From positions 70,186 to 134,185 of IMG/VR virus record IMGVR_UViG_3300049571_000258: a DNA stretch of 64,000 bases, one strand, 5' to 3'. The position numbers were made by a program, and so were the translations under genes. This document shows, piece by piece, positions 1-64,000 of the stretch (within the stretch, counting starts at the first letter, position 1; each line of letters starts with the position of its first letter). This stretch comes from a virus. Its lineage: Duplodnaviria > Heunggongvirae > Uroviricota > Caudoviricetes. Below the pieces are notes generated by a model that saw nothing but the letters and a program-made list of their open reading frames with translations, made no database searches and was not told the origin of the DNA.

Positions 1-102
1 GTCGACCTCTACGTTCCACGGGTCGACCCCGAAGCGCCGGAGGAGATCTTGGCGCTGGCGAAGGTCCACGGGGACATCGTCTCCCGCTTCGGCGTCCTCT
101 AA
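1..102 (+). CDS. 3' end of an upstream gene (partial, C-terminal 33 aa)
   Basis: Open frame from window edge to TAA at 100-102; high GC3. Confidence 0.3.
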   Translation, partial: VDLYVPRVDPEAPEEILALAKVHGDIVSRFGVL

Positions 103-158
103 CTAGCCCCGACCGCGCACAAGACGTGTGCGGTCGGGTCCGACGGCGCGTCTAGGCT

Positions 159-449
159 GTGCTGGTGGCCAGGCACATCACAGCGAACGAGGCGCGCGCG
201 GCCTACTCCCCGAAGCTGCGTCGGGACCTCGCACAGGAGGACGTCACGTGTCCAGCGGGTACCGAGGTGGGGGGTTGCGGAGTCCACTGCGGGATCGAAC
301 GGCGCGTCGTGTCCGCAGAACACGAACCTACGTCGCTGCTGCTCTGGTGCTGTGGCTCCTATGTCGACTGCCCGACCTGGCGCGCAGCCAAGCACGCTAC
401 CTGGGCACAGCGGCACAAGCACTTCGTGCGGGAGATCGAGGGTCGCTGA
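159..449 (+). CDS. Cys-rich small hypothetical protein
   Basis: ORF track 159..449; strong GC3 bias; CxxG...C..C...CC...C pattern suggests metal binding. Confidence 0.5.
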   Translation: MLVARHITANEARAAYSPKLRRDLAQEDVTCPAGTEVGGCGVHCGIERRVVSAEHEPTSLLLWCCGSYVDCPTWRAAKHATWAQRHKHFVREIEGR

Positions 450-673
450 TGGTCGACGGCGTTAATCCCGCTGACCTGATCCCGGCTGAGGCTGTCTACC
501 TCACGGATGGCAAGCGCCTTGTCGAGGTGCTGCTACACGAGGAGGACGGCGACGTACGCGTGCACGACTGCCGCGACGCCGATGGGGCGACGTTCTTCCT
601 GATCCAGAGGTCCGAGATGAAGAAGTGGAAGCCGGTCATCCCGGCACGGGAGGCTGTTGATGGCACGGCGTAG
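449..673 (+). CDS. hypothetical protein
   Basis: ATG at 449 overlaps the TGA of the previous gene; in-frame tail of ORF 128..673; good GC3. Confidence 0.45.
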   Translation: MVDGVNPADLIPAEAVYLTDGKRLVEVLLHEEDGDVRVHDCRDADGATFFLIQRSEMKKWKPVIPAREAVDGTA

Positions 674-2729
674 CGGCGGCCTGGTGGGGCGCCTACAGGA
701 GGCCGTCGAGTCGGCCACGGGGATGACGCTGGCTGACCGCAACCAGCTGGAGATCCTGGAGGCAACCTACCGCGACCATCGCACGCTGTCGCGCGACCTG
801 GAGCTTCTGGGCTGGAACGTGCTCGACTACATGTCGGGCAACCCGCAGGAGTTGGACGCCAAGACGCGCCGCGAGTGGGCGCAGAAGGCGCGCAACGTGT
901 GGCTCCAGGACCCGCAGGCGGGCGCCGCCGTCGACCTGATGAACGACTTCGTCTTCGGCCGCGGCGTGCCCAAGCCGCGCGCGAAGGACGAGGACGTCCA
1001 GGAGGTCATCGACGAGGCCTGGGACGACCCCGACAACCGGCTGATCCTCACGAGCTACGAGGCGCAGTGCGCGCTGGGCACAGACCTGTCGCTCCAGTCC
1101 AACCTGTTCCTCCTCATGTTCGAGGCCGAGGACGGCAAGGTCAAGCTCGGCATCCTCAACCACGACGAGGTCGAGAACGTCGTCCGCGACCCGGACTTCC
1201 GCCAGCGCGTCCTCTACTACACCGCGCGCCACCGTCGCCAGGAGTGGGACTTCGAGCACGACCGACCGAAGGTCGACATGGCGAACCTCGACCAGCTGAA
1301 GGTCACCTACTACGAGCACTGGTGCAACGTCGAGCAGGCCGAGGAGGAGGACGCCGACGTCCCGAAGGCCCCGAAGTCGCGCGTCGGCGACGGCAGGGTC
1401 TACCACATCGCGATCAACCGCACCTCGGAGATGGCGTTCGGCGTTCCGACGATGCGGCGCCTGCTGCGCTGGTACTCGGCCTACAACGACTTCATGGCTG
1501 CGCGCGTCGACATGGCGCAGGCGGCGGCGGCGTTCATCATGCGCCGCAAGATCAAGGGCACGTCCAACCAGGTCGCGAGGATGGCGGCCAAGGCGATCTC
1601 GCGCAACTCGGAGTTGGCGGGCTTCACCGGCACTGGCGACTCCCCACCGCAGATGCCCCCGCGCGGCGGCTCGATCCTCACCGAGAACGAGAACGTCTCG
1701 CACGAGAACCTGTCGCTGAACTCCAACGCGGGCGCCGCGGCGCAGGACGCGCAGATGATCCGGGCGAACATCTCGGCGGGCACACGCTTCCCGCAGTCCT
1801 ACTACGGCGACGCCTCCAACTCGAACCTGGCGACAGCGACGTCGCTAGAGCTTCCGGTGCTCAAGGCGGTCGAGGCGCGCCAGGAGGTCTTCGAGGGCGT
1901 CTTCCGGTGGTTCCTGGACCGCGTCATCGAGAACGCCGTCGACTCGGGGCGCATCTCGAAGATGAAGGCCAACGACAAGAAGGAGGGCGAGGGCGGCGGC
2001 GACGACACCGGTCCGTACGGGCCTCCGGCGCTAGAGGATCCCACCGCCGACCTGGAGCAGGCCTACGAGGAGCAGGGCGACGACGAGGACATGGTCGAGC
2101 GCGACTTGGGCTACGACCTCTCGATGCCGTCGCCGCTGAAGCGCACCGCGACGGACCTGTCGACGATCATCTCGACGACGGCCAAGACGTTCGACCCCAA
2201 CGGGACGAACATGGAACTGTCGCGCATGCTGCTCACGATCCTGTTGGGCGAGGCGCTGGAGATCGACGACCCGGCGGGCGCCGTCGAGAAGATCTTCCCG
2301 GAGGGCTACGAGGACCCGATGATGGCGCAGGCGATGGGCGGCGCGGGCGGCTTCGCGCAGGACCCGTCCTTCCCGCAGGCGCCCCCACCACCCCCGACGC
2401 CGCCGGGCGCGCCGGGTGCACCGGAGGCGCAGAACCCGTATGGCGCGCCGGGCATGTCCTCGAACTACCAGAAGAACCAGGGCCAGATCCAGCAGGCGGT
2501 GTTCGTGCCGTCGGGCCGCTTCGGGCAGCCGCTCGTGGCGCCGCGCGAGCCGAACGACGGCGACGTCATCCGCGCGCTCATCGAGGCGCGCCTGTCGGAG
2601 ACGCAGCAGGTCGGCGTCCGCAACCACATCACCGAGGACGAGCAGGCCTTCGAGGAGGAGATCCTGCCCGTCGTCACCGATGTCCTCGCCACCGAGTTGC
2701 ACAGGACATTCCCGGCAGACGCTGACTAG
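657..2729 (+). CDS. phage portal protein (SPP1 gp6-like)
   Basis: 690 aa, the size and composition of a portal; acidic Pro/Gly-rich C-terminus; immediately followed by a MuF-domain gene, the canonical portal-MuF order. Confidence 0.75.
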   Translation: MMARRSGGLVGRLQEAVESATGMTLADRNQLEILEATYRDHRTLSRDLELLGWNVLDYMSGNPQELDAKTRREWAQKARNVWLQDPQAGAAVDLMNDFVFGRGVPKPRAKDEDVQEVIDEAWDDPDNRLILTSYEAQCALGTDLSLQSNLFLLMFEAEDGKVKLGILNHDEVENVVRDPDFRQRVLYYTARHRRQEWDFEHDRPKVDMANLDQLKVTYYEHWCNVEQAEEEDADVPKAPKSRVGDGRVYHIAINRTSEMAFGVPTMRRLLRWYSAYNDFMAARVDMAQAAAAFIMRRKIKGTSNQVARMAAKAISRNSELAGFTGTGDSPPQMPPRGGSILTENENVSHENLSLNSNAGAAAQDAQMIRANISAGTRFPQSYYGDASNSNLATATSLELPVLKAVEARQEVFEGVFRWFLDRVIENAVDSGRISKMKANDKKEGEGGGDDTGPYGPPALEDPTADLEQAYEEQGDDEDMVERDLGYDLSMPSPLKRTATDLSTIISTTAKTFDPNGTNMELSRMLLTILLGEALEIDDPAGAVEKIFPEGYEDPMMAQAMGGAGGFAQDPSFPQAPPPPPTPPGAPGAPEAQNPYGAPGMSSNYQKNQGQIQQAVFVPSGRFGQPLVAPREPNDGDVIRALIEARLSETQQVGVRNHITEDEQAFEEEILPVVTDVLATELHRTFPADAD

Positions 2730-2746
2730 CGCCGTACCATGTTGCT

Positions 2747-5700
2747 GTGCCGACGAAGCGCGCACAGCGTCCGACGGGCGCCTCACGCATCATCGCCGCG
2801 TTCGGCCGGTACTACAAGCGGTCACGCGCAGGCGCGTCTCGGCGCGTCCTGGCGCTCCTGAGGCGCGAGCACCCTGAGCAGTCTCCCGCCGCCCTGCGAG
2901 CGCTGTTGGCGCGTGAGCAGGTCTACGAGGCGGAGTTCCAGCGCAAGATGACGGCGCGTCTGGAACGCGACATCCCGGGGATCCTGGCTCACGACGACCC
3001 GGATCACCGCAACCAGGCGATCGCTGACGTGCTCGCACGCGAGCGTCGGTTCGTCCAGATGCGCGAGCAGGCGATGGCCGAGCGCGCACTGGCCGCCGCC
3101 GAGATCGTGACCCTAGAGAAGATCTCGCCGCAGGGCGCGTTCTGGACGCTCTCGCCAGACGTCCAGAACCACACGCTGGACTGCCTGGCGATGGCCAACC
3201 AGTTCTGGCCCTACGAGGTGCTGCACAACATCCACCCACCACTGCACGTCGGGTGCCAGTGCCGCCTGATCCCGCTGCGCGACGCGATCGCACAGGGCCT
3301 CATGCGCGCCGACCAGATCCCCGACGCCCGCGACGCCGTCGTTCGTGCGCAGGCGGCTATCAAGGCGGCGCAGTCACTGGAGGAGGCCGACGCCAAGGCG
3401 CTGATCGAGGCGGCTTTCGATGATCGCCTGCATCCCCGCGGGCGTGACGGCCGGTTCATCCGCAAGTTCTCCAACCTGATCCACACGAAGCCTCCGGCGC
3501 AGAGCAACGGCGGGCGCTGGACGTGGGTCGCCGGGCATCGCGTCTTCGTGCCGGAGGGCCGCACCTTCCAGCGCACGTTCGGCGGGCGGACGTACGTCTC
3601 TCCGGCGCAGTCGACGAACATCTACGCCGACGGCAAGCTCGTGCCCCCCTCGCGACGCTTCGCCCCATTGACGATGCCGGACGGCAAGCTGGACACCGGC
3701 ACGATCGAGCGCATCCGCTCGGAGGTCGGCGACTTCGCCAAGCCTCCGACGTCGGAGCCGAAGCCGGGTGGTCAGCTGATCGACCACACGTGGGCGAACT
3801 GGGGCGAGTTCCAGCAGGAGACCAACGCGCTGTCGGCTGCACTGGGGCGCGAGTTCCACGTCGATGCGCAGCAGGGCAACGTCGACTTCGACACGAGGAT
3901 GTTCGACCACGCCGGGGCCACGGACTACAGCGGCAACACGACCTTCGGCCCCGACGTCTTCAACACGATCGAGAAGGAAGCGACGCGCCCGACCACGGGC
4001 CTGCCGCCGACCGATCAGGAGTTGGCCGACATCTACAACACGTACCGCGTGCAGGCGCACGAGGTCTCCCATCGAGTCAACTGGGCCAATCACCACGCGT
4101 ACTCGATGCCCGGCGGAGCGGTGCTAGAGGAGGCGCTGTCAGAGGAGGTCGCGCATGCGCTGCTGAAGGCCAACCTCCAGCGCCACGGTCGCGAGGACGT
4201 GTTGCGCTGGGGCGAGCAGCACCCGAACGCTGACGAGGTGCTGGGCACGTACCGCGCCTACCGGCTGGCCCTGAAGACGGCCCTGGACCAGATGGGCGTA
4301 CCGGAGCGCGACCGCATCCCGATCCTGTTCAAGTTGAAGTTCCAGACCGACCCGGAGGATCGTCTCAACGAGATGGTCCGCATCGGGCGCGGCTACCTCG
4401 GCGATGCGGCCCCCGACCTTGACGACCTGCGCGAGACCCTGGACCGCAGCGACTACGACGCGGCGAAGTACCGCTCGATCATTCCGGGCGACACGGGCCT
4501 ACCGGACCCCGGGACGCCGCTGACCGAGCGCTCGCTGGTCACCTCGATGCTCGACGGCGCGCAGCTGCTCTCGCGGCAGCACGCCAACGCGTCGGTCCAC
4601 TTCTCCGGCGTCGACTGGGCGTCACCGGAGATCGAGTACCCCTTCAACGCGCGCTACTTCCCCGGGCGCGGGCGCGTGGAGACCGGCGCGGGGATCTACC
4701 CGGCGATCAAGCGTGCATGGGAGGCCGACCACGGCGGCCCACCGCTGTCTGACGACGAGGCGCGCGATGGGTGGATGGCGCTGGCCAACCTCCAGCACGA
4801 GTTCCAGCATGCGGTCAACCCGACGCCCCAGCTTCAGTACGGCCAGGGTTGGAAGCGCGTCCTGGAGGAGGGCATCAACGAGGAGATCGCTCGGCAGGAG
4901 GCGGTTGCGACGGCGCGGCGCTTGGGCATGCACTCGGTCGTCGGCTGGGCGGAGCGCAACCGCGACGACTTCGCCGTGGCTGGCACCTACCAGTCCTACC
5001 GCCAGGCGGTGCGCCAGGTGCTGGAGGACGCCAAGGTGCCCAAGGAGAACTGGCGCGACCTGCTGTACCGGATGAAGTTCGAGATGACGCAGGACGAGCG
5101 CATGGCGCTGCTGCGCGATCACATGGCCAAGGCCAACGGCTGGGGGCCGGACTATGCGCGCGACCTGACGGCGCTGGCGCTCTCGCGCGGCGACCACCCG
5201 CGCGAACTCAAGATCGACGACTTCGAGCCGATGTTGGGCTGGCCGGAGTCGATCGTCCGGCCGCCGAAGCGCGTGGGTAAGGCCGACCCCGGCACGAAGC
5301 CGCTGGGCGGGAGGCTGACGCCGGAGACCGAGGAGACGTTGAGCAACCCGTCGTGGAGCTTCGAGATCGACCACACGCGCCGCAACGCCTACTACGGGGA
5401 CACGCACGTGCTGCGCGTCGCGCCGCGGTCGACGCCGGGCACGCGCCGCGTCGGCTCCGGCGACGTGTTCACCTACGACACGAAGGTGGCCGACGTCTCG
5501 ATCGAGGACGGTCGCCCGACTCCGGCCTTCAAGGGCGGCGACGGCTGGTCGCTGGATCTGCCCGACGAGCCGCAGCGGGGCATCGTGTTCCGGGGCATGT
5601 CCCACGGCGAGATGGAGACGCTGCGCAAGACCGGGCAGATCCACTCTCGCGGGCGCTTCAACCTCGGTGAGTCGCAGGTCGGTCTGACCTTCTACTCGAC

Positions 5701-6943
5701 GCAGCCCGACGAGGCCGTGGCCTACGCGGGCAACTACGCGCCGTGGCAGTTCCGCCCGACCTTCGATCGCCCAGCCTACCTGGTCGGTGTTCGTCGCCCT
5801 CCGGCGGAGCGCACCCGTCAGACACCCGGCTCGCCCTTCGAGGTCGGCGTGGAGGGCGCGATCCCCGCGTCCGACATCGTCTCGGTGACCGAGGTGCGCC
5901 CGTACGCGATCTCGGACGGCAGGGTGACCGCGGCGCCGGGCACCGAGTACGGGCTGGACACCTCCGACTACGTCATCGGCGGGGCCAAGGCGCCCCGCAC
6001 GTACCTGGCCTACCGGTCGCTGACGCCTTCCGACGTGCTGGAGGAGGCCTACCTAGAGTCCCAGCACCCGCGCTCGCGCACGGGCCAGTGGAAGCAGAAG
6101 AATCAGGGGCACCCGGCGAAGCCGCGCAGGCGCAAGAAGCGCACGGCGCCGAGGGGTCGAGACGGCGGCGCCATCACGCTGACGCCTTCGACGCCAGCCA
6201 CACCCAAGCTGCCGGAGGTCCACCTCCCATCGCTGGCGCCCGAGGTTGCGGCGATCGACGGGCCGGAGGCAATGGACGCCTATCTGGCGTCGTTGGGGAT
6301 CGAGGGCCGCATGTCGCCGACGGAGGGCATCTCGTGGGGTCCGTACTCCGCGGAGTGGTACCAGGAGATCGCACAGGCGGTGCACGACGCCGTTGCCGAG
6401 TTTCCGGTGCTGCGTGAGGGGCCTGTGCCCCTTGGGCTGATCTCGCTGCGCTCGAAGGCCGACGACATCTCGCTGTCGGACGTCTCGCGCGCGAAGGGCA
6501 TCTATGCGGTGACGACGTTCGCGCCCGCCCGCGGCCAGGTTGGCATCGTCTTCAACGACTTGACGGCCCAGTTGAACCAGAGGCACAGCGGGCAGGGCGT
6601 GAGTCCGGCGGGCGTGCTCGACTATGGCTTGGTGATGCACGAGCTTGGCCACGCGGTCGCGGACGCATCGGGCCTGTCGTGGGCGATGGGCAAGGAGGAT
6701 GTCAGCGCGTACGGCACGCGTCTGGCGTCGGCCCTCGATGCGGTGGGCCTGACACCGGATGTTGTCGGCCAGCTGTCGGAGTATGGTGCGACGTCGCCGG
6801 TGGAGGCGTGGGCCGAGATCTTCTCGACGTTGCACACGCCGGGCGCGATGGAGCGGGTGGAGGAGACGAATCCAACCCTCGCCGGGATGCTGCGTAGGCT
6901 TCAGGCAGAGCATGGCACCTACAACGGGTATCGAGTCCTGTGA
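2747..6943 (+). CDS. MuF-domain minor head protein with giant C-terminal extension ending in an HExxH zincin-like domain
   Basis: GTG start. N-terminal ~190 aa ends with the MuF signature ...HVGCQCRL. Carries a LHPRGRDGRF peptide. Internal RG...STQ...E stretch. C-terminus is HELGHAV...EAWAEIF (HExxH plus downstream Glu). Confidence 0.85.
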   Translation: MPTKRAQRPTGASRIIAAFGRYYKRSRAGASRRVLALLRREHPEQSPAALRALLAREQVYEAEFQRKMTARLERDIPGILAHDDPDHRNQAIADVLARERRFVQMREQAMAERALAAAEIVTLEKISPQGAFWTLSPDVQNHTLDCLAMANQFWPYEVLHNIHPPLHVGCQCRLIPLRDAIAQGLMRADQIPDARDAVVRAQAAIKAAQSLEEADAKALIEAAFDDRLHPRGRDGRFIRKFSNLIHTKPPAQSNGGRWTWVAGHRVFVPEGRTFQRTFGGRTYVSPAQSTNIYADGKLVPPSRRFAPLTMPDGKLDTGTIERIRSEVGDFAKPPTSEPKPGGQLIDHTWANWGEFQQETNALSAALGREFHVDAQQGNVDFDTRMFDHAGATDYSGNTTFGPDVFNTIEKEATRPTTGLPPTDQELADIYNTYRVQAHEVSHRVNWANHHAYSMPGGAVLEEALSEEVAHALLKANLQRHGREDVLRWGEQHPNADEVLGTYRAYRLALKTALDQMGVPERDRIPILFKLKFQTDPEDRLNEMVRIGRGYLGDAAPDLDDLRETLDRSDYDAAKYRSIIPGDTGLPDPGTPLTERSLVTSMLDGAQLLSRQHANASVHFSGVDWASPEIEYPFNARYFPGRGRVETGAGIYPAIKRAWEADHGGPPLSDDEARDGWMALANLQHEFQHAVNPTPQLQYGQGWKRVLEEGINEEIARQEAVATARRLGMHSVVGWAERNRDDFAVAGTYQSYRQAVRQVLEDAKVPKENWRDLLYRMKFEMTQDERMALLRDHMAKANGWGPDYARDLTALALSRGDHPRELKIDDFEPMLGWPESIVRPPKRVGKADPGTKPLGGRLTPETEETLSNPSWSFEIDHTRRNAYYGDTHVLRVAPRSTPGTRRVGSGDVFTYDTKVADVSIEDGRPTPAFKGGDGWSLDLPDEPQRGIVFRGMSHGEMETLRKTGQIHSRGRFNLGESQVGLTFYSTQPDEAVAYAGNYAPWQFRPTFDRPAYLVGVRRPPAERTRQTPGSPFEVGVEGAIPASDIVSVTEVRPYAISDGRVTAAPGTEYGLDTSDYVIGGAKAPRTYLAYRSLTPSDVLEEAYLESQHPRSRTGQWKQKNQGHPAKPRRRKKRTAPRGRDGGAITLTPSTPATPKLPEVHLPSLAPEVAAIDGPEAMDAYLASLGIEGRMSPTEGISWGPYSAEWYQEIAQAVHDAVAEFPVLREGPVPLGLISLRSKADDISLSDVSRAKGIYAVTTFAPARGQVGIVFNDLTAQLNQRHSGQGVSPAGVLDYGLVMHELGHAVADASGLSWAMGKEDVSAYGTRLASALDAVGLTPDVVGQLSEYGATSPVEAWAEIFSTLHTPGAMERVEETNPTLAGMLRRLQAEHGTYNGYRVL

Positions 6944-8178
6944 CGACGATCATTGACCCAGCCCTGATCGAACAGGCGAAGCGCGACGCGCGCGAGCGCG
7001 GGCAGACGGGGACGACCTGGGTGCCCGAGCCACTGCCGGGGGTACTCCAGGAGGCCTTCGTGGAGCGTCTGCACCCGCGCGATCGCCTGGGTCGCTGGAT
7101 CGACAAGCCGGGTGAGAAGCGGCCGACGCGGCTCATGTGGGATCTCGCCGCGTCGCTCGAAAAGACCTTCATGACGGGCAGGTTGAACACGGTGAGGGCG
7201 CGCAATGACGACGGCGAGATCGAGACGTTCGAGCACGTCTCGATTGACCCCCCGAGCGGCGCGGCGCTGGCCAAGGTTTGGGGTACCTACGTCAAGGACG
7301 GGCAGGTGCTGAAGACCGGCTGGGACATCGACGAGATCGTCGACCTGACGCCCGAGGAGTCCAAGTCCAAGAGGCCGTCCATCGCCGACATCAAGTTCTC
7401 GCCGGAGGTGCAGAAGATCGCGACCGCGGAGGACGCGAATCGCTATCTGCGTAAGCTGGGCCTGGAGGATGCCGACCTGCGTCCCGGGGATCGCGCCCTG
7501 TCTGACCCATCGCCGTCGTTTTACCGGGGGGTGGTGCAGGCGGTGGCAGACGTCGCCGAGAAGTTCCCGGCGCTCCTCAACGGCAGGTACACCAAGCTGG
7601 GCGGCGTCCGGCTGACGTCGCAGTTCCCGGAGGACAAGCTCGACTCGGGGATCGAGCAGGCGTGGGCGGTCACCGGCCCGCTGCCATCCGATCGCTGGCG
7701 CTGGGACATGGTCGACTACGACCTAGAGGCCGACGGGGAACCACCGCTGCCGCCCGAGGCGATGCAGTACGTCGTCATCAACGACACGGTCCAGACCCAG
7801 TACGGCTTCGACAACGACGACGTCGACATGGCGCGGGGTGCGTCTGGACTTGCGGTCGCCGACCGCACGGTCTATGGGCGCACGGTGCACGAGCTTGGTC
7901 ATGCGCTCGCCTGGGCGTCGGGCCAGGACCCGGAGAACTCAGATGACGAGGCTTGGGGTGGGACGGAGCAGGCTCTCAACGAGGCGCGAGTCCCGATGAG
8001 CGGCATGGCGAAGATCTCCGGCTATGGCACCTCGAATGTGGTCGAGGCGTGGGCCGAGATCTTCACGACGCTCCACACGCCCGGTGCCTACGATTGGGTG
8101 GTGGAGCACGCGCCGGAAACCAAGAAGCCGCTGGACCGCCTGCGCGGGCACAAGTACAAGGGCCAGGTGATCATGTGA
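6940..8178 (+). CDS. HPRDR-motif / HExxH zincin-like protein, paralog 2
   Basis: ERLHPRDRLGRWIDKPG near the N-terminus; C-terminal HELGHALAW...VEAWAEIFTTLHTPGA is alignable to the C-terminus of 2747..6943. Confidence 0.8.
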   Translation: MTTIIDPALIEQAKRDARERGQTGTTWVPEPLPGVLQEAFVERLHPRDRLGRWIDKPGEKRPTRLMWDLAASLEKTFMTGRLNTVRARNDDGEIETFEHVSIDPPSGAALAKVWGTYVKDGQVLKTGWDIDEIVDLTPEESKSKRPSIADIKFSPEVQKIATAEDANRYLRKLGLEDADLRPGDRALSDPSPSFYRGVVQAVADVAEKFPALLNGRYTKLGGVRLTSQFPEDKLDSGIEQAWAVTGPLPSDRWRWDMVDYDLEADGEPPLPPEAMQYVVINDTVQTQYGFDNDDVDMARGASGLAVADRTVYGRTVHELGHALAWASGQDPENSDDEAWGGTEQALNEARVPMSGMAKISGYGTSNVVEAWAEIFTTLHTPGAYDWVVEHAPETKKPLDRLRGHKYKGQVIM

Positions 8179-9230
8179 CCCTGCCGATCAGCGAGGAGCA
8201 GCTGGCGCGTGCGCTGGAGCAGGCGCGCGAGAACGTCGCGCGCGGGTCGTTCCCGAAGGTCAAGAAGTCGCAGCTGCGCGAGTCCTTCGCCGAGCGCCTA
8301 CATCCGCGCGATCGGCTGGGCCGGTTCATCGACAAGCCGAACTTCGATCGCTACGAGACGATCGGCGACATGCTGGCGAAGACCGACTGGCACCAGTACA
8401 TGCCGACGAAGTTCGACCCCGACGTGGAGGCGATCAACTCGCCCGAAGACGCGACAAGGTTCCTTCAGGGTCTCGGCTTCCAGAAGTCCAGCATGACGCC
8501 GCCGGAGGGCTACGACACCCCGTCGGCGCACTGGTATCGCGAGGTCGCACAGGCGGTCAAGGACGCGTCGACGAAGTTCCCGGCGCTCAAGAACGGGGAG
8601 CATCCCCTGGCGGGTGTTGTGATCTTCGACCCCGACCTGATTGATCCTGACGAGTTCGACGACGACGCGCGCGGGGGTGTGTGGGCGTTCACGGGCAGCG
8701 ATCCAGCGGAAGGCCACGTCACCGTGGATAGGGTGAGGGATGGCACATCGGGCCTGTTCGTCGGAATCAACCCGGACGGCGAACCCTATAAGCGGGAGAT
8801 GGACGTCTCCAGCTTCGCGGCCCCGGCGGGCGGTTCGATCTACGGGCGCATGATGCACGAGATGGGCCACGCCGTCTCGCAGGCAAACGGCTTCTCGTTC
8901 GACGAGAAGATCATGCCTCAGGTCTTCAACGGGGTGCCCGAGTTTCGTGAGGGGTACGCCAACATCCTGCGCGACTACGAGTTCAGCCTCACCGACCCGG
9001 AGATCGCAATGTTCACGCTGGCCGACATCCGCCCGTCGGAGTTGGCGGCGGTGTCGAACTACTCGCAGAAGAACCCGGCCGAGGCGTTCGCGGAACTCTT
9101 CACGACCATGAACACGCCACACGGTGCCGACTTCCTCGACCCATCCCTACGCGACCACCTCTTCAAGGCGCGGGACGCGATCAATGCCGCCTGGGAGCGT
9201 CTGCGGCCCGGCAAGGGGGATCTGCTGTGA
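8175..9230 (+). CDS. HPRDR-motif / HExxH zincin-like protein, paralog 3
   Basis: GTG at 8175 in an ATGTGA overlap; ERLHPRDRLGRFIDKPN; C-terminal HEMGHAVSQ...AEAFAELFTTMNTP. Confidence 0.8.
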   Translation: MTLPISEEQLARALEQARENVARGSFPKVKKSQLRESFAERLHPRDRLGRFIDKPNFDRYETIGDMLAKTDWHQYMPTKFDPDVEAINSPEDATRFLQGLGFQKSSMTPPEGYDTPSAHWYREVAQAVKDASTKFPALKNGEHPLAGVVIFDPDLIDPDEFDDDARGGVWAFTGSDPAEGHVTVDRVRDGTSGLFVGINPDGEPYKREMDVSSFAAPAGGSIYGRMMHEMGHAVSQANGFSFDEKIMPQVFNGVPEFREGYANILRDYEFSLTDPEIAMFTLADIRPSELAAVSNYSQKNPAEAFAELFTTMNTPHGADFLDPSLRDHLFKARDAINAAWERLRPGKGDLL

Positions 9231-10294
9231 CCTGGTACAAGCCGAAGACCCCGTTCGAGGTCGCGCCCGATTGGATGTCGTTCCGCGGCAAGACGAAGCG
9301 CCTGCCCGACTTCCCTCATCTCGAAGATGTCCAGGAGGCCTTCGTCGAGCGCCTGCATCCCCGCAATCGTCTCGGCCGGTTCGTCGACAAGCCCGACGTG
9401 CTGGACGTGACCGCGACGCAGTCGACCGGCGCGGCGCACGGGGACCTCACCTTCAAGTACGACGACGACATCGCGAAGATCCACGACGCCAGCACCGCCT
9501 TTCGCGCGCTGATCGACATGGGTCTACCAGCGTCCGACCTGCGCCTCCCCGACGAGGTCGCCCGCGACCGGGGTGAGTCGAGCGACTACTACTGGCCCGC
9601 GCAGCAGCCCGACCCGGACTGGTATCGCCAGATCGTCCAGGCGGTGCGCGATGCGCAGCGCAGGTACCCCGTCCTCAAGGACGGCCCGCGGCCCTTCCGG
9701 GGCGTCATCGTGGCGCAGCCAGAGGACCCGGGTATGGAGACTTTCCGGCGGGCTGGCGATACCACCTGGGCGGTGACCGGACCCGATCCGCACGCCAACG
9801 AGATCGTGGGCTTCGGCCGGGCGGATCGCAACAAGCACGATCCGATCTACGTCACGATCAACCCCGGCGCCGTCGCGCTCGACGCGGCCATGGGCGGCGC
9901 GGGCGACCTGATGCCATCGTCGCGCACGTCGATCTACGGCCGCATGATGCACGAACTCGGACACGCCGTCTCGCAGTCGTCGGGGTTTCTGCTCGGCGAA
10001 GCCGATGGCGAATGGGGCGGTCCGCTGAAGGGGCGTGTCCCCTTCCAGTGGGGCATGCCCGAGATCGAGATGCTGAGCCACACCGACCTCACGCTCGACG
10101 ACGTCGCAGCGATGTCGAAGTATGGCGCCTCGAACGTCGCCGAGGCGTGGGCCGAGACCTTCTCGATGCTCAACACGCCGGGCGCGATGGAGCGCGTCAC
10201 CGACCCGACGATCAAGCAGCACATGCTCGACGCACGCGATACGATCAACAGGCTATGGCAGACAAGGCACCCAGGAACCGGCCCCCTGATGTGA
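9227..10294 (+). CDS. HPRDR-motif / HExxH zincin-like protein, paralog 4
   Basis: GTG in a GTGA overlap; ERLHPRNRLGRFVDKPD; C-terminal HELGHAVSQ...AEAWAETFSMLNTPGAMERV. Confidence 0.8.
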   Translation: MTWYKPKTPFEVAPDWMSFRGKTKRLPDFPHLEDVQEAFVERLHPRNRLGRFVDKPDVLDVTATQSTGAAHGDLTFKYDDDIAKIHDASTAFRALIDMGLPASDLRLPDEVARDRGESSDYYWPAQQPDPDWYRQIVQAVRDAQRRYPVLKDGPRPFRGVIVAQPEDPGMETFRRAGDTTWAVTGPDPHANEIVGFGRADRNKHDPIYVTINPGAVALDAAMGGAGDLMPSSRTSIYGRMMHELGHAVSQSSGFLLGEADGEWGGPLKGRVPFQWGMPEIEMLSHTDLTLDDVAAMSKYGASNVAEAWAETFSMLNTPGAMERVTDPTIKQHMLDARDTINRLWQTRHPGTGPLM

Positions 10295-10419
10295 TCCCCG
10301 CGTGGCCCGAGCGGGCGCGCGAGAACATCGAGCGCGGCGAGTGGGTTCCGTACGAGGGCGAGATCTGGCCGCCCGAGGCCGACCCCCGCACCGAGAAGAC
10401 CGACAAGCCTTCCCTGTAG
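10291..10419 (+). CDS. small hypothetical protein (42 aa)
   Basis: GTG in an ATGTGA overlap; good GC3; no recognisable motif. Confidence 0.3.
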   Translation: MIPAWPERARENIERGEWVPYEGEIWPPEADPRTEKTDKPSL

Positions 10420-10520
10420 GCCGCCGGTCTGCTACGCTGCGCGTCGTGTTCCTCCGAGAGCGAAATCCCGAGTCGGAAGCCAAGTAGGCGCGGCTAGTCG
10501 CCGCTGCCCGCTTTCGATCG

Positions 10521-10593
10521 GGGGACGTAGCTCAGAGGCCAGAGCAGGACTCTCTTAAAGTCACGCGCGTGGGTTCGACTCCCACCGTCCCCA
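10521..10593 (+). tRNA. tRNA-Lys: tRNA-Lys (CTT)
   Basis: Hand-folded cloverleaf: acceptor ggggacg/cgtcccc, D gctc/gagc, anticodon loop ctCTTaa, T-arm gtggg-ttcgact-cccac. Confidence 0.7.
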
Positions 10594-10607
10594 CCTCGTA
10601 GTACCCC

Positions 10608-10679
10608 GGCGCGTTCGACTAATCGGTAGGTCACCAGGCCCTCACCCTGGAAGCGCAGGTTCAAGTCCTGTACGCGTCA
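10608..10679 (+). tRNA. tRNA-Glu: tRNA, probably Glu (CTC); anticodon loop has C at position 33
   Basis: Acceptor ggcgcgt/acgcgtc (one GU), anticodon stem ccagg/cctgg, loop ccCTCac, T-arm gcagg-ttcaagt-cctgt. Confidence 0.5.
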
Positions 10680-10752
10680 TGGCCAGTAGCTCAGTCGGCA
10701 GAGCCATCGCCTGTTAAGCGAGGGGTCGCAGGTTCGAGTCCTGCCTGGCCAG
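10680..10752 (+). tRNA. tRNA-Asn: tRNA-Asn (GTT)
   Basis: Acceptor tggccag/ctggcca, D gctc/gagc, loop ctGTTaa, T-arm gcagg-ttcgagt-cctgc. Confidence 0.65.
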
Positions 10753-10802
10753 TCGCAGTACGTACCCTCCTAGCGTCCATCTACGCCTGGAGGGTTCTTC
10801 CC

Positions 10803-11114
10803 ATGGCACTCACATCGGTCGGAACGGCGCTCGCTGCGTCGAACCGCAACTCGCAGGTCGAGGTGCGCGCAGCTGTCAAGGAGCTTCAGGGCCTCAAGCA
10901 GGCCGTCGTCTCCGGCGCCGCGGCGAACACGAACATCGCGATCACCGGCATCTCCACCGCCGACAAGCTCGTCGGCGTCATCGAGGTCCCGGCGGCCACG
11001 ACCACTCTCGTCGACCGCACGTCGGTCGCGTCGATCACCTCGGCTGGCAACATCCAGCTGACGCAGTCGACGTCGGGCAACCAGCTGCTCGTGACGTACT
11101 TCGACGTCGCCTAG
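10803..11114 (+). CDS. hypothetical protein (103 aa, Ala/Thr/Ser-rich)
   Basis: ORF track; SD ggaggg upstream; followed by a GC hairpin. Confidence 0.55.
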   Translation: MALTSVGTALAASNRNSQVEVRAAVKELQGLKQAVVSGAAANTNIAITGISTADKLVGVIEVPAATTTLVDRTSVASITSAGNIQLTQSTSGNQLLVTYFDVA

Positions 11115-11121
11115 TGCACAA

Positions 11122-11149
11122 GCGGGCGGATCCTGTGCGGTCCGCCCGC
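11122..11149. terminator. GC-rich hairpin, likely terminator
   Basis: gcgggcgga / tccgcccgc 9-bp perfect stem directly after the stop of 10803..11114; weak U tail, as usual at high GC. Confidence 0.45.
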
Positions 11150-11174
11150 AAAGTGCGATGTTCCGTCGTCCGGT

Positions 11175-12371
11175 ATGTCTGCCAGTCTGTGCGACGTGGA
11201 CCTCACGGATGCAGACATCATCCAGACGGTCAGGCGCCACCGGGGGCAGATCCAGCCTGCCGCTCGTGCGCTCGGAATCGCTCCGTCCACACTACGCAGC
11301 CGGATCAACAACCGACCTGACGTGGTCGCGGCCATCGAGGCGATCCGTGCGGAGCACGGCTTCGGCGGCACGCCCACCGCGGCTCCCCTTGAGCCGACCG
11401 GCGCGCAGCAGGACGCGGACGAGTTCCATCACCGTCTGCACACACTCCTGAAGAAGCGCGGCGGCACGGTCGAGGAGATCGCCGACGCGCTCGACGTCGC
11501 GCCACGGCGCGTGCGGGAGGGCATCGAGCAGCTACAGCACAGGGGCTTCCGTGTCGGCAGCCCCACCGGCAACGACGAGCAGATCGTTCTGCATCGCGTC
11601 GCGCCGGACAAGCTAAACCTGCACAAGTCGCTGCTGGACGGCGACCATCTGCGGATCGGCGTCGTCTCCGACACGCACCTCGGCTCCAACGAGGAGGCGC
11701 TGGGCGAGCTTCACCTCGCCTACGACCGCTTCCAGGAGGAGGGGATCACCGAGGTCTATCACGCGGGCGACTTCGTCTGCGGCCTCGGGATCTTCCCGAC
11801 GCAGGGGTCCGAGATCCACGAGCACACCTTCGAGGACCAGGTCGAGTACCTGGTCGAGAACTACCCCAAGCGCGACGGCATCATCACACGCGGGATCTCC
11901 GGCAACCACGACATCGAGGGCCAGTTCGGGCGCATCGGTGCCGACCCGGTCGCCGCGGCTGCGCACCGGCGCGACGACATCGACTACCTGGGCGCGTACT
12001 CGGCCTGGGTGGAGCTTCCCAACGGGGCGTGGATGCATCTGCTCCACGGCAAGGGCGGGATGTCCTACGCGTATAGTTACAAAGCTCAGAAGCTAGTGGA
12101 CGGCTACCCGTCGGGCCGCAAGCCCGCGATCCTGTGCGTCGGCCACTGGCACGTGTCGGGCCACATCGAGGCGCGCGGCGTGCAGGTCATCTGGCCGGGG
12201 GCGTTCGAGTGGAAGTCGAAGTTCATGGAGCGCCTGGGCCTCTCGCCCTCGGTGGGCTTCCAGATCCTGGACATCGCTCTGGGCGAGGACGGGTCCCTGG
12301 TGCAGTTCACCCGCAACTGGTTCAGGTTCTGGGAGGGCCGAACCGTCGTCTCCACCCCCGATGCCTCATAA
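11175..12371 (+). CDS. N-terminal HTH fused to a calcineurin-like metallophosphoesterase
   Basis: N-terminus ALGIAPSTLRSRI (Fis-type HTH); phosphoesterase motifs DTHLG, GDFV, GNHD, GHWH. Confidence 0.7.
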   Translation: MSASLCDVDLTDADIIQTVRRHRGQIQPAARALGIAPSTLRSRINNRPDVVAAIEAIRAEHGFGGTPTAAPLEPTGAQQDADEFHHRLHTLLKKRGGTVEEIADALDVAPRRVREGIEQLQHRGFRVGSPTGNDEQIVLHRVAPDKLNLHKSLLDGDHLRIGVVSDTHLGSNEEALGELHLAYDRFQEEGITEVYHAGDFVCGLGIFPTQGSEIHEHTFEDQVEYLVENYPKRDGIITRGISGNHDIEGQFGRIGADPVAAAAHRRDDIDYLGAYSAWVELPNGAWMHLLHGKGGMSYAYSYKAQKLVDGYPSGRKPAILCVGHWHVSGHIEARGVQVIWPGAFEWKSKFMERLGLSPSVGFQILDIALGEDGSLVQFTRNWFRFWEGRTVVSTPDAS

Positions 12372-12777
12372 GGATCCGGCGGCGCGCAAGGCGTACATGG
12401 ACGCCTACAACGCGCGGCGACGCGCCGAGATGCGCGAGTATTGCCGCGAGTGGCGGCGCGAGCACCCGGAGAGGGCGAAGGCGGCGCACGACGCCTGGAA
12501 GGCGAAGTACCCCGATCGCGCGCGTGACCTGTGGCGACGGATGGCCCACCGGCGCGCGGGGGACCTCACGTCCGAGACACAGGAGTACGACACGATCCTG
12601 CGCGGCGACCCGTGCTGCTACTGCGGCGCGCCGACGAAGGAGGTCGACCACATCGTGCCCCTGGCGAGCGGTGGCGATGGGGCGTGGGACAACCTCACGG
12701 CGGCGTGCAGGCACTGCAACCGCTCGAAGCACGGTGCGCCCCTCTTGCACTTCCTCCTGCGCCGCGCTACGGTGTAG
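12361..12777 (+). CDS. HNH endonuclease
   Basis: CCYCG...EVDHIVPLASGG...DNL..ACRHCNRSK, the classic HNH zinc-finger nuclease motif. Confidence 0.8.
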   Translation: MPHKDPAARKAYMDAYNARRRAEMREYCREWRREHPERAKAAHDAWKAKYPDRARDLWRRMAHRRAGDLTSETQEYDTILRGDPCCYCGAPTKEVDHIVPLASGGDGAWDNLTAACRHCNRSKHGAPLLHFLLRRATV

Positions 12778-12846
12778 CCATGCGTCGAACCCGAACGCAA
12801 ACGCGACAGACTCAGCAGCGCTAGGCGCTGCACGTCGTCGTTCTAT

Positions 12847-12919
12847 TGCGGGTTCGTCTATCTGGCAAAGACACCGGGTCCTGGCCCCGGGAAGGTGGGT
12901 TCGAGTCCTACGCCCGCAG
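12847..12919 (+). tRNA. tRNA-Gln: tRNA, probably Gln (CTG); C at position 33, anticodon uncertain
   Basis: Acceptor tgcgggt/gcccgca, D gtct/agac, anticodon stem ccggg/cccgg, loop tcCTGgc, T-arm gtggg-ttcgagt-cctac. Confidence 0.45.
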
Positions 12920-12926
12920 CCTTCAA

Positions 12927-13000
12927 GCCGAAGTAGCTCACGCTGGTAGAGCAGCGCTCTTGTAAAGCGACGGTCGCGGGTTCGATTCCTGTCTTCGGCT
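12927..13000 (+). tRNA. tRNA-Thr: tRNA-Thr (TGT)
   Basis: Acceptor gccgaag/cttcggc perfect; loop ctTGTaa; T-arm gcggg-ttcgatt-cctgt. Confidence 0.7.
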
Positions 13001-13045
13001 CCTAGTCTGTGCATGCCTGTGCGCCCGCCCGGGTATCCCAGAATC

Positions 13046-13123
13046 ATGTCCCTTGAGCGCGCCATCGTCATCGTCATCCTCGTCGCGTTGGCCGTGTGGC
13101 TGCTGACGAGGATCTTCGGCTAG
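13046..13123 (+). CDS. small membrane peptide (25 aa)
   Basis: ATG...TAG; hydrophobic (IVIVILVALAVWLL); below the ORF-track cutoff. Confidence 0.3.
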   Translation: MSLERAIVIVILVALAVWLLTRIFG

Positions 13124-13252
13124 ATGCCCGTGAAGATCCTGTGCAGCTGCGGCCACTCGGCCGCGGCGCACGTCTACCACGCCCTGACGGGGATGTTCCC
13201 GTGCAAGCGTTGTCCGTGCCCGGCGTTCCAGCCGACGTCGCCGACGACTTGA
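13124..13252 (+). CDS. small Cys/His-rich zinc-finger-like protein (42 aa)
   Basis: CSCGH...H..H...CKRCPCP; high GC3; abuts the previous stop. Confidence 0.45.
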   Translation: MPVKILCSCGHSAAAHVYHALTGMFPCKRCPCPAFQPTSPTT

Positions 13253-13277
13253 CGTAGCACACGTCATGCGCTTTAAT
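13249..13277 (+). promoter_or_regulatory. promoter: TTGACG, 17 bp spacer containing palindrome gcacacgtcatgcgc, -10 TTTAAT; leaderless ATG 6 nt later
   Basis: Classic -35/-10 spacing; the spacer is one copy of the recurring GCACAC-N3-GTGTGC operator. Confidence 0.55.
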
Positions 13278-13283
13278 GGGTGC

Positions 13284-13388
13284 ATGACAAAGACCACTCC
13301 CATCCCAACCCCTTACCCCGAAATGGCGAAGCTGGAAGCCGCACACAAGGTGCGCATGACCGCGCTCGGCGTGAAGGGGGCCTACTAG
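13284..13388 (+). CDS. small hypothetical protein (34 aa), leaderless
   Basis: ATG 6 nt after the -10 box; GC3 only moderate. Confidence 0.3.
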   Translation: MTKTTPIPTPYPEMAKLEAAHKVRMTALGVKGAY

Positions 13389-13547
13389 TCGGTGCTCTAC
13401 ACGATCCTCCTGATCGTCGTCTTCCTGGCCGCGGTCGCCTGGGGGTGGGGCTGCCAGTGCCCGTACTGCGGCCACTCCAATCGCTGGCCGAAGTGGCTGT
13501 TCCCGGTGTGCCAGCGCTGCCTGCGCGACCGCACGCGCCACTCGTAG
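13389..13547 (+). CDS. small membrane plus zinc-ribbon protein (52 aa)
   Basis: GTG start; TM helix followed by CQCPYCGH...CQRC; strong GC3. Confidence 0.5.
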   Translation, partial: SVLYTILLIVVFLAAVAWGWGCQCPYCGHSNRWPKWLFPVCQRCLRDRTRHS

Positions 13548-13583
13548 TTGCACTCGCCGGAGGGACCCGCTAGTCTCTCCGGC

Positions 13584-13657
13584 GGGCCTGTAGCTCAGCT
13601 GGCGAGAGCGCCGCCCTTGCAAGGCGGAGGTCGGGGGTTCGAAGCCCCCTAGGTCCA
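13584..13657 (+). tRNA. tRNA-Ala: tRNA-Ala (TGC)
   Basis: Acceptor gggcctg/taggtcc (2 GU), anticodon stem ccgcc/ggcgg, loop ctTGCaa, T-arm ggggg-ttcgaag-ccccc. Confidence 0.65.
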
Positions 13658-13900
13658 CCTCACATAGCTGCGGGCCGAAGGGCCATCGGTTCTCTGACAC
13701 CTCCCGGGAGGTGGGACGCGAGTCCACACACCGGGTCTACCCGGGGATTCACGCGAGAGCGCCCCGTTCCGATCCCACCACATGACCGCAGCGCCCTCTT
13801 GGGGACGCGGGCCGAAGGGTCTGTCGGTTACCTGCTATTGGATCAGACGGGGCCTCTGGCCCCTTTCCGACTCCCGCACCACGACCGCGTCTCCTACTTT

Positions 13901-13973
13901 GCGCCGGTAGCTCATCGGGTAGAGCGACAGCCCCCCAAGCTGTAGGCGGTCGGTTCGAGACCGACTCGGCGCT
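13901..13973 (+). tRNA. tRNA-Gly: tRNA, probably Gly (CCC); C at position 33
   Basis: Acceptor gcgccgg/tcggcgc, anticodon stem acagc/gctgt perfect, loop ccCCCaa, T-arm gtcgg-ttcgaga-ccgac. Confidence 0.5.
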
Positions 13974-14042
13974 CCTGTTCGGTGTGGGCCGCTCAACGAT
14001 CCGCACTTGCGTGCGCGGGGAGTACGCGATATCGTCGGAGGC

Positions 14043-14116
14043 GCGCTAGTAGCTCACGCTGGCAGAGCGCCACCTTGCCATGGTGGAGGTAGCCGGATCG
14101 TCGCCGGTCTAGCGCT
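14043..14116 (+). tRNA. tRNA-Gly: tRNA-Gly (GCC) with non-canonical T-loop (atcgtcg)
   Basis: Acceptor gcgctag/ctagcgc perfect, anticodon stem ccacc/ggtgg, loop ttGCCat; T-loop lacks TTC. Confidence 0.55.
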
Positions 14117-14171
14117 TCTGGACGGGACAGGGGAGAGGCACAGGGGTGGTCTTCGGGCCGCCCCTTTGTGT

Positions 14172-14192
14172 GCTCACGTCGTGTGCTACCGT
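14172..14192 (+). promoter_or_regulatory. promoter/operator: gctcacgtcgtgtgc + TACCGT; leaderless ATG at 14201
   Basis: Member of the recurring palindrome plus extended -10 motif. Confidence 0.5.
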
Positions 14193-14200
14193 GCGCAGCC

Positions 14201-14464
14201 ATGGCCAGCATGTACGAGACGCAGGAGTGCCCGAAGTGTGGAGCGAGCCTCCGCGGGGACCCGATCCCGGAGAGGTCGCAGAGCATCTACGGCTCGACGC
14301 ACTTCTCGAACGTCATCGGCGTGCAGTACGCGTGGGACGACCCCAACCACTACGACGGGGTGTCGGAGTGGCGATGCCCTCACTGTGGGTATCGGGAGGG
14401 CCGGTGGTCGGGGCGCGCACTGGGACCGAACGAGACCGAGCCGCCCTTCGGGAGATCGCGGTGA
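14201..14464 (+). CDS. zinc-ribbon protein
   Basis: CPKCG...CPHCG; in-frame part of ORF 14168..14464; leaderless from the promoter at 14172. Confidence 0.55.
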   Translation: MASMYETQECPKCGASLRGDPIPERSQSIYGSTHFSNVIGVQYAWDDPNHYDGVSEWRCPHCGYREGRWSGRALGPNETEPPFGRSR

Positions 14465-14637
14465 TCTTCAGGGTGCTCTGGCACATCGTGTGGATCATGC
14501 TCGCCTGCGTGGCGGGCCTGAACCTCGGCTACGTGGCCAGCGGCCAGTGGGTCTACGCGCCGTTCGCGGTCATGTGGATCGCGCTGCTGATCCGACATAT
14601 CAGGGTGGGTATCAAGGGGGTAGGAGATGGGCAGTGA
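14461..14637 (+). CDS. small membrane protein (58 aa)
   Basis: GTG in a GTGA overlap; two hydrophobic helices. Confidence 0.35.
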   Translation: MIFRVLWHIVWIMLACVAGLNLGYVASGQWVYAPFAVMWIALLIRHIRVGIKGVGDGQ

Positions 14638-15439
14638 ACTGACGGTGCGCAAGGCTCAGGCGCGAGGACCGGTGATCATCTCGCGCGAGTTGTTGGGCAA
14701 GTCGAAGTTGACGCTCGGCGAGTGGGTGTGGGCGCATCACTACGCAGCCCGGGGCGTCGGCAGTCTCGCCGCCCTCCTGCTCGGTGTCGGGATCACCATC
14801 TTCGGCCCCCTGGTGCTCGGCGCCCTCATCATCACCGCGAGCGTGGTGGCGGCTGTCGTCGTGTGCATCCAGGCCGTCGACGCGTCCGACAATGGGATCA
14901 AGCCCCAGCTGCGCGTCGATGCTGTTCGACGCACGAAGCAGGCGCTCGGCGCCCCGCACGCCGCTGAGCGCATTGGACGCGCCAGGGACGTGCGTTACAG
15001 CGTGTACGTGCCCTACGTCTATCGGGACGGGTCATCGATCCTGGTGGCGATCAAGCGCATGTGGAACGCCGACGCGCGTCGGTCGGGCGACTATGGCCCG
15101 GTCATCAAGGGGGCGAACTGGCCGTACTTCTCCCACGAGGAGACGGTGCGCTTCGACTTCGACTCGGCTACCGGATCGTTCGGCCAGTACGAGGGCAAGC
15201 GCATCCGCATCTCCGAGCCGACGCTGGGGCGGGTCGACGCGGCCTACAGGGAGGTCGCGGAGGTCGCCGCGGCGCTGGAGCAGGCCTCCTACAACGAAGC
15301 CCTGCGCGAGCGCGAGATCCAGCGCCTGGCGTTGCTGTACTCACACCCGGAGGGGCCGAAGAAGGAGCGCGAGCGCATCGCGGCCGAGGAGACGAAGATG
15401 GACAAGGGGCTGGCCGATATCCTGCGGGGCAGGACGTGA
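14627..15439 (+). CDS. membrane-anchored hypothetical protein
   Basis: ORF track 270 aa; N-terminal TM helices (LAALLLGVGITIFGPLVLGALIITASVVAAVVV). Confidence 0.6.
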   Translation: MGSELTVRKAQARGPVIISRELLGKSKLTLGEWVWAHHYAARGVGSLAALLLGVGITIFGPLVLGALIITASVVAAVVVCIQAVDASDNGIKPQLRVDAVRRTKQALGAPHAAERIGRARDVRYSVYVPYVYRDGSSILVAIKRMWNADARRSGDYGPVIKGANWPYFSHEETVRFDFDSATGSFGQYEGKRIRISEPTLGRVDAAYREVAEVAAALEQASYNEALREREIQRLALLYSHPEGPKKERERIAAEETKMDKGLADILRGRT

Positions 15440-15975
15440 CCGAGCGCTCCTCCTACGACTTCGACCGGCTGTCGGACATCATGCTGCGCGCGATGCGTGA
15501 CAAGCCGCGCACGATGATGAACGACCACGCCACGCTCCGCCTCGATGACGGCGCGTACGATGCTGTGCGCGAACTGGTCGGCAACAAGATCCTGCCACCA
15601 CAGGGGTCCCCGTTCCCCGACAGCAAGCGCGACATGTGGGGCGGTGAGATCGAGCCTGTGCCGATCGAGGGCGGCAAGTGCATGGTGATGGCGGAGTTGT
15701 ACGGGCCGTTCTCGGACATGTCGGGCATGCTCGTCGTCAAGTTCGTCTACGGGACGCCGTCGCCGACGCGGACGATCGACGTCGGCGTGACGCGCTATCT
15801 CGGCGACTTCGGCTTCGAGCATGTGCGCATGCACCGCGGCGTCTACTTCTCGGACTTCTTCGAGACCGGCTACGAAGGCCATGGTGGGCGCGAGGTGAAG
15901 GCCGACCCCGACAAGTTCGCCGCGATCATCATGGCGCACATGCCGGAGAAGGACTTGAAGCGCTGCCGGTGGTGA
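15436..15975 (+). CDS. hypothetical protein (179 aa)
   Basis: GTG in a GTGA overlap; in frame with ORF 15061..15975; good GC3. Confidence 0.5.
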   Translation: MTERSSYDFDRLSDIMLRAMRDKPRTMMNDHATLRLDDGAYDAVRELVGNKILPPQGSPFPDSKRDMWGGEIEPVPIEGGKCMVMAELYGPFSDMSGMLVVKFVYGTPSPTRTIDVGVTRYLGDFGFEHVRMHRGVYFSDFFETGYEGHGGREVKADPDKFAAIIMAHMPEKDLKRCRW

Positions 15976-15990
15976 GCTAGGCTCCGCAGT

Positions 15991-16064
15991 GCCCCCGTAG
16001 CTCAGTGGTATAGAGCGCGACGCTGATAACGTCGAGGTCGGTGGTTCAATCCCACCCGGGTGCA
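15991..16064 (+). tRNA. tRNA-Ile: tRNA-Ile (GAT)
   Basis: D gctc/gagc, anticodon stem cgacg/cgtcg, loop ctGATaa, T-arm ggtgg-ttcaatc-ccacc; one mismatch in the acceptor. Confidence 0.6.
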
Positions 16065-16072
16065 CTGCACAA

Positions 16073-16144
16073 GCCCGCCTAGCTCAGAGGCAGAGCGCCG
16101 GTTCGACATACCGGAGGTCGGAGTCTCGGAATCTCCGGCGGGTA
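16073..16144 (+). tRNA. tRNA-Val: tRNA, probably Val (GAC); C at position 33
   Basis: Acceptor gcccgcc/ggcgggt, anticodon stem ccggt/accgg perfect, loop tcGACat. Confidence 0.45.
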
Positions 16145-16155
16145 CTTCACCCCTT

Positions 16156-16230
16156 GGGCGGGTAGCTCAGTCGGGAGAGCGCCGTGTTCACACCGCGGGT
16201 CCGTCGGAGGTTCGATCCCTCCTCCGCCTA
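16156..16230 (+). tRNA. tRNA-Val: tRNA-Val (CAC)
   Basis: Acceptor gggcggg/tccgcct (GU at both ends), loop ttCACac, T-arm ggagg-ttcgatc-cctcc. Confidence 0.55.
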
Positions 16231-16270
16231 CTGCTTCCGCCGCCGCGCGTGCGAACCTCACGTCGTGCGC

Positions 16271-16642
16271 ATGGGCGAGCGTCTATCCACCACGCGCGGC
16301 GAGCAGCAGCGCGTCGCCAACCAGCAGCGGATCGAGCCGTGGCCTGACGACGTGCCCGTGAACGGTCGCAACGCGCAGGATCTGCCGCCGCGGGTGCACC
16401 TGGGGCTGGGCGAGGACGAGGAGCAGCGCGCCCTGGTCGACCTGCGCGCGACGCTCGGCCACGCGCTGCCCGAGGCGGGCAAGAAGGGCCTCGCGACGGT
16501 CCTGCGCGACTACGCCTCCAAGAAGGAGAAGGGGTCGATGATCCAGGAGCGCGACGCGTGCGTGCGCGCGGCTGCGTGGTTCCTGCGCGAGGCGGTCCGC
16601 GTCGATCGTGTGCGACTGGCGAAGAGGGCCGACACCGAGTAG
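16271..16642 (+). CDS. hypothetical protein (123 aa)
   Basis: ATG at 16271, chosen downstream of tRNA-Val; in-frame tail of ORF 16184..16642. Confidence 0.45.
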   Translation: MGERLSTTRGEQQRVANQQRIEPWPDDVPVNGRNAQDLPPRVHLGLGEDEEQRALVDLRATLGHALPEAGKKGLATVLRDYASKKEKGSMIQERDACVRAAAWFLREAVRVDRVRLAKRADTE

Positions 16643-16652
16643 TCTTCCTGGC

Positions 16653-16723
16653 GGCGTGGTGCCGGAGCGGCCACGGGGCGGCCTGCAAAGCCGCAGACGA
16701 GGGTTCGAATCCCTCCCACGCCT
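16653..16723 (+). tRNA. tRNA-Cys: tRNA-Cys (GCA)
   Basis: Acceptor ggcgtgg/ccacgcc perfect, anticodon stem gcggc/gccgc, loop ctGCAaa, T-arm gaggg-ttcgaat-ccctc. Confidence 0.65.
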
Positions 16724-16732
16724 CTAGCGCCC

Positions 16733-16753
16733 GCACACGTCGTGTGCTACGGT
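16733..16753 (+). promoter_or_regulatory. promoter/operator: gcacacgtcgtgtgc + TACGGT, upstream of the Y-RNA-like element
   Basis: Perfect-half-site palindrome immediately followed by a TAnnnT -10 box. Confidence 0.5.
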
Positions 16754-16795
16754 GCATCCCGCCGGTTCGGAGTGACCCGGCAGACATAGACCTTA

Positions 16796-16933
16796 AGGCG
16801 GAGCGGGCCGACGGGCTGTCGGTTATCTCCTGTTAAGAGAGCGTTCCAGGTTCGAGTCCTGGCCCCCGCGCTCGTGGGGGTGGTGTAACGGCAACACGCT
16901 AACGGTCGACTCCCATTCCACGACCGCTCCGCC
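16796..16933 (+). ncRNA. yrlA: Y RNA (YrlA-like: tRNA-like module closed by a long terminal helix), the Rsr partner RNA
   Basis: 10-bp perfect long-range helix ggcggagcgg (16796-16805) with ccgctccgcc (16924-16933). It encloses a T-arm ccagg-TTCGAGT-cctgg, a D-arm-like gtgt-aacggca-acac and a GTT-loop hairpin, none of which folds as a normal tRNA. Sits between a promoter and the Ro60 gene. Confidence 0.55.
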
Positions 16934-16968
16934 CTTCGTCTTCGCACGCACGAGAGAAGAGGCCAGCC

Positions 16969-18735
16969 ATGTCGTACCTACACCAGGTCAGCACACGCCG
17001 CACGCCGCAGCGTGAGCGCATCCCGGGGCGCACCGACCAGGTGCAGAACTCCGAGGGCGGCTTCGTCTGGGCGGTCGACAAGTGGACGCGCCTGGAGCGC
17101 TTCCTGATCCTCGGCGCGGAGGGCGGCACCTACTACATCGGCGAGGCCGACCTGACGAAGCAGAACGTCGGCGTGCTCGACGACTGCCTGACGGACGACC
17201 CGGCGCGCACGGTCTCCACGATCGTCGCCGTGTCGGCTGCTGGGCGCAACGCGAAGCAGGAGCCGGTCGTCTTCGCCCTGGCGTACGCCGCCGGGTTCCG
17301 CACCGAGGCCGCTCGTCAGGCGGCGCTGCGCGCGCTGCCTGACGTTGTGCGCACCGGCTCGCACATGGGCCTGTTCCTGTCCTACGTGCAGAACTTCCGC
17401 GGCTGGGGCCGCTCGCTGCGCCGCGCCGTCGGCCAGTGGTACGTCTCGCGCGACCGCATCACGGTCGACGAGGAGACCGGCGAGGCGGTCGTCGCCGAGC
17501 GCGCCGTCGACCGGGTCGCCTTCCAGATGGTCAAGTACCGCTCGCGCTACGGGTTCTCGCAGCGCGACGCCCTGCGCAAGGCGCACCCGGCCAACCGGGT
17601 GTCGTCGCGCAACCCGACGGTCGAGGGCCTGACGGAGGACCACGAGCGGCTGTACAACTGGGTCGTCAACGGTGGGGCCGACGAGCGTCTGCCGCAGGTC
17701 GTGCACGCCTTCGAGGCGGCGCAGGCGTCCGAGTCGCCTGCGCAGACGGCGAAGCTGATCGAGCGCTACGGCAACCTGCTGACGCGCGAGATGCTGCACA
17801 CCGAGCACCTGACCGACCGGGACGTCAACCGCGCCCTGGTCGAGGCAGGCATGCCGATGGGCGCGCTCGTGCGCAACCTGGCCAATCTGACGCGCTACGG
17901 CGTCTTCGAGGACCGCGCCTACGTCAAGCAGGTCGTCGCACAGCTGACCAACCCGGACGCGGTGCGCCGGTCGCGCCTGCACCCGTACGCGGTGCTGACG
18001 GCGCTGTGCACGTACGCGGCGGGCTACTCGATGACCAACCCCGAGCAGCGCTGGAACCCGGTCGCGCAGATCGTGGACGCGCTCGACGCAGCGTTCTACC
18101 TGTCGTTCGGCAACGCCGAGCCGACGGGGAAGCGCATCCGCCTGGCGCTGGACGTGTCCGGCTCGATGGGCCACCCGATCATCACCGGCTACCGCAAGGG
18201 CCGCTACGGCATGGAGGCGGTCCCGTCAGCCGTGTCGTGCGCGGCGGGCGCGGGGGCGATGGCGCTCGTGACGGCGAACATCGAGGACGACTACGACATC
18301 GTCGCGTTCTCGGACGGCCAGACCGGCGGCAGGTACATCGGCGGGTCGTGGGGCTACAACGGGGACGCGTCGGGCGCGGTGCTGGCACCGTGCACGATCT
18401 CGCCGCGCCAGCGTCTCGACGACGTCGTCGGGCAGATGAACCGGCTGAACTTCGGGCGCACCGACTGCGCGCTACCGATCCTGGACGCGGCGCAGCGAGG
18501 CCTGGAGTTCGACGCGTTCGTGGTCTACACCGACAACGAGACGTGGTTCGGCAAGGTCCACCCGACGCAGGCGCTCGCGGAGTACCGCCAGAAGACCGGG
18601 ATCCCGGCGAAGCTGGTCGTCGTGTCGATGGAGGCCAACCAGTTCTCGATCGCTCACCCCGACGACCCGGGCATGCTCGACGTCGTCGGGTTCGACCCGG
18701 CTGCCCCGGCGGTGATCGCGGACTTCCTGCGATGA
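16969..18735 (+). CDS. rsr: Ro60 ortholog Rsr (TROVE domain plus C-terminal vWA/MIDAS domain)
   Basis: SEGGFVWAVDKWTRLERFLILGAEGGTYYI and GRNAKQEPVVFALAY match the Ro60 N-terminal signature (human [29 protein letters not shown] / GRTTKQEPMLFALAI); C-terminal LALDVSGSM...T...D MIDAS motif. Confidence 0.9.
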   Translation: MSYLHQVSTRRTPQRERIPGRTDQVQNSEGGFVWAVDKWTRLERFLILGAEGGTYYIGEADLTKQNVGVLDDCLTDDPARTVSTIVAVSAAGRNAKQEPVVFALAYAAGFRTEAARQAALRALPDVVRTGSHMGLFLSYVQNFRGWGRSLRRAVGQWYVSRDRITVDEETGEAVVAERAVDRVAFQMVKYRSRYGFSQRDALRKAHPANRVSSRNPTVEGLTEDHERLYNWVVNGGADERLPQVVHAFEAAQASESPAQTAKLIERYGNLLTREMLHTEHLTDRDVNRALVEAGMPMGALVRNLANLTRYGVFEDRAYVKQVVAQLTNPDAVRRSRLHPYAVLTALCTYAAGYSMTNPEQRWNPVAQIVDALDAAFYLSFGNAEPTGKRIRLALDVSGSMGHPIITGYRKGRYGMEAVPSAVSCAAGAGAMALVTANIEDDYDIVAFSDGQTGGRYIGGSWGYNGDASGAVLAPCTISPRQRLDDVVGQMNRLNFGRTDCALPILDAAQRGLEFDAFVVYTDNETWFGKVHPTQALAEYRQKTGIPAKLVVVSMEANQFSIAHPDDPGMLDVVGFDPAAPAVIADFLR

Positions 18736-18860
18736 CCTCGCTGCGCCACATCATCATCTGTCGCCTGCGCGGCTTCGGGACTCGTCCGTGTCGATGCTGG
18801 ATCTGCGCCGGTACGGACGAGCCGGGCACGGTCTGCGATCGCTGCGGGGTGATCCTGTGA
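18732..18860 (+). CDS. small zinc-ribbon protein (42 aa)
   Basis: ATG overlaps the rsr stop; CRLRGFGTRPCRCWICAG...CDRCG. Confidence 0.35.
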   Translation: MTSLRHIIICRLRGFGTRPCRCWICAGTDEPGTVCDRCGVIL

Positions 18861-19102
18861 GCGGGCCGCAGAACGTCGAGCAGCAGCCTGGTGAGTCCGA
18901 GGTCGAGTTCAGCGCGCGTCGCGCGAAGGCGCACGGCGCGATGCTCGAAGCCCTGCACGCCGATGACCGCCCGGCGAAGGAGAAGCGCCTGGAGGCGCTG
19001 AGCCGGGCGGTCGCGGTGTGGGGCGACGCCGCACCCGAGCCGCCGTACAAGGCCCCGCCGCTGCGCCGCAAGCGCAAGGCCAAGCGCACCCGCAAGAAGT
19101 GA
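18857..19102 (+). CDS. small basic hypothetical protein
   Basis: GTG in a GTGA overlap; Lys/Arg-rich C-terminus. Confidence 0.4.
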   Translation: MSGPQNVEQQPGESEVEFSARRAKAHGAMLEALHADDRPAKEKRLEALSRAVAVWGDAAPEPPYKAPPLRRKRKAKRTRKK

Positions 19103-19653
19103 CCCCTGAGGTGGTCATCTGGACCGACGGCTCGTGCCCGAAGCCGGACGGTCCCGGCGGGTGGGCGGCGATCCTTCAGCGGCGCAGCGCCGACGGTGAG
19201 GTGTTGGCCGAGCGCGAGATCACCGGCGGCTCGTCGCGCACGACGAACAACCGTGCCGAGTTGATGGCGGTGATCGTCGGCCTGGAGGCGCTGAAGCGCC
19301 CATGTCGCGTGAGGATCGTCATCGACTCGCAGTACGTGATGCACGGCTTCACGCGCGGCTGGGTCCAGCAGTGGAAGCGCAACGGCTGGCGCACGAAGGG
19401 TGAGGCGAACCTGCTGACGCACGCAGGGGACCCGACGAACGTGGTGAAGAACCGCGACCTGTGGGAGCGCCTGGACGCGCTCGTGGCTGAGCATCAGGTC
19501 GAGTGGCATCACGTGAAGGGGCACCTGAAGCCGTCGCATGCCGACTGGACGGAGTGGCACGCCAACAACATCCGCTGCGACGAGCTAGCCGGTGCCGAGA
19601 CGAAGCGCATCAAGGAGGCGCTGACCTTGGTCGAAGCACAAGCTGTGTGCTAG
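19099..19653 (+). CDS. rnhA: ribonuclease HI
   Basis: IWTDGSC...GGWAA...TNNRAELMAV...HHVKGH...N..DELA, the canonical RNase H1 catalytic motifs; GTG in a GTGA overlap. Confidence 0.85.
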   Translation: MTPEVVIWTDGSCPKPDGPGGWAAILQRRSADGEVLAEREITGGSSRTTNNRAELMAVIVGLEALKRPCRVRIVIDSQYVMHGFTRGWVQQWKRNGWRTKGEANLLTHAGDPTNVVKNRDLWERLDALVAEHQVEWHHVKGHLKPSHADWTEWHANNIRCDELAGAETKRIKEALTLVEAQAVC

Positions 19654-19656
19654 GGT
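19636..19656 (+). promoter_or_regulatory. promoter/operator: gcacaagctgtgtgc + TAGGGT
   Basis: Palindrome plus -10 motif overlapping the end of rnhA; SD ggaggtagg and ATG 19684 downstream. Confidence 0.45.
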
Positions 19657-19683
19657 CTGGCGTCCAACGACCGGAGGTAGGAG

Positions 19684-20091
19684 ATGTCTGAGGAGCAGCA
19701 GGTCGAGGTCGAGGTGGAGGAGCCTGCGGGGGCCTACGGCACGGAGGAGGCGGTGAGCACCCGCACGCTGCTGGTCAACCGCACCGGTGGCGAGCCGTTC
19801 GTCATCGAGATCCCGAAGAAGTGGCGCGTGACGTTCGCCGCGGTGAACCCAGCCGCCACGCAGGGCTATCGCGAGGGCCACTGTCTGCGCGTGTACGCCG
19901 GATCGAAGCTCGTCGCGGTCTACAGCAACGTCACCGAGTTCCGCGACTTGGCGATCCCGTACGCGCGCAAGGTCTCCTCGGAGACGGGCAACGCGGAGTG
20001 GAAGCGCGACTCGAACGGCACGTTCACCGAGAAGCGCTCGGTCAGCGTCGAGACGGCGTTCCTGCCCGAGGACACGGAGACGCCGTTCTGA
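19684..20091 (+). CDS. hypothetical protein (135 aa, acidic N-terminus)
   Basis: ORF track; SD ggaggtaggag. Confidence 0.6.
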   Translation: MSEEQQVEVEVEEPAGAYGTEEAVSTRTLLVNRTGGEPFVIEIPKKWRVTFAAVNPAATQGYREGHCLRVYAGSKLVAVYSNVTEFRDLAIPYARKVSSETGNAEWKRDSNGTFTEKRSVSVETAFLPEDTETPF

Positions 20092-20765
20092 TGTTCGAGC
20101 GATTCACGACGCGCGCCCGGATGGTGGTCACCCTCGCGCAGCAGGAGGCGTGGGAGTGCAGCCACGACTACATCGGGACCGAGCACGTCCTGCTCGGCCT
20201 ACTGCGCGAGGAGGACGGCGTCGCCGCACAGGTTCTTACCGGTCTCGGCGTCACCGTCGAGGAGGCGCGCAGGCGCATGGAGCAAGTGGTCGGCAAGGGC
20301 GCGCAGTCGCCCCCGTACCGCACTCCCCCCTTCACGCCGCGCACGAAGACGGTCTTCGACCTGTCGCTGCGCGAGGCCCTGAGCCTCGGCCACAACTACA
20401 TCGGCACCGAGCACCTGCTGCTCGGGATCCTCCGCGAGGGCCAGGGGCTGGGCTGCCGGATCCTCCGCGACATCGCCGGAGACGACCTCGATGGCGTGCG
20501 CACGGAGATCGCGCGCCGGGTCTCTCCTGGCCAGCCACAGACACACATCGTGGTGCCGGTGTTCTCTGGCAACCAGATGCCTCCCGGCGGCAACAAGTTC
20601 TTCACCATCCGCACGACCAACACCGATCCGGCGAAGATCGTCGAGATCGCGATCGGAACGGCCTACCAGGCGGTCCCCCGCTTCTTCGTGATCGACGTCA
20701 AGTCGGGGACGTGTGTGACGGTGGTCCGCAAGCCGTCGGTCCTCGTCGTCGAGGAGGCGGCATGA
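20091..20765 (+). CDS. protein made of a double Clp N-terminal (Clp_N) repeat
   Basis: Two repeats of F(T/R)xRA..V..LAQ.EA......YIGTEH(V/L)LLG(L/I)LRE..G.(A/G), the ClpA/B/C N-domain signature; ATG in a TGATG overlap. Confidence 0.75.
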   Translation: MFERFTTRARMVVTLAQQEAWECSHDYIGTEHVLLGLLREEDGVAAQVLTGLGVTVEEARRRMEQVVGKGAQSPPYRTPPFTPRTKTVFDLSLREALSLGHNYIGTEHLLLGILREGQGLGCRILRDIAGDDLDGVRTEIARRVSPGQPQTHIVVPVFSGNQMPPGGNKFFTIRTTNTDPAKIVEIAIGTAYQAVPRFFVIDVKSGTCVTVVRKPSVLVVEEAA

Positions 20766-21058
20766 GCCTCCCGCCGAGCCTGAAGCGCGGGTCGGCGCGC
20801 TCGACGGCAAACCGCGAGTCGGCGCTGCTGGACAACTTCGAGATGGTCCGCGAGATCGAGGCCGGGTGCCTGTCTAACCCGTCGGCCTACGACCTGATCG
20901 ACTCGGCGAAGAAGCTGGGGATGGAGGCCCACACCCTCGCCGCAGACGCGGAGGCCAACAAGCGCGTGTGGGCGATCCAGAACGGCGACGTCGTCGTGGC
21001 GATCCTCGTCTCGGTCGGCGGGTGCAACGACCTGTACCCGTCGGAGAACGCCTGGTGA
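20762..21058 (+). CDS. hypothetical protein (98 aa)
   Basis: ATG overlaps the previous stop; good GC3. Confidence 0.45.
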   Translation: MSLPPSLKRGSARSTANRESALLDNFEMVREIEAGCLSNPSAYDLIDSAKKLGMEAHTLAADAEANKRVWAIQNGDVVVAILVSVGGCNDLYPSENAW

Positions 21059-21270
21059 GTCGCCTCGCCTCGAACCTGCTGAGGGCGGCGTCGCATTGGC
21101 GCTTCCTGGCCGAGCACGACGACGAGGACGTGCACGTGCTTCCCCTCACGCACACAGAGGCGCGGCGCCTGCGTGCCTTCCTGCACGCCCACACTTCGCC
21201 GAGCGACACCGGCTCGGCCCTACGACGAATCTACAACCGGCTGGAGGAGATGTGCGGATCCAAGACCTGA
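21055..21270 (+). CDS. hypothetical protein (71 aa)
   Basis: GTG in a GTGA overlap; in frame with ORF 20968..21270. Confidence 0.4.
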   Translation: MSRLASNLLRAASHWRFLAEHDDEDVHVLPLTHTEARRLRAFLHAHTSPSDTGSALRRIYNRLEEMCGSKT

Positions 21271-21434
21271 TAGGCAAGTCGATCGCCGACATCAGGCTCA
21301 ACGAGGAGGAGGTGGAGTTCGTCTTCCGCGAGGCGGGCAAGCGCGACATCATCCTTCAGGTCGAGGCCGACATCAGTCCCTGGCCGCTCGACGACCCACG
21401 CCTGGTCGTCCGGCTCGACGGCCTGGCGATCTAG
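21252..21434 (+). CDS. hypothetical protein (60 aa)
   Basis: GTG start in frame with ORF 21096..21434; good GC3. Confidence 0.4.
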   Translation: MRIQDLIGKSIADIRLNEEEVEFVFREAGKRDIILQVEADISPWPLDDPRLVVRLDGLAI

Positions 21435-21435
21435 G

Positions 21436-21612
21436 TGGGCAACATCATCATCTGTCCGTGCGGGAGGCCATGGGTCTTCGACCCCTACAACGGGAGGGTT
21501 CGATGCCCAACGTGCGGATGTGCGCCAACGGGAGGTAGGAAGGGTGAGCAAGCCACACGAGTTGTCGGTCCGCCGCGTGCTTCGCGGCGCGCTGGCGAAG
21601 ATCCAAGATGAC
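21436..21612 (+). CDS. small zinc-ribbon protein; the 3' half overlaps the next gene in another frame
   Basis: CPCG...CPTCGC; no earlier stop; true extent uncertain. Confidence 0.3.
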
Positions 21613-21930
21613 GGGTGGACGCAGTACGAGTTGATCGACGCCGACGGCCAGGTGTGCGTCAACGGCGCGCTACTGGTCGGCCTGTACGGCGACCTGCCGA
21701 CGGGCAGGCGGGCTGAGTGGCCGAAGCCGGGCACGACCAACGCCGAGATCCTGACGGAGGCCGCGCTCCGCGTCTCCGACGCCGTCGGCGACACGTGGGT
21801 TCGCGCGCGGCACGATCGCCAGATGCACCTGTCGACGTTCCACCTGGCGCAGTGGAATAACAACCCGGAGCGCACACGCGAGGACGTTGAGGGCGCGCTG
21901 ACGGCTGCCCTTGATGTCCGGGGCGCCTGA
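21544..21930 (+). CDS. member of the small paralog family GWxQ...C..GAL...WN(N/D)
   Basis: SD gggaggtagg plus GTG; RGALAKIQDDGWTQYEL.DADGQVCVNGAL...AQWNNNPERTREDV, alignable to the 61371-63808 array. Confidence 0.55.
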   Translation: MSKPHELSVRRVLRGALAKIQDDGWTQYELIDADGQVCVNGALLVGLYGDLPTGRRAEWPKPGTTNAEILTEAALRVSDAVGDTWVRARHDRQMHLSTFHLAQWNNNPERTREDVEGALTAALDVRGA

Positions 21931-21964
21931 GAAGGTCTGACGGAACGAGACCTGGAGGTAGGTC

Positions 21965-22426
21965 ATGAGCAAGAAGTTGATCGTGCTGCGCGGGGCGCGC
22001 GCCCTACTGGACGACCCGGAGCGTTGGACTTGCGGCGCCCTCGGCCGCGATGACGGGTTCTCGCGCTCCTACTGCCTGATGGGCGCGCTGTGGAGTTCGT
22101 CGGGCGCCGACGTTGGGCGCTGGCTCGGTGGCGCCACGCTCACCGTCCGAGGGGGGGACTACTCGCGCTTCAAGCACATCGTGCATGCTGCGTCCGATGA
22201 GATCGAGCGCACCCTGATGTACCGCGGCGATCCCGGCATGTCGGTTGCGCAGTTCAACGACAGCCACGCGACACACCGCAAGGTGCTCGAAGTCCTCGAC
22301 GAGACGATCGCGCGCGTGGAGCGCGACGAGCGCGAGTTGGAGGAGGTCGACGTCGAGGAGGAGATCGAGGAGGCACGCGAGATCGACGAGGACGTCGAGA
22401 TCGTGCGCGAGGGGGCGGTGTCGTGA
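21965..22426 (+). CDS. member of the same small paralog family, with acidic C-terminal tail
   Basis: LRGARALLDDPERWTCGALGRDDG...YCLMGAL...AQFNDSHATHRKVLEVLDETIARVE. Confidence 0.55.
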   Translation: MSKKLIVLRGARALLDDPERWTCGALGRDDGFSRSYCLMGALWSSSGADVGRWLGGATLTVRGGDYSRFKHIVHAASDEIERTLMYRGDPGMSVAQFNDSHATHRKVLEVLDETIARVERDERELEEVDVEEEIEEAREIDEDVEIVREGAVS

Positions 22427-22986
22427 GGCGCGCGCTCGTGATCGTGGACGTGCAGCGCGACTTCTACTCCCCGGAGGGCGCGCTCTACGTCCCCGAGGGC
22501 TACCAGATCATCCCGGAGATCCAGCGCCTGGCGGCCGAGGGCGACTACGACGTCGTCGTCACCACGCAGGACTGGCACCCGCCGGAGGCCGACCACTTCG
22601 AGAAGTGGCCGGTGCACTGCGTCGCGGGGACGCCCGGCGCGCAACTGCACCCGGTCGTCCAGGCGTTCAACGTCCCGGCGTTCTACAAGGGGGTCGCCGG
22701 GGATGACGCCTACTCCGGCTTCGACGCGATCAACGACGACGGCGAGACGCTGGGCGACTTCCTGATCGAGCGCGGCGTTACACACGTCGACATCGTCGGC
22801 CTGGCGCTCGACTACTGCGTGGTGGAGACCGCCCTGGACTCCGCGACGCACTTCCGCACGACGGTGATGCACGAGGCGGTCCGGCCGGTCAACTGGGGCA
22901 CTGGGCGGGCGGCGATCGACCGCCTGGACGCCGGTGGTGTCTGCTACAAGATCCAGCGCCAGTGGGCGACAACCGCAGCGAGCTAG
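22423..22986 (+). CDS. pncA: nicotinamidase / isochorismatase-family hydrolase (PncA-like)
   Basis: ALVIVDVQRDF...DWHP.EADHF..WPVHCV.GTPGA..H...YSGF...GETL..FL...GVTHVDIVGLALDYCV, the PncA catalytic Asp/Lys/Cys pattern. Confidence 0.8.
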   Translation: MRRALVIVDVQRDFYSPEGALYVPEGYQIIPEIQRLAAEGDYDVVVTTQDWHPPEADHFEKWPVHCVAGTPGAQLHPVVQAFNVPAFYKGVAGDDAYSGFDAINDDGETLGDFLIERGVTHVDIVGLALDYCVVETALDSATHFRTTVMHEAVRPVNWGTGRAAIDRLDAGGVCYKIQRQWATTAAS

Positions 22987-23180
22987 CCCGCCTGGCGCAC
23001 ATCGCGGCCGGGATGACCGACGCCGTCGGTCTGCGCGACATCGCGCGGATGATGCGCGACCAGGCGACCCTGCATCGAGAGCAGGCGCGCAAGTACGAGA
23101 GGTACGCGGAGACGTACGAACAGCGGGCGGCCGAGGCGGCGCGCGATGCGCAGCCGCGACTGCCAGGGGCCGAAGGGTGA
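22962..23180 (+). CDS. hypothetical protein (72 aa)
   Basis: GTG start overlapping the pncA 3' end; helical, charged. Confidence 0.4.
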   Translation: MGDNRSELARLAHIAAGMTDAVGLRDIARMMRDQATLHREQARKYERYAETYEQRAAEAARDAQPRLPGAEG

Positions 23181-23201
23181 ATCGACCAGGAGGTAGCACC
23201 G

Positions 23202-23309
23202 ATGTTCTCCGCTGAGCAGGGGATGTCCTGGCCAGACGCGCTCGTCACGGTCGCGTTTCTCGCGCTTGTGGCGTTCGTGATCTGGGCCACGTTCGTGAGG
23301 GGGAAGTGA
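23202..23309 (+). CDS. small membrane peptide (35 aa)
   Basis: SD caggaggtag; TM segment LVTVAFLALVAFVIWATFV. Confidence 0.35.
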   Translation: MFSAEQGMSWPDALVTVAFLALVAFVIWATFVRGK

Positions 23310-23701
23310 TGCTGCGAAGGTTCAGGTCGGCGATCACCGGTCGGTTCGTGTCCAAGGGGGAGGCCTCGGCCTCTCCCGGCACGACGGTGTCGGAGGAGGT
23401 GAAGGTCGACGAGTTGGTCGACTTCCTGTCGAACTTCGTCTTCATCTACCCCGACCTCAGCGACACCTTCTCTTACGCCACGGCGGACGTGGAGAAGATC
23501 TACTTGGACGACTGGGAGGACCCCGACGTCGAGTGGACGAACATGCGCATGCTCGTGCGCATGTACCGCAAGCACGGCCGGGCGGGCATCCTCGCCTACG
23601 TCGGCCGCATGCGCAACGCCGACCCGATCCCGCCCTTGTGCACGGACGCCTACTATGCCGCGAAGGCGGACTTGGGCGCCTGGGCCTACGACCTGGGATA
23701 G
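23306..23701 (+). CDS. hypothetical protein (131 aa)
   Basis: ORF track; GTG/ATG start overlapping the previous stop. Confidence 0.5.
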   Translation: MMLRRFRSAITGRFVSKGEASASPGTTVSEEVKVDELVDFLSNFVFIYPDLSDTFSYATADVEKIYLDDWEDPDVEWTNMRMLVRMYRKHGRAGILAYVGRMRNADPIPPLCTDAYYAAKADLGAWAYDLG

Positions 23702-23761
23702 TTCCGTCCGGCGCACCTGAGAGGGTCTGCGCCGTTCAACGATCGAGGTAGGAGGCAACCC

Positions 23762-24118
23762 ATGGCGCGGGCCAGCGCGAGGGTTCCGGTTCACACACTG
23801 ACGTCCTACGAGCACGACGCAGTCGCGCTCTCGGAGTCAACGCTCCTCTCGCACCTTCTCGGTCTCGGTGGCGAGGCCGGGGAGGTGCAGGAGATCTTCA
23901 AGAAGCTGATGCGCAACGACGGGTGGCGCGAGGGCGACCCGATCCCGGAGGAGCGGCGGCAGAGGATCAAGCTGGAGTTGGGCGACCTGCTCTGGTACCT
24001 GGCCGCCGTCGGCCACCTGTGCGGCTTCTCGCTGGAGGAGATCGCGAACGCGAACCTCGACAAGCTCTACGCGCGGCGGGCGGAGGGCACGATCGCCGCC
24101 TACCGGGAGGACCGATGA
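23762..24118 (+). CDS. MazG-like nucleotide pyrophosphohydrolase
   Basis: GEAGEV.EI.KK......E...ELGDLLWYLA...L.G.SLEE....NL.KL, the MazG EExxE/D signature helices. Confidence 0.75.
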   Translation: MARASARVPVHTLTSYEHDAVALSESTLLSHLLGLGGEAGEVQEIFKKLMRNDGWREGDPIPEERRQRIKLELGDLLWYLAAVGHLCGFSLEEIANANLDKLYARRAEGTIAAYREDR

Positions 24119-24339
24119 TTGCACCGGCGATCGCGCGCGGCACGCTGTGGCGCGACGAAGGCTTCGGCGACGAGGACGTCGTCTTCGAGGTCGAGGCTGA
24201 CAACGGCCTGATCCATTTGCACGCGACGGTGGTCGGCAGGGAGAACGACGTTGTCACCTTCACGTTCCCCTGGCCCCAGGCGGCCGAGATGATGGCCCTG
24301 CGTCTACTGCGCGAGGCGTACCGCGGAGGCGAGGATTAG
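24115..24339 (+). CDS. hypothetical protein (74 aa)
   Basis: ATG in an ATGA overlap; good GC3. Confidence 0.45.
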   Translation: MIAPAIARGTLWRDEGFGDEDVVFEVEADNGLIHLHATVVGRENDVVTFTFPWPQAAEMMALRLLREAYRGGED

Positions 24340-24701
24340 TGCCGCATCCCGTAGTCACGACCTGCGTGAACGGCCATGTGATCGCCGAGGTCGGGCGCTA
24401 TCGCTCCGATCGGGACAGGTATGGCCCCTGCAAGGCGTGCAATCGGGAAGCTGTCCGCAAGCATCGCCGTCGTCGCGCCGACTACGTGCGCGCCCTGAAG
24501 CTAGAGCGGGGCTGCATGCGGTGTGGTTACGCGCGGTCTGCTGCGGCGCTCGATTTTCACCACCGCGATCCGTCGCTCAAGAAGTTCTCGATCAGCCAGG
24601 CGATCACGCGCCCGTGGGACGCGGTGCTCTCGGAGATCGAAAAGTGCGATGTCATTTGCCGTAACTGCCACGCCGAACTCCACGAAGGGGAGGATCGATG
24701 A
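24339..24701 (+). CDS. HNH-type zinc-finger nuclease-like protein
   Basis: C..GH...C..C...H..RC.YC...LDFHH.D...K....CRNCHAELH. Confidence 0.55.
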   Translation: MPHPVVTTCVNGHVIAEVGRYRSDRDRYGPCKACNREAVRKHRRRRADYVRALKLERGCMRCGYARSAAALDFHHRDPSLKKFSISQAITRPWDAVLSEIEKCDVICRNCHAELHEGEDR

Positions 24702-25483
24702 AGGTCTATGTCGCTGGCCCCATGTCGCATGTTCCACGTTTCAACTTCCCCGCCTTCGACGCCGCTGCGGCGGACCTGCGCGCGCGCGGCTACGACGTCG
24801 TCTCCCCGGCGGAGATCGACGACCCCGAGATCCGTGAGATGGCGCTCGCGTCGCCAGATGGCAACCCGACGGGCACGCGCGGCACGTGGGGCGACTTCCT
24901 CGCGCGCGACGTGAAGCTGATCGCCGACTCGGGTGTGGAGGCGGTCGTCGTGCTGCCGGGCTGGGATGGGTCGAAGGGCGCGCGCCTGGAGACGTTCATC
25001 GCGAAGCTGACGCAGCTGGGCGTCTACCACTACGGCCCGGACGACCCGTTGGCCGAGGTGCCCTACCGTGACCTCGTCAACGCGTGGGCCGAGGGCGAGC
25101 AGGTTCCCGCGGTCGACATGGGCGAGGTCCGGGTCGTCAACGAGAAGACCGGCGGGGCGAAGGGCCAGAAGATGATCCGCTGGTCGCTCGTGCCCGACGA
25201 GCAGATGGCGAAGGTCGCGCAGCTGTACGCCGTCGGCGCGATGAAGTACGCCGCACATAACTGGCGCAAAGGCTACGACTGGAGCCTGTCCTACGACGCG
25301 CTCCGGCGTCACCTGAGCGCGTTCTGGAACAACGGCGAGTCGCTGGACACCGAGCACGCCGACGGCATGACGACGCATCACCTCGCCGCGGTGATCTTCC
25401 ACGCGCTGGCGTTGATGCACTTCGAGGACCACTACCCGGAGGGCGACGACCGTCCGAAGCCGGGCCTGAATACGGAGGGCTGA
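24698..25483 (+). CDS. DUF4406-like (nucleoside 2-deoxyribosyltransferase-like) domain fused to a C-terminal domain resembling the N-terminal domain of dATP/dGTP diphosphohydrolases
   Basis: N-terminus MKVYVAGPMS..P.FNFP.F......L...GY.V.SPAE...LPGW..S.GA..E (DUF4406 pattern); C-terminus KYAAHNWRKG...THHLAAV.FHALALMHF. The C-terminal assignment is tentative. Confidence 0.6.
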   Translation: MKVYVAGPMSHVPRFNFPAFDAAAADLRARGYDVVSPAEIDDPEIREMALASPDGNPTGTRGTWGDFLARDVKLIADSGVEAVVVLPGWDGSKGARLETFIAKLTQLGVYHYGPDDPLAEVPYRDLVNAWAEGEQVPAVDMGEVRVVNEKTGGAKGQKMIRWSLVPDEQMAKVAQLYAVGAMKYAAHNWRKGYDWSLSYDALRRHLSAFWNNGESLDTEHADGMTTHHLAAVIFHALALMHFEDHYPEGDDRPKPGLNTEG

Positions 25484-25484
25484 G

Positions 25485-25739
25485 ATGATCAGGACATACC
25501 GCAAGAAGCCGGTCGTGATCCAGGCGGTGCAGTTCACCGGCACCAACGACGCGGAGGTGTTGGCGTTCACCGGCGATCACGCGTTCGATCCGCGCGACAA
25601 CCGACCGACGATCGTTGTGCGCGCACTGGGGGGCGACGTGACGGCGGAGGTCGGCGACTTCATCATCAAGGGGGTCGAGGGCGAGTTCTACCCGTGCAAG
25701 GCAGACGTCTTCTCCCGCACGTATGAGGCGGCGTCGTGA
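25485..25739 (+). CDS. hypothetical protein (84 aa)
   Basis: ORF track; ATG overlaps the previous stop. Confidence 0.5.
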   Translation: MIRTYRKKPVVIQAVQFTGTNDAEVLAFTGDHAFDPRDNRPTIVVRALGGDVTAEVGDFIIKGVEGEFYPCKADVFSRTYEAAS

Positions 25740-26002
25740 GCGACAACGTCGAGCACTACCTGTCGGCCGAGCAGGTCGTGGCGCTGTACACGATGATGAC
25801 GAAGGCGAACTGCCGGGGCGTGTACGTCGGCGAGGGTGTCGTCGGCCTCGCGCGCCTTCGCCTCGCGCACAGAGAGCACGAGAGCCTTTTCACCGGCGAG
25901 TACACCAGGAACGCCGCCTACACGACACACCTCTTCAACCGTGACGGCTTCGAGGTCCATCGACTGGGCGACAACCCGGCGCTGCCGGAGCGATCACGAT
26001 GA
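25736..26002 (+). CDS. hypothetical protein (88 aa)
   Basis: ORF track; overlap-coupled start. Confidence 0.5.
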   Translation: MSDNVEHYLSAEQVVALYTMMTKANCRGVYVGEGVVGLARLRLAHREHESLFTGEYTRNAAYTTHLFNRDGFEVHRLGDNPALPERSR

Positions 26003-26379
26003 TCGGCCCGCTGCTGGAGTGCGGTCACTTCTGCCACCAGGGCGATCAGTGTGACCCGCTCGACGAGCGTGAGGAAGCCTTCCTGCTGTGGTTGGGCGAG
26101 CACTGCCTGCGCGACGACCTGCGCGCGCCCTTCAGCGCCCACTCGACACACCGGGCCGACCAGGAGCCGTTCATGCGCGACGCGCCCAACCGGCGCCAGG
26201 ACGGCAACGCGTGGTTGATGCTGGACAAGAAGGGCGTCATAACCTGGGCCTACGACCACAAGGGCAAGGGCAACGCGACGATGCGCTACCGGCTGACGGC
26301 GCGCGGGGAGCAGCTGCTGCGTGCGCTGCGGCCGGAGCCGCCGGAGCAGCTGACGATCGAGGAGGGTGTTGATGGCTGA
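25999..26379 (+). CDS. hypothetical protein (126 aa)
   Basis: ORF track; overlap-coupled start. Confidence 0.5.
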   Translation: MIGPLLECGHFCHQGDQCDPLDEREEAFLLWLGEHCLRDDLRAPFSAHSTHRADQEPFMRDAPNRRQDGNAWLMLDKKGVITWAYDHKGKGNATMRYRLTARGEQLLRALRPEPPEQLTIEEGVDG

Positions 26380-26899
26380 CTGGGATGGGCGCTACCTGGC
26401 GATGGCGAAGCTCGTCGCCTCGTTCTCGAAGGATCCGAGCACGCAGTGCGGCGCGGTGATCGTGCGGCCAGACCGCACGCTGGCGAGCGTCGGCTTCAAC
26501 GGGTTCCCGATCGGTTGCGACGACGACGAAGCGCTGTACGCCGACCGCGAGACGAAGTACAGCCGGGTGGTGCACGCGGAGGTCAACGCTGTGCTGCTGG
26601 CGCGCGAGCCGGTGCACGGCTACACGCTGTACACGTACCCGGAGGGGTTCGGCCCGACGTGCGATCGCTGCGCGACGGTCGTGATCCAGGCGGGCATCAA
26701 GAGGGTCGTCCACGTCTTCGCTGACTCGCCGTTCGCGTCGCGCTGGCGCGAGGCCAACGAGCGCGGCCTGGCGATGTACGAGGAGGCGGGCGTCGAGGTT
26801 GTGCGCTACTGCTGGCACGACTACCAGATGCACCCCGGCTCCGACGACTTCGGCGTCTGCTCCCTGTGCGGCACGGAACGTTACGGGGACGAGCAGTAG
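26372..26899 (+). CDS. dCMP / cytidine deaminase-family zinc enzyme
   Basis: VHAEVNA (H-A-E zinc motif) and PTCDRCA (PCxxC) at canonical spacing; SD gaggag 8 nt upstream of ATG 26372. Confidence 0.8.
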   Translation: MADWDGRYLAMAKLVASFSKDPSTQCGAVIVRPDRTLASVGFNGFPIGCDDDEALYADRETKYSRVVHAEVNAVLLAREPVHGYTLYTYPEGFGPTCDRCATVVIQAGIKRVVHVFADSPFASRWREANERGLAMYEEAGVEVVRYCWHDYQMHPGSDDFGVCSLCGTERYGDEQ

Positions 26900-26945
26900 A
26901 TCAACCGGGTGCCGCGGATGGCGCGCCCAACGGGAGGTGGGACAC

Positions 26946-27077
26946 ATGAAGGTCACGAAGCCGGTCGCGGAGAAGTTCAAGGCGATGTTGGAGGAGTCCA
27001 CCGACAAGCGTCGCGACGAGTGGCTGACGGAGATGCTGACGATCTGCTACCCGAAGACGTCGATCCAGAACTCCTGA
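26946..27077 (+). CDS. small hypothetical protein (43 aa)
   Basis: SD gggaggtggg plus ATG; good GC3. Confidence 0.4.
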   Translation: MKVTKPVAEKFKAMLEESTDKRRDEWLTEMLTICYPKTSIQNS

Positions 27078-27490
27078 TGCTCTACCACAAGCAGTCCATC
27101 TGCAATGGGGAGACCGGCGACTGCCTGCGCACGGCAGTCGAGTGCATCCTGGAGCTTCCCCTGGCCACGCTGCGCAACTACACCGAGCCGGAGTACCGCG
27201 CCTTGTGGTTTTCGTACCTGTGCAACGACCTGTGGCGCCTGGGGAAGATCCGGACGTACACCTTCGAGGGCGGCGCCTTGTGGTGGCCCGAGGGGTATTG
27301 GGTCGCCACGGTGCCGTCGCTCAACGTGCCCAAGTCCCACCATGCCGTCGTGATGTACGGTGACCAGCTGGCGTGGGACGTGTCCCCCAACAAGCGCTAC
27401 GAGATGGTGCCGATGTGGCTCGTGTGCGACGGGATCGTCCTGCACGGCTACGAGGCCTACCTGGACAGTCGCTACCAGGAGGCGGCGTAG
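27077..27490 (+). CDS. hypothetical protein, possible papain-like Cys/His fold
   Basis: TGATG overlap start; CNGETGDC...HHAVVMYGD gives a Cys...His spacing typical of C39-like peptidases; weak. Confidence 0.45.
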   Translation: MLYHKQSICNGETGDCLRTAVECILELPLATLRNYTEPEYRALWFSYLCNDLWRLGKIRTYTFEGGALWWPEGYWVATVPSLNVPKSHHAVVMYGDQLAWDVSPNKRYEMVPMWLVCDGIVLHGYEAYLDSRYQEAA

Positions 27491-27545
27491 TTGGTAACGA
27501 TTTGTGCTAGCGTGGCGCGCGCAAATCCGTCCAGGAGGTAGAACC

Positions 27546-28175
27546 TTGCGAAAGACCATCGTCGCGTGTGCGGCGACGGCGGCGCTGCTGTTGGCCCCGG
27601 GCACCGCGTTGGCGGGTTGGGGCTACGGTCATCATCACGACTCGGGCGGGCACGAGTGCCATCCGACGCCGCCTCCGCCTCCTCCGCCACCCCCTCCGCC
27701 GCCACCGCCGCCGCCACCGCCCCCTCCGCCTCCTCCGCCGCCACCGCCGCCTCCTCCGGCTCCCCCGGAGACGCCGCCCGCGCCGCCGGAGACGCCACCG
27801 GTGTCGCCGGAGCAGCCTCCGGCTCTCCCGGAGGCCCCGCAGCCGCCACAGGCGCCGCCCGCGCCCCCGCAGAAGCCGAAGCAGCCCAAGGCCAAGCCGA
27901 AGCCCCCGAAGCGGCCGAAGTTCGTCGCTCGCGCGAACTGCGCGACGGCGACGTCGACCGTGAGGGTGCGCGGCACCGGCATCAAGTCGGTCCGGTTCTC
28001 AGTGAAGGGCAAGACGATCCAGTCCGGCAAGCGGCACACGCTGCGCATGTCGGCGCGGGACTTCGCCGACGGGTGGTACAAGGTCAAGGCCCACGTCCGG
28101 TTCGACGGCGGCCAGACCCGCACCTACACCGTGGACGTCTACGTGTGCGAGAAGTTCTGGCCCGGCACGGGCTAG
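27546..28175 (+). CDS. secreted protein with ~50-residue polyproline tract and a C-terminal beta-rich domain
   Basis: SD caggaggtag plus TTG; signal peptide KTIVACAATAALLLAPGTALA; His/Cys patch GHHHDSGGHECH; ccgcc/ccncc repeats 27661-27770 encode poly-Pro. Confidence 0.6.
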   Translation: MRKTIVACAATAALLLAPGTALAGWGYGHHHDSGGHECHPTPPPPPPPPPPPPPPPPPPPPPPPPPPPPPPAPPETPPAPPETPPVSPEQPPALPEAPQPPQAPPAPPQKPKQPKAKPKPPKRPKFVARANCATATSTVRVRGTGIKSVRFSVKGKTIQSGKRHTLRMSARDFADGWYKVKAHVRFDGGQTRTYTVDVYVCEKFWPGTG

Positions 28176-28222
28176 GTGCCAGACGTATCCAGAGGCCCGC
28201 TTCGGCGGGCCTCTCTCGTAAG

Positions 28223-28243
28223 CGCACGTCGTGCGCTAGCATG
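28223..28243 (+). promoter_or_regulatory. promoter/operator: gcgcacgtcgtgcgc + TAGCAT; leaderless ATG at 28249
   Basis: Perfect palindrome GCGCAC-gtc-GTGCGC abutting the -10 box; ATG 5 nt after the -10. Confidence 0.5.
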
Positions 28244-28248
28244 CGGGC

Positions 28249-28473
28249 ATGACGATCTGGAATACTACGAAGACGACATCCGCGGTGCTGCTCGGCGAGA
28301 AGGAGATCGCCTCCGCCGTCGCCTCCGCCAAGAAGGTATGCGCGAAGATCGCGCTCGACCAGAAGCTGACCGACGAGCAGCGCGCGATCCTGTTCGGGCG
28401 CGCGCTGGACGAGTGCCTGGGCCACGAGCGGCTGCGCATGCTCCGGGAGCAGGAGCACCGTGACGAGTCCTGA
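28249..28473 (+). CDS. hypothetical protein (74 aa)
   Basis: Leaderless ORF from the promoter at 28223; ORF track. Confidence 0.5.
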   Translation: MTIWNTTKTTSAVLLGEKEIASAVASAKKVCAKIALDQKLTDEQRAILFGRALDECLGHERLRMLREQEHRDES

Positions 28474-28804
28474 GGCGTACCTGACTCCTCGTGGCGTGGA
28501 GACGTTCGAGCGCGAGTTGAACGGGGTGCAGCAGCGCGCCCTCCTGCGCTACTTCGAGCAGCTGCACGGCTTCGCGTCGTACGAGGCGACGTACTACGAC
28601 GGGGTGCTCTACGCGGTTGTCGACCACAGCTACGAGGCGCCGGGCACGGCGGGCGCGCGGGCGAAGTTCTTCCGCAACTTCCTCGCCGTCTGCCAGGAGC
28701 GCCACCTGGATCCGAGCGACCCGAAGGTGCCGCTGGCGCTCCTCTATGACGCGGCGCTCGACATCACGCTCGACATCGTGCACGAGGCAGACGGCGGCGA
28801 GTGA
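28460..28804 (+). CDS. hypothetical protein (114 aa)
   Basis: ORF track; overlap-coupled. Confidence 0.5.
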   Translation: MTSPEAYLTPRGVETFERELNGVQQRALLRYFEQLHGFASYEATYYDGVLYAVVDHSYEAPGTAGARAKFFRNFLAVCQERHLDPSDPKVPLALLYDAALDITLDIVHEADGGE

Positions 28805-29106
28805 GCGAGTGGGAGTGCCCCAACTGTGGCCAGGGCCAGGGTGACCACCACTACGCCTGCGTGGTCGAACGAGTCCTCGCCGAACTGGAGGCGATGGGCC
28901 AGGGGCGGCCGACGTCGATCGTGGGCGAGGCGCAGGCCTATCACGAACACCTCATCCGCAAGATGATGATCCAGATGGGCTACGACACCGGCGAGGTCGT
29001 CAGGGCGACGTCGTCCGTCGTGGTTCGATCGTGCGACGGCGACCGGATCACGTGGGCCGCCGACCTGCCGCCCGCGGTGCAGGCGCGCATTCGTCGCTTG
29101 CAGTAG
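28801..29106 (+). CDS. hypothetical protein with N-terminal CPNCG zinc knuckle
   Basis: GTG in a GTGA overlap; ORF track. Confidence 0.5.
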   Translation: MSEWECPNCGQGQGDHHYACVVERVLAELEAMGQGRPTSIVGEAQAYHEHLIRKMMIQMGYDTGEVVRATSSVVVRSCDGDRITWAADLPPAVQARIRRLQ

Positions 29107-29136
29107 TTGACACAGCTGACAACGGTCGGCTAGGCT
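29107..29136 (+). promoter_or_regulatory. sigma70-like promoter TTGACA, 18 bp spacer, TAGGCT
   Basis: Consensus -35 and a TAnnnT -10 at near-canonical spacing, directly after a stop; 5'UTR hairpin gcgaggc/gcctcgc, then SD ggaggtagg. Confidence 0.5.
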
Positions 29137-29185
29137 GGCGACCGTGCGAGGCATGCACGCCTCGCTTCCGACCAGGAGGTAGGAG

Positions 29186-29419
29186 ATGTTGGATCGCGGC
29201 GAGTATGTGGACGCCCTCGCCGAGGCGTTCGAGACCGTCAAGGCCGCGCGGGAGAAGCCGGGTGCCGCGCTCTCCCCCGACATGGAGACGGCCGCCTTCG
29301 AGCGGATCTTGAACGACCTGCTCATGGAGAGGATCGTGCTGGCGGAGTCGCCACCCCCCCCGCCACCGACACAGGCGGACATCGTCGCGCAGCGCTTGCA
29401 GACCGGCTCCGTCCGCTAG
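29186..29419 (+). CDS. hypothetical protein (77 aa)
   Basis: SD ggaggtaggag plus ATG. Confidence 0.5.
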   Translation: MLDRGEYVDALAEAFETVKAAREKPGAALSPDMETAAFERILNDLLMERIVLAESPPPPPPTQADIVAQRLQTGSVR

Positions 29420-29427
29420 GTGTCGCC

Positions 29428-29631
29428 ATGCTCGACAACAAGGTGCTGCGGACGCCGTCCGGGCTGCTCGTGTACGACGACGAGCAGCTGGCCATTCGTC
29501 TCGCGCGGTCGCGCAACCTGACCATCACGGTCATCGACGCCAACATGCGCGTGTGCCCTCCGCCGGACTGGGATCGTCTCTACTGGTGCCATCCGAAGCG
29601 CGAGGCACACATCATGAGCGAAGTCTGCTAA
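29428..29631 (+). CDS. hypothetical protein (67 aa)
   Basis: ORF track. Confidence 0.45.
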   Translation: MLDNKVLRTPSGLLVYDDEQLAIRLARSRNLTITVIDANMRVCPPPDWDRLYWCHPKREAHIMSEVC

Positions 29632-29642
29632 CGTCTTGAGCT

Positions 29643-29840
29643 ATGGAGAGCGTGATCGACACGTCCAGCCCCTCGAAGGTGGCGAAGCTGATCGAGCAGT
29701 CCATCAACGACGGGCCGACGCTGCTGCGCCTGAGGCGTGCGATCACGAACTCCGGCGACCTGACGAGCGGGCAGAAGAACCTGCTGCTGAGCCGCGTTCA
29801 GCGGTTCCTGGACGACATCGACATCGAGGAGGTGTCCTAG
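29643..29840 (+). CDS. hypothetical protein (65 aa)
   Basis: ORF track; lower GC3 than neighbours. Confidence 0.4.
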   Translation: MESVIDTSSPSKVAKLIEQSINDGPTLLRLRRAITNSGDLTSGQKNLLLSRVQRFLDDIDIEEVS

Positions 29841-30080
29841 ATGGTGACGACAGCCGAGAACATCGCGCCGTACTTCCGGACCTGGGGCACCCTTCACGAG
29901 GGTCAGCGCCACCAGGTGGAGCGCATCTGGCGCGCCCTGCCGGGCACGCCGGAGGACAAGCGCGCGTGGTTCCTCGTGCGCAACGACGAGGGCATGACGC
30001 GCATCGGCCGGGTTGCGTCCGGCGAGGGCGATGCCGTCCTCGGTGACGCGATGACCGAGTTCGAGCTTCCGCGCGCCTGA
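29841..30080 (+). CDS. hypothetical protein (79 aa)
   Basis: ORF track; SD ggagg in the previous gene's tail. Confidence 0.45.
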   Translation: MVTTAENIAPYFRTWGTLHEGQRHQVERIWRALPGTPEDKRAWFLVRNDEGMTRIGRVASGEGDAVLGDAMTEFELPRA

Positions 30081-30328
30081 TGGCCTACTGCCGGTTCCTC
30101 GACGCCGACGCCTACTTCTACCTGGACGTCAACGGCTACTACACGTGCTGCGCGTGCACGATGGCCGAGGACCAGCGGTTCTACACGACCGACTCGGCCA
30201 TCGCGCACCTGCGCGCGCACGAGGCCGCGGGCGACCGCATCCCCGACTACGCGTTCTCCCGCCTGGAGGGCGACCGCGCCGAGAACGACCGGTGGATCGA
30301 GGAGCAGTCCATCCGGCCAGCCACGTAG
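30080..30328 (+). CDS. hypothetical protein with CCAC cluster (82 aa)
   Basis: ORF track; TGATG overlap. Confidence 0.45.
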   Translation: MAYCRFLDADAYFYLDVNGYYTCCACTMAEDQRFYTTDSAIAHLRAHEAAGDRIPDYAFSRLEGDRAENDRWIEEQSIRPAT

Positions 30329-30494
30329 GCTCACGACATGCGATTGGTAGAAGGGAGTTCCCCTTCGTAGCTGGCGGCCCGACGGCCTTAGACCGGCGGC
30401 GGCGTCGGGGACGGATCGGAGCTTCACGCACGCGACCTCGTGCCGATCCGGTAGTGACCACGCCAGCCGGTTCCCCTACTACCCCTACACGCAC

Positions 30495-30668
30495 ATGAGC
30501 AACGGCGTCCCCAACTGGTTCGCGAACGAGACCGACCAGCGCGGCTTCGAGCAGTTCCTGCGCGACCGCAACGAGCACCCTGAGCAGCTGAAGGCGCGCC
30601 GGGAGAAGAAGCGCGCGAAGCGACGCGCGGCGAAGAAGGCGCGCAAGACCACCGGGAGGAACCGATGA
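30495..30668 (+). CDS. small basic protein (57 aa)
   Basis: ATG...TGA; Lys/Arg-rich C-terminus; below the ORF-track cutoff. Confidence 0.35.
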   Translation: MSNGVPNWFANETDQRGFEQFLRDRNEHPEQLKARREKKRAKRRAAKKARKTTGRNR

Positions 30669-30952
30669 GCCGTGACGCATCGCAGGATCCGAGCAGCCCG
30701 GAGTTCGGGCGCACGTGGGCGGAGCCGACAGTGGAGGCGAACCTCTCCGACGTCCAGGATCTCGTGCACCAGATCAAGACGCTGACGGGGCGCGTGAGGC
30801 GCTATCAGGCGCAGATCGACGACCAGAATCAGGCGATCGCAGCGAAGAACGCGCGCATCGCCGAACTGGAGAAGACGATGGCCGCGATCGCCGACGGCGC
30901 GAACCACTCGATCGCCGCGGGCCTCGCCGCCGAGGCGCTGGAGACGCGATGA
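30665..30952 (+). CDS. coiled-coil hypothetical protein (95 aa)
   Basis: ATGA overlap; heptad-like QAQIDDQNQAIAAKNARIAELEK. Confidence 0.5.
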   Translation: MSRDASQDPSSPEFGRTWAEPTVEANLSDVQDLVHQIKTLTGRVRRYQAQIDDQNQAIAAKNARIAELEKTMAAIADGANHSIAAGLAAEALETR

Positions 30953-31233
30953 ACCCGGATGTCGACATCTTTGCGGTCGCGCGGGATCTGCGCGAGCAGA
31001 ACCGCAAGCACAACATCTGGCACGGCGAGCTTCAGGCGCAGATCGCGCGGCGCGATGGGGCGCTGTCGGCGATCAAGTCGGCGCTCTACCGGATCTTCGA
31101 CTTGGACGGCGTGAAGGGGTCGCCGGAGGAGGTCGAGGCGGCGATCGCCGACTGCATGCTTGCGCTCGGCGAGGTCGAGTTGGCGGAGATGTCCGACGCG
31201 CAGATCACCGCGGCGATCGAGAAGCACTCCTAG
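30949..31233 (+). CDS. hypothetical protein (94 aa)
   Basis: ATGA overlap; in frame with ORF 30715..31233. Confidence 0.45.
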   Translation: MNPDVDIFAVARDLREQNRKHNIWHGELQAQIARRDGALSAIKSALYRIFDLDGVKGSPEEVEAAIADCMLALGEVELAEMSDAQITAAIEKHS

Positions 31234-31242
31234 CGGATCCGC

Positions 31243-31282
31243 CATAGACTGTCATGGGGATGTGCTATGGTCTTTCCCCATG
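31243..31282 (+). promoter_or_regulatory. nested inverted repeats plus extended -10 TGcTATGGT overlapping the leaderless start of the XRE regulator gene
   Basis: ccatag...ctatgg and catgggga...tccccatg inverted repeats; TATGGT -10 lies 8 nt before ATG 31280. Confidence 0.45.
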
Positions 31283-31624
31283 AGCGATGAGTTCACAGAC
31301 CGCATCTCCGAGGCGCTGAAGCGCGCTCGCGAGACGGCGGGCATCTCTCAGACGGAGGCGGCGAAGCGGTCTGGCATCCACCAGACCACGATCTCCGACT
31401 ACGAGAACGGCCACTCCGAGCCACGGCTGCGGAACCTGGCCAGCCTCGCCGCTGCGTACGGCGCGAAGACCGGTGACCTGGTCGACGCGCTCAACCTCGA
31501 CCACACCTCCCTCGCGTCGGTCGCTGCGCGCATCGCGCCGGTCGCGTCGACCGAGGGGATGTCGCTGGAGGAGCGCTTGCGCTCCCTGGAGGCGCGCGTG
31601 GCCGACCTAGAGAACCGGAGGTAG
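31280..31624 (+). CDS. XRE-family HTH transcriptional regulator
   Basis: ISQTEAAKRSGIHQTTISDYENG, a Cro/C1-type HTH; C-terminal coiled coil. Confidence 0.7.
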   Translation: MSDEFTDRISEALKRARETAGISQTEAAKRSGIHQTTISDYENGHSEPRLRNLASLAAAYGAKTGDLVDALNLDHTSLASVAARIAPVASTEGMSLEERLRSLEARVADLENRR

Positions 31625-31628
31625 GCAC

Positions 31629-32441
31629 ATGTCCACCACCACCCGACGTCGCCCGAGCAAGGCGACAGGCAAGGGCCAGTCGTTCTACACGCTGGTCACG
31701 TTCGACACGTCAAGCAACCGCCCGAACGTGCGCTTTCTGCGCGAGGGCATCGCATTCGACGACGCGCCGGTGCTGACGTACGCCGACTACGCGCCGCACG
31801 GCGGCACGCCGCTGTACGACGCCACGAAGGCGACGATCTACGCGCTCGACAAGGCGGTCACCGAGAAGCCCGACGGCGTGCACTTCGCGATCGTGCTGGA
31901 CGAGTCCGGCTCGATGGGCCACCTGCGCCAGTCGGTCATCGATGGCGCGAACGAGTTCGTCAACGCCCTGCGTGGCCAGAAGCCCGAGGGCGAGGGCCGC
32001 GTGATGATGGTCCTGTTCACCGACGGCTACGAGAACGCCTCCGAGACGACCGCCGAGGAGATCCAGGGCCTCATCAAGGAGCGCGAGGCGATCGGCTGGG
32101 ACATCGTCTACATGGGGGCCAACCAGGACGCGCAGCAGGCGGCGCGCGGCATGGGGATCGACGTCTCCAAGCCGGGGTCCTACTTCAACTACACGGCGAC
32201 GCGCCGCGGGACGCAGGTGGCCAACGCCGCGATCTCCAGCCTGAGCGTCGGCTACCTGGCCGAGGACGGCAAGGCCAACCTGCGCTCGCAGGCGTCGGCG
32301 CTTGGCGACACGCTCGGTGGGGAGCCGGACATCCCGGTGGCGCCGTCGAACGTGGCGGCGGCCCCACGCGAGCAGGCCGGGTCGGCGTATGACCTCTCCG
32401 ACGTCCTGAAGAAGGCTCGCGGGGAGGGCGACAAGTCGTGA
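31629..32441 (+). CDS. von Willebrand factor A (vWA) domain protein
   Basis: MIDAS motif VLDESGSM...TPL...FTDGYEN; SD ggaggtagg. Confidence 0.7.
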   Translation: MSTTTRRRPSKATGKGQSFYTLVTFDTSSNRPNVRFLREGIAFDDAPVLTYADYAPHGGTPLYDATKATIYALDKAVTEKPDGVHFAIVLDESGSMGHLRQSVIDGANEFVNALRGQKPEGEGRVMMVLFTDGYENASETTAEEIQGLIKEREAIGWDIVYMGANQDAQQAARGMGIDVSKPGSYFNYTATRRGTQVANAAISSLSVGYLAEDGKANLRSQASALGDTLGGEPDIPVAPSNVAAAPREQAGSAYDLSDVLKKARGEGDKS

Positions 32442-32592
32442 CCTGTCCGAACTGCGGCTACTGCCCGGCGTGCGGCCGGGTCGGCTGGCCATACGCGCGA
32501 GACTGGCGTGTGCGGCCCTGCCTGCCTCCGAGGCCCTGGTATTGGGAGGCGCGCGACCGAGATTTCATGCCGGTCGGCGGAGCCATCGCTAG
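32438..32592 (+). CDS. small zinc-ribbon protein (51 aa)
   Basis: GTGA overlap; CPNCGYCPACG. Confidence 0.3.
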
Positions 32593-32618
32593 GGCACAAG
32601 AAGCCCTTCGGAGCTAAA

Positions 32619-32641
32619 AGCCCCGGAAACGGGCTGTTTGG
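32619..32641. terminator. hairpin plus U-rich tail (intrinsic terminator)
   Basis: agccc-cggaaac-gggct followed by gtttgg. Confidence 0.45.
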
Positions 32642-32901
32642 AAAGTGGGGGTTTGACCCTCAGCGAAGTGGGGTAGTGCGCGTGCATCACCATCCCTACT
32701 TCGCTAGCGTGGTGTGCGAAGCCGGAGCGTGCTGGCCCACCTTCCGGCTTCGCAGGAACACCGAACAGGGTTCCTACCTCCCCTGTTCGTGTGCGTGCAT
32801 AGGGCGGGGCGGCTCCAGGAAGGAGTCGTCCCCCCTCCTATCTCTCCTAACGTTCTCCTCCCGTATCGACACTCCTGCTCAGAACCTTGAGCGGGAGTTG
32901 T

Positions 32902-32922
32902 AGCACATGACATGTGCTACAG
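32902..32922 (+). promoter_or_regulatory. promoter/operator: gcacatgacatgtgc + TACAGT, upstream of the SPFH gene
   Basis: Palindrome GCACAT-gac-ATGTGC abutting a TAnnnT box; SD gaggaggg and TTG 32962 downstream. Confidence 0.5.
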
Positions 32923-32961
32923 TGCGCGCCGCACGCAACCTAATCCCAACGAGGAGGGACA

Positions 32962-33945
32962 TTGTCTAGCGGTGCGCAGCCTCTCAAGTGGCTCGGTGTA
33001 GCAATCGGCGCGCTCGTCGCGATCTTCGTCGTCATCTGGTTCTTCAGCTGGGTGACGGCCTTCAAGGGGACGGACGTCGGCCAGATCTGCGTCGTGCGCG
33101 AGGGCGGCCTTTTCGACGGGCGAGACATCGCCTACGTCCGCCAGCCGGGCGAGGGCGTGAAGAACATCGGCACCTGGAACCACCAGGACTGCCTGCCAGC
33201 CACGGAGCGCGACTCCAACGACGTGCTGGAGAAGGACCCGCAGTTCCCGACTCGTGACGGCGTGCTGCTGACCGCAGACGCTCAGGTGCTGTTCTCCCTG
33301 ACACGAGACGAGAGCAAGGTCAAGCAGTTCTACAAGTCGTACGGCCGTCGCAAGTGGGGTGACGCCCAGATGACGACCGACGCCGGGTGGCTCAACTTCC
33401 TGCGCGAGCGCTTCGCGCCGGTCGTGCTGGACGCCTACCGCGAGACGATCGGCGAGTACGACTGCGTCCAGCTGAACAACCTCTGCCAGTACGTGCTCGA
33501 CCCGACGAGGGTCGCGACCGAGGGCAAGGTCGACGAGGCCAACAACGACCAGAACCTCGCCGAGGCGCAGACGAAGATCCAGGAGACGCTGAAGGCGCGC
33601 CTGCGCGCCGCGTTCGGCGACGACTACTTCGAGAACGTCCGGGTGCAGAACCTCCGGGTGCGATTCGAGCCGGACGTCCAGGCGCAGATCACGCAGGCGC
33701 AGGCCAAGCGTGCCGAGGTCGCCAAGGCCAAGCTGGAGGCCGACCGGCAGGTCGAGGTGGCCGAGGGCCAGCGTCGCGCGGCGAAGGAACTCGCCGAGGC
33801 CCGCATCGAGGCCAAGCGCGGCTACGACAACAACCCCGTCCAGGCCGACATCGACAAGATCAAGGCCTTCTGCGGCGACGACGGGTGCGACCCGAAGGTC
33901 GTCGGCGGCGGGGACGTCATCACCTCCATCACGGGAGGCAAGTAG
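32962..33945 (+). CDS. SPFH/Band-7 (stomatin/prohibitin/HflK-like) domain protein
   Basis: N-terminal TM helix; SPFH core ...YVRQPGE...TRDGVLLTADAQVLFSL...; long Ala/Glu/Lys coiled coil. Confidence 0.7.
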   Translation: MSSGAQPLKWLGVAIGALVAIFVVIWFFSWVTAFKGTDVGQICVVREGGLFDGRDIAYVRQPGEGVKNIGTWNHQDCLPATERDSNDVLEKDPQFPTRDGVLLTADAQVLFSLTRDESKVKQFYKSYGRRKWGDAQMTTDAGWLNFLRERFAPVVLDAYRETIGEYDCVQLNNLCQYVLDPTRVATEGKVDEANNDQNLAEAQTKIQETLKARLRAAFGDDYFENVRVQNLRVRFEPDVQAQITQAQAKRAEVAKAKLEADRQVEVAEGQRRAAKELAEARIEAKRGYDNNPVQADIDKIKAFCGDDGCDPKVVGGGDVITSITGGK

Positions 33946-33948
33946 GAC

Positions 33949-34242
33949 ATGCGCGTCATCGGCCCCCTGATCCTCCTGTTGGTCGTCCTCGTGGTCGCCT
34001 TCGTGATCGTCTGGGTGCGTGGCGCCTGGCGAGAGTTCCGTCGGCGGCGCTACCAGGTCACGACGTTCGTGGATGGCGGGGGGTCGATGATCGTCGCCGT
34101 GGAGAAGGAGTTGCCCGGCGGCACCGCGCGACGCGTGGTGAAGACGCTGCCGCCCGGCATGGAGCCGATCGACTTCAAGGTCGAGCTACAGGAAGCTCTC
34201 GCTGAGGCGACGCAAGTCCGCGACAGTCTGAACGAGAGGTAG
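33949..34242 (+). CDS. small membrane protein following the SPFH gene (possible NfeD-like partner)
   Basis: N-terminal TM (LILLLVVLVVAFVIVWV), then a short soluble domain; the SPFH-partner position is the only argument. Confidence 0.45.
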   Translation: MRVIGPLILLLVVLVVAFVIVWVRGAWREFRRRRYQVTTFVDGGGSMIVAVEKELPGGTARRVVKTLPPGMEPIDFKVELQEALAEATQVRDSLNER

Positions 34243-34245
34243 GCC

Positions 34246-34731
34246 ATGAGGCTGCTGAAGGTCGAGCACACGCGCTGCGGCGAGGCCGCAGGCCACACCT
34301 ACGTGTGGATCGATGACGACGTCGATGCGCTGGCCGTTGTGGATGCCGCGAAGAGGGACTACTTGCGGGCGATCGCCGACCTGGCGGCGCAGCGCAAGCC
34401 GCCGAACGACTACCGCCCCTACGGTAGCCCGCCCTACGACAAGTTCCCCGACAAGACGGTGGCCGAGGTCAAGGCGGAGTGGGAGGCCAAGAAGGTCGAG
34501 TGGACGGCGTGGAACGAGAAGAGGATGGGGGCGAGGCTCGCCTTCGAGGACTTCCTCGCGCGCCAGGAGGGCGTTAAGACGTGGGCGTGGCACGAGAGCG
34601 AGGTCGTCGCCCTCGATTGGGGTCACCTCCACGGCACGAGCATTGACTACAGCCTGACCGACGTCGACACGATCCCCCGACCGGACGAGGTGCTGGGACT
34701 CGCCGAGGACGAGGACGAGTACCGCTTCTAG
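34246..34731 (+). CDS. hypothetical protein (161 aa)
   Basis: ORF track. Confidence 0.55.
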   Translation: MRLLKVEHTRCGEAAGHTYVWIDDDVDALAVVDAAKRDYLRAIADLAAQRKPPNDYRPYGSPPYDKFPDKTVAEVKAEWEAKKVEWTAWNEKRMGARLAFEDFLARQEGVKTWAWHESEVVALDWGHLHGTSIDYSLTDVDTIPRPDEVLGLAEDEDEYRF

Positions 34732-34785
34732 CCGTCCGGCGGCGGAGGTAGGTTTCCGCCGCTACCAACCCCCCGGAGGCCAGTC

Positions 34786-35775
34786 ATGGGGCTGAGCGAC
34801 GCGCTCACGCAGGTCGAGAAGACGTTCGGCAAGAACACCGTCATCCGCATGGGCGACAACTATGCGGACATGGAGATCCAGCGGAACCCGACCGGGGCAC
34901 TGTCGCTCGATCTTGCGCTCGGCGGCGGTGTCCCTCGCGGACGCATCGTCGAGATCTACGGGCCGCAGTCGGCGGGCAAGACGACGCTGCTGTACCACAT
35001 CATCGCCGAGGGCCAGCGACTCGGCGGCACGTGCGCGTTCGTTGACGCCGAGCACGCGATCGACCCGGTCTACGCGCGGGCGATCGGCGTGGACATCGAC
35101 GAGATGTTGGTCTGCCAGCCCGACTACGGCGAGCAGGGCCTGGAGGTTGCCGACATCCTGATCCGCTCCGGCGACGTCGGGATCGTCGTCGTCGACTCTG
35201 TCGCCGCCCTGACGCCGCGCGCCGAGCTTGAGGGCGCGATGGGTGACCAGACGGTCGGCCTCCAGGCGCGGATGATGTCGCAGGCCATGCGCAAGCTGGC
35301 GGGCAACACGCGCAAGGCGGGCACGCTGCTCGTGTTCACCAACCAGATCCGCGAGAAGGTCGGCGTGATCTATGGCTCGCCGGAGACGCAGCCGGGCGGG
35401 CGCGCGCTGCCGTTCTACGCGTCGCAGCGCATCGACATCCGGCGCAAGGAGACGCTGAAGGACGGCGCCGACAGCGTCGGCATCCGGGTGAAGGCGAAGG
35501 TCGTCAAGAACAAGACGGCCGCCCCCTACAAGGAGGCGGAGTTCGACATCGAGTTCGGCAAGGGCATCTCGAAGTCGGGCTGCCTGTTGGACATCGGCCT
35601 GGACCGCGACCTCGTGCAGAAGTCTGGCTCGTTCTACTCGTTCGCGGGCGATCGCCTGGGGCAGGGCCGCGGGAACGCGAAGGCCTACCTGGACGAGAAT
35701 CCCGAGGTGGCCCAGAAGCTGGAGGGGTGCATCCGGACCGGCGAGGTCCCGGCGGTCGAGGCCAAGGCGGCATGA
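34786..35775 (+). CDS. recA: RecA recombinase
   Basis: [10 protein letters not shown] (Walker A), [10 protein letters not shown]1/L2 loop regions and 329 aa length are all canonical RecA. Confidence 0.9.
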
Positions 35776-35776
35776 C

Positions 35777-36001
35777 GTGTACGCGCACCACTACGGCATG
35801 TGGTGCGAGCCGTGGATCCGCGAGGTCTGTCGGCGCGCCGGAGTCGAAGAGGTGTTTGTGAGTACGCCGGCACCCTTCGAGACGCACGTGCGCCTGTTCA
35901 CGCGCGACCTGGATCCAGTGCACCCGGCACTATGCCTGAAGGTGGAGCGTGTCCTGGACGCCTACCGGCCGGTCAACTTCTCGCTCACGGTGGAGACGTG
36001 A
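35777..36001 (+). CDS. hypothetical protein (74 aa)
   Basis: GTG 2 nt after the recA stop; ORF track. Confidence 0.45.
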   Translation: MYAHHYGMWCEPWIREVCRRAGVEEVFVSTPAPFETHVRLFTRDLDPVHPALCLKVERVLDAYRPVNFSLTVET

Positions 36002-36348
36002 GGGAGACCGACGGCCGACGCTTCCTGCTGCTGTACCCGGACGGCAGCGAGAAGTCCCTGCGCGACTTCCTGGCCGAGGCCGCGGAGGCGCACGGGCTGC
36101 CGCTTCAGGAGGGGTTCGAGATCGACGTGACCGACCTCTCTCACGACGGGACACTGCACGTCAAGGTCGATGGTCATCTGGCTCACACGATCGAGTGGGC
36201 GGACATGAAGGTGGTGAAGGTCGATGGGGTGGGCCGATCTCACGGTGAGGCAGCTACAGGACGGGATGGCGGTGACGTTGAGGCCGCCGGGCCGCTCGAT
36301 GGAGCCGACGATCAGGCACCGCGGCCTGGTTCACCTGGAGCCGTGTAG
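35998..36348 (+). CDS. hypothetical protein; 3' end uncertain (overlaps the next gene out of frame)
   Basis: GTG in a GTGA overlap; the first ~75 codons look real, the tail looks like read-through. Confidence 0.35.
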   Translation: MRETDGRRFLLLYPDGSEKSLRDFLAEAAEAHGLPLQEGFEIDVTDLSHDGTLHVKVDGHLAHTIEWADMKVVKVDGVGRSHGEAATGRDGGDVEAAGPLDGADDQAPRPGSPGAV

Positions 36349-36526
36349 TGCCGACGACGTCCAGAAGGGCGACATCGTCCTGTGCCGGGTGCACGGCACG
36401 ACGTTCCTACACCGCGTGAAGGGGCGCGACGCGCGCACTGGGCGTGTGCTGATCGGCTCAGACCGTGGGAGCATCAACGGGTGGACGAAGATGGTCTTCG
36501 GTCGAGTCACACGGGTGGAGAACTGA
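36224..36526 (+). CDS. S24 LexA/UmuD-like peptidase domain protein
   Basis: GRSMEPTI (Ser-nucleophile GDSMxP motif) and downstream KGDIVL...HRVKG (Lys general base region). Confidence 0.65.
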   Translation: MGWADLTVRQLQDGMAVTLRPPGRSMEPTIRHRGLVHLEPCSADDVQKGDIVLCRVHGTTFLHRVKGRDARTGRVLIGSDRGSINGWTKMVFGRVTRVEN

Positions 36527-36529
36527 GCG

Positions 36530-36715
36530 GTGACGCACTGGGTCTGCGTGTTCTGTCGCAACCGCCTGGACGACGTCGAGATCCGACCGACGGCTCAGGG
36601 GTCGAAGCGCGTCGTGGTCCTGCGTCAGCAGCCGGTGTGCACCTGTCGCCCGAACGGCTCGACCATGCGGCGTGTCACCGCGGGGGATCGGAATGCTGAA
36701 GCGCATCAAGCGTGA
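36530..36715 (+). CDS. small zinc-ribbon protein (61 aa)
   Basis: GTG start; CVFC...CTC. Confidence 0.4.
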   Translation: MTHWVCVFCRNRLDDVEIRPTAQGSKRVVVLRQQPVCTCRPNGSTMRRVTAGDRNAEAHQA

Positions 36716-36905
36716 CCCACGCCCGGCGCTGATCGGCGCGCTGGCGCGCCAGTATTGGATGACGGCCGACCAGGTCGCGTCCATCACCGGCTACCCGCCG
36801 ACCTTCGTCTCTGCGCAGCTGCGCATGCTGTGGAAGGACGGCAAGGTCGAGCGCATGAACGGGGACGGCAACAAGCTCGTCTACCGGAGGGTGAGGGCGA
36901 AGTGA
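36693..36905 (+). CDS. small winged-helix DNA-binding protein
   Basis: TADQVASITGYPPTFVSAQLRMLWKDGKVER, a MarR/wHTH-like recognition helix plus wing. Confidence 0.5.
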   Translation: MLKRIKRDPRPALIGALARQYWMTADQVASITGYPPTFVSAQLRMLWKDGKVERMNGDGNKLVYRRVRAK

Positions 36906-37105
36906 AGACGGCCCTCTCCGCTCGCTGTCGCCATTGCGGCGTCTCGAACCACCTATTCATGGTGGACCGCGAGCTTCGCCATGGCACCCCCTTCACGGAC
37001 GCCGAGCGCGAGATGGTCTTGGATCACGCCGACGACTCGTGCGTCGGCTGTGGCTACTCCCTGTGGGGCGCGACGATCGAGGCGGACATTCTGTCCGACG
37101 GGTAG
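36902..37105 (+). CDS. small zinc-ribbon protein (67 aa)
   Basis: GTGA overlap; CRHCG...CVGCG. Confidence 0.4.
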   Translation: MKTALSARCRHCGVSNHLFMVDRELRHGTPFTDAEREMVLDHADDSCVGCGYSLWGATIEADILSDG

Positions 37106-37153
37106 CGCACCATCCGCTGTGCCATCACCCGCAAACGACCGAGGAGGTTGGGG

Positions 37154-37537
37154 ATGAGCATCTACGACGAAGGCTCCCTTGCGGAGCAGAAGGTCCGGCG
37201 TCCGAACGTGACGGCCGCCGAGGAGCACCTGTTCTCCACCGACATGGCACCGGTAGTCCGGCTCGCGGGGAACGCGGTGGTCGAACTGCGGTCGGCGCTG
37301 AAGCTGCTGGCCGACATGGTCAACGAGTCGCGGGCGAACCGCACGGACGGCGCAGAGCTTCCCCTGTGGGCGAAGGAGTGGCTGGGCGCGTTCAGCGCGC
37401 TGTCCGAGCCACACGACAGGCTCATGGATGCCTACCGTGAGGTCGCGAAGATCGCGATGGACCAGGCCGAGGCGCAGACGGCGAACCCAAGGGTCGGCGA
37501 CGGGCGCGTCGGCTTCGTCCTGAGCCTGGACTCCTGA
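37154..37537 (+). CDS. hypothetical protein (127 aa)
   Basis: SD gaggagg plus ATG; helical. Confidence 0.5.
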   Translation: MSIYDEGSLAEQKVRRPNVTAAEEHLFSTDMAPVVRLAGNAVVELRSALKLLADMVNESRANRTDGAELPLWAKEWLGAFSALSEPHDRLMDAYREVAKIAMDQAEAQTANPRVGDGRVGFVLSLDS

Positions 37538-38064
37538 TGAGGTGGCGCATCCTCGCCGCGATCGCGTTGGTCGCGCTGCTGGCGGGCATCGTCGTCGCCA
37601 AGGCGCAGGCGCGCACGATGATCGTGGGCGACTCGCTTGCGGTGGGGATGTCGCCCTACCTGAAGGCACGGTTGCCGGGCCGGGTGGACGTGGACGCGCG
37701 CGTCGGCCGCCCGTTGCGCGAGGGCATGTGGCGCCTGGACTCGCTCGGCCGGGTGCGCGTCCTCGTGGTCTCGCTGTTCACCAACGACGATCCACACAAC
37801 ACGGCCGACCTGCGTCGGGCGATCGCCAACGCCAAGGGGCACGCTGACTGCGTCGTGTGGGGCACGGTGTCGCGCCCGCCGGTTGGCGGGAAGTCCTATG
37901 AGGCCGCCAACAGGATCATCCGGCGCAACACACACGAGGTGCGTTGGGCGCGCTACGTCCAGCGCCATCCCGGCGTTCTCGGGACGGATCGAGTGCACCC
38001 TGGCCCGTCCGGCTACCGGCAGCTGGCGAAGCTGTACCGCGCCGCCGTGCGCACTTGTGCGTAG
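37537..38064 (+). CDS. secreted SGNH/GDSL-family hydrolase
   Basis: Signal peptide; block I IVGDSLAVG (GDS); block V DRVHPGPSGY (DxxH). Confidence 0.7.
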   Translation: MRWRILAAIALVALLAGIVVAKAQARTMIVGDSLAVGMSPYLKARLPGRVDVDARVGRPLREGMWRLDSLGRVRVLVVSLFTNDDPHNTADLRRAIANAKGHADCVVWGTVSRPPVGGKSYEAANRIIRRNTHEVRWARYVQRHPGVLGTDRVHPGPSGYRQLAKLYRAAVRTCA

Positions 38065-38085
38065 CGCATGTCGTGTGCTATAGTC
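38065..38085 (+). promoter_or_regulatory. promoter/operator: gcgcatgtcgtgtgc + TATAGT
   Basis: Starts 1 nt after the SGNH stop; a hairpin terminator follows ~55 nt downstream. Confidence 0.5.
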
Positions 38086-38139
38086 CCTCGTGCGCATATA
38101 GCGCTCGTCCCTATCAACCGGGGCGGGGCACCAGAGAGA

Positions 38140-38167
38140 GACCCCGCTGAGATGCGGGGTCTTTCCA
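38140..38167 (+). terminator. intrinsic terminator (8-bp GC stem plus TTTCC)
   Basis: gaccccgc-tgagat-gcggggtc-tttcc. Confidence 0.55.
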
Positions 38168-38266
38168 CGACCATGACCGTTCGCTGATCGACACCTCATC
38201 CGCTGGTCGCCCGTGCGACCCGGCCAGCACAGCACTCCGTCCCTACGACCGGAGGCTCGATGAGCC

Positions 38267-38476
38267 ATGTCTGGAAGCAAGAACCGCTCTGCCGCCCGGC
38301 AGGCGGTCAAGACGGCGCGCCGGATCAAGCGCAAGGGCCGTCGCCGGTGGATGCAGGGTGACGACCTCGCCGAGGCGTCCAAGCTGCTGACCTACTCCGG
38401 CAACGGCGGCACCGACAAGTCCGGCTCGAAGAAGAAGTCGATCGTCTACTACAGCGACAAGCCCGCGCGGAAGTAG
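38267..38476 (+). CDS. small basic protein (69 aa)
   Basis: ORF track; Lys/Arg-rich. Confidence 0.45.
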   Translation: MSGSKNRSAARQAVKTARRIKRKGRRRWMQGDDLAEASKLLTYSGNGGTDKSGSKKKSIVYYSDKPARK

Positions 38477-38578
38477 TAGGATCACCGCAGGACGCCGACC
38501 CCTCTGACTCAAGTCGGCTTCAGCAAGTTGTGGACCCCCGAGCGGAGGGGTAGGGGGTTCACTCCGAGAGGTAGGAAC

Positions 38579-39874
38579 TTGGCCAGGGTTCGCGAGTCGT
38601 GCAAGGAGCGCATCCGCGAGGCTGTCGACTTCGCCGAGTTGGTCGGCAAGAAGGTGGAGCTTCGCCGGGTGTCGGCGCGCAACTACATCGGCCGGTGCCC
38701 GATCCACGAGGAGCGCACCGGGTCGTTCTCGATCGACATCGAGAAGAAGGTCTTCAACTGCTTCGGCTGCGGGGCGTCGGGAGACGTCTTCCGCTACATC
38801 GAGTTGACGGAGGGCGTCGACTTCAGGACGGCCATGGAGTTGCTGGCCGAGCGTCACGGCATCGAGTTGGAGTTGGAGGAGGAGGACCCGAGGGAGAAGG
38901 AGCGGCGCGAGCGCCACGGTCGCCTGACGGGCCTGCTGGAGCGCGCCGCGGAGTTCTACGTGCGCTGCCTGTGGTCGATGCCGGAGGCCGAACCGGCGCG
39001 GCGCTACCTGCTGGAGGAGCGCGGCTTCACCGAGGAGACGCTGCGGACGTTCCGCGTCGGGTGGTCGCCGTCGGGCTGGACGACGATGGTCGACGGCGCG
39101 ACCCGCTCCGGCTATAGCCCACAGGACTTGTACGCGGTCGGCCTGGCGGCGCGGCGCGACGACGGCCGCACCTACGACCGCTTCCGCGAGCGGATCATGT
39201 TCCCACTGGCGGAGGCGCGCGGGCGCATCGTCGGCTTCGGCGCTCGCGTGCTCGGCGACGCCAAGCCGAAGTACATCAACACCCGCGAGAGCGAGATCTT
39301 CCATAAGGGTCAGATCCTCTACGGCGCGCACCTGGCCCGCGAGGTCGCGGCCAAGCGCGACCAGGTGATCGTCTGCGAGGGCTACACCGACGTCCTCGCG
39401 CTACACCAGGCGGGCATCGTCGAGGTGGTCGCGTGCATGGGTACGTCGCTGACGGAGGAGCAGGTCCAGGCGCTGGCGAAGATGGCCCACACGGCGCACC
39501 TCGCATTCGACGCCGACGCCGCCGGGGCCGAGGCGATGATCCGCGCGCAGCGGATCGCGGCCGATGTCGGCGTGAACCTCAAGGTCATGCGCATGCCCGA
39601 GGGCAAGGACCCGGCCGACGTCGCGCAGGACGGCACGATCTCCGGGATCGCCTCGATGCCCTTCGCACGCTTCCACGTGGAGCACATCCTGGCGTCAGCG
39701 GACCTGTCGACGCCGGAGGGCTGTGACGCGGCGCTCGACGAGTTGAGGCCGGTCTTCAAGGTGTTGCGCCCTGGCGCGACGTGGGACGACCTGTTGCGCA
39801 AGGTCGCGGACGCGACGAACATCTCGCCGCGACTGGCACAGCTTGTGCTGTCCGGTGACCAGGTCTGGGCGTAG
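38579..39874 (+). CDS. DnaG-type DNA primase (CHC2 zinc finger plus TOPRIM)
   Basis: CPIHEERTGSFSID...CFGCGASGDVFRYI (CHC2 finger); VIVCEGYTDVLALHQAG (TOPRIM); start set at TTG 38579 after SD gagaggtagg (the ORF track allows ATG 38528). Confidence 0.8.
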   Translation: MARVRESCKERIREAVDFAELVGKKVELRRVSARNYIGRCPIHEERTGSFSIDIEKKVFNCFGCGASGDVFRYIELTEGVDFRTAMELLAERHGIELELEEEDPREKERRERHGRLTGLLERAAEFYVRCLWSMPEAEPARRYLLEERGFTEETLRTFRVGWSPSGWTTMVDGATRSGYSPQDLYAVGLAARRDDGRTYDRFRERIMFPLAEARGRIVGFGARVLGDAKPKYINTRESEIFHKGQILYGAHLAREVAAKRDQVIVCEGYTDVLALHQAGIVEVVACMGTSLTEEQVQALAKMAHTAHLAFDADAAGAEAMIRAQRIAADVGVNLKVMRMPEGKDPADVAQDGTISGIASMPFARFHVEHILASADLSTPEGCDAALDELRPVFKVLRPGATWDDLLRKVADATNISPRLAQLVLSGDQVWA

Positions 39875-39886
39875 TAGTCTTCGGCC

Positions 39887-40228
39887 ATGCACATCAAGGT
39901 GGGTGCCAGCGACGAGGTCACGACCGGCAACGAGGCGGTCGATCTGGGCCAGGTCATCGACGTGCGCAACATCGACCGCGGCGCGGTGATGGTCGAGAAC
40001 ACCGGCGACACGAACACCGCGAGCTTCACGGCGCTCGGCAGCTTCGACCGTGAGACCTGGAGCCAGATCGGCGACGCGGTCGAGGTCGACGCCGGGGAGA
40101 CGGGGGTCATCGAACTCGTCGGCAGCGGGATGACCCCGTTCGCGTTCGCGAAGGTGCAGGTGGCCAGCGCGGTCGAGGACTCCGACACCGACGCCCGCAT
40201 CGTCGGTGGCGGCCTCTCCAGCTTCTGA
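39887..40228 (+). CDS. hypothetical protein (113 aa)
   Basis: ORF track. Confidence 0.5.
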   Translation: MHIKVGASDEVTTGNEAVDLGQVIDVRNIDRGAVMVENTGDTNTASFTALGSFDRETWSQIGDAVEVDAGETGVIELVGSGMTPFAFAKVQVASAVEDSDTDARIVGGGLSSF

Positions 40229-40260
40229 GGATACGTCCGCGAGTGCCGTAGACTTGTGCC

Positions 40261-41814
40261 GTGGCCACCGGCACAGCTAACGCGCTGCGTGACGAGATCG
40301 AGAACGCCGCACAGGATGAGTCCATCGACCCGTCCGCGCGCCTGCGCATGCTCTCCGCGCTTCGCGGCGACCTCGTGTCTGTGCTCGGAGCGTGCGACCA
40401 GTACATCGGCGCGCTAGAGCGCCACGCACAGTCCCTCGCCGCGGCGCAGCGCGAGAACGTGGAGATCGCGCGCCGGTTCGCCTCGCTGCGCGAGGGCATG
40501 ATCGAGGAGGGTGTCGCGACGGGCGACGAACTCGATCTCGTGGGCATCCTCTCCGAGGCCGAGCTAGACCAGCTGGAGGAGGAGGGCCTGCTCCTGGAGG
40601 CCGTTGGATACCTGCGCAAGAAGTGGGATGAGGCGCTGCACCCGCGTGGTCGTGGCGGCCAGTTCGTTGCCAAGCCGGGGGCGCCCGAGGCGCCGAAGAT
40701 CCGCAAGTCCACCTACGGCACCGACTACCAGGCGGTCGGGCCGGGCGGCGAGATCGCGGTTCGTGGCACGCGCAAGGAGGCCGAGGACGCGCTGAAGGGG
40801 ATCCGCTCGACGCAAGTCAAGCGCGATCCGGGCACGGGCAAGGGCGACACGGGCACGAAGCCTTATCAGGACCCGACCACCACCGAACTGCTCACGGACC
40901 CGGAGACGGTGCGCGAGGCGCGCAAGATGATCCTGTCCGGCAACCCGACTACGCGTGACCGCTACGCCACGGTGAAGGACGGGAAGGTCGTCTACGACAG
41001 GTCTCGCCAGAAGCTGCACAAGGAGATCATCGAGAAGTTGCTCACCGAGGACGGCGAGCACCAGGCGCAGGAGCATCCGGTGGCGTTCTTCACCGGCGGC
41101 GGAATGGCCAGCGGCAAGGGTGGCGTCGTGGACGCCATGAACGGCGGCAAGGGTCACGAGTGGAAGCCGCAGGACGCCGTCACGATCGACCCCGACAAGG
41201 TCAAGGCGCTGATGCCCGAGTTCGCGCAGCTGACCAACGCGGGCGACCCGGAGGCCAACATTCGCGTCTCTGATGAGGCGTGGGACATCTCGCAGGCGCT
41301 GGCCGCGGAGGTCCGCAAGCGCAAGTACAACGTGATCGTGGACGGCGTCGGCAACACATCGGCCGACATGGTGAGGAAGCGCGTCGACTCCTACGTGAGC
41401 GCCGGGTACACCCCACGCGCGGTGTATGTTGCGACGCCCGCGCCGGTCGCGGTCCGCAACGCGCGGATGCGCATGCAGAAGGCGATCAAGGCCGGGAAGC
41501 TGGAGTCGATCCGCTACATCCCCGACGAGATCATGTACGACACGCACGCGCGCGTGTCGAAGGTGTTCCCCGACATCTTGAAGATGTGGCCCGGCGAGAT
41601 CGAGTTGTACGACACGAACACGTGGGATGAGGAGAAGAAGGTCTTCCACACCCCGCGCCTGCTGTTGAAGAAGTCGGGCAAGGGGGAGGAGCCGGAGATC
41701 TTGGACAACGACACCTACGAGAAGTTCCTGGAGAAGGCGCGCAACCCGTACGTCGAGTGGTTCGTGCCTCCGCCGGAGGGTTCTGACGACGAGGGTTCGG
41801 AGGTCGCGGTCTGA
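40261..41814 (+). CDS. HPR-motif protein with degenerate P-loop kinase-like domain (zeta-toxin / polynucleotide-kinase-like)
   Basis: WDEALHPRGRGGQFVAKPG peptide; FFTGGGMASGKGGV (Walker-A-like GxxxxGKG); ...IVDGVGNT...R....GY...VYVATP...R...R, as in the zeta/UNAG-kinase fold. GTG at 40261 preceded by TAGACT. Confidence 0.55.
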   Translation: MATGTANALRDEIENAAQDESIDPSARLRMLSALRGDLVSVLGACDQYIGALERHAQSLAAAQRENVEIARRFASLREGMIEEGVATGDELDLVGILSEAELDQLEEEGLLLEAVGYLRKKWDEALHPRGRGGQFVAKPGAPEAPKIRKSTYGTDYQAVGPGGEIAVRGTRKEAEDALKGIRSTQVKRDPGTGKGDTGTKPYQDPTTTELLTDPETVREARKMILSGNPTTRDRYATVKDGKVVYDRSRQKLHKEIIEKLLTEDGEHQAQEHPVAFFTGGGMASGKGGVVDAMNGGKGHEWKPQDAVTIDPDKVKALMPEFAQLTNAGDPEANIRVSDEAWDISQALAAEVRKRKYNVIVDGVGNTSADMVRKRVDSYVSAGYTPRAVYVATPAPVAVRNARMRMQKAIKAGKLESIRYIPDEIMYDTHARVSKVFPDILKMWPGEIELYDTNTWDEEKKVFHTPRLLLKKSGKGEEPEILDNDTYEKFLEKARNPYVEWFVPPPEGSDDEGSEVAV

Positions 41815-42080
41815 TGGCGTACGAGGACGACTATCCCGAGGCCCCCGACGGCACCGAGGAGAGCTTCCCGGCGCCGGACAACATGCGAGCACTGTGGGGC
41901 GAGGGCCTGGTGCTGGACACCGGCGACGAGTTCGCCGGTGCTGAGGAGATCACCTACGACGACCTGGGTGACGAGAAGCAGTACCACGAGGGAGATGAGG
42001 TAGAGGCGCAGTCCTTCGACGACGAGGATGACGCCGACGAGGATGGCGACGAGGGCGACGACGAGGAGGTCGACGCGTAG
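41814..42080 (+). CDS. highly acidic small protein (88 aa, ~40% Asp/Glu)
   Basis: ATG in a TGATG overlap; composition reminiscent of DNA-mimic anti-restriction proteins. Confidence 0.5.
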   Translation: MAYEDDYPEAPDGTEESFPAPDNMRALWGEGLVLDTGDEFAGAEEITYDDLGDEKQYHEGDEVEAQSFDDEDDADEDGDEGDDEEVDA

Positions 42081-42122
42081 GCCGGGTGTGTGCTCCGACC
42101 ATGACCACATCAAGGAGCACCC

Positions 42123-42488
42123 ATGGTCCCAGCGACGCTCGAAGCGGCACCCGCTGCCGTTGATCCCCCCGTTCAGGCGGCGGTCCCGCGCAAGAAGGCC
42201 TGCCCCGTCTGTCGTGCTATCCCCAACTGCAACCACACGCCCCCGCATCAACTGCGCGTGATGCTGGCGATCTCCCGGCGCCACGGGATCGTGTTCGACG
42301 ACGCCTGGGAGAAGGCGTGGATCCGCGTGCGCTGGCCGCACGACACCGAGCACCGGCGCGACTACAAGAAGATCCTGCTGGAGCAGTTGGACGTCTGGCG
42401 CAGTGCCTACGCCCGCATGGGCGCCGTGAACGAACGACTCAACGCCGTCTACTCGCTGCTGATCTACGCGTCGGGCGAGGGCGGCTGA
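42123..42488 (+). CDS. hypothetical protein (121 aa)
   Basis: ORF track. Confidence 0.5.
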   Translation: MVPATLEAAPAAVDPPVQAAVPRKKACPVCRAIPNCNHTPPHQLRVMLAISRRHGIVFDDAWEKAWIRVRWPHDTEHRRDYKKILLEQLDVWRSAYARMGAVNERLNAVYSLLIYASGEGG

Positions 42489-42862
42489 CCGGCGGGGTAC
42501 CACCGCAGCGGCGCGTGCGGTAGGGGGGCGTGACTCTCTAGCTCGCCGCGGTCGCGCAGTCGGCTGAGCGTCACGCGGGTGCTCTGCGCCGGGAAGCCGA
42601 GCGCCGCGGAGATGTCAGACGCGAGCGCACCGGGGTTGGCGGTGACGTAGTCGCGGATCGCGAGGGTCTTCTGGCCGGTCGACCGACCAGCCCCGCCGAC
42701 AGGACGCTTCTCGTCATTGCCTCGCAGCGCGCTCATGGCGGCGCGCACCTGGCGAGCCTGTGCGTGGAGGTCGGTCAAGGTCTTCTCGTGTGCCTTGATC
42801 TCCGCTTCGATCTCGGTGAGGTTGTCGGCGAGGTCTTGGACGTGCTCGGCGATGGTCTTCAC
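42464..42862 (-). CDS. winged-HTH regulator, candidate repressor; the only minus-strand gene in the window
   Basis: High GC3 in the minus frame; GTG at 42862; C-terminal KTLAIRDYVTANPGALASDISAALGFPAQSTRVTLSRLRDRGELE (wHTH); transcribed divergently from the shared operator at 42878-42892. Confidence 0.65.
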   Translation of the reverse strand: MKTIAEHVQDLADNLTEIEAEIKAHEKTLTDLHAQARQVRAAMSALRGNDEKRPVGGAGRSTGQKTLAIRDYVTANPGALASDISAALGFPAQSTRVTLSRLRDRGELESHAPLPHAPLRWYPAGQPPSPDA

Positions 42863-42870
42863 GCCGGTGC

Positions 42871-42898
42871 AGAGTAGCGCATGACGTGTGTTAGGATC
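42871..42898. promoter_or_regulatory. bidirectional promoter pair sharing one palindromic operator (TAGGAT on +, TACTCT on -)
   Basis: The + strand reads gcgcatgacgtgtgt-TAGGAT then GTG 42904. The - strand reads acacacgtcatgcgc-TACTCT then GTG 42862. Both are leaderless. Confidence 0.55.
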
Positions 42899-42903
42899 CC
42901 CCC

Positions 42904-43332
42904 GTGAGCGTGATCCCCCTTCGCCTGCGCCACGCGCTGACGTTCTACCACCTCCGCGCGAACCGCAGTCCCTCGTCGAAGTTGGCCATCTGCTCGTGCG
43001 GGTGGCGCTGCTGGCCGTTCCGCAAGACGAGGTGGAAGACACGCGTGCGCTCGCTCGTGTGCGCTGTGCACTTCGGGCACGTGTGGGACGAGCCGTCTCC
43101 GGTGATGGTCGGGCCGGTCGGCTTCGAGGCGACGCTGGAGAGCATCGTTGGCCTGCACAAGCAGTGCGAGCGCTGCTGGACGGTCGTCGAGGTCTCGGTC
43201 GACGACGCGGTCGAGCAGTGGGTCGACGAGCACACCGGGCAGCCGGGCTACTGGCAGCAGATCAGGGTCGGCGATGAGATGGCCGATCACTGGCGGCAGC
43301 TGTGGCTGGACCACGTCACGGAGGACGACTGA
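42904..43332 (+). CDS. Cys-rich hypothetical protein (142 aa)
   Basis: Leaderless GTG 5 nt after the -10; CSCGWRC...C..H...C..C; good GC3. Confidence 0.6.
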   Translation: MSVIPLRLRHALTFYHLRANRSPSSKLAICSCGWRCWPFRKTRWKTRVRSLVCAVHFGHVWDEPSPVMVGPVGFEATLESIVGLHKQCERCWTVVEVSVDDAVEQWVDEHTGQPGYWQQIRVGDEMADHWRQLWLDHVTEDD

Positions 43333-43461
43333 CGGTGCGGGTCGGCGAACGGCTTGATGTGCTGCGAGCGCCGAAGTACGACGTCGAGAAGCATGCGGCG
43401 TGGGACACTGCACGATCTGTGGCGAGGCGGGGCACAACAAGCGGACCTGTGGGAGGTCACG

Positions 43462-43878
43462 ATGACCGTCAAGCAGCGCAAGAAGAAGGCCCGGCGCGTC
43501 TACCGAGCGTGCAAGACCATGACGAAGATGAACCGCCCGTACGTCTACGGCGGCGGGCACAAGCCGTGGCGCTTCTGGCGAGCGCACGAGGGGGTCGACT
43601 GCTCGGCCTCTGTCTGCCGGGTGCTCGACAAGACGGGGATCATCAACATCGACATGCCCGCGACGTCCGGCGCGATGATGTCGTGGTTCGAGCCGGGGCC
43701 GGGCAGGTGGGTGACGATGTACGCGTCGCCGGAGCACGTGTGGCTGAAGTTCCGCGGCCTGGGGATCTACGTCCGCTTCGACACGTCGCCGTGGGGCTGG
43801 GGTCGACCGGGGCCGCGGCTGCGCATGGGCTGGCGCTCGACGGCGGGGTTCGTCGCACGACACCCGAAGGGGCTGTGA
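43462..43878 (+). CDS. NlpC/P60-family cysteine peptidase (cell-wall hydrolase-like)
   Basis: YVYGGG-x6-GVDCSASVCRVL (YxxGG...DCSG.V motif) and downstream His (PEHVW); SD gggagg plus ATG. Confidence 0.7.
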   Translation: MTVKQRKKKARRVYRACKTMTKMNRPYVYGGGHKPWRFWRAHEGVDCSASVCRVLDKTGIINIDMPATSGAMMSWFEPGPGRWVTMYASPEHVWLKFRGLGIYVRFDTSPWGWGRPGPRLRMGWRSTAGFVARHPKGL

Positions 43879-44207
43879 TGTCGGACATCGAGACCGAAGT
43901 TCTCGTACGTGCTCGGGAGATCTTCGAGGCGCGCCCATCCCACCACACGTCACAGCGCCACGCGCCCGGTGCCTATGGAGAGACCCCTCAAGAGGTCACG
44001 CCCGAGTGGGCGCTTGGGATGGCCGTGACAGAGGTCGACGGTGATCTGGACCTTCACGAGCGCGTTTTCAGGGACGCCTACCGACGCCTCATGAACGCGC
44101 TGCCGACCGATCCGCCCCATCGCGTGTGTCCGATCAACACCTACTGTGCCGCCCACACGACGGACGAGATGTTGCGGGTGTTCGACGTCGCGATCTCGAA
44201 GATCTAG
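43878..44207 (+). CDS. hypothetical protein (110 aa)
   Basis: ATG in a GTGATG overlap; in frame with ORF 43302..44207. Confidence 0.45.
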   Translation: MSDIETEVLVRAREIFEARPSHHTSQRHAPGAYGETPQEVTPEWALGMAVTEVDGDLDLHERVFRDAYRRLMNALPTDPPHRVCPINTYCAAHTTDEMLRVFDVAISKI

Positions 44208-44228
44208 CGCACGACATGTGCTAGAGTG
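44208..44228 (+). promoter_or_regulatory. promoter/operator: gcgcacgacatgtgc + TAGAGT
   Basis: Directly after a stop codon; SD agagaggtagag plus ATG 44297 downstream. Confidence 0.5.
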
Positions 44229-44296
44229 ATCGCGCGCGGCCAGAGCTTGAACCCACACCCAATGACGGTTCGCCGCGCACGACTAGAGAGGTAGAG

Positions 44297-44776
44297 ATGA
44301 CCCTACGAGAGCGAGTGCGTCAGTTCCTCGGCGAGACACGCATCCCCGATCCAGTGGACTGCGCCGAAGCGTTTCTAGAGACGCTGACCACCGAAGACTT
44401 GCGCGAGGCGCTACGCGAGTCCCTGCCGGATGTCTTCCGTGCGGAGATGAGCAAGGATCGCATGCGACCCGAGCCGCGCAACAGGAGCGCGAAGTGGAAG
44501 ATGGTCACACGCGGGTGGCTGGAGCGCCAGCACCTCCTCGCCGGTGGTGAGGCCGTGATGCTGTTGGACGCGACCGCTGAGCGCCTGCGCGCCGCGGCGG
44601 CCTACCACTTCGAGAAGGCCGCCCGCGAGGCGTCCACCGGTGACGCCTACGCCGAGATCGCCTCCGAGATGGAGTCGCGCGGCGTCAACACCGTGCGCGA
44701 CTTCGTGGAAGTCGTCGGCGAGGACGCGTTCATCGCCCTCTACAAGCCGCGCGTCGAGATGGAGGCCGCGGCATGA
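44297..44776 (+). CDS. hypothetical protein (159 aa)
   Basis: ORF track. Confidence 0.55.
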   Translation: MTLRERVRQFLGETRIPDPVDCAEAFLETLTTEDLREALRESLPDVFRAEMSKDRMRPEPRNRSAKWKMVTRGWLERQHLLAGGEAVMLLDATAERLRAAAAYHFEKAAREASTGDAYAEIASEMESRGVNTVRDFVEVVGEDAFIALYKPRVEMEAAA

Positions 44777-45699
44777 CCGCCTTGCTCGACCAGAAGCGAC
44801 GCGACACCCAAACGTCCGTTGTCGAGCGCGTCGCCGACCAAGGATCCCACGACGCCCCTGGAAGGATCGTCGGCGGCGCAAAATCTTCCCCCGGCCAGAC
44901 GCTGAGCGACACCCAATCACTTCCCGCCGGGGACCATCTTGGCGTCGGCCATGCTCACACCGACATCCAAAATTCGTTCGCCGACGCCTCGTACGCAGAC
45001 CTCCTGTTCTGGGCCGCCACGGTCGACGATCTGGAGAAGGCGCGCATCGCGGCCGAGAACCGCTTGCGCAGTTGGGAGGCCGAGCCGTCCAACGAGTTCG
45101 ACACCGCGAAGGCGCTCGCCGGTGACCCGAAGCTCGCTGCCGCGCAAGCAACGGTCGACGGCCTCCGTCTCCTGGAGGTCGACGCGATCAAGTCGCTGGA
45201 GAAGGCGATGAAGCAACACCCGCTCGGCGCGTTCGTGAAGGCGACGCCCGGCCTGGGGTTGAAGCAGACCGCCCGCCTCCTCGCTGCGATCGGGCCGGTC
45301 ACGCACTACGAGGACGACGAGGGCATCTACGAGCGCACCGTCGGCGGCTTGTGGCGCTACTGCGGGATGGACGTGCGCGACGGCGAAGCCCCGCGGCATC
45401 GCAAGGGCGAGTTCGGGGGCTGGAACGACGAGGCGCGCATGCGTGTCCGCCTGGTGGCCGAGTCGTGCATCAAGGCGCGCACTAGCCCCTACCGCGACGC
45501 CTACGACCGGGCGCGCGAGAAGTACGCCGACGCGAAGCACAAGGTCCCGTGCGTGCGCTGCGGTCCGGCCGGGAAGCCCGCGCAGCCGGGGTCTGACCTG
45601 AGCGATGGGCACAAGCACGCCCGCGCCCTGCGGATCGTCGCGAAGTCCGTCCTGCGTGACCTGTGGCGTGTGGCGAACGGGTACCCGCCGAAGTTCTGA
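44773..45699 (+). CDS. protein resembling the C-terminal Tnp domain of IS110-family recombinases, but lacking a recognisable RuvC/DEDD N-terminal domain and the SG catalytic serine
   Basis: Coiled coil, then HPLGAFVKATPGLGLKQTARLLAAIG...RTVGGLWRYCGM...RHRKGE...EARMRVRLVAESCIK, which follows the hP..l.siPGiG...aGl.P...G...R..l.. pattern of the IS110 C-terminal domain. Confidence 0.4.
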   Translation: MTALLDQKRRDTQTSVVERVADQGSHDAPGRIVGGAKSSPGQTLSDTQSLPAGDHLGVGHAHTDIQNSFADASYADLLFWAATVDDLEKARIAAENRLRSWEAEPSNEFDTAKALAGDPKLAAAQATVDGLRLLEVDAIKSLEKAMKQHPLGAFVKATPGLGLKQTARLLAAIGPVTHYEDDEGIYERTVGGLWRYCGMDVRDGEAPRHRKGEFGGWNDEARMRVRLVAESCIKARTSPYRDAYDRAREKYADAKHKVPCVRCGPAGKPAQPGSDLSDGHKHARALRIVAKSVLRDLWRVANGYPPKF

Positions 45700-45749
45700 A
45701 AGACCTGACCGCGACACCCAGATTCGCGCCGCCCCACCGTAGGGCACCG

Positions 45750-45778
45750 TTGACATCTCGTCGGCGGTGCCCTACACT
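45750..45778 (+). promoter_or_regulatory. sigma70-like promoter TTGACA, 17 bp spacer, TACACT, heading the second tRNA island
   Basis: Consensus -35/-10 at canonical spacing; followed by a leader hairpin and tRNA-Ser at 45934. Confidence 0.5.
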
Positions 45779-45812
45779 GCCGTCCCATGCGTGACCCGCG
45801 CCGATTTTATTC

Positions 45813-45853
45813 ATCCCCGCTGAGCTTGCTACTGCTTCGGTAGCGGCGGGGAT
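45813..45853 (+). other. long imperfect hairpin in the tRNA-operon leader
   Basis: atccccgc...gcggggat outer 8-bp stem with inner gctac-tgcttcg-gtagc stem-loop. Confidence 0.4.
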
Positions 45854-45933
45854 CGCGCACGGTCACATACTCACCGTCCCCCGCCGCCTAGCTCAGCGGG
45901 TGTCGTGCTTCGGCCAAGGCACTCGCTCTTCTC

Positions 45934-46021
45934 GGAGGGTGACCCTGGGCGACGGGCCTGGGACCGGATTCGAAACCCGGTGGTCTCTCACGAGGCAGGG
46001 GTTCGATTCCTCCGCCCTCCG
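45934..46021 (+). tRNA. tRNA-Ser: tRNA-Ser (CGA), type II (long variable arm)
   Basis: Acceptor ggagggt/gccctcc, anticodon loop ttCGAaa, 17-nt variable arm, T-loop ttcgatt. Confidence 0.55.
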
Positions 46022-46036
46022 CTTGCAGTACCTCAT

Positions 46037-46120
46037 GCCGAGGTGGCTGGAACGGTAGACGCGGGAGGCTCAGACCCTCCTGGGGGAGACCCCGTGCAGG
46101 TTCGACTCCTGTCCTCGGTA
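46037..46120 (+). tRNA. tRNA-Leu: tRNA-Leu (CAG), type II
   Basis: Resembles bacterial tRNA-Leu: gccgagg-tg-gc...ggtagacgc; anticodon stem ggagg/cctcc, loop ctCAGac; variable hairpin ggggg-aga-ccccg; T-arm gcagg-ttcgact-cctgt. Confidence 0.7.
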
Positions 46121-46124
46121 CTTC

Positions 46125-46214
46125 GGGCGGTGTCCGTGGTGGCACGAGGGGCGGCGTTGCTAGCGCCGTAGCGCCGGTCCTCCGGCGTCCAGGGTTCGAA
46201 GCCCTGACCGCCCG
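46125..46214 (+). tRNA. tRNA-Ser: tRNA-Ser (GCT), type II
   Basis: Acceptor gggcggt/accgccc perfect; anticodon stem cggcg/cgccg, loop ttGCTag; variable hairpin gccgg-tcct-ccggc; T-arm caggg-ttcgaag-ccctg. Confidence 0.65.
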
Positions 46215-46273
46215 CTCCAGCGGAGGACCCGTGGGTGTCGCCGCTCTCCTGGCTGAAGCGGGCGGTCTTTCTC

Positions 46274-46348
46274 GGAACGGTAGCTCAGTCGTGGTCAGAG
46301 CGCGGGCTTGAAACACCCGAGGTCGTCGGTTCAACTCCGACCCGTTCC
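46274..46348 (+). tRNA. tRNA-Phe: tRNA-Phe (GAA)
   Basis: Acceptor ggaacgg/ccgttcc perfect, D gctc/gagc, loop ttGAAac, T-arm gtcgg-ttcaact-ccgac. Confidence 0.65.
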
Positions 46349-46354
46349 GCTCGT

Positions 46355-46435
46355 GTCGGGGATGCCCCCTGGGAGGTGGCAGCTGCCTGTAAAGCAGTGG
46401 CCTCGTGCGTGTGGGTTCGAATCCCTCCCCCGGCA
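46355..46435 (+). tRNA. tRNA-Tyr: tRNA-Tyr (GTA), long variable region
   Basis: Acceptor gtcgggg/ccccggc, anticodon stem gctgc/gcagt, loop ctGTAaa, T-loop ttcgaat. Confidence 0.55.
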
Positions 46436-46439
46436 CCTA

Positions 46440-46460
46440 GCTCACAACGTGTGCTATAGT
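46440..46460 (+). promoter_or_regulatory. promoter/operator: gctcacaacgtgtgc + TATAGT
   Basis: Immediately after tRNA-Tyr; followed ~80 nt later by a strong terminator; no ORF in between. Confidence 0.5.
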
Positions 46461-46544
46461 GCCCGGCACATACTGATCCTCGTGATGTAGCCCATCGCGG
46501 GCGGAGGTCAGGCACGAGAGCACAGCCGCATCTGAGTAGGCTGA

Positions 46545-46576
46545 GCGCCCCGGCATCCGTCGGGGCGCTTCTTGTT
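46545..46576 (+). terminator. intrinsic terminator (8-bp GC stem plus TTCTTGTT)
   Basis: gcgccccg-gcatccgt-cggggcgc-ttcttgtt. Confidence 0.6.
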
Positions 46577-46593
46577 GAGCGCCGAGAAGATCT

Positions 46594-46602
46594 CTGCTAC
46601 GC
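46594..46602 (+). promoter_or_regulatory. extended -10 TGcTACGCT placing the TSS at the 5' end of the tRNA (CAT)
   Basis: The -10 ends 7 nt before the first tRNA nucleotide. Confidence 0.4.
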
Positions 46603-46609
46603 TCTCGCG

Positions 46610-46683
46610 AGCGCGGTGGAGCAGTCCGGTAGCTCGTCTGGCTCATAACCAGAAGGTCGCGGGTTCGAATCCCGCTCGCGCCA
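46610..46683 (+). tRNA. tRNA-Met: tRNA with CAT anticodon (Met; initiator-like 1:72 mismatch, or Ile2)
   Basis: Closely resembles E. coli tRNA-fMet (tggagcag.c.ggtagctcgtc.ggctcataacc.gaaggtcg.gggttcaaatcc); A1/C72 unpaired; only 2 GC pairs at anticodon stem 29-31. Confidence 0.65.
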
Positions 46684-46830
46684 CCTCTCATGCAGAAGCG
46701 ACCCGACACCTCGGCCGTCCTGACGGCTGCGCGACGACCGCGCAGGCGACGGCCAGTTGTGCTCTAGGGTCGCTCCCACCTCACGGGAGCCATCCCCGCC
46801 GTCGACCGTAGGGTCCATGGGCGGGCGCTC

Positions 46831-46902
46831 CCGGGTGTAGCTCAATGGCAGAGCGCGTGGTTTGGGACCACGAGGCCGCAGGATCGGTACCTGCCTCCCG
46901 GA
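46831..46902 (+). tRNA. tRNA-Pro: tRNA-Pro (TGG), non-canonical T-loop
   Basis: D gctc/gagc, anticodon stem cgtgg/ccacg, loop ttTGGga, T-arm gcagg-atcggta-cctgc; one T-T mismatch in the acceptor. Confidence 0.55.
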
Positions 46903-46909
46903 CTGACTT

Positions 46910-47116
46910 GCCCTCTCCGCGGGATTGCGGCTCCGGGTCTACGAAGCCTGGCAGGGTGGTTCGACTCCATCAGGGGGTACTCCCTCATCGGCGGTCCGAC
47001 GCCGGGTGTCCGAAGCCTGGACGGGCGGTTCAACTCCGCCTGGGGGCATGCCCTGCGGATGGATCCCGGCTGGCCTCCTAAGCTGGCAACGCGTCGTTCG
47101 ACTCGGCGGCGGGGTA
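46910..47116 (+). repeat. three tandem ~68-70 nt tRNA-like units, each with a T-arm and acceptor-like closing stem but no canonical D/anticodon arms
   Basis: R1 46910-46979, R2 46981-47048, R3 47050-47116. Each carries a stem-TTCGACT/TTCAACT-stem T-arm followed by a 7-nt 3' strand complementary to its own 5' end, and shares ..cgaagcctgg.. in the middle. Confidence 0.4.
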
Positions 47117-47119
47117 CCT

Positions 47120-47140
47120 GCTCACGATGTGTGCTACGGT
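47120..47140 (+). promoter_or_regulatory. promoter/operator: gctcacgatgtgtgc + TACGGT
   Basis: Followed by SD ggagaggtaggtag plus ATG 47181. Confidence 0.5.
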
Positions 47141-47180
47141 GTCCGGCGTGTGTAGTGCCAACGACCGGAGAGGTAGGTAG

Positions 47181-47522
47181 ATGGAAACCATGACGGAGTC
47201 GCCGACGGGGACCTACAAGCTGATCCCCGACTTCGACGCGGCGATCCTGGCCCGGCTTCAGGACGAGGGCGCGAAGGTCGGCTTCCGGCCGCGCGCGAAG
47301 CAGGTCCGGCAGCTGGTCAAGGAGCTTCAGCCGTTCGACCCGGAGATCACGTCGGCGGAGGTGCAGACGCGTCTGCGCGTCATGCATCACCACAAGCTCG
47401 TGACGAAGGTCGTCGTGCAGCCGGTGTCGCACGGCGCGGGCTGGCAGCGGACGGCCGATGGTCGCCAGTTCGCCATCGACAACGGAGCGCTGACCGAGTC
47501 CGGCGCGCTCCCCAACGCGTAG
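47181..47522 (+). CDS. hypothetical protein (113 aa)
   Basis: ORF track; strong SD. Confidence 0.55.
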   Translation: METMTESPTGTYKLIPDFDAAILARLQDEGAKVGFRPRAKQVRQLVKELQPFDPEITSAEVQTRLRVMHHHKLVTKVVVQPVSHGAGWQRTADGRQFAIDNGALTESGALPNA

Positions 47523-47535
47523 GAGGTAGGTACGC

Positions 47536-48465
47536 ATGGCTACCGCAGCAGCGGAGACCACTCAGGGTCCGAACGTGTCCGGCCTGGGTGACGCGCCGCA
47601 GTACGACACGGATCTGATCGGCGAGGTCGTCGGGTACGGCAAGATCGAGGTGGTGCGCTGCGCCGACCTCAACGTCGACCCGAAGTACCAGCGCGAACTC
47701 TCGCGTGCCCTGGTCGACCGCATCAAGGACGACTGGAACACCGCGGGCGCGGGCTACATCACCGTGTCGAGGCGTTCCAACGGCGCGCTGTACATCGTCA
47801 ACGGCCAGCACCGCGTCGCGGCCCGCATGGACCTGGCGCTGGAGCAGGGCGACGAGACCGGCGGCGAGATCGTCGCGCAGGTCTTCGAGGGCCTGACGCC
47901 GCAGCAGGAGGCGCAGCTGCGCCTTATCGGCAACACGAAGCGCACGGACTCCTCGCAGGAGCGGTTCCGCGCGCAGCTGGCGGCCGGTGACCCGACGTCG
48001 GTCGCGATCCAGTCGACGCTGCGCGAGTTCGGCACTCGGATCAACCCGGCACCCGACGTCAACACCGGCATCAACGCGGTGTCGGCGGTCGAGGCGATCT
48101 ACGAGATCGACAACGGGCGCACCCTCCAGCGCGTGCTGGAGACGCTGAAGGACGCGTTCGGGGAGATCGGCGGCAAGTCGGCCACGGTCGGCATGCTCAA
48201 GGGGGCGACGTGGTTCGTCGCCCGCCATGCCCGCGAGGCGGACATCCGCCGGTTCGTTGACCGTCTGGCCGCGGTCGGCGAGGATCACATCGAACGCTTG
48301 GCGCGCAACTACAAGGCTGCCGCCGGTGGCGCGCTGTGGCTCAACTACTACCGGGCCATGATCGAGGTCTACAACTACCGACTGGGCGACGGCGCCAAGC
48401 TGGAGCCGCGCGCTGGCGGCTGGTCGAAGTCGAGCCTCCGCACCGGCGACGGCGGCACCTGGTAG
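47536..48465 (+). CDS. ParB-like nuclease domain protein
   Basis: DPKYQRELS...IKDDWN...GYITVSRRSNGALYIVNGQHRVAA (ParB/Srx N-domain with DGxHR-like NGQHR); SD ggaggtagg. Confidence 0.65.
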   Translation: MATAAAETTQGPNVSGLGDAPQYDTDLIGEVVGYGKIEVVRCADLNVDPKYQRELSRALVDRIKDDWNTAGAGYITVSRRSNGALYIVNGQHRVAARMDLALEQGDETGGEIVAQVFEGLTPQQEAQLRLIGNTKRTDSSQERFRAQLAAGDPTSVAIQSTLREFGTRINPAPDVNTGINAVSAVEAIYEIDNGRTLQRVLETLKDAFGEIGGKSATVGMLKGATWFVARHAREADIRRFVDRLAAVGEDHIERLARNYKAAAGGALWLNYYRAMIEVYNYRLGDGAKLEPRAGGWSKSSLRTGDGGTW

Positions 48466-48479
48466 TTCAATCAAGCTGG

Positions 48480-48507
48480 GGGGCCGAGGACTGGGAGGCT
48501 CGGCCCC
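48480..48507. terminator. 9-bp GC hairpin after the ParB-like gene
   Basis: ggggccgag-gactgggagg-ctcggcccc. Confidence 0.4.
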
Positions 48508-48536
48508 TCACCCATTCATCGACTAGGGGTAGGACG

Positions 48537-48926
48537 ATGCTGAGCAGGAAAGAGATCGAGGAGATCGTCGCGCGCGTCGAGTTCGACGGCTTCAACTTCC
48601 GGGTCCACGAGGAAGTGACCTTCGTCAACGAGGCGCAGGAGATGACCACGGGCCTGTACCTCCAGCTGCACTGGCGCGCGCCAGACAACGTCACCGGCGA
48701 GCCGGATACGTACCAGTCGTCGCGCAAGTGGCGGCTGTCGCCGTTCATGACCCGCAGCGAGATCGTGTCGACTTGCTTCAAGGCGGTCATGACCGCGATC
48801 GAGCACGAGGCCCGCGAGCAGTTCACCTACCGGGGGGCTGCGATCTACGGGCCGCACTTCGACGTCGAGGCGCTGGTCGACCTGGCGACCACCGGTCACG
48901 AGGACGTGCGGGAGGTGGCCGCGTGA
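48537..48926 (+). CDS. hypothetical protein (129 aa)
   Basis: SD ggggtagg plus ATG; in frame with ORF 48336..48926. Confidence 0.5.
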   Translation: MLSRKEIEEIVARVEFDGFNFRVHEEVTFVNEAQEMTTGLYLQLHWRAPDNVTGEPDTYQSSRKWRLSPFMTRSEIVSTCFKAVMTAIEHEAREQFTYRGAAIYGPHFDVEALVDLATTGHEDVREVAA

Positions 48927-49210
48927 ACGGGATCGTCGCGGTCGCAGCACTTGCGTCGCTGGGCGTCCTGATCTTCATCGCGACGAAGCTGACGGTCCGC
49001 CCGGCCCCTGAGCATGAGCCGGAGGCGCGCTTGCGGGTGCGCCGGGAGCCGGAACTGTTCGTCGAGGGCGATCTGGAGGCGATCGAGCACCTGCGCCTGA
49101 TCGTGCATACCGCCGACCAGATGCGCGCCGAGTTGGGGATGGTGCATCGCTCGTCGTTCGCGGCGCGCGCGTACGACCGGATCCGTGGCGAGCGGGAGAC
49201 GTCGACATGA
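48923..49210 (+). CDS. membrane-anchored hypothetical protein (95 aa)
   Basis: GTGA overlap; N-terminal TM helix. Confidence 0.45.
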   Translation: MNGIVAVAALASLGVLIFIATKLTVRPAPEHEPEARLRVRREPELFVEGDLEAIEHLRLIVHTADQMRAELGMVHRSSFAARAYDRIRGERETST

Positions 49211-49416
49211 CCGGCTACGAGCGCCAGTGGGACTGCCTTGTGTGCGGCCGGTCGCAGCGATCCATCGACCGCCCGAAGGTCGAGGTCTGCGATACATGCG
49301 TCGGGGCCGAGAACATCCTTCTGAACCAGTACCCGTCGCTGACCGACGCGCTGCGCAGGGTCGCCACACGCGCCTATGAGCGTGGATTCGAGCACGGCCG
49401 GAGGGTCCAGCGATGA
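49207..49416 (+). CDS. zinc-ribbon protein (69 aa)
   Basis: ORF track; CLVCG...CDTC. Confidence 0.5.
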   Translation: MTGYERQWDCLVCGRSQRSIDRPKVEVCDTCVGAENILLNQYPSLTDALRRVATRAYERGFEHGRRVQR

Positions 49417-49967
49417 AGATGGCCGAGCGCATCGAGCAGCTGAAGCGCAGCCGCGCGATCGCCGCCCAAATGAAGCCGAAGGGCGCTGCGGCGGCCAGGC
49501 GCCGAGCGCAGGCCGAGCGACGCGCGGAGCGCGAGGCGGAGATCGTCGCGGCGCGCGCCCGACTGACTCCCGAGGATCGGCTGTTGGCGGCGACGTTCCG
49601 CTGCCCGGACGACCCCATGGGGAAGCGGCGCGTCGCGCACGAGTTGCTGGCCGGGCCGGGCGGTCGCCGACGTCGCCAGTGGGAGATCGCGGCGATCATG
49701 GGCGTGCCGGTCGGCAGCGTCTCGTTCTACATGAGGGACCCCGACGGCACCTATCACGACGAGTTGCGGGCGCGACGCGTCGACCAGGAGCCTCATCCAG
49801 ACATGCCGTTCGCCGAATGGGTGAAGCGGCAGCGGCGCACGCACGGCCTGTCGCAGGCGGCGTTCGATCGCAAGCTGGGCTGGGAGTCGGGCACGACGAA
49901 GCGCCTAGAGGCACGTAAGCGGTGGGACTTCGCGAAGGCTGACGAGGTCCGCCGGGCGCTGGCCTAG
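49413..49967 (+). CDS. putative DNA-binding regulator with two HTH-like segments
   Basis: QWEIAAIMGVPVGSVSFYM (sigma-region-4-like HTH) and THGLSQAAFDRKLGWESGTTKRLE (XRE-like HTH). Confidence 0.5.
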   Translation: MKMAERIEQLKRSRAIAAQMKPKGAAAARRRAQAERRAEREAEIVAARARLTPEDRLLAATFRCPDDPMGKRRVAHELLAGPGGRRRRQWEIAAIMGVPVGSVSFYMRDPDGTYHDELRARRVDQEPHPDMPFAEWVKRQRRTHGLSQAAFDRKLGWESGTTKRLEARKRWDFAKADEVRRALA

Positions 49968-50020
49968 CACGGGACAAGCTCGGCTGCGGAGGCGACGGGC
50001 ATCGCCGGTACCCTTCGCGC

Positions 50021-53000
50021 ATGCCTGGGGCCTCCATTCGCCTACGCCACGACGCGGGTGCCACCGGCACGGGGCTTGTCGTCGCCGAAGGCCTCCTCCT
50101 CACGCTCACCGACCCGCGCTCGAAGAAGCAGCACATCACTCGCGCGGCCGACACGGCACGCCAGCTGCTGAGTCTCGACGAAGCAGACACGACGAAGGTC
50201 GCGCGCGCCCTGGCGGAGCACATCGAGAAGATCCGCCCGGCGGTCCAGGAGGCGGCCACGATGCCGTCGATCTCGGTCAAGAAGGGCGGGGGCCAGGTCG
50301 GCGCCGCAACCGGCGCACAGGGCGCGCAGGTGCGCATGGAGACCAAGTCGAAGGCCAAGCCGAAGACGCGCGGTGGCGTGGCGGGCGAGGTCGGCGCGAA
50401 GGGCGCGCCAGCGGCCAGCAACCCCAACTTCGAGAAGCTGCACCCACGCGATCGCACCGGCCGGTGGGTCAAGGCGGGCGACGGCTACGATCAGCCCAAC
50501 CCGACGGTCTCGCAGCTTCAGCGTCGCCTGGCGCAGCTGGGCTACGGTCCCGGCGCGCCGGACGGCAAGTTCGGCCCGTTGACACAGCAGGCGCTCGCCA
50601 AGTTCCAGGCCGACTACGGCCTCCAGGGCGACGGTTCGCACGTCGACCCCGCTACGCTCCAGGTGCTCCAGAACCCTCCGGCGCAGAAGCTGCGCCAGAT
50701 CCAGGCCGAGCAGCAGGCGCTGGCCAACGTGCCGGACGCCAACGGCAAGGTGGCTGGCGCCACCGGCGGATCTACTGGCGGTACGGGTAGCAGCACTAGC
50801 GCGGGTGCCAGCGGGTCGGCCACGACGACGCTGGATACCACCGATCCCGAGGCGGTCAAGAAGTTCCAGCAGGCGCACGGCCTGAAGCCGGACGGCGTCG
50901 TCGGCCCCAACACCGAGGCACTGATGAAGGGGCTTGGCGTCCACCCCAAGGGCGACTACGTCAACCCGGACGGCACGGTGACGAGCGTCGATCACGCGGC
51001 CGAGGAGAGGGACAATGCGAAGAAGGACTCCTCCAAGTCGTCGTCCTCCTCGTCGGGCACTGGCAGCGCCAGCGGCAGCGCGAGCGGGGCGGCGTCGAAG
51101 GGCGCGAACTCCGAGACGCTGGCGCCGGGTGACGGGCTGAAGGAGCCGAGCGCCGACGTCAAGGCGCTTCAGCAGGTGCTCGACGCGCTGGGCTATGACC
51201 TGGGTGAGAGCGGCATCGACGGCCGCTACGGCAGCGATACCGAGAAGGCGATCCGCAAGCTCCAGAAGCGCTACGGCCTGAAGGTCGACGGTGTTGCCGG
51301 ACCGCGCACGATGCGCCTGCTCAAGCGGCTGGGCGAGCAGGCCAAGAAGAAGGCCAAGGACGACGACATCAAGTCGGGTGACGAGGTCACCGAGGCGCAG
51401 ATCGTCGCGGCGGTCGAGAAGCGCAAGCTGGCCGAGGCCGCGGGCGACGTGGACGCGTTCATTGCGGCGCGCGCCGCGGAGGTTCACCTGCGCGAGAACT
51501 TCATCGAGCGCCTGCATCCACGTGACCGACTGGGCAAGTTCGCGGACGTGCCGGGTGGCTCGAAGGGTTCCTCGTTCAAGTACGGCCCCGGCGACCGGGT
51601 CGTCATCGAGCCTGCGACGAGGCACTACGGCGACCGGGTGCACCCTGGTCGGGTCCACGATCGCTACGTCGACAAGTTCGGCGGGCGCTGGTACACGGTC
51701 GCGACCGGCAACGGCAACGAGGATGTGCTGGAGGATCAGCTGCGCAGGCCTTCCGAGCGCGAGGGTGTGAAGATGGACCCGGGCACGGGGTCGAAGCCGA
51801 AGAAGTCGCGCATCATCCTCACCGACGAGGATCGCGCGTTCCCCGAGACGGCGATGTGGCCCGAGGCGATCGCCGAGCGTCGCCGGGCGCAGGGCAAGCG
51901 GAGGTTCGGCATGAGGTCTGTTCTGGATCGGCTCACCGAGGCGGCAGAGATCCGTGAGTCCGCGACGCCGGGCACGCCCGAGCACATCGAGGCGCGTGCC
52001 CGTGAGGTCGAACTGGCTCGCCAGGTCATGGAGGAGGGCGTGCTGAACGCCGCGGCGCGCAAGGCGTCGGCGACGGTCGTGCGCCAGAAGGGCGGCAAGA
52101 CCGAGTACAAGTTCCCGATCCCCGACAAGGCGCACGCGAAGGCGGCGCTGGCCTACCTGAACTCCAGCGACCTGACGCCCGAGGAGAAGGCGAAGGTGCG
52201 CGCGCGGGCGATGGCGGTGCTGGCCGAGGCGCGGCGCGCCGAGCGCGAGGCGGAGATGGTCGCGGCGCTCGACGAGGCCGAGGTGCTGATGATCGCCGAG
52301 GCGGTGGACTCCCTGCGCAAGGCGTCCACGCACAAGCACGGGCTGGAGTCCAAGAAGGGGCCGAACGACAACTGGATCGAGCGCTCCAGCGCCGACGGGC
52401 GTGGCCAGCTGCCCGCCTACATTCAGCACATCGCACTGGCGCTCGTGCGCAAGCGCGGGATGCCGAAGTCACGCGCGATCGCCATCGCGATCGGCACGGT
52501 CAAGCGCTGGGCGCGCGGTGGCGGCGACGTGGACGCCAACACGCGTGCGGCGGCGGCCAAGGCGGTCGCCGAGTGGGAGGCGCTGAAGGCCAAGAACAAG
52601 GCCAAGAAGGTCACCGAGGCGTGGGACTCCGACTTGATCGACACGGTGTTCGAGTGCGGCCTGATGGAGGCCGACACGAAGGCCGACTACGACGACATGA
52701 CCTGCACGGCGCACGGGCGCAAGAAGTGCAAGTCCTGCCTGATGGAGGCGGTGTTCGAGGATCGCCTGCACCCGCGCAACCGCTTCGGTCGGTTCATCCA
52801 CAGCTTCGGCGGGCGCCGCAACGGCGGCGGTGCTATGGATGGGTTCGTGCACAACGGCAAGCGGGAGCGGATCGACAGCCGCATCGGCGACGGCGGGTCC
52901 TTCGAGGCGCGTACGCGGCGCACGCAGCGCTACGCCGAGCACATGGCTCGCGTGCCCGAGACGCCGCAGGAGCGGGGCCAGCGCGAGGCGGATGAGCGCT

Positions 53001-53503
53001 ATCAGGCCGCGCTGCTGGGCAAGCGCGACCCCGGCACAGCGTCGCCGCAGGCGGTGCAGCGAGTCGCCTACAGCGCCTTCACCGGCGAACCAGCCGAACG
53101 TCGAGCGTCCTTCGATGCGATGGACCTGATGACCAACGATCAGCTGAACACGCTCGACGACACGAACCTCATCACGATCCACACGGCCACCCTGCCCGGC
53201 GGGGAGCGCGGCGCCTATTCGTCGCTGCACAGCCGCGTGGCGCAGATCCTCAAGGGTCGCGACAGCGATCAGGCCTCGCGCTACATGCGTGGGCTGAACA
53301 TCTTCGAGTCGTTGACCGACGCGGCGCTGGCGTTGCGCGAGTCCTGGACGCCGACGTTCGAGGCGCGCCCGTACGTGGACGCGCTGGCCGAGGGCGTGAC
53401 CGACGCTGTGATCGTGCGCGCGCTGCTGAGCGCGATGGGGCAGGCGAGCGGCCCCGACGTCGCGAAGGTCCGCCGCACGCTGCGCGCCCACCTGGAGGGC
53501 TAG
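50021..53503 (+). CDS. very large (1160 aa) protein with three peptidoglycan-binding (PG_binding_1-like) repeats and three HPRDR peptide motifs
   Basis: PG-binding repeats LQRRLAQLGYGPGAPDGKFGPLTQQALAKFQ, VKKFQQAHGLKPDGVVGPNTEALMKGLG and LQKRYGLKVDGVAGPRTMRLLKRLG; motifs FEKLHPRDRTGRW, FIERLHPRDRLGKF and FEDRLHPRNRFGRF; Ser/Gly-rich linkers. N-terminal start uncertain. Confidence 0.65.
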   Translation: MPGASIRLRHDAGATGTGLVVAEGLLLTLTDPRSKKQHITRAADTARQLLSLDEADTTKVARALAEHIEKIRPAVQEAATMPSISVKKGGGQVGAATGAQGAQVRMETKSKAKPKTRGGVAGEVGAKGAPAASNPNFEKLHPRDRTGRWVKAGDGYDQPNPTVSQLQRRLAQLGYGPGAPDGKFGPLTQQALAKFQADYGLQGDGSHVDPATLQVLQNPPAQKLRQIQAEQQALANVPDANGKVAGATGGSTGGTGSSTSAGASGSATTTLDTTDPEAVKKFQQAHGLKPDGVVGPNTEALMKGLGVHPKGDYVNPDGTVTSVDHAAEERDNAKKDSSKSSSSSSGTGSASGSASGAASKGANSETLAPGDGLKEPSADVKALQQVLDALGYDLGESGIDGRYGSDTEKAIRKLQKRYGLKVDGVAGPRTMRLLKRLGEQAKKKAKDDDIKSGDEVTEAQIVAAVEKRKLAEAAGDVDAFIAARAAEVHLRENFIERLHPRDRLGKFADVPGGSKGSSFKYGPGDRVVIEPATRHYGDRVHPGRVHDRYVDKFGGRWYTVATGNGNEDVLEDQLRRPSEREGVKMDPGTGSKPKKSRIILTDEDRAFPETAMWPEAIAERRRAQGKRRFGMRSVLDRLTEAAEIRESATPGTPEHIEARAREVELARQVMEEGVLNAAARKASATVVRQKGGKTEYKFPIPDKAHAKAALAYLNSSDLTPEEKAKVRARAMAVLAEARRAEREAEMVAALDEAEVLMIAEAVDSLRKASTHKHGLESKKGPNDNWIERSSADGRGQLPAYIQHIALALVRKRGMPKSRAIAIAIGTVKRWARGGGDVDANTRAAAAKAVAEWEALKAKNKAKKVTEAWDSDLIDTVFECGLMEADTKADYDDMTCTAHGRKKCKSCLMEAVFEDRLHPRNRFGRFIHSFGGRRNGGGAMDGFVHNGKRERIDSRIGDGGSFEARTRRTQRYAEHMARVPETPQERGQREADERYQAALLGKRDPGTASPQAVQRVAYSAFTGEPAERRASFDAMDLMTNDQLNTLDDTNLITIHTATLPGGERGAYSSLHSRVAQILKGRDSDQASRYMRGLNIFESLTDAALALRESWTPTFEARPYVDALAEGVTDAVIVRALLSAMGQASGPDVAKVRRTLRAHLEG

Positions 53504-55999
53504 GTGTCGCTGGAGGGGATGGCAGCCGGGCGCCGCATGGCCGCGGCGCTGATCTTGCAGGAGGCCAAGGGAGCCATCCCCGAGGGCTACTTTGTCACGC
53601 GCCTGGTGGACGCTGGCGCCACCGAGGAGCAGGCGCAGGAGATCGCCGACAAGTTCATCGAGATCGGCAAGGTCATCCCCGACAAGAAGTTCAACAAGGT
53701 GGCCAAGAAGATCACCGAGAAGGACCGCGACGCGCAGCACTTCATCAACATCGAGGAGGGGGTCATCGCCGACTTCCTCGCGCCCGGCGCGCTGGCTGTC
53801 CACGCCAACATGAAGGCCTACAAGGAGTGGGAGCCAGACAAGCACCCTCGCGATCGAGAGGGCAAGTTCCTCAAGGTGCTCAAGTCGCTCGACGTCGGCC
53901 AGGCCGAGACCCATGAGGGCGTGACGATCACGCGCAACTCGCGCAAGGAGTTCCACCTCAGCGGCGGCGTCGACCGCGGTGAGCGGACGATCGTCGGGCA
54001 CCGGGCCGCCGCGCGCGACGCGGCCGAGCGCGCGGAAGTGGCGGCCAAGGCGAAGGCCAGCGGCGTCAAGATGGATCCTGGCACCTTCCCGAAGGAGGAG
54101 GGGAAGTCGACGCACTTCTCGCGCGCAAAGGCGATGGCCTACACCGTGGGCGTCCCCGGGTTCGTCGCCTGGGATCACGACGAGGTCGATACGTGGTTCC
54201 CCTTCAACGGCTACGGCGACACACACGGCGTGCTGTGGGCGCCGGTGACCGACAAGATCGAGCACGCGTCTGTCGACCTGGCCACGACGCTGATCTCGCA
54301 GCTGCACCTGATCCCTCAGGTGGCCGAGTCGCTGCTGCATCTCATCGCCGCGCGCGAGGACCGGCGTGCGGCGCAGCTGGCCAACGACCCTGACGCGCTG
54401 GTACGTGCACACGCACTAGAGACCGCCCTGATCTCGCATCTGCGCGCCGCCGGACTGCACGACGACACGCTGCGCGAGGCGGTCAGCTACGCGGAGGCAC
54501 TGCACCCGCGTGACCGCAACGGCAAGTGGATCCGCAAGCTAACCGGCGGGAACTCCAAGGGTCTGCGCGCGCTGCCTCAGGGCAAGCGCGTCCAGGTGCC
54601 CGGCACGCACGTCAACGTGACGCGCGTCGGGCGCGACGAGTACGACATCGCCGACTCGCGGTCGGGGCGCGGCAAGCGCCGGATCCAGGGCCACGAGCAC
54701 GCGGCCAACGAGATCCACGAGCGTGCCCGCACGAGCGACGTCGCCAAGCGCGACCCGGGCATCGACAGCGACGCCTACGAGAAGGGCTTCACCCCGAAGG
54801 AGACACACGAGCGCACGCGCTGGTTCAGGCGCAAGGAGCGCAACGAGGCGGCCGAGAGGTTCGAGGAGGTGCTGCCTGGCCACGTCGCGGACGCCATCGG
54901 CTACAGCGCCCTGAAGGTGTCCAGCGAGACACCCGGCCTCAACAAGCTGGGCAAGCCTGCCTACAACGCCTACGAGTGGATCATCAACGGTGGCAAGATC
55001 CCCGACGAGCACGCCACGGCTGCGACTGGGCACGCGTCGCAGCACATCACGTCGGCGGCCGACCACCTAGCCGCCGCGGCGCCGCAACTTGATGATCGGG
55101 TGGCGCACGCCGCGATCAGTGTCGCTGACACCCTCGTGAACTTCATCTCCAGTGGTGGTGGCGACGTCGCACAGGCGCTGATCCACCTGATTGCGTCGCG
55201 CTGGGATGGGGCGCGGGCCGCACGCATCGAGGCCGAGCGCACCGGCGACACGACGGCATGGGCGCGCGCTCGCGCGATCGAGGAGGCGGCGCTGGCGCAG
55301 CTGCTGGAGGTCAAGTACGACCCGCGCAAGCACCCGCGCGACCGGAACGGCAAGTGGATCGACACGCCGGACATCACGCACGCGATCAAGGCGATGATCT
55401 CCGGCGAGTTCCACGGCGACGACCCGAGGCCCCAGACGCCGACGAAGCTGGGCGTCACGCCGTACTACAAGACGAACGACCCCAACTACCCGCAGCGCAC
55501 GTACGCGTCGGCCAAGGCGCTGTTCAACGAGCCGGACTGGCGCAAGACGTTCCGCGAGTTCGAGCGTGACGTCCACCGGCTGGCCAAGGAGCACAACGTC
55601 GAGGTCGTGCACAGCGAGCGCGGCGTGGGCGTGTTCGAGGGCGAGTTCGAGCCGAGCTACAGCATCGACGTCACGGGCGACCCGAAGGACATCTCGGCCT
55701 ACAACACGGCGCTGGGCAAGAAGTGGAAGCAGGACGCCGTGGTGTCCTTCAAGCGCGACAAGCGAGGCAAGGACACCGAGGTGCACGTGCCGGTGAAGAA
55801 TCCGGAGGCGTTCCTGGCGGCGCTGCGCAAGCGCTCCAAGGGCGAGGTCGGCGCGACCTTCGAGGACGGGATGGCGCGCGTGTTCGTGTACGCCTCCGAC
55901 GCGGCGGGCATCAAGGCGGTGGCCAAGGCGGCGGAGGACGTCGGCGCGAAGGCGCGCGCGTTCCGCGGCACCGGTGAGTACATCGAGACGAAGGCCTAG
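53504..55999 (+). CDS. large (831 aa) hypothetical protein with three HPRDR peptide motifs
   Basis: GTG after TAG; DKHPRDREGKF, EALHPRDRNGKW and RKHPRDRNGKW; otherwise no recognisable domain. Confidence 0.6.
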   Translation: MSLEGMAAGRRMAAALILQEAKGAIPEGYFVTRLVDAGATEEQAQEIADKFIEIGKVIPDKKFNKVAKKITEKDRDAQHFINIEEGVIADFLAPGALAVHANMKAYKEWEPDKHPRDREGKFLKVLKSLDVGQAETHEGVTITRNSRKEFHLSGGVDRGERTIVGHRAAARDAAERAEVAAKAKASGVKMDPGTFPKEEGKSTHFSRAKAMAYTVGVPGFVAWDHDEVDTWFPFNGYGDTHGVLWAPVTDKIEHASVDLATTLISQLHLIPQVAESLLHLIAAREDRRAAQLANDPDALVRAHALETALISHLRAAGLHDDTLREAVSYAEALHPRDRNGKWIRKLTGGNSKGLRALPQGKRVQVPGTHVNVTRVGRDEYDIADSRSGRGKRRIQGHEHAANEIHERARTSDVAKRDPGIDSDAYEKGFTPKETHERTRWFRRKERNEAAERFEEVLPGHVADAIGYSALKVSSETPGLNKLGKPAYNAYEWIINGGKIPDEHATAATGHASQHITSAADHLAAAAPQLDDRVAHAAISVADTLVNFISSGGGDVAQALIHLIASRWDGARAARIEAERTGDTTAWARARAIEEAALAQLLEVKYDPRKHPRDRNGKWIDTPDITHAIKAMISGEFHGDDPRPQTPTKLGVTPYYKTNDPNYPQRTYASAKALFNEPDWRKTFREFERDVHRLAKEHNVEVVHSERGVGVFEGEFEPSYSIDVTGDPKDISAYNTALGKKWKQDAVVSFKRDKRGKDTEVHVPVKNPEAFLAALRKRSKGEVGATFEDGMARVFVYASDAAGIKAVAKAAEDVGAKARAFRGTGEYIETKA

Positions 56000-56014
56000 T
56001 AGACTGGCCCGGTC

Positions 56015-56179
56015 ATGACCTTCTCGCGCGACCCCAAGGACTTCGAGGACGGCTTCCTGGAGAAGCTGTCGCCGTCGCAGCGTGCTGCGTGGGAAGCGGG
56101 CATCCCGTTCGCGACCGACGACGAGTACACCGACGAGGTCACGACTCTGGTCTTCACACCGAAGCCGCAGAAGAAGTGA
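56015..56179 (+). CDS. small hypothetical protein (54 aa)
   Basis: ATG...TGA; below the ORF-track cutoff; good GC3. Confidence 0.35.
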   Translation: MTFSRDPKDFEDGFLEKLSPSQRAAWEAGIPFATDDEYTDEVTTLVFTPKPQKK

Positions 56180-56239
56180 AGCCCCCCGGCTCCGTCGTCA
56201 CGCTCAGGTACGGTCCTACCCCAGGGGATCAACGGTCAG

Positions 56240-56914
56240 ATGCAGAGCACAGTTGAACTAGAGTTCTGTTCGCGTACTGATCCGCGTTACGTGGAGATGC
56301 GCGATCGACACTACATTCCCAATCGAGGCTCCCAGGGACAGCAGCTGCACTTCATCGTATGGGATGGTCCTATCCGTGCGGGCATCATCTCGGCTGGCTC
56401 TGGCGTCTACGCAGTCAAGAGCCGGGACGAGTTCTTTGGCATTCCCAGCGACAAGCGCGAGCGCGAAACGCTGTGGCTGCCAGCGATCGTGAACAACACG
56501 GTGTTTCGGCTAGAGAAGACTCGTCCCAACCTCGGGACTCAAGTGCTGTCACGCTGGCAGCGCGTGACTCGAAAGCTCTGGCCGCTGCTGTACAACGTGG
56601 ATGTGATCGGGTTCGAGACGTTCATCGTCGAGAACCCTACGCGTCGAGGAGCGCTGTACAAGGCGGCGAACTGGACCCATGTCGGCACAACTGTGGGGCG
56701 CACCAAGTCGCACTCGACCGCAGGAGGCATGAAGGACAAGCGCGATCATCTTGACACGGAGCCAAAGATGGTCTACTGCGCTGTGGCAGGCAAGAAGTTG
56801 CGCGTTCCTTCGCGGGAGTACGTTTCTAGCTGGAGGCGGTCTACTCCCGAGGAGCGTGCGGCAGACAAGCGGCTACGCGATCTGCGTAGCGAACTCAACG
56901 GTAGGAGGTTCTGA
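56240..56914 (+). CDS. hypothetical protein on a low-GC (~55%) island
   Basis: ORF track 224 aa; base composition clearly differs from its flanks; no confident motif. Confidence 0.55.
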   Translation: MQSTVELEFCSRTDPRYVEMRDRHYIPNRGSQGQQLHFIVWDGPIRAGIISAGSGVYAVKSRDEFFGIPSDKRERETLWLPAIVNNTVFRLEKTRPNLGTQVLSRWQRVTRKLWPLLYNVDVIGFETFIVENPTRRGALYKAANWTHVGTTVGRTKSHSTAGGMKDKRDHLDTEPKMVYCAVAGKKLRVPSREYVSSWRRSTPEERAADKRLRDLRSELNGRRF

Positions 56915-56960
56915 GCCACGTCACGCGCTCCAGCAGGTAGCGATGGTTCTGGACACCGCG

Positions 56961-56989
56961 TTGACGCAGCACACGACGTTAGCTATACT
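56961..56989 (+). promoter_or_regulatory. promoter TTGACG, 17 bp spacer with gcacacgacgttagc, TATACT
   Basis: Canonical -35/-10; the spacer carries the left half-site GCACAC of the recurring operator. Confidence 0.5.
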
Positions 56990-57047
56990 TCTCTCTGTGC
57001 AAGGGACCCGACACCGGTCCCCAGACCAAAGAGAGGTAGAGGTAGGA

Positions 57048-57365
57048 ATGGCTGCTGTTTATGGGCGGTTGCAGGGCAATCGCGGCGAGGTGACCCGCAC
57101 GGGTTCCTCTTCGAGCGGCGTGAGCACGAGCGCGGAGATGTGGCGCTCCAGCGTCAAGACGATGATGGAGGCGGACGGCACGGCGACGGTGCGCCTGGGC
57201 GAGAAGGGCTACGCCAACACGCTCAAGTTCACGGTCAACGCCGACGATCTGGTGGCCCACCGGGATCACCCGACCGTGGCCGAGGCCGTGCTGGACGTGG
57301 AGGCCGCGGTCAAGGCGCTCCAGGACGCCCTGGACAGGCTCAGCGCTGAGGCGGTGGTCGCGTGA
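57048..57365 (+). CDS. hypothetical protein (105 aa)
   Basis: SD gagaggtagaggtagg plus ATG. Confidence 0.5.
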   Translation: MAAVYGRLQGNRGEVTRTGSSSSGVSTSAEMWRSSVKTMMEADGTATVRLGEKGYANTLKFTVNADDLVAHRDHPTVAEAVLDVEAAVKALQDALDRLSAEAVVA

Positions 57366-57784
57366 CCCCCGACTGCGATTGCGGGCGCTGTAGGCACCGC
57401 GGCAACGGTCCCCAGTTCCGGGGGATCGTCAACAGGAAGGAGTTCCGTCGGCTGTGCAACCGGCTGGGCGTGACCCTGCCGGTGAAGGTGTACCTCGGAA
57501 GCGAGGTGGAGACCGCAGTCGGTCACCACCGCTTCAACTACGCCGAGGCGTGCCACGAGATCCACCTGATCGACAACGACTGCACGTGCGCCGGTGCGAA
57601 CGAGGTGCTGATCCACGAACTCACGCACGCGGCGCAGTTCGAGCAGATCGACGACTTCTCCAACGCCTACTGGGAGGAGAACGAGCGCGTCGGCTACCGC
57701 AACAACCGCTACGAGCATGAGGCCAACCGCAACGCACTCACGCTCGGCCCGCTGTTCGACATCTGCCCGGCGGTGGCCGCATGA
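57362..57784 (+). CDS. small HExxH metallopeptidase-like protein with N-terminal Cys cluster
   Basis: CDCGRCRHRG... then VLIHELTHAAQFEQ (HExxH plus downstream E). Confidence 0.6.
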   Translation: MTPDCDCGRCRHRGNGPQFRGIVNRKEFRRLCNRLGVTLPVKVYLGSEVETAVGHHRFNYAEACHEIHLIDNDCTCAGANEVLIHELTHAAQFEQIDDFSNAYWEENERVGYRNNRYEHEANRNALTLGPLFDICPAVAA

Positions 57785-57966
57785 CGACTGTGACGATCGA
57801 CCACGAGGCGGTCCTGGCGGCGGCGGCAACCGGGAAGCGGTCGAGGCGGTCGAGTGTGCGCTGTCGGTCCAGTCCATCTGGGCGGAGGTCGGACAGGGGC
57901 TACGCGCTCGCGACTGGTACCTGCCTGCACCCGAGGTCGTGCCAGACACACCACAGGAGGAGCACC

Positions 57967-58227
57967 ATGCCTGACCCGGCGATGGCCAAGCACTACCTGC
58001 CCGGCCCGACGCGGTCCCTGATGGCCGTCGAGTCGTCGGCCTACCTGATGAACCGCGTCAAGTGGCTCAGCACGTGGATCGGCGACGAGCGACCGGCGCC
58101 GGAGCCGCCTGAGAGCCTGTCGCGCGACATCATCACGATGCTCGACGACATCGCGCAGAACATCTGCGAGCACTCGCCGACGCTGGCCCAGGAGGAAGCG
58201 CTGCTGCGTGCGGCGCGCCCCTCGTGA
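57967..58227 (+). CDS. hypothetical protein (86 aa)
   Basis: SD caggaggagcacc plus ATG; same frame as ORF 57781..58227, whose upstream part has poor GC3. Confidence 0.45.
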   Translation: MPDPAMAKHYLPGPTRSLMAVESSAYLMNRVKWLSTWIGDERPAPEPPESLSRDIITMLDDIAQNICEHSPTLAQEEALLRAARPS

Positions 58228-58442
58228 GTACATCCGACGGCGGCGAGAGGATGCCCAGCATGCACGGCAGTGAGCGCCCGATGGATCGGCTCGACGCTGA
58301 GGCCGCCGACGCGGTCACCGAGGGCCTGGACATGGACGACGTCGACATGTGGTCGGGCATGGCCATGACGATCGAGGACTACCTGAAGATGCGCGCCGAC
58401 CTGGCGGGCATGACCGTGGAGGAGTACCTAGATGCCTCGTGA
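58224..58442 (+). CDS. hypothetical acidic protein (72 aa)
   Basis: GTGA overlap; ORF track. Confidence 0.45.
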   Translation: MSTSDGGERMPSMHGSERPMDRLDAEAADAVTEGLDMDDVDMWSGMAMTIEDYLKMRADLAGMTVEEYLDAS

Positions 58443-58896
58443 GGCGTTGCCCTGCATTGTGTGCGGGCGCGAGCTACGCAACATCTTCGACGACGCGACC
58501 AACCAGCCGGGTGACGGCACCACGTTCGAGACGCACGGCCACTACGGCTCGACGGCGTTCGACCCGATGGACGGCACCTACCTGGAGATCAACGTCTGCG
58601 ACCCATGCCTGACCGCCGCGCGCGAGAGGGGCGTGGTGCTGCACGGCATGGACCGCAAGGTGGTCGTCTGTGAGGGGGTCGGCGTGGGCTGGACGAAGGC
58701 GCTGCGACCCCTGTTGCCGTGGACGGGCGACGAGCCGGAGCAGGACTACCAGCGCCCCGGCGAGAACGTCCTGGAGGTCGACCTAGACGACGTCGGCAAC
58801 CATACGTTGTATCCCGAGATCGAGTGGCATCACGGCGCGGTCATCTGGGCGCAAGACGAGCGCAAGGCGCGCGCCGGAGAGGATGAGGGCGAATGA
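58432..58896 (+). CDS. zinc-ribbon hypothetical protein (154 aa)
   Basis: ORF track; CIVCG...CDPC. Confidence 0.5.
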   Translation: MPREALPCIVCGRELRNIFDDATNQPGDGTTFETHGHYGSTAFDPMDGTYLEINVCDPCLTAARERGVVLHGMDRKVVVCEGVGVGWTKALRPLLPWTGDEPEQDYQRPGENVLEVDLDDVGNHTLYPEIEWHHGAVIWAQDERKARAGEDEGE

Positions 58897-59140
58897 GGAC
58901 GGCTGGCGCGACGCCAGTCCTGCGGCGGAACCCGAGGAGGACGATGTGCCCGAGGACATGAAGATGATCGCGATGCACCCGGCGCTCGTGCCAGCGTTCG
59001 AGGAGTGGCTGGCGTCGCGTCACCTGCACTTGTTTCGGATCCCTGGCGGGTTCGAGGCCGATCCCGTGTTCGCCGTCGGCATCTCCGACAGCCACCCTGT
59101 CCTGCGTCTCGCTGACGCGCTCGACCCGGACATCGACTGA
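58883..59140 (+). CDS. hypothetical protein (85 aa)
   Basis: ORF track. Confidence 0.45.
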   Translation: MRANEDGWRDASPAAEPEEDDVPEDMKMIAMHPALVPAFEEWLASRHLHLFRIPGGFEADPVFAVGISDSHPVLRLADALDPDID

Positions 59141-59210
59141 TGCTGAAGCTGTACTGGGCGATCCGGTGGTGGTGGTGGGACCGGCGAGAGGCGATCGAGG
59201 AGGCGATGCG

Positions 59211-59513
59211 GTGAGCCTGCACTACGAGATGCGCGAGCCGCGCCCAAGGCCCCAGGAGCACGTCCTGACCGGCGCGACATGCGACGCCTGCGGTGGCGAC
59301 GCGTACTACCCGGCGCACCGAAGCCCGGACGCCACCCTGACCTACGTGCGGGACGACGGCAAGTCCAACATGGACATCTGGCAGCTAGACCTGTGCACGA
59401 CTTGCAAAGACGCCGTGATGCAGCTGCTGGCTTCGATCGCCAAGCGCGAGGGACACGACATGCCGATGACGCGCAGGGAGACCTTCGCGGCAACGCTGGA
59501 GATCGACGGATGA
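59211..59513 (+). CDS. hypothetical protein with CxxC...CxxC (100 aa)
   Basis: GTG start in frame with ORF 59166..59513. Confidence 0.45.
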   Translation: MSLHYEMREPRPRPQEHVLTGATCDACGGDAYYPAHRSPDATLTYVRDDGKSNMDIWQLDLCTTCKDAVMQLLASIAKREGHDMPMTRRETFAATLEIDG

Positions 59514-59646
59514 CCGCCTGGGAGATCGTGCCGCGCGACAAGGGCAAGGTCCAGGTCATCATGGAGGCCACCACCTGGATCCTGGACGTCGACTGGTACC
59601 TCGTGACGGTGCGCGAGAGGTGCGGGCGCTGTGGGGCGTCGCGATG
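59510..59646 (+). CDS. small hypothetical protein (45 aa)
   Basis: ATGA overlap; ends CGRCG. Confidence 0.35.
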
Positions 59647-59886
59647 AGGTCCACCTACCGCGGCTACGACATCAACGTGGAGCGCGCGCGGTGCCTGGGT
59701 GGCTGGGATCTCATCTACTACCAGATCGTGCGCAAGTCCGACGGGTGGTTCGCGCTCGACGCGTTCACGGACTCCGACGAGACGGTGCGCGAGGTCATGC
59801 GCTCGATGAAGATCCGCATCGACAACGAGCACAACGAGGAGGACCCATGGGGCGAGAGGGCGGAAGCCGAGGAGTGGGGTCGGTGA
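59644..59886 (+). CDS. hypothetical protein (80 aa)
   Basis: ATGA overlap; in frame with ORF 59620..59886. Confidence 0.45.
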   Translation: MRSTYRGYDINVERARCLGGWDLIYYQIVRKSDGWFALDAFTDSDETVREVMRSMKIRIDNEHNEEDPWGERAEAEEWGR

Positions 59887-59890
59887 AGCG

Positions 59891-60115
59891 ATGAGCGACC
59901 GGACGATCCATGCCACGACGCCAGACGGCGGCATGATCGTGCGCTACGAGAGGGCGGGCAAGTGGTACGTCGAGTGGCCCGCCGACCGGATGGTCCCGCG
60001 GCGCGCGATCTCGCTGAACGAGGCGGTGCGCCTGGCGACGCAGCGGGGCGCGTACGTGTATCTCGGCCAGCCCGGCGGGAGGGCGTTCGACGCCAAGGTC
60101 AGGGCGGCAGCGTGA
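59891..60115 (+). CDS. hypothetical protein (74 aa)
   Basis: ORF track. Confidence 0.45.
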   Translation: MSDRTIHATTPDGGMIVRYERAGKWYVEWPADRMVPRRAISLNEAVRLATQRGAYVYLGQPGGRAFDAKVRAAA

Positions 60116-60351
60116 GCGCGCTAGACGATGCGCGTCGCCTGATGGCGAGACGCGCACAACGCAAGGTGGCGATCCGGCGACTGGAGGAGGTCGCCTCGAT
60201 CGTGCACACGCTTCACGACAACCCGGTGTCCAAGGCCACCTTCGGCACAGAGCTAGACGAGGATGTGCGCGAGCGTCTGCGTGCGGTGGAGGATGAGGTG
60301 CGCGCGATCGCTCTCACGCTCGACAGCTACAACGAGGGCGAGGCCGTTTGA
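60112..60351 (+). CDS. hypothetical protein (79 aa)
   Basis: GTGA overlap; helical. Confidence 0.45.
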   Translation: MSALDDARRLMARRAQRKVAIRRLEEVASIVHTLHDNPVSKATFGTELDEDVRERLRAVEDEVRAIALTLDSYNEGEAV

Positions 60352-60373
60352 AGCACACGACGTGTGCTATCAT
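60348..60373 (+). promoter_or_regulatory. promoter/operator: TTGAAG ... gcacacgacgtgtgc + TATCAT
   Basis: Perfect half-sites GCACAC/GTGTGC; SD gagaggtag plus ATG 60433 downstream. Confidence 0.5.
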
Positions 60374-60432
60374 GCATCTCAGCAAATGACCCACGACCAG
60401 GGTCACGACCAAACAACCGAGAGAGGTAGACG

Positions 60433-61050
60433 ATGGACGTCATGGAGCAGGTGGCACAGACCGGCACCGACGAGCAGAAGAACGCGCTCGTGCAGGCCGC
60501 GCGCACCGTGCTGCGCGAGAAGCGCAAGCGCGACACGCTGGAGCAGCTGGCGGTCGACGAGTTCGAGAAGGACCAGACGCCCGACACCGCGCGACGACTG
60601 ATCGACGAGATCATCGAGACCAACGCCAACTACGCCGACAAGGTCAAGGCGGCGTACGTGGGTTTCCAGAAGGAGATCACCGGCCTGGACCCCGAGGAGA
60701 CCGAGCGCCGGTTCGCGATGGCGATCATGCAGTCCGGCATCACCGGCTTCACGATGACCCCCGACGGCGTGCGCCCGCTGGGCCAGGACGGCGAGCCGAT
60801 GGAGGCCGACGCGCTGGGCACCGACCTCCTCGCGGCGATGCGCGACATGATCGCCTCGCACCCCGGGGCGCTGCCCGACGAGATCGCCGAGGCGATCCAG
60901 ACCCTGATCGACGAACGGCTCGGCGACGAGATCGCGCCGCTGGCCGAGGCCGACCTGACCGGCGCGTTCGACGACCTGCCGGTCATGGAGAAGCCGTCCG
61001 ACGCGCACGAGGCGTTCGAGCGCTACCTGGACGACACCGGGAGGCGGTAG
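60433..61050 (+). CDS. hypothetical acidic protein (205 aa)
   Basis: ORF track. Confidence 0.55.
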   Translation: MDVMEQVAQTGTDEQKNALVQAARTVLREKRKRDTLEQLAVDEFEKDQTPDTARRLIDEIIETNANYADKVKAAYVGFQKEITGLDPEETERRFAMAIMQSGITGFTMTPDGVRPLGQDGEPMEADALGTDLLAAMRDMIASHPGALPDEIAEAIQTLIDERLGDEIAPLAEADLTGAFDDLPVMEKPSDAHEAFERYLDDTGRR

Positions 61051-61052
61051 AC

Positions 61053-61367
61053 GTGGATCACGGCAACGTCCGTGTCAAGGCGACCCGTAGCGAGGTGCTG
61101 CGGGTCGCCAGTGAGGTGACGAAGCTCCACCCGCTCCCACCCGAGGCGGAGCGTCAGCTGGAGGAGTACCTGACGACCGCGCCGCGGGTGGCGCGCGGCG
61201 CCACGAGGGCCTGGGCCGGGCCGGGCCTCACGTGCATGTGCCCGATGCGCGCCGTGTTCGGCGACGACTGGACCGACTACGAGAAGTGGGCGCACGAGTG
61301 GGACCGGGAGACGCGCTACGCGTTCCGCTCCATGCTCGCGACCATCATCGAGATCGAGGAGGACTGA
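61053..61367 (+). CDS. hypothetical protein, possibly a distant member of the small paralog family
   Basis: GTG start; ...WAGPGLTCMCPMRAVFGDDWTDYEKW... Confidence 0.45.
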   Translation: MDHGNVRVKATRSEVLRVASEVTKLHPLPPEAERQLEEYLTTAPRVARGATRAWAGPGLTCMCPMRAVFGDDWTDYEKWAHEWDRETRYAFRSMLATIIEIEED

Positions 61368-61370
61368 AGG

Positions 61371-61661
61371 GTGAAGACGTCAGAGGTCCTGCGCGCCGCG
61401 CGCGAGCAGCTGTCAGACCCGGCGAAGTGGTGGAAGGGCGAGCGCCCGCAGGCGGAGGGGACCGAGTGCGCGTTCACGGTGATGTACGGCGGCGGCCACG
61501 GCCTGGAGGCGTCACGGCATCTGCGTGACGCACTGGGCGTGACGAGCCTCGGTGCCCTGTTTCGCTGGAACGACGACCCGGCGACCACGCACGACGACCT
61601 GATGGCGCTCTACGATCGAGCCATCGAGATCGCCGAGGCCGAGGAGGGGGTGGCGGCATGA
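61371..61661 (+). CDS. small paralog family member (GWxQ...C..GAL...WND)
   Basis: VLRAAREQLSDPAKWWKGE...TECAFTVMYGG...RWNDDPATTHDDLMALYDRAIEIAE. Confidence 0.55.
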   Translation: MKTSEVLRAAREQLSDPAKWWKGERPQAEGTECAFTVMYGGGHGLEASRHLRDALGVTSLGALFRWNDDPATTHDDLMALYDRAIEIAEAEEGVAA

Positions 61662-61930
61662 AGACGGCGCGCGAGATCTTGCGCGAGGCGGCGGACCTGA
61701 TCGAGCGGGACGGCTGGGTGCAGGGCGTCTACCACTCCGAAGACGGGCGTCACTGCGCGGCCGGTGCGCTGAGTCGCGCACTGGCCGACGTGGACGACCC
61801 CGTCGCCTACGAGACGTACTCACTGCTGCTGGACGAGATCGGGTGGGTGGGCGTCCCGATGTGGAACGACACGGTCGCGACGTCGGGCCAGCAGGTGGTC
61901 GACACTCTGCGCAGGGCGGCGGAGCGATGA
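61658..61930 (+). CDS. small paralog family member
   Basis: AREILREAADLIERDGWVQGVYHSEDGRHCAAGALSRAL...MWNDTVATSGQQVVDTLRRAAE. Confidence 0.6.
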   Translation: MKTAREILREAADLIERDGWVQGVYHSEDGRHCAAGALSRALADVDDPVAYETYSLLLDEIGWVGVPMWNDTVATSGQQVVDTLRRAAER

Positions 61931-62337
61931 TCGACCTGCTGAGGGCGCGACGCGACGCGAGGAGGGCGCAGCGACAGGCGCGCGAGGCGCAAGCTACTGC
62001 GCGCCTCGCGGAGATCGCTGCCGACGAGGCGGAGGAGGCCCGTGACCGGGCGCTCGACGCAGCGGCTCGGACGGCGCTGCTGCTGGCGGCTGAGTACATC
62101 GAGCGCCACGGCTGGATCCAGGGCAGGATGGCGTCTCCCGAGGGCCTGTGCGCGATCGGGGCGCTGTCGAAGGCGTGCGACTCTTCAGCGCTCCGCAACG
62201 ACATCTACTTCGCGGCGGTGCGGCGTCTGCGCGGCGAGATCGACGAGGGCAACGTCGGGCAGTGGAACGACCAGCCGGGCATGCGCAAGGAGTTTGTGGT
62301 GGCGGCGCTGCGCAAGGCCGCCAGACTCACGACGTGA
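61927..62337 (+). CDS. small paralog family member with N-terminal coiled-coil extension
   Basis: ATGA overlap; ...AAEYIERHGWIQGRMASPEGLCAIGALSKA...QWNDQPGMRKEFVVAALRKAA. Confidence 0.55.
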   Translation: MIDLLRARRDARRAQRQAREAQATARLAEIAADEAEEARDRALDAAARTALLLAAEYIERHGWIQGRMASPEGLCAIGALSKACDSSALRNDIYFAAVRRLRGEIDEGNVGQWNDQPGMRKEFVVAALRKAARLTT

Positions 62338-62373
62338 GCTAGACTGCCTGAACGAAACGACTAGGAGGTAGGC

Positions 62374-62697
62374 ATGAGCATGAGGGAGTTGGACGAGGCC
62401 GAGAAGGTTCGCTCCGGGCGTCGGCTGCTCTCCGACGCAGCCGACGCGATCGAGCGCAACGGCTGGACGCAAGGCGAGACGATCAGTTCGACGGGCGGGG
62501 TGTGTGCGCTCGGCGCGATCGGTCTGGCGGCGGCCGAGCTGCCCGACCGCGACGCGCGATGCTGGGCGATCGTCGTCACGGCCAAGCGCATACTGCGCAA
62601 CGCGCTGCATGGGCCGATCGCCGAGTGGAACGACGCGCCGCGCCGCACGAAGGACGAGGTCGTGGCGAAGCTGCGGGAGGTGGCACAGAGTGGCTGA
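62374..62697 (+). CDS. small paralog family member
   Basis: SD ctaggaggtagg; ...DAADAIERNGWTQGETISSTGGVCALGAIGLA...EWNDAPRRTKDEVVAKLREVA. Confidence 0.6.
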   Translation: MSMRELDEAEKVRSGRRLLSDAADAIERNGWTQGETISSTGGVCALGAIGLAAAELPDRDARCWAIVVTAKRILRNALHGPIAEWNDAPRRTKDEVVAKLREVAQSG

Positions 62698-63133
62698 GAC
62701 GAAGAAGGCGCGTCGGTTGCGCTGGGCGCGCGCGCTGGAGTCGGGTGAGTTCCAGCAGGGCCGGTCGGCGCTGTCGGAGGATGACCGCTACTGCTGCCTA
62801 GGGGTAGCGTGCGAACTCATGGCGCGCGACGGTCTCCTGGAGCGCGAGGTGTCGTCGTGGGGCGGCGTGACGTACACGGACCCCAACGACCCGAACGACT
62901 ACGAAGTCGCGAACCTGCCGAAGGTCGTACAGGACTACTATGGGCTGAGCGGCGAGGACCCACGGGTCGACCTGCTCCATCTGCCCGAGGGCGCGATCCA
63001 CCCACGCTCGTCCGTGGACCGGAGGCTGCGCAACGCCAATTCGCTCGTGTCGCTCAACGACGGCTATGAGGCCTCGTTCGCGACGATCGCGCGCGTCATC
63101 CGCCTGGAGCCGGAAGGGATGGTGAAGCGATGA
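62690..63133 (+). CDS. small paralog family member (divergent)
   Basis: GTG start; ...GEFQQGRSALSEDDRYCCLGVACEL... Confidence 0.5.
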   Translation: MAETKKARRLRWARALESGEFQQGRSALSEDDRYCCLGVACELMARDGLLEREVSSWGGVTYTDPNDPNDYEVANLPKVVQDYYGLSGEDPRVDLLHLPEGAIHPRSSVDRRLRNANSLVSLNDGYEASFATIARVIRLEPEGMVKR

Positions 63134-63450
63134 GGGCGCGCGAGATCCTGAATGGCGCCGCCGACGTCCTGGAGAGCGCCGGGTGGTGCCAGCACGCGTA
63201 CGCGCGCACGGCGGATGGCGTGCCGGTCGCCTCCGGTCACGACGAGGCGGTCGAGTTCTGCGCCGTCGGCGCGATGAACCGCACCATCAAGGACACGTCG
63301 CCCGACGCTGGCGAGTACGGCGTCGCGCTCGACATGCTGGAGATCGCGATCGGCGGCTCGTACACGATCACGGAGTGGAACGACCGCGAAGGTCAGACCG
63401 CGCGGAACGTGATCTCGACGCTGAGGAGGGCGGCGGGGTGGCCGTCGTGA
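63130..63450 (+). CDS. small paralog family member
   Basis: AREILNGAADVLESAGWCQHAYARTADG...EFCAVGAMNRT...TEWNDREGQTARNVISTLRRAAG. Confidence 0.6.
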   Translation: MRAREILNGAADVLESAGWCQHAYARTADGVPVASGHDEAVEFCAVGAMNRTIKDTSPDAGEYGVALDMLEIAIGGSYTITEWNDREGQTARNVISTLRRAAGWPS

Positions 63451-63490
63451 CGAAGATGCATCAGACGGCCGAGTGGTTGGAGTTGAAGTC

Positions 63491-63808
63491 ATGACCCGCC
63501 GGACGATCACGCGCGAGCAGGCGATCGCGATGATGGAGCAGGCGCTCGAACTGACCTGGGTGAAGTACGGGGTGTGGTTGCCGCCGGAGGTGGCCGAGGC
63601 GCTGCGCGAGCATGCGCGCACCGCGCCGGTGCTCCTGCGCTCGATGTGGCAGGCGACCGACCCGAAGACGGGCGAGAAGTGCTACTGCCCGGCGGGGTCG
63701 ATCGGCGCCCCGATGGCCGCGAGGACGATGTTCGCGTGGGCGTGGGACGACGTGACGCCGTACGTGGAGCGGGGCGACATCGTGAGGCTGCTCGATGTCG
63801 TCGACTGA
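63491..63808 (+). CDS. small paralog family member (divergent)
   Basis: ...GEKCYCPAGSIGAPMAA...WAWDDVTP... Confidence 0.5.
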   Translation: MTRRTITREQAIAMMEQALELTWVKYGVWLPPEVAEALREHARTAPVLLRSMWQATDPKTGEKCYCPAGSIGAPMAARTMFAWAWDDVTPYVERGDIVRLLDVVD

Positions 63809-64000
63809 GCCGACGTACACCCTGCTGTACGACCCGGTGCAGCGGCGGCCGGGCTGCGTGTTGCTCCAGGCGGTGGCCGGGGCCGACATGGCGTTCTTCA
63901 ACGAGGTGTTCGGCGGCGCCGACAACTGGATCATCAACATGACCCCGGGCCTGCGTCGCGGGACCGCGACGCGCGCGGAGTGGGAAGCGGCGATAAGAGA
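63795..64000 (+). CDS. hypothetical protein, 5' part (runs off the window end)
   Basis: ATG 63795, open to the last base. Confidence 0.4.
   Translation, partial: MSSTEPTYTLLYDPVQRRPGCVLLQAVAGADMAFFNEVFGGADNWIINMTPGLRRGTATRAEWEAAIR

Follow-up and report, generated by a model that had tools for sequence, protein, structure and literature searches.

A 21–27 bp module that fuses a palindrome to a promoter −10 element is repeated along the DNA of an uncultivated high-GC soil phage, of which we analysed a stretch of 64 kb (hereafter the window). Its fourteen copies there, all on the + strand, share the consensus (TA)GCnCAC-GWC-GTGTGC followed by TAnnnT; the dyad in its wider form reads (TA)GCRCAC-GWC-GTGYGC(TA) and spans 15–19 bp, the full 19 bp (flanks TA...TA) being reached in most copies, an extension not listed in the preliminary description of this DNA. 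With moderate confidence, we read these modules as host sigma-factor promoters with a built-in dyad that is bound by a phage-encoded dimeric repressor. One phage regulator would then probably be able to switch all these promoters together, a design that is known in principle but whose fused, clade-wide version has not been described before.

All fourteen sites given in the preliminary description exist, although five of its coordinates were off by one (28222, 32903, 38064, 42877 and 44207 are correct); the copy at 27493, which it had called weaker, indeed retains the right half-site alone. The modules are as follows.

13249–13277, + strand: module 1, −35 TTGACG (13249–13254), 17-bp spacer with palindrome GCACACGTCATGCGC (13257–13271), weak −10 TTTAAT; a 34-codon ORF at 13284 follows, then tRNA-Ala and tRNA-Gly genes
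14172–14192, + strand: module 2, GCTCACGTCGTGTGC + TACCGT; ATG 14201 lies 8 nt past the −10 and opens an 87-aa ORF (GC3 0.90), a near-leaderless candidate
16733–16753, + strand: module 3, perfect palindrome GCACACGTCGTGTGC + TACGGT, beginning 8 nt after tRNA-Cys; predicted to drive tRNA-Asn (16798) and the Ro60/TROVE gene (16969–18735)
19636–19656, + strand: module 4, GCACAAGCTGTGTGC + TAGGGT, covering the last 18 nt of the RNase H gene; ATG 19684 lies 27 nt downstream
27493–27513, + strand: module 5, degenerate left half, GGTAACGATTTGTGC + TAGCGT; TTG 27546 lies 32 nt downstream
28222–28242, + strand: module 6, GCGCACGTCGTGCGC + TAGCAT; ATG 28249 (74-aa ORF) lies 6 nt past the −10, a leaderless candidate; a G+C-rich hairpin is found immediately upstream of the module
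32903–32923, + strand: module 7, GCACATGACATGTGC + TACAGT, within a 21-bp perfect palindrome, at the head of an operon with an SPFH gene and RecA
38064–38084, + strand: module 8, GCGCATGTCGTGTGC + TATAGT, at the head of an operon with DnaG primase and a zeta-toxin-like gene
42871–42897, bidirectional: module 9, AGAGTA-GCGCATGACGTGTGT-TAGGAT, a −10 hexamer on either side of the palindrome (42877), between the only minus-strand gene of the window and a + strand gene; plus-facing −10 TAGGAT with GTG 42904 6 nt later, minus-facing −10 TACTCT with GTG 42862 8 nt later
44207–44227, + strand: module 10, GCGCACGACATGTGC + TAGAGT
46440–46460, + strand: module 11, GCTCACAACGTGTGC + TATAGT, beginning 2 nt after tRNA-Tyr; predicted to drive tRNA-Met, tRNA-Pro and tRNA-Arg
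47120–47140, + strand: module 12, GCTCACGATGTGTGC + TACGGT, at the head of a long operon (47181–56914)
56961–56989, + strand: module 13, −35 TTGACG, 17-bp spacer with GCACACGACGTTAGC, −10 TATACT
60353–60373, + strand: module 14, perfect palindrome GCACACGACGTGTGC + TATCAT

A further full module, absent from the earlier list, is found ~550 bp before the window begins (L069:5674). Within the window, GCACAC-N3-GTGTGC was matched 8 times with at most one mismatch and 18 times with at most two, against 0.40 and 6.3 expected from shuffles, and the right half-site together with the −10 (CRTGYGCTANNNT) was matched 9 times against 0.29 expected. In a scan with a position weight matrix derived from these copies, the 14 + strand sites scored 29–43 bits and everything else at most 26.5 bits; the lower matches are reverse readings of the same palindromes, the sole exception being 30343 on the minus strand (14.5 bits). 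The expected concentration in intergenic DNA was recovered: by heuristic gene calls, 13 of the 14 sites are wholly non-coding, non-coding DNA being 12.6% of the window (P = 2.4e-11), the sole site not fully intergenic is 19636, at the end of the RNase H gene, and all 14 point at the next gene or tRNA. The genes behind them include tRNA arrays, Ro60, nucleotide-metabolism genes, RecA, primase and many small genes, and judging from sequence the module would drive most early-type genes and the tRNA genes of the phage. To call the architecture genome-wide, as had been done, is too strong, as no site falls in 660–13,000 or 48,000–56,900 and one canonical promoter carries no palindrome. This promoter, together with two palindromes that lack a −10, is given below.

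117–131, no strand: −10-less palindrome GCACAAGACGTGTGC, inside a longer hairpin, after the cc2 wHTH operon and before the portal gene
13341–13355, no strand: −10-less palindrome GCACACAAGGTGCGC, 84 bp downstream of module 1, from the search allowing at most one mismatch
45750–45778, + strand: canonical promoter without palindrome, TTGACA-17-TACACT, preceding a tRNA-like gene (45934–46020) and a tRNA-Leu/Ser/Phe/Tyr array

The closest relative has a −10-less palindrome at the place syntenic with window position 117 (L070:9438), and −10-less palindromes in syntenic positions fit binding that is independent of promoter function. The palindrome at 117 may, with some uncertainty, be an operator-only or roadblock site; the one at 13341 may serve as an auxiliary operator or have arisen by chance. 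The palindrome-free promoter at 45750 indicates that RNA polymerase needs no palindrome and that ordinary host-type promoters are also used by the phage.

The reading of the modules as promoters agrees with all sequence criteria (intergenic position, co-orientation, TAnnnT and TGn, TTG at 17 bp, fixed start-codon distances), and from these the transcription starts can be predicted. TAnnnT adjoins 108 of 122 palindromes in relatives, against ~1 expected. As had been proposed, the right half-site doubles as an extended −10: T−15 and G−14 are near-invariant across sites, but the mirror position −25 tolerates both G (67) and A (37), which points to a second constraint on the right arm. TTG stands at exactly 17-bp spacing at 17 of 126 sites, against a background of 0.78. 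Among the −35 elements noted earlier, those at 13249 and 56961 hold (TTGACG, 17-bp spacer) and that at 60348 is weak (TTTGAA, 15-bp spacer); the observation that the palindrome fills the promoter spacer was borne out. The distance from −10 to start codon peaks at 30–49 nt, with a few modules at 6–8 nt. Five of these had been put forward as leaderless, and their gaps of 6, 8, 6, 6 and 8 nt were confirmed; three or four of them (28249, 42904, 14201 and, on the minus strand, 42862) are credible, and 13284 is doubtful, with only a 34-codon ORF and a −10, TTTAAT, without A at −11.

Mapped mycobacterial SigA promoters have TANNNT and no conserved −35, are strongest where TGN is present, and serve 22–26% leaderless genes (PMC3898074). 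The modules resemble such mycobacterial and actinobacterial extended −10 promoters in TAnnnT, in a mostly absent −35 and in start codons at the transcription start, and they too carry the TGn (TGnTAnnnT) that accompanies the strongest promoters (PMC3898074); host SigA promoters, however, have no conserved spacer sequence, whereas in every phage module 15–19 bp of the spacer is the dyad. The modules most likely fit housekeeping-sigma (actinobacterial sigma-A-like) extended −10 promoters, the assignment of an actinobacterial host resting on Ro60 homologues in actinophages and on the promoter and leaderless style; a RecA comparison gave no discrimination between host lineages.

The module might instead be the promoter of a phage-encoded sigma factor, as the preliminary description had suggested, or of a phage RNA polymerase, including hairpin promoters of the N4 kind. 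N4 hairpin promoters have a 5–7 bp stem and a 3-nt loop, with the start ~11 nt from the dyad centre; the 6–8 bp arms and 3-nt centre of the module match this geometry, its long conserved sequence resembles phage-polymerase promoters, and inspection covered 64 kb of a contig of ~134 kb. We nevertheless consider such an origin very unlikely: neither the 105 window proteins nor the 6 kb upstream yielded a sigma-70 family or RNA polymerase domain, the sites carry host-type −35 and −10 elements in which TAnnnT, TGn and TTG at 17 bp are hallmarks of the host housekeeping sigma, and the predicted start lies ~20 nt from the dyad centre.

In the preferred reading of host promoters under a phage repressor, the module would be read by the host housekeeping sigma factor (sigma-70 family; most likely actinobacterial sigma-A) through an extended −10 of the form T−15 G−14 n T−12 A−11 n n n T−7, to which a minority of copies would add a TTGnnn −35 exactly 17 bp upstream. 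The 15–19 bp palindrome would span −29 to −11, its right arm giving the TG and the first two −10 bases, and a phage-encoded dimeric DNA-binding protein would most likely sit on the dyad and deny RNA polymerase access to the extended −10 and the −10; both protein binding to the dyad and repression as the sign of regulation are what we infer from the sites. One factor could in this way shut off, or hold off, ~15 promoters of the window at once, and dozens in each genome of the clade, while in three or four modules the start codon would coincide with the predicted transcription start, yielding leaderless mRNAs.

Activator or specificity elements, more typically than repressor operators, keep a fixed register with the −10, as the palindrome does here, although this may follow trivially from an operator arm that contains TGnTA. 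One may accordingly postulate that the palindrome is a positive specificity element, at which a phage factor bound at about −20/−30 recruits or re-targets host RNA polymerase, as at T4 MotA/AsiA middle promoters or with a MerR-type spacer binder, and a temporal class is switched on rather than off. We judge this rather unlikely. In its favour are the rigid register with the −10 at those 108 sites, the lack of a −35 at most sites (TTG in only ~16%) and a conservation of the dyad that exceeds that of the inner −10 positions. Sigma regions 3.0 and 2.4 must, however, contact the −17 to −11 bases, and because the dyad covers these positions its co-occupancy by a factor and sigma would be sterically unlikely; the spacer is 17 bp rather than the 19–20 bp of MerR-type promoters, palindromes without a −10 occur, and the palindrome-free promoter at 45750 stands alongside the modules. 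Extended −10 promoters without a −35 also suffice in actinobacteria (PMC3898074).

The earlier proposal that a dimeric protein binds the palindrome is preferred over a hairpin because the two half-sites show no compensatory change in pair counts across sites. At −21/−19 the pairs are G-C 63, A-C 18, G-T 45 and A-T 0 (Fisher P = 3e-4), such that pairing-preserving double changes are avoided (0 A-T vs 63 single changes), and at −25/−15, where −15 is C, A-C is commoner than G-C. That the inverted repeat is a nucleic-acid hairpin (terminator, RNA-processing site or cruciform) abutting the next promoter by chance is extremely unlikely: sites do lie at operon junctions, some right after tRNA genes, and the 117 site belongs to a long hairpin, but the sites have no U-tract, a generic terminator scan gave no match at them, and stronger, separate hairpins already precede the sites at 14172 and 28222.

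The motif is conserved clade-wide despite deep protein divergence. It recurs more than 100 times in distantly related soil viral contigs of 68–70% GC, whose portal is 52–55% identical, and in the relatives' loci (soil viral and metagenome contigs) the matrix scan gave 112 further unique sites and a core-pattern count gave 122 unique palindromes. That it is almost identical among phages with very few proteins in common, and that the fetched DNA holds no candidate regulator common to all motif-bearing contigs, would suit an operator of a host transcription factor exploited by phages, for instance to sense host physiology. This we regard as unlikely. The perfect 19-mer occurs in 0 of 185,579 bacterial and archaeal species genomes and the relaxed 21-mer gave only 5 isolated matches, in unrelated MAGs of 40–68% GC, although operators in the host could depart further from the consensus than these patterns allow, and the host is perhaps unsequenced; the module occurs in 0 of 50,697 phage records. 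That neither bacterial genomes nor cultured phages contain it favours a binder encoded by the phage over one from the host.

Three dimer-type DNA-binding candidates are encoded behind modules, an arrangement that would give autoregulation.

42464–42862, − strand: candidate wHTH regulator, 132 aa, encoded by the only minus-strand gene; long N-terminal helix (coiled coil) and C-terminal winged helix-turn-helix
L069:5724–6074, just upstream of the window: cc2, of a coiled-coil + winged-helix family
31280–31624, + strand: XRE/Cro-C1-type HTH protein (HTH_3, E = 4e-17) with a C-terminal zipper-like helix, a second candidate regulator

The 42464–42862 protein, which would be autoregulated from module 9, is a distant paralogue of cc2 and has no detectable homologue among 1.84 billion representative proteins. 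The recognition helix of cc2 is conserved in the closest relative, and among the relatives' DNA fetched cc2 turned up in a single further contig; the relatives' loci yielded no homologue of the XRE protein. No homologue of the 42464–42862 protein was detected, although the operator persists in phages that are far more divergent. As candidate binders, cc2 and the XRE protein are equally good or better.

Global repressors with dispersed operators include phage P1 C1 (>14 operators), RK2 KorA/KorB, whose operators lie over −10/−35, and LexA with its SOS boxes. They share with the system proposed here one protein acting on many promoters, a conserved operator over core elements and an operator-controlled regulator gene; they differ in that the operator position relative to −10/−35 varies by promoter and in protein families that are different or unmatched. 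In the phage modules, by contrast, the operator keeps one register throughout and one of its arms also serves as the extended −10. In Cluster A mycobacteriophages (L5, Bxb1) the repressor has 20–30 or more sites spread along the genome within short intergenic regions, of which one overlaps an early promoter, and its stoperators are asymmetric, 13–14 bp, monomer-bound and block elongation in an orientation-dependent manner (PMC9283540, PMC6550527). In the preferred reading both systems have many sites for one phage regulator, and promoter-less sites here (window 117, L070:9438) may likewise be roadblocks; the phage modules, unlike stoperators, contain a symmetric dyad located in promoters, and domain scans found no L5-type repressor homologue. 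Cluster O mycobacteriophages (the Corndog group) carry a 17-bp palindrome, TGTTCGG-N3-CCGAACA, in >30 copies per genome (PMC4351075). They resemble the present phage in having tens of copies of a short inverted repeat around a 3-bp centre, mostly in or near intergenic DNA, in actinophage-style genomes, and in SigA-like promoters of which some are predicted to be leaderless and divergent (PMC4351075). The Cluster O palindromes have another sequence, lie apart from the 8–9 predicted promoters and are in many cases inside genes (PMC4351075), whereas in this phage the palindrome is fused to the −10 in a fixed register and is effectively the promoter spacer.

The window has a GC content of 66–70% over 64 kb, and codon-bias gene calls place 104 of its 105 genes on the + strand; 20 tRNA genes lie in three arrays. 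DnaG primase, a zeta-toxin-like protein, RecA, RNase H and nucleotide-metabolism enzymes were identified in addition to the following genes, where L069 is the fetched locus covering DNA upstream of the window start:

660-2729, portal gene
16969-18735, Ro60/TROVE gene
in the window, gene for a polyvalent protein of 1398 aa
L069:1856-2383, TerS-like gene
L069:2613-5150, large terminase gene (845 aa), with a match to an intein-splicing domain

Searches by DNA and protein recovered no close cultured relative, only matches to Ro60 (42-45% identity to proteins of Gordonia, Mycobacterium and Streptomyces phages) and remote ones to the portal, while the window sequence itself was matched by a JGI metagenome contig of ~134 kb and by Logan assemblies of SRR35933080. 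The sole near-DNA match of window 40000-48000 to any cultured phage is tRNA-Met (46610-46685), which in an alignment of 63 nt shows 94-95% identity to its counterpart in the Caulobacter phages CcrSC and CcrBL9. We take the source to be a large, uncultivated phage whose host is high in GC and probably an actinobacterium; RecA does not separate host lineages, scoring 405 bits against M. tuberculosis and 400 bits against E. coli.

All 14 sites at which a palindrome fused to a TAnnnT hexamer had been described are present, five of them one position away from the coordinates first assigned. The palindrome GCACAC-N3-GTGTGC occurs with at most one mismatch in 8 copies, against 0.40 expected in the window, and its right arm joined to the -10 (CRTGYGCTANNNT) in 9 copies against 0.29 expected, one of these on the minus strand (42871-42883). 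When scored with a weight matrix, the 14 + strand sites reach 29-43 bits and everything else in the window 26.5 bits or less; the lower matches are the same palindromes read in reverse, except for one at 30343 on the minus strand (14.5 bits). The expected enrichment between genes was borne out, as 13 sites lie wholly inside the non-coding 12.6% of the window (P = 2.4e-11), and each site faces the next gene or tRNA. The palindrome is mostly 19 bp long (TA-GCnCAC-GWC-GTGTGC-TA), so that the first two bases of the -10 form part of it.

Exact-pattern scans of IMG/VR and the JGI metagenome collection yielded 45 high-GC (67-71%) loci, on contigs 4-127 kb long, several measuring 105-127 kb. Scanning these loci with the matrix gave 112 further unique sites, and a separate count of core palindromes with at most one mismatch gave 122 unique copies, of which 72 are fully intergenic in sequence that is 16.6% non-coding. 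The module is nearly identical between the window and these relatives despite the few proteins that they share: the portal (52-55% identity), terminase, TerS, the zeta-toxin-like protein, large repeat-bearing proteins and one small protein. HMMs of 64 protein families of the relatives, searched against the window, likewise matched only the portal, terminase, TerS, zeta-toxin-like protein, proteins with the LHPR repeat and one 75-aa protein, and no shared regulator. A perfect 19-mer had no match in 185,579 bacterial and archaeal species, each represented by one genome; a relaxed 21-mer had five isolated matches in unrelated MAGs of 40-68% GC, as many as expected by chance, and 50,697 phage records held nothing beyond chance matches inside coding regions. 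The module is therefore confined to one uncultivated phage clade, apparently of soil, a habitat that we take from the sample identifiers. A literature search with the exact motif strings returned unrelated primers only.

The TAnnnT hexamer is present in 13 of the 14 window sites, the exception being 13257 (TTTAAT), and it adjoins 108 of the relatives' 122 palindromes against ~1 expected; five of the latter carry it on both flanks. TG at -15/-14 occurs at 11 of the 14 window sites and at 108 of 126 sites overall. T-15 and G-14 are near-invariant while their left-arm mirror position, -25, is less constrained (G 67, A 37), which indicates that the right arm is under an extra constraint, that of an extended -10 TGn. 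At a minority of sites (17/126) a TTG lies exactly 17 bp 5' of the -10, compared with 0.78 for a background position (P = 7e-18); the sharpness of this position is the constraint of a sigma-70-family holoenzyme. No association between -35 and TG was found among the sites. Mapped SigA promoters of M. tuberculosis have TANNNT, no general -35 and TGN in the strongest promoters, and 22-26% of genes are leaderless (PMC3898074), and the predicted promoter features of the module match this picture.

In the relatives, the distance separating the -10 and the nearest following start codon of like orientation has a sharp peak at 30-49 nt (67/102), with five at 4-10 nt. In the window, five starts had been proposed to be leaderless. 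Four of them remain candidates: ATG 28249 and GTG 42904 lie 6 nt, and ATG 14201 and GTG 42862 (minus strand) 8 nt, 3' of the -10. These four open ORFs of 74-142 codons, with a GC3 of 0.90-0.94 in the three on the + strand. Together with the leaders of 30-49 nt at other sites, these spacings lend indirect support to the predicted transcription start ~7 nt 3' of the -10. The fifth, ATG 13284, is doubtful because it opens only a 34-codon ORF behind a poor -10 (TTTAAT). At other starts the ribosome-binding context is conserved past the Shine-Dalgarno core (window 19670-19683, 27532-27545, 44283-44296, 47167-47180, 57034-57047 and 60419-60432); it reads GAGGTAG in the window and c(c)cgaccGAGGAG in relatives, 5-10 nt 5' of the start codons, and recalls the sequences associated with starts in Cluster K phages. 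The larger relatives additionally have a conserved 5' stem-loop (gtaggTGCGGcc...ggCCGCa) from the predicted +1 of most module-driven transcripts, which was not found after the -10 in the window. Examples lie in three of the relatives' loci:

L013:5486-5520, 5' stem-loop
L029, 5' stem-loop
L032:7186-7220, 5' stem-loop

A canonical promoter that lacks the palindrome (TTGACA-17-TACACT) lies at 45750, 5' of a tRNA-like gene and tRNA array, which indicates that the polymerase needs no dyad. This promoter and the structured non-coding stretch that follows it occupy 45750-46036; the stretch includes the long-arm tRNA-like gene (45934-46020), just 5' of the tRNA-Leu/Ser/Phe/Tyr array; this gene reaches 41 bits with the tRNA-Sec model, below the gathering score of 47, and was missed by ARAGORN.

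Judged from sequence, the palindrome is probably a protein operator. Dyad symmetry is kept, the consensus being a palindrome of 15-19 bp, and two palindromes of the window stand without a -10:

117, palindrome without a -10
13341, palindrome without a -10

A third such copy (L070:9438) is syntenic in the closest relative, right after a wHTH gene and before the portal gene. Were the inverted repeat instead to work as a hairpin in RNA, joint changes that preserve pairing would be expected in its arms. The pairs at -21/-19 are G-C 63, A-C 18, G-T 45 and A-T 0 (Fisher P = 3e-4), that is, no pairing-preserving double change against 63 single ones, and at -25/-15 A-C mismatches are commoner than G-C. 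This pattern argues for a consensus-seeking dyad and against a hairpin, which we regard as most improbable; a role as hairpin or terminator was rejected on the absence of both covariation and a U-tract. A terminator scan also misses the module sites, Rfam matches are confined to tRNAs, and stronger independent hairpins already lie 5' of 14172 and 28222.

A dimer bound to the dyad would keep polymerase off the promoter, as the dyad covers -29 to -11, the stretch that sigma must contact, and we infer repression from this geometry. The register between dyad and -10 is invariant, for which reason we retain a reading of the palindrome as the element of an activator or specificity factor. This is rather unlikely; an activator of the MerR type would be expected to act on an over-long spacer of 19-20 bp, whereas every site here that has a -35 has a 17-bp spacer. 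The preliminary description had offered as an alternative that the module is the recognition element of a phage-specific sigma factor. No sigma-70-family domain was found in any of the 105 window proteins, and no gene for a phage sigma factor or phage RNA polymerase was found among them or in the 6 kb upstream, which together cover about half of a genome of ~134 kb; a promoter dedicated to either is considered unlikely.

Three DNA-binding proteins are candidates for the factor that would bind the dyad:

42464-42862, minus strand (the sole minus-strand gene of the window), coiled-coil wHTH gene
L069:5724-6074, 150-500 bp upstream of the window start, cc2, 116 aa, coiled-coil + wHTH architecture
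31280-31624, XRE/HTH_3 protein with a C-terminal zipper

The first is divergent from the module at 42877, where the palindrome has -10 hexamers on both sides. In its product a 48-residue helix is confidently predicted at the N terminus, with a winged-HTH region of three helices behind it, and a single-sequence AlphaFold model is confident for the N-terminal helix only. Word-indexed and full HMMER scans of 1.84 billion representatives returned itself, coiled-coil noise and weak generic wHTH matches, and the viral-contig scan returned no homologue. Since the equivalent junction in a relative (L035) has too little space for a gene of this type, we read the gene as an insertion in the window's phage. 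The 3' end of this gene overlaps that of the convergent + strand gene 42261-42488 by 25 nt (42464-42488), so that their transcripts would collide. An 86-aa protein encoded at 36266-36526 includes a Peptidase_S24-like fragment (GRSM motif) but lacks a DNA-binding domain.

The gene for cc2 lies directly 3' of another module (L069:5674), and the closest relative encodes a homologue of its product in synteny (E = 1e-15); the predicted recognition-helix segment EITKxTGLNSGTVxHxLxVL is kept between the two except at four positions. Domain scans of cc2 gave sub-threshold matches to MarR, IclR and HTH_24, and hhalign indicates that cc2 and the 42464-42862 protein are distant paralogues (E = 6e-5). Protein searches found no homologue of cc2; an alignment-based scan of viral sequences recovered the L034 contig alone, and the back-translated recognition-helix pattern matched that contig and one unrelated contig of 50% GC. 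We did not find cc2 in the larger relatives, and in the fetched DNA no candidate regulator recurs on every contig that has the motif. As the motif outspreads every phage regulator found, we also retain the reading that the palindrome is the operator of a host factor; this is unlikely, as a host regulon or prophage is opposed by the two genome-collection scans, with their 0 matches and 5 chance matches.

A further reading, which we consider rather unlikely, is that the dyad is the recognition element of a new family of phage coiled-coil + winged-helix regulators, which would run a clade-specific transcription programme through dozens of promoter-operators. Under this reading the protein might be a specificity or activating factor, beyond a simple repressor, and the copies without a promoter at 117 and L070:9438 would act as a stoperator-like roadblock.

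Three kinds of described system come nearest, one of them being regulators with dispersed operators (P1 C1, RK2 KorA/KorB and LexA). The 17-bp palindromes of Cluster O mycobacteriophages, present in more than 30 copies, share the 3-bp-centred geometry seen here (PMC4351075); their repeat is TGTTCGG-N3-CCGAACA and stands apart from SigA promoters, whereas the present one differs in sequence and is fused to a -10 (PMC4351075). The Cluster A repressor/stoperator network also comprises many dispersed sites (PMC9283540, PMC6550527). Cluster A stoperators, however, are asymmetric, 13-14 bp long and aligned with transcription, and their repressor binds as a monomer (PMC9283540), while the window dyad is symmetric, its central base showing no strong orientation (A 73, T 38). 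Under the coiled-coil + winged-helix reading, the system would be an independently evolved counterpart of the Cluster A one, its site being symmetric and serving at the same time as an extended -10. What differs from known systems is the fusion, in which one operator arm doubles as the extended -10; also distinctive are the constant register and the use of the unit by a whole clade as its standard promoter.

If confirmed, the module would make gene regulation in large soil phages (105-134 kb) of an uncultivated clade readable as a compact grammar, in which a ~21-bp element marks essentially all early-type transcription units and allows operon maps and the regulon to be read from metagenomes. 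It would also be a clean natural case of an operator arm serving as an extended -10, and a possible source of promoter and regulator parts that are strong and can be switched tightly in high-GC (actinobacterial) hosts. Because the element is near-identical while core proteins are only ~50% identical, it could serve as a marker for clade members and in the search for hosts.

Several features of the gene content merit mention in their own right. The Ro60/TROVE + vWA gene lies directly 3' of tRNA-Asn under module 16733 (16733-18735), and Rfam at the gathering threshold detected no Y-RNA-like RNA. A cluster of nucleotide-pool enzymes (24698-25483, 26372-26899 and neighbours) comprises DUF4406 with a dATP/dGTP diphosphohydrolase N-terminal domain, dCMP deaminase, MazG and an isochorismatase-like protein, a hint that nucleotides or DNA may be modified; the window showed no PurZ-like gene. 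A periodic CCGCC(N) repeat of 9/12 nt (27655-27861) encodes a proline-rich stretch within ORF 27546-28175. DUF6197, a family of unknown function, has undergone a large paralogous expansion, with seven proteins of the window matching it (best E = 3e-21). Three tandem paralogous genes at 6940-10294 (412, 351 and 355 aa), for which no Pfam match was found, encode an HExxH-like MHE(L/M)GHA block together with a coding motif of ~20 aa, F.ERLHPRDR.GRF(I/V)DKP (the LHPR motif). The latter is repeated at 3410, 6064, 7051, 8280, 9335, 40618, 50420, 51494, 52748, 54502 and 55330; its other carriers are the 1398-aa polyvalent protein, the zeta-toxin-like protein, a 1160-aa PG-binding protein and an 831-aa protein. 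The motif is also found in relatives (family 1) and may act as a common signal by which proteins packaged in the virion or ejected are targeted or processed.

Follow-up and report, generated by a model that had tools for sequence, protein, structure and literature searches.

The 64-kb stretch of viral DNA analyzed here (the window) very probably contains, at 16797-16933, the gene for a YrlA-type Y RNA that would be the partner of the Ro60 protein encoded immediately downstream. The 137-nt element shares a strand with Ro60 and is separated from its ATG by 35 nt, a position within the definition of YrlA (≤4 kb from a Ro60/Rsr ortholog, same strand). A covariance model, R1, trained on 47 elements neighboring other Ro60 genes (the published YrlA of mycobacteriophage ET08 among them, the window left out), matches the element over its full length (16798-16932, model positions 1-140) with 90.5 bits and E = 6e-18. 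All 32 modeled pairs are intact, none of them non-standard, and the score falls in the middle of the family range (66-132 bits). The second-best R1 match in the window, at 35.9 bits, is a tandem tRNA, and a strict descriptor of T arm, closed hairpin and D arm in this order matches the 64 kb at a single site, the element itself. The R1 score and the covarying closing helix described below support the proposal of the initial annotation, which was made from the letters of the window, that a YrlA-type architecture adjoins a phage Ro60 gene.

The pairing of Ro60 with a Y RNA is already known from phages and bacteria. As early as 2014, 22 phages with YrlA beside Ro60 were listed (Chen et al.; PMC4201824), and Thermus phage phiLo followed in 2025 (PMC12135203). 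What is new is a well-supported Ro60 and Y RNA module in an uncultivated high-GC phage (contig of at least 134 kb) with a slightly unusual tRNA-like part. For the infection biology of Ro60, the locus alone is no more testable than the cultured phages ET08 and Cashline.

The description of the 588-aa ORF as a Ro60/TROVE ortholog with a C-terminal MIDAS is borne out by Pfam matches to TROVE (2.2e-32, residues 25-345) and vWA_Ro60 (4.2e-54, residues 389-586), by matches to the solved Ro60/Rsr structures 1YVP (7.7e-91, residues 19-586) and 2NVO (8.1e-88), and by the MIDAS motif DxSxS, which reads DVSGS at residues 395-399 and is unchanged throughout the Ro60 alignment. D395, S397, S399, T498 and D522 are all invariant in this alignment. 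No sequence on record exceeds 57% identity to the protein. An exact-protein look-up returned two copies of it, one of them on a contig that ends 61 nt upstream of the gene.

Parts of the element and their covariation

The RNA would consist of two modules: a Ro60-binding module, made of the terminal helix, an internal loop containing GCCGACGG and a second short stem, and a permuted tRNA mimic (Table 1).

Table 1. Features of the Ro60 and Y RNA locus, with positions in the window
Feature	Position	Strand	Basis or remark
Probable short YrlB-like Y RNA	13667-13792	+	R1 22.6 bits, E = 0.0038 over 64 kb; pattern search
Probable short YrlB-like Y RNA	13804-13891	+	R1 33 bits, E = 2e-5 over 64 kb; pattern search
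Recurring promoter/operator-like motif, GCACACGT-CGTGTGC-TACGGT-GCA	16733-16756	+	Motif recurrence
YrlA-type Y RNA gene (very probable), 137 nt, first to last base of terminal helix	16797-16933	+	R1 model
Terminal helix, 5′ strand GGCGGAGCGG	16797-16806	+	Pairs with 16924-16933, CCGCUCCGCC
Putative Ro60-binding motif GCCGACGG	16807-16814	+	Internal loop facing AUUCCACGA (16915-16923)
Stem in place of the tRNA anticodon stem, GUCGG with UCGAC	16818-16822 with 16906-16910	+	Covariation
Conserved UUAU (YUAY)	16823-16826	+	GGTTA invariant in A2
V hairpin UCUC-CUGUUAA-GAGA, 4 bp, anticodon-loop-like 7-nt loop	16826-16840	+	Helix 3 of the family
T arm CCAGG-UUCGAGU-CCUGG	16846-16862	+	Helix 4 of the family
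Closed acceptor-stem mimic CCCCCGC-GCUC-GUGGGGG, 7 bp	16863-16880	+	Helix 5 of the family
U8-G9, then D arm GUGU-AACGGCA-ACAC	16881-16897 (D arm 16883-16897)	+	Tertiary-pair comparison
Shine-Dalgarno-like GAAGAGG	16956-16962	+	5′ of the Ro60 ORF
Ro60/Rsr ortholog ORF, 588 aa	16969-18735	+	TROVE ring and vWA domain with MIDAS site
RNase H	19099-19653		Pfam 9.4e-34

The ends of the element, GGCGGAGCGG and CCGCTCCGCC, form a perfect 10-bp helix. The initial annotation had recognized this helix and placed its 3′ strand correctly; its 5′ strand, given as 16796-16805, lies one nucleotide further on. Covariation was measured on 59 elements, a sample without near-identical relatives of the window's locus. 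In these, 95.5% of cells are paired, compared with 33-51% when the partners are slid, changes on both sides occur in 30 of the 32 pairs, and all six helices covary; the covariation score is 0.644, versus 0.18 in shuffles, and none of 500 shuffles reaches it. The terminal helix (helix 1), whose conservation in homologs had been named as a check, differs in sequence among them: each of its eight modeled pairs shows changes on both strands, and pairing is kept in 95.5% of cells. The GUCGG/UCGAC stem (helix 2) has changes on both sides in 5/5 pairs and 94.5% of cells paired, the V hairpin is 85.5% paired, the T arm is 100% paired, and the acceptor mimic has changes on both sides in 6/6 pairs.

A Ro60-binding motif, GNCGAA(N)G, has been defined near the 5′ end of YrlA (Chen et al., 2014; PMC4201824). 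GCCGACGG differs from it by one mismatch (A to C), reading GCCGAC. Among 102 family members, GCCGGA is the commonest variant (36), followed by GCCGAA (14), GCCGGC (8) and GCCGAC (6), and CGAA occurs in just 15. Pairing of GGG (16813-16815) with CCC (16912-16914), which is seen again in both short paralogs described below, may extend the GUCGG/UCGAC stem. A local hairpin within the 5′ strand, GCCGAC/GUCGGU, is favored in the minimum free energy (MFE) fold; we rejected it because its register is lost in homologs, whereas the long-range pairing covaries.

Comparison across the family shows the tRNA-like half to be a circularly permuted tRNA mimic, in which V hairpin, T arm, closed acceptor stem and D arm follow one another and the Ro-binding stem takes the position of the anticodon stem. 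The initial annotation had listed a T arm (CCAGG-TTCGAGT-CCTGG), a D-arm-like hairpin and a GTT loop as parts that fail to assemble into a tRNA. The T arm is present as described, and the D-arm-like hairpin is a true D arm; GTT does occur in a 7-nt loop, CTGTTAA, but this loop belongs to the V hairpin and not to an anticodon arm. With the 7-bp acceptor-like hairpin, which had gone undescribed, the parts do form a tRNA, in permuted order. CUGUUAA is the most frequent V loop in the family (8 of 62 seven-nt loops). U16845 is the equivalent of tRNA position 48, and the tertiary pairs U8:A14, A15:U48 (the Levitt pair), G18G19 with U55C56, and U54:A58 are all possible. U8:A14 is kept in 59/59 sequences, and the Levitt pair is G:C in 41 and A:U in 14, the window among them, with four exceptions.

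Curated models miss this clade. Neither at gathering thresholds nor at E ≤ 10 did an Rfam search of 301 nt match YrlA or tRNA to the element. With a 151-nt query and laxer filters, two matches surfaced: the Rfam YrlA family RF02553, the top-scoring family, with 21 bits (E = 0.018, core only; gathering score 69), and the tRNA family, with 16 bits. RF02553 gives 37.4 bits on the published ET08 YrlA and 36-42 bits on other actinobacterial and actinophage YrlAs, and thus falls below the cut-off of 69 for every such member tested. The covariance-model check suggested earlier comes out positive with R1 and far below threshold with Rfam. In the folding that had also been suggested, the comparative structure has a free energy of −57.0 kcal/mol, but the MFE structure, at −62.5, is a different fold and 5.5 kcal/mol lower. 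Single-sequence folding of the element is not significant against shuffles (z = −1.4 to −1.75), and with its differing fold the MFE prediction was dropped as evidence either way.

Alternative readings of the element

Since the element abuts the start of Ro60 and a scan found no intrinsic terminator between them, it could work as a folded leader at the 5′ end of the Ro60 mRNA instead of a free RNA, for example as an autoregulatory Ro60-binding site controlling translation. The 35-nt spacing and a promoter-like motif that lies upstream of element and Ro60 alike would fit such a role in cis. However, homologs occur at variable distances and in tandem arrays, those of Sixama phage are found in a tRNA array over 1 kb downstream of Ro60, and the two paralogs at 13.7-13.9 kb in the window, 3 kb from Ro60, cannot be its leader. 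In addition, the YrlA RNAs of Mycobacterium smegmatis and Salmonella accumulate as discrete Rsr-bound RNAs (PMC4201824). We consider a leader function quite improbable.

A tRNA-Asn(GUU) gene or decayed tRNA pseudogene, followed by unrelated hairpins, is very unlikely and is largely refuted. ARAGORN does call tRNA-Asn(gtt) at 16798-16871, and the tRNA-island setting, the perfect T arm and the 7-nt CUGUUAA loop are what such a gene would have. Yet the element scores only 16.3 bits with the tRNA model of Rfam (E = 0.44, cut-off 29), 17 of the window's 19 other ARAGORN calls score 33-66 bits, and a good tRNA-Asn(GUU) with 63 bits is already present at 10680-10752. In the ARAGORN cloverleaf, the acceptor contains two mismatches and three G's stand where U8-N9 should be; its "anticodon" triplet varies freely in homologs. 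It also leaves unexplained three features that are conserved and covary there, namely the terminal helix, the closed acceptor hairpin and the true D arm. We regard the call as a weak artefact in which the V hairpin is read as an anticodon arm; tRNA finders can mislabel such Y RNA elements in this way.

That the element is a chance product or functionless relic of two fused tRNAs is barely credible: tandem tRNAs can mimic the T-to-D order (a warning of Chen et al., PMC4201824), some in the window give partial R1 matches, and a dimeric tRNA has been proposed as the origin of YrlA (10.1101/312249), but those matches span only model positions 28-105 at ≤36 bits, whereas here a perfect 7-bp stem capped by a 4-nt loop links the halves in place of two free acceptor ends, a complete Ro-binding module is present and 32/32 modeled pairs are intact.

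Genomic setting and relatives

As noted earlier, the upstream promoter-like motif recurs: six copies with ≤3 mismatches lie on the + strand, versus 0.88 expected, and 0/100 shuffles reach six. Its parts are a 7-bp inverted repeat and an extended −10-like TGnTAnnnT (TACGGT at 16748-16753). A scan for the sigma-70 consensus found no promoter; the motif would act as a promoter or operator, with a predicted transcription start near 16760. Ro60 and the RNA would share a transcript, which probably begins at the extended −10-like motif (16745-16753) or, alternatively, arises by read-through from the tRNA array. The tRNA island and RNase H neighbor named in the initial annotation were also recovered, as 13 ARAGORN tRNA calls at 10.5-16.9 kb, of which the element is one, and as a Pfam match. 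Among the ORFs neighboring Ro60, no RtcB/RtcA-like RNA-repair genes were found; RNase H and unannotated ORFs make up this neighborhood.

Two probable short Y RNAs are encoded within the tRNA array, and both carry the exact-match motif GCCGAAGG. In the first, which starts 8 nt after tRNA-Ala, the Ro-binding module consists of GCUGCGG/CCGCAGC, GCCGAAGG, UCGG/CCGA and a CCACAUGA bulge, and the 77-nt insert is not tRNA-like; the repeat family D20 connects this RNA to 16803-16828. In the second, which stops 10 nt before tRNA-Gly, the module is GACGCGG/CCGCGUC, GCCGAAGG, GUCGG/CCGAC and UUACC, the insert is a small hairpin, and the MFE fold reproduces the module. Both probably serve the same Ro60. 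Like YrlB of Salmonella and M. smegmatis, they keep the Ro-binding module and have neither D arm nor acceptor mimic; unlike YrlB, they lie 3 kb from Ro60, between tRNA-Ala and tRNA-Gly, and their inserts show no sequence relationship to known YrlBs. Comparable short elements flank the ET08 YrlA (L151, 3070-3136 and 3331-3412), and another is present at ~405-470 of L020, the nearest relative.

Synteny in relatives was a further check proposed earlier. Across ~100 Ro60 loci, 105/105 matches in Ro60-oriented loci are on the Ro60 strand. A further 48 matches, from independent IMG/VR loci, are without exception on that strand too, and most of them lie within 1.1 kb upstream of the gene. L020, whose Ro60 is 57% identical, has tRNA-Cys, Y RNAs and Ro60 in the same order as the window and shares GCCGACGG and the CACGA-CC flank. 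A DNA similarity search against known phages found no close relative of the locus, and only the neighboring tRNA-Cys matches Microbacterium phages. A "Ro-like RNA binding protein" is annotated in hundreds of actinophage genomes; Y RNA annotation is absent from all eight annotated phage records inspected.

Comparison with known Y RNAs and possible roles

Hallmarks by which a YrlA is recognized include binding by Ro60/Rsr in vivo and modification by TruB and DusA. Like the YrlAs of Salmonella Typhimurium, M. smegmatis and mycobacteriophage ET08, the window element is a same-strand neighbor of Ro60/Rsr, is closed by a terminal helix, carries a GNCG-type motif along with the conserved YUAY, follows the order of V hairpin, T arm, closed acceptor-like stem and D arm, and keeps the tRNA tertiary pairs, the covarying Levitt pair included. 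A crystal structure of YrlA shows a tRNA-like fold (Wang et al., 2018; 10.1101/312249). The element differs in that GCCGAC replaces GNCGAA and the RF02553 score is only 21 bits. Its T stem is CCAGG/CCUGG where YrlA has a near-invariant GCGGG/CCCGY, and its D stem is GUGU/ACAC with G9 where GCUC/GAGC with A9 is near-invariant; the canonical UA-GCUC-AGUGGUA-GAGC thus becomes UG-GUGU-AACGGCA-ACAC.

How unusual is this D arm? A GUGU D stem occurs in 3 of ~108 elements, L301 among them, and the combination G9-G12-C23 was found only in the window element and in L150:823-959. Scanning IMG/VR for UG-GUGU-AAYGGYA-ACAC returned mostly genuine tRNAs, mostly tRNA-Gln by ARAGORN; a second pattern scan returned tandem tRNAs and one true relative, L150 (contig IMGVR_UViG_3300036861_000610), which encodes no Ro60 in the 1.3-kb stretch examined. 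Since D stems are non-canonical in 17/52 phage loci, the canonical D-stem sequence is not universal in phages. In phages, the supposedly invariant YrlA elbow sequence is variable, which bears on which factor the tRNA-like domain binds; structural work proposed the "elbow" (D and T stems) as the effector contact. It is conceivable, if rather unlikely, that the replaced D and T stems mark a phage YrlA subclass that recruits another host partner or imitates a particular tRNA. Phages with several YrlA paralogs that carry differing tRNA-type D arms in tRNA arrays might deploy them as a panel of tRNA decoys.

For Thermus phage phiLo (PMC12135203), experiments showed binding of the phage-encoded Ro60 to host PNPase and to two Y-like RNAs encoded upstream of it, a cryo-EM complex, and attenuation of host PNPase. 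PhiLo resembles the window in having a phage Ro60 preceded, on its own strand, by multiple Y-like RNAs, and its Yrl1 and Yrl2 have a stem-bulge-stem with a CGAA-type motif, comparable to the GCCGAAGG of the window's short Y RNAs. It differs in its thermophile host and in a Ro60 only distantly related to the window's; no tRNA-like domain is mentioned for the phiLo RNAs in the available part of that report, unlike the window element, which also has CGAC where phiLo has CGAA, a motif whose mutation weakened binding.

The working functional model is Yrn1 of Deinococcus radiodurans, the Y RNA of RYPER, where it links Ro60 with PNPase and controls access to the Ro60 cavity. Yrn1 contains a T-arm-like element, as does the window element, but its tRNA-like parts are in another order and both strands of its Ro-binding helix are conserved; homology between the two was not detected. 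By analogy with the family, Ro60 would bind the stem-and-loop module, the Y RNA would gate the Ro60 ring, and the tRNA-like elbow would tether Ro60 to a host factor. Since no phage PNPase was seen among the ORFs scanned, the effector would come from the host. It might be polynucleotide phosphorylase, the partner in the RYPER of Deinococcus and Salmonella and in the phiLo complex, or a tRNA-binding protein. During infection, host decay of structured RNA could in this way be redirected or restrained. The idea in the initial annotation that Ro60 and its Y RNA form an RNA quality-control or processing unit is plausible on the same analogy. [quoted passage not shown]

Ro60 gene and its upstream region

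The ORF at 16969-18735 (+) encodes 588 amino acids, and the initial annotation's identification of a Ro60/TROVE ortholog with a MIDAS holds. Pfam TROVE and vWA_Ro60 match residues 25-345 (2.2e-32) and 389-586 (4.2e-54), solved Ro60 structures from Xenopus (1YVP, 7.7e-91) and Deinococcus (Rsr, 2NVO, 8.1e-88) align over nearly its full length, and the MIDAS residues, DVSGS (395-399) plus T498 and D522, do not vary when the protein is aligned with 11 homologs from phages and bacteria. Carriage of Ro60 by phages is common: among GenBank phage records, 355 have a tblastn match (212 from phages of Mycobacterium, 115 of Streptomyces, 11 of Gordonia, 10 of Microbacterium, and others), with nearly all of the matches listed annotated "Ro-like RNA binding protein", and at least 443 IMG/VR stretches match. 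All GenBank phage matches are at most 45% identical to the window protein. Exact copies of this protein are confined to JGI metagenomes, where the contig extends up to 134 kb. Its closest relative (locus L020) is 57% identical, and MAGs of Gaiellaceae and Solirubrobacterales supply the next closest, at ~52%.

PHROG matches in the window include RNase H, DNA primase, a UvsX-like recombinase and a minor head protein, with an endolysin domain within a 1160-aa protein; neither RtcB nor RtcA was found among the ORFs neighboring Ro60. The motif GCACACGnCGTGTGC-TAYnGT-GC, in which a 7-bp inverted repeat and an extended -10-like TGnTAnnnT overlap, occurs six times, always on the + strand (0.88 copies expected), and is probably a phage promoter paired with an operator that a dimeric regulator would bind. 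From the copy nearest the Y RNA we infer a transcription start near 16760. The copy near 14180 ends 5 nt ahead of an ORF start, suggesting a leaderless transcript; scanning found no sigma-70 consensus site. As we detected no terminator separating the Y RNA from Ro60, whose ATG follows GAAGAGG by 6 nt, the two are likely co-transcribed, and the Y RNA element may have a role in cis, as a leader of Ro60 mRNA.

Architecture and family support of the YrlA-type element

The YrlA-type Y RNA element is closed by a 10-bp terminal helix (GGCGGAGCGG/CCGCUCCGCC). The initial annotation had described this helix and correctly placed its 3′ arm (16924-16933), but the 5′ arm is shifted by one base (16797-16806). 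The predicted interior is the permuted tRNA layout, V hairpin, T arm, acceptor-stem mimic (AS) and D arm flanked by a Ro-binding stem, that defines YrlA (Chen et al., 2014; PMC4201824). The comparative structure has a free energy of -57.0 kcal/mol versus -62.5 for the minimum-free-energy structure, which is a different fold; single-sequence folding was uninformative (z ~-1.7).

Features of the window and of two comparison loci; the parts of the YrlA-type element run in order from its 5′ helix arm
Feature	Coordinates	Strand	Detail
YrlA part 1		+	GCCGACGG
YrlA part 2		+	GUCGG
YrlA part 3		+	UUAU
YrlA part 4, V hairpin	16826-16840	+	4 bp, loop CUGUUAA
YrlA part 5, T arm		+	CCAGG-UUCGAGU-CCUGG
YrlA part 6, closed 7-bp hairpin		+	CCCCCGC-GCUC-GUGGGGG
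YrlA part 7		+	U-G
YrlA part 8, D arm		+	GUGU-AACGGCA-ACAC
YrlA part 9		+	GCUAACGG
YrlA part 10		+	UCGAC, 13-nt strand, 3′ terminal-helix arm
Short Y RNA-like element	13667-13792	+	R1 match 13665-13794, 22.6 bits; GCUGCGG/GCCGAAGGG/cca/UCGG/UUCUC ... CCGA/UCCC/aCCACAUGA/CCGCAGC
Short Y RNA-like element	13804-13891	+	R1 match 13802-13893, 33 bits; GACGCGG/GCCGAAGGG/ucu/GUCGG/UUACC ... CCGAC/UCCC/gcaCCACGA/CCGCGUC
Promoter-like motif	14172-14195	+	
Promoter-like motif	16733-16756	+	
Promoter-like motif	32903-32926	+	
Promoter-like motif	46440-46463	+	
Promoter-like motif	47120-47143	+	
Promoter-like motif	60353-60376	+	
tRNA array, L153	43-927		beside Ro60/YrlA
tRNA arrays, L159	456-678; 4003-4421		beside Ro60/YrlA

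A strict descriptor (T arm, closed hairpin, U plus one base, D arm with GG, GUUA upstream) had a single match in the 64-kb window and 57 in loci from elsewhere. Of these 58 matches, 56 are on the orientation strand, which in Ro60 loci is the Ro60 strand; the remaining two are in L150 (IMGVR_UViG_3300036861_000610), where there is no Ro60 to orient the locus. The covariance model R1 was built from 47 elements of other loci (alignment A2, annotated with six helices; the window and a variant copy in L150 were excluded). Searched against the whole window, this family model backs the proposed Y RNA along its full length (16798-16932, model positions 1-140, 90.5 bits, E = 6e-18), with every pair standard. 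This score is mid-range for the family: about 100 Ro60 loci yielded 107 matches at E <= 1e-6, with 105/105 of those in loci oriented by Ro60 on its strand, and 80 independent IMG/VR Ro60 loci yielded 48 more, each of them on the strand of Ro60 and most of them <=1.1 kb upstream. The second-best window match (35.9 bits), a tandem tRNA-Ile/tRNA-Val pair, is a false positive of the dimeric-tRNA type against which Chen et al. (2014; PMC4201824) cautioned.

Across the 59 best elements, standard pairs fill 95.5% of pair cells, compared with 33-51% after shifting the partners by 1-3 columns; fitting the alignment to the model favors the structure, but even so the modelled pairing exceeds these shifted controls by a wide margin. 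Both sides change in 30 of 32 pairs, and the covariation score of 0.644 (0.18 in shuffles) was reached by 0/500 shuffles. U8:A14 is kept in all 59 elements, and G15:C48 forms the Levitt pair in 41, A15:U48 in 14 (the window included), with four exceptions. Judged by sequence comparison, the element has the predicted structure and is a member of the YrlA family.

ARAGORN counts the element among 20 tRNAs in the window, as a tRNA-Asn(GTT) at 16798-16871, because its V hairpin resembles an anticodon arm; we reject this weak call, which has two acceptor mismatches in its cloverleaf, three G's at the U8-N9 position and only 16.3 bits with the Rfam tRNA model (E = 0.44; cut-off 29), while a good tRNA-Asn(GTT) is already present at 10680-10752. 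In family alignments A4 and A5, the V loop has 7 nt in 62 of 108 elements, with U at position 2 in 51 of these and a purine at position 6 in 55, and its commonest sequence is CUGUUAA. Such a V hairpin fits descent of YrlA from a dimeric or permuted tRNA.

Variant elbow and paralogs

In the elbow, formed by the D and T stems of the tRNA mimic, canonical YrlA has UA-GCUC-AGUGGUA-GAGC and GCGGG/CCCGY, whereas the window YrlA has UG-GUGU-AACGGCA-ACAC and CCAGG/CCUGG. These changes are compensatory, with G9 and G12-C23 replacing A9 and U12-A23. Although the canonical stems have been described as nearly invariant and proposed to contact an effector (PMC4201824; 10.1101/312249), non-canonical D stems occur in 17 of 52 elements of our IMG/VR set. 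On its minus strand, L150 carries two tandem YrlA-type elements, 823-959 and 967-1109, in a 1.3-kb stretch that encodes no Ro60. One is canonical; the T and D arms of the second (823-959) are identical to those of the window, an elbow that we found in this one IMG/VR contig. L301 likewise has an element with the GUGU D stem, 610 nt upstream of its Ro60.

Tandem YrlA paralogs in phage loci (in IMG/VR, L248, L249, L256, L262, L269, L288, L238, L308, L252 and L286) differ in their D arms, which include UC-GUCU-AGCGGCCUA-GGAC, UG-GCGC, UG-GCCG and UG-GCAG; UC-GUCU...GGAC appears eight times in the IMG/VR set, often in a second paralog beside a canonical one. These arms look like those of different tRNA types. 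As plain sequence in viral contigs, the window D arm falls in tRNA-Gln in 73 of 106 ARAGORN tRNA calls. The putative Ro60-binding motif of the window YrlA, GCCGAC, differs from GNCGAA; in the clade GCCGGA is dominant and GCCGAC is found in 6/102.

Accompanying RNAs, relatives and annotation

Two short elements in the tRNA array repeat the Ro-binding module of the window YrlA almost base for base, including the exact GCCGAAGG, with other inserts in place of the tRNA mimic. They resemble the YrlB-like RNAs (short Y RNAs lacking a tRNA mimic) that flank the YrlA of mycobacteriophage ET08. Their placement between tRNA-Ala and tRNA-Gly, with gaps of 8 and 10 nt to the tRNAs, suggests that they are co-transcribed and processed with these tRNAs. 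The module pattern has four matches in the window (the YrlA, the two short elements and one site in a coding region) versus 1.0 expected, a count reached by 0/100 shuffles.

L020 has the same gene order as the window, tRNA-Cys, short Y-like RNA, full YrlA and Ro60, and the two YrlAs have in common GCCGACGG and the 3′ flank ...CACGA-CC.... In ET08, a single YrlA, shown in Figure 1D of Chen et al. (2014; PMC4201824), has a short Y-like RNA on each side. Gordonia phage Sixama contains two unannotated R1 matches (5171-5304 and 5379-5513) in a tRNA array downstream of Ro60, one of which is overlapped by a spurious ARAGORN tRNA-Leu(gag) at 5364-5452; an unannotated YrlA-type element in another comparison locus (L009, 2598-2667) is called "tRNA-???". 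We inspected eight annotated phage records, and no Y RNA is listed in any. Dense tRNA arrays border the Ro60 + YrlA loci L153 and L159; in L153, 13 tRNAs are packed into 900 nt. The contigs bearing these loci, ~22-25 kb long and binned to Actinomycetota or Gaiellaceae MAGs, may derive from a phage or prophage instead of the host chromosome.

By analogy with other Ro60 systems, the window Y RNA would act with its Ro60. In Deinococcus and Salmonella, a Y RNA uses its stem and loop to bind Ro60, gates the cavity of the protein and links it to PNPase (PMC4201824); in Thermus phage phiLo, Ro60 associates with host PNPase, damping PNPase activity, and with two Y-like RNAs encoded upstream (PMC12135203). 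Since YrlA beside Ro60 has been known in 22 phages since 2014 (PMC4201824), the window YrlA is a new, somewhat divergent case of a known pairing. Its modest interest lies in the variant elbow, the interleaving of the three RNAs with tRNAs and the failure of standard annotation tools on its clade.

The Rfam search proposed in the initial annotation gives a sub-threshold match to YrlA: RF02553 is the best Rfam family there, matching the T-AS-D core, but at 21 bits (E = 0.018) it falls far short of its gathering score of 69. The published ET08 YrlA (L151) scores 37.4 bits, and elements from Gaiellaceae, Cashline (L011), prophiT37-1 and L020 score 36-42; the loci covered are L151, L153, L159, L011, L014 and L020. 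RF02553 is insensitive for the whole actinobacterial/actinophage clade; because all its tested YrlAs score in this range, standard Rfam annotation would miss the clade. With 31.8 bits, the YrlA of Gordonia phage Cashline (2340-2467) comes close to the gathering score (38) of ceN72-3_ceN74-2, a nematode small-RNA family; its members are stem-bulge RNAs, which are considered the Y RNA homologs of nematodes.
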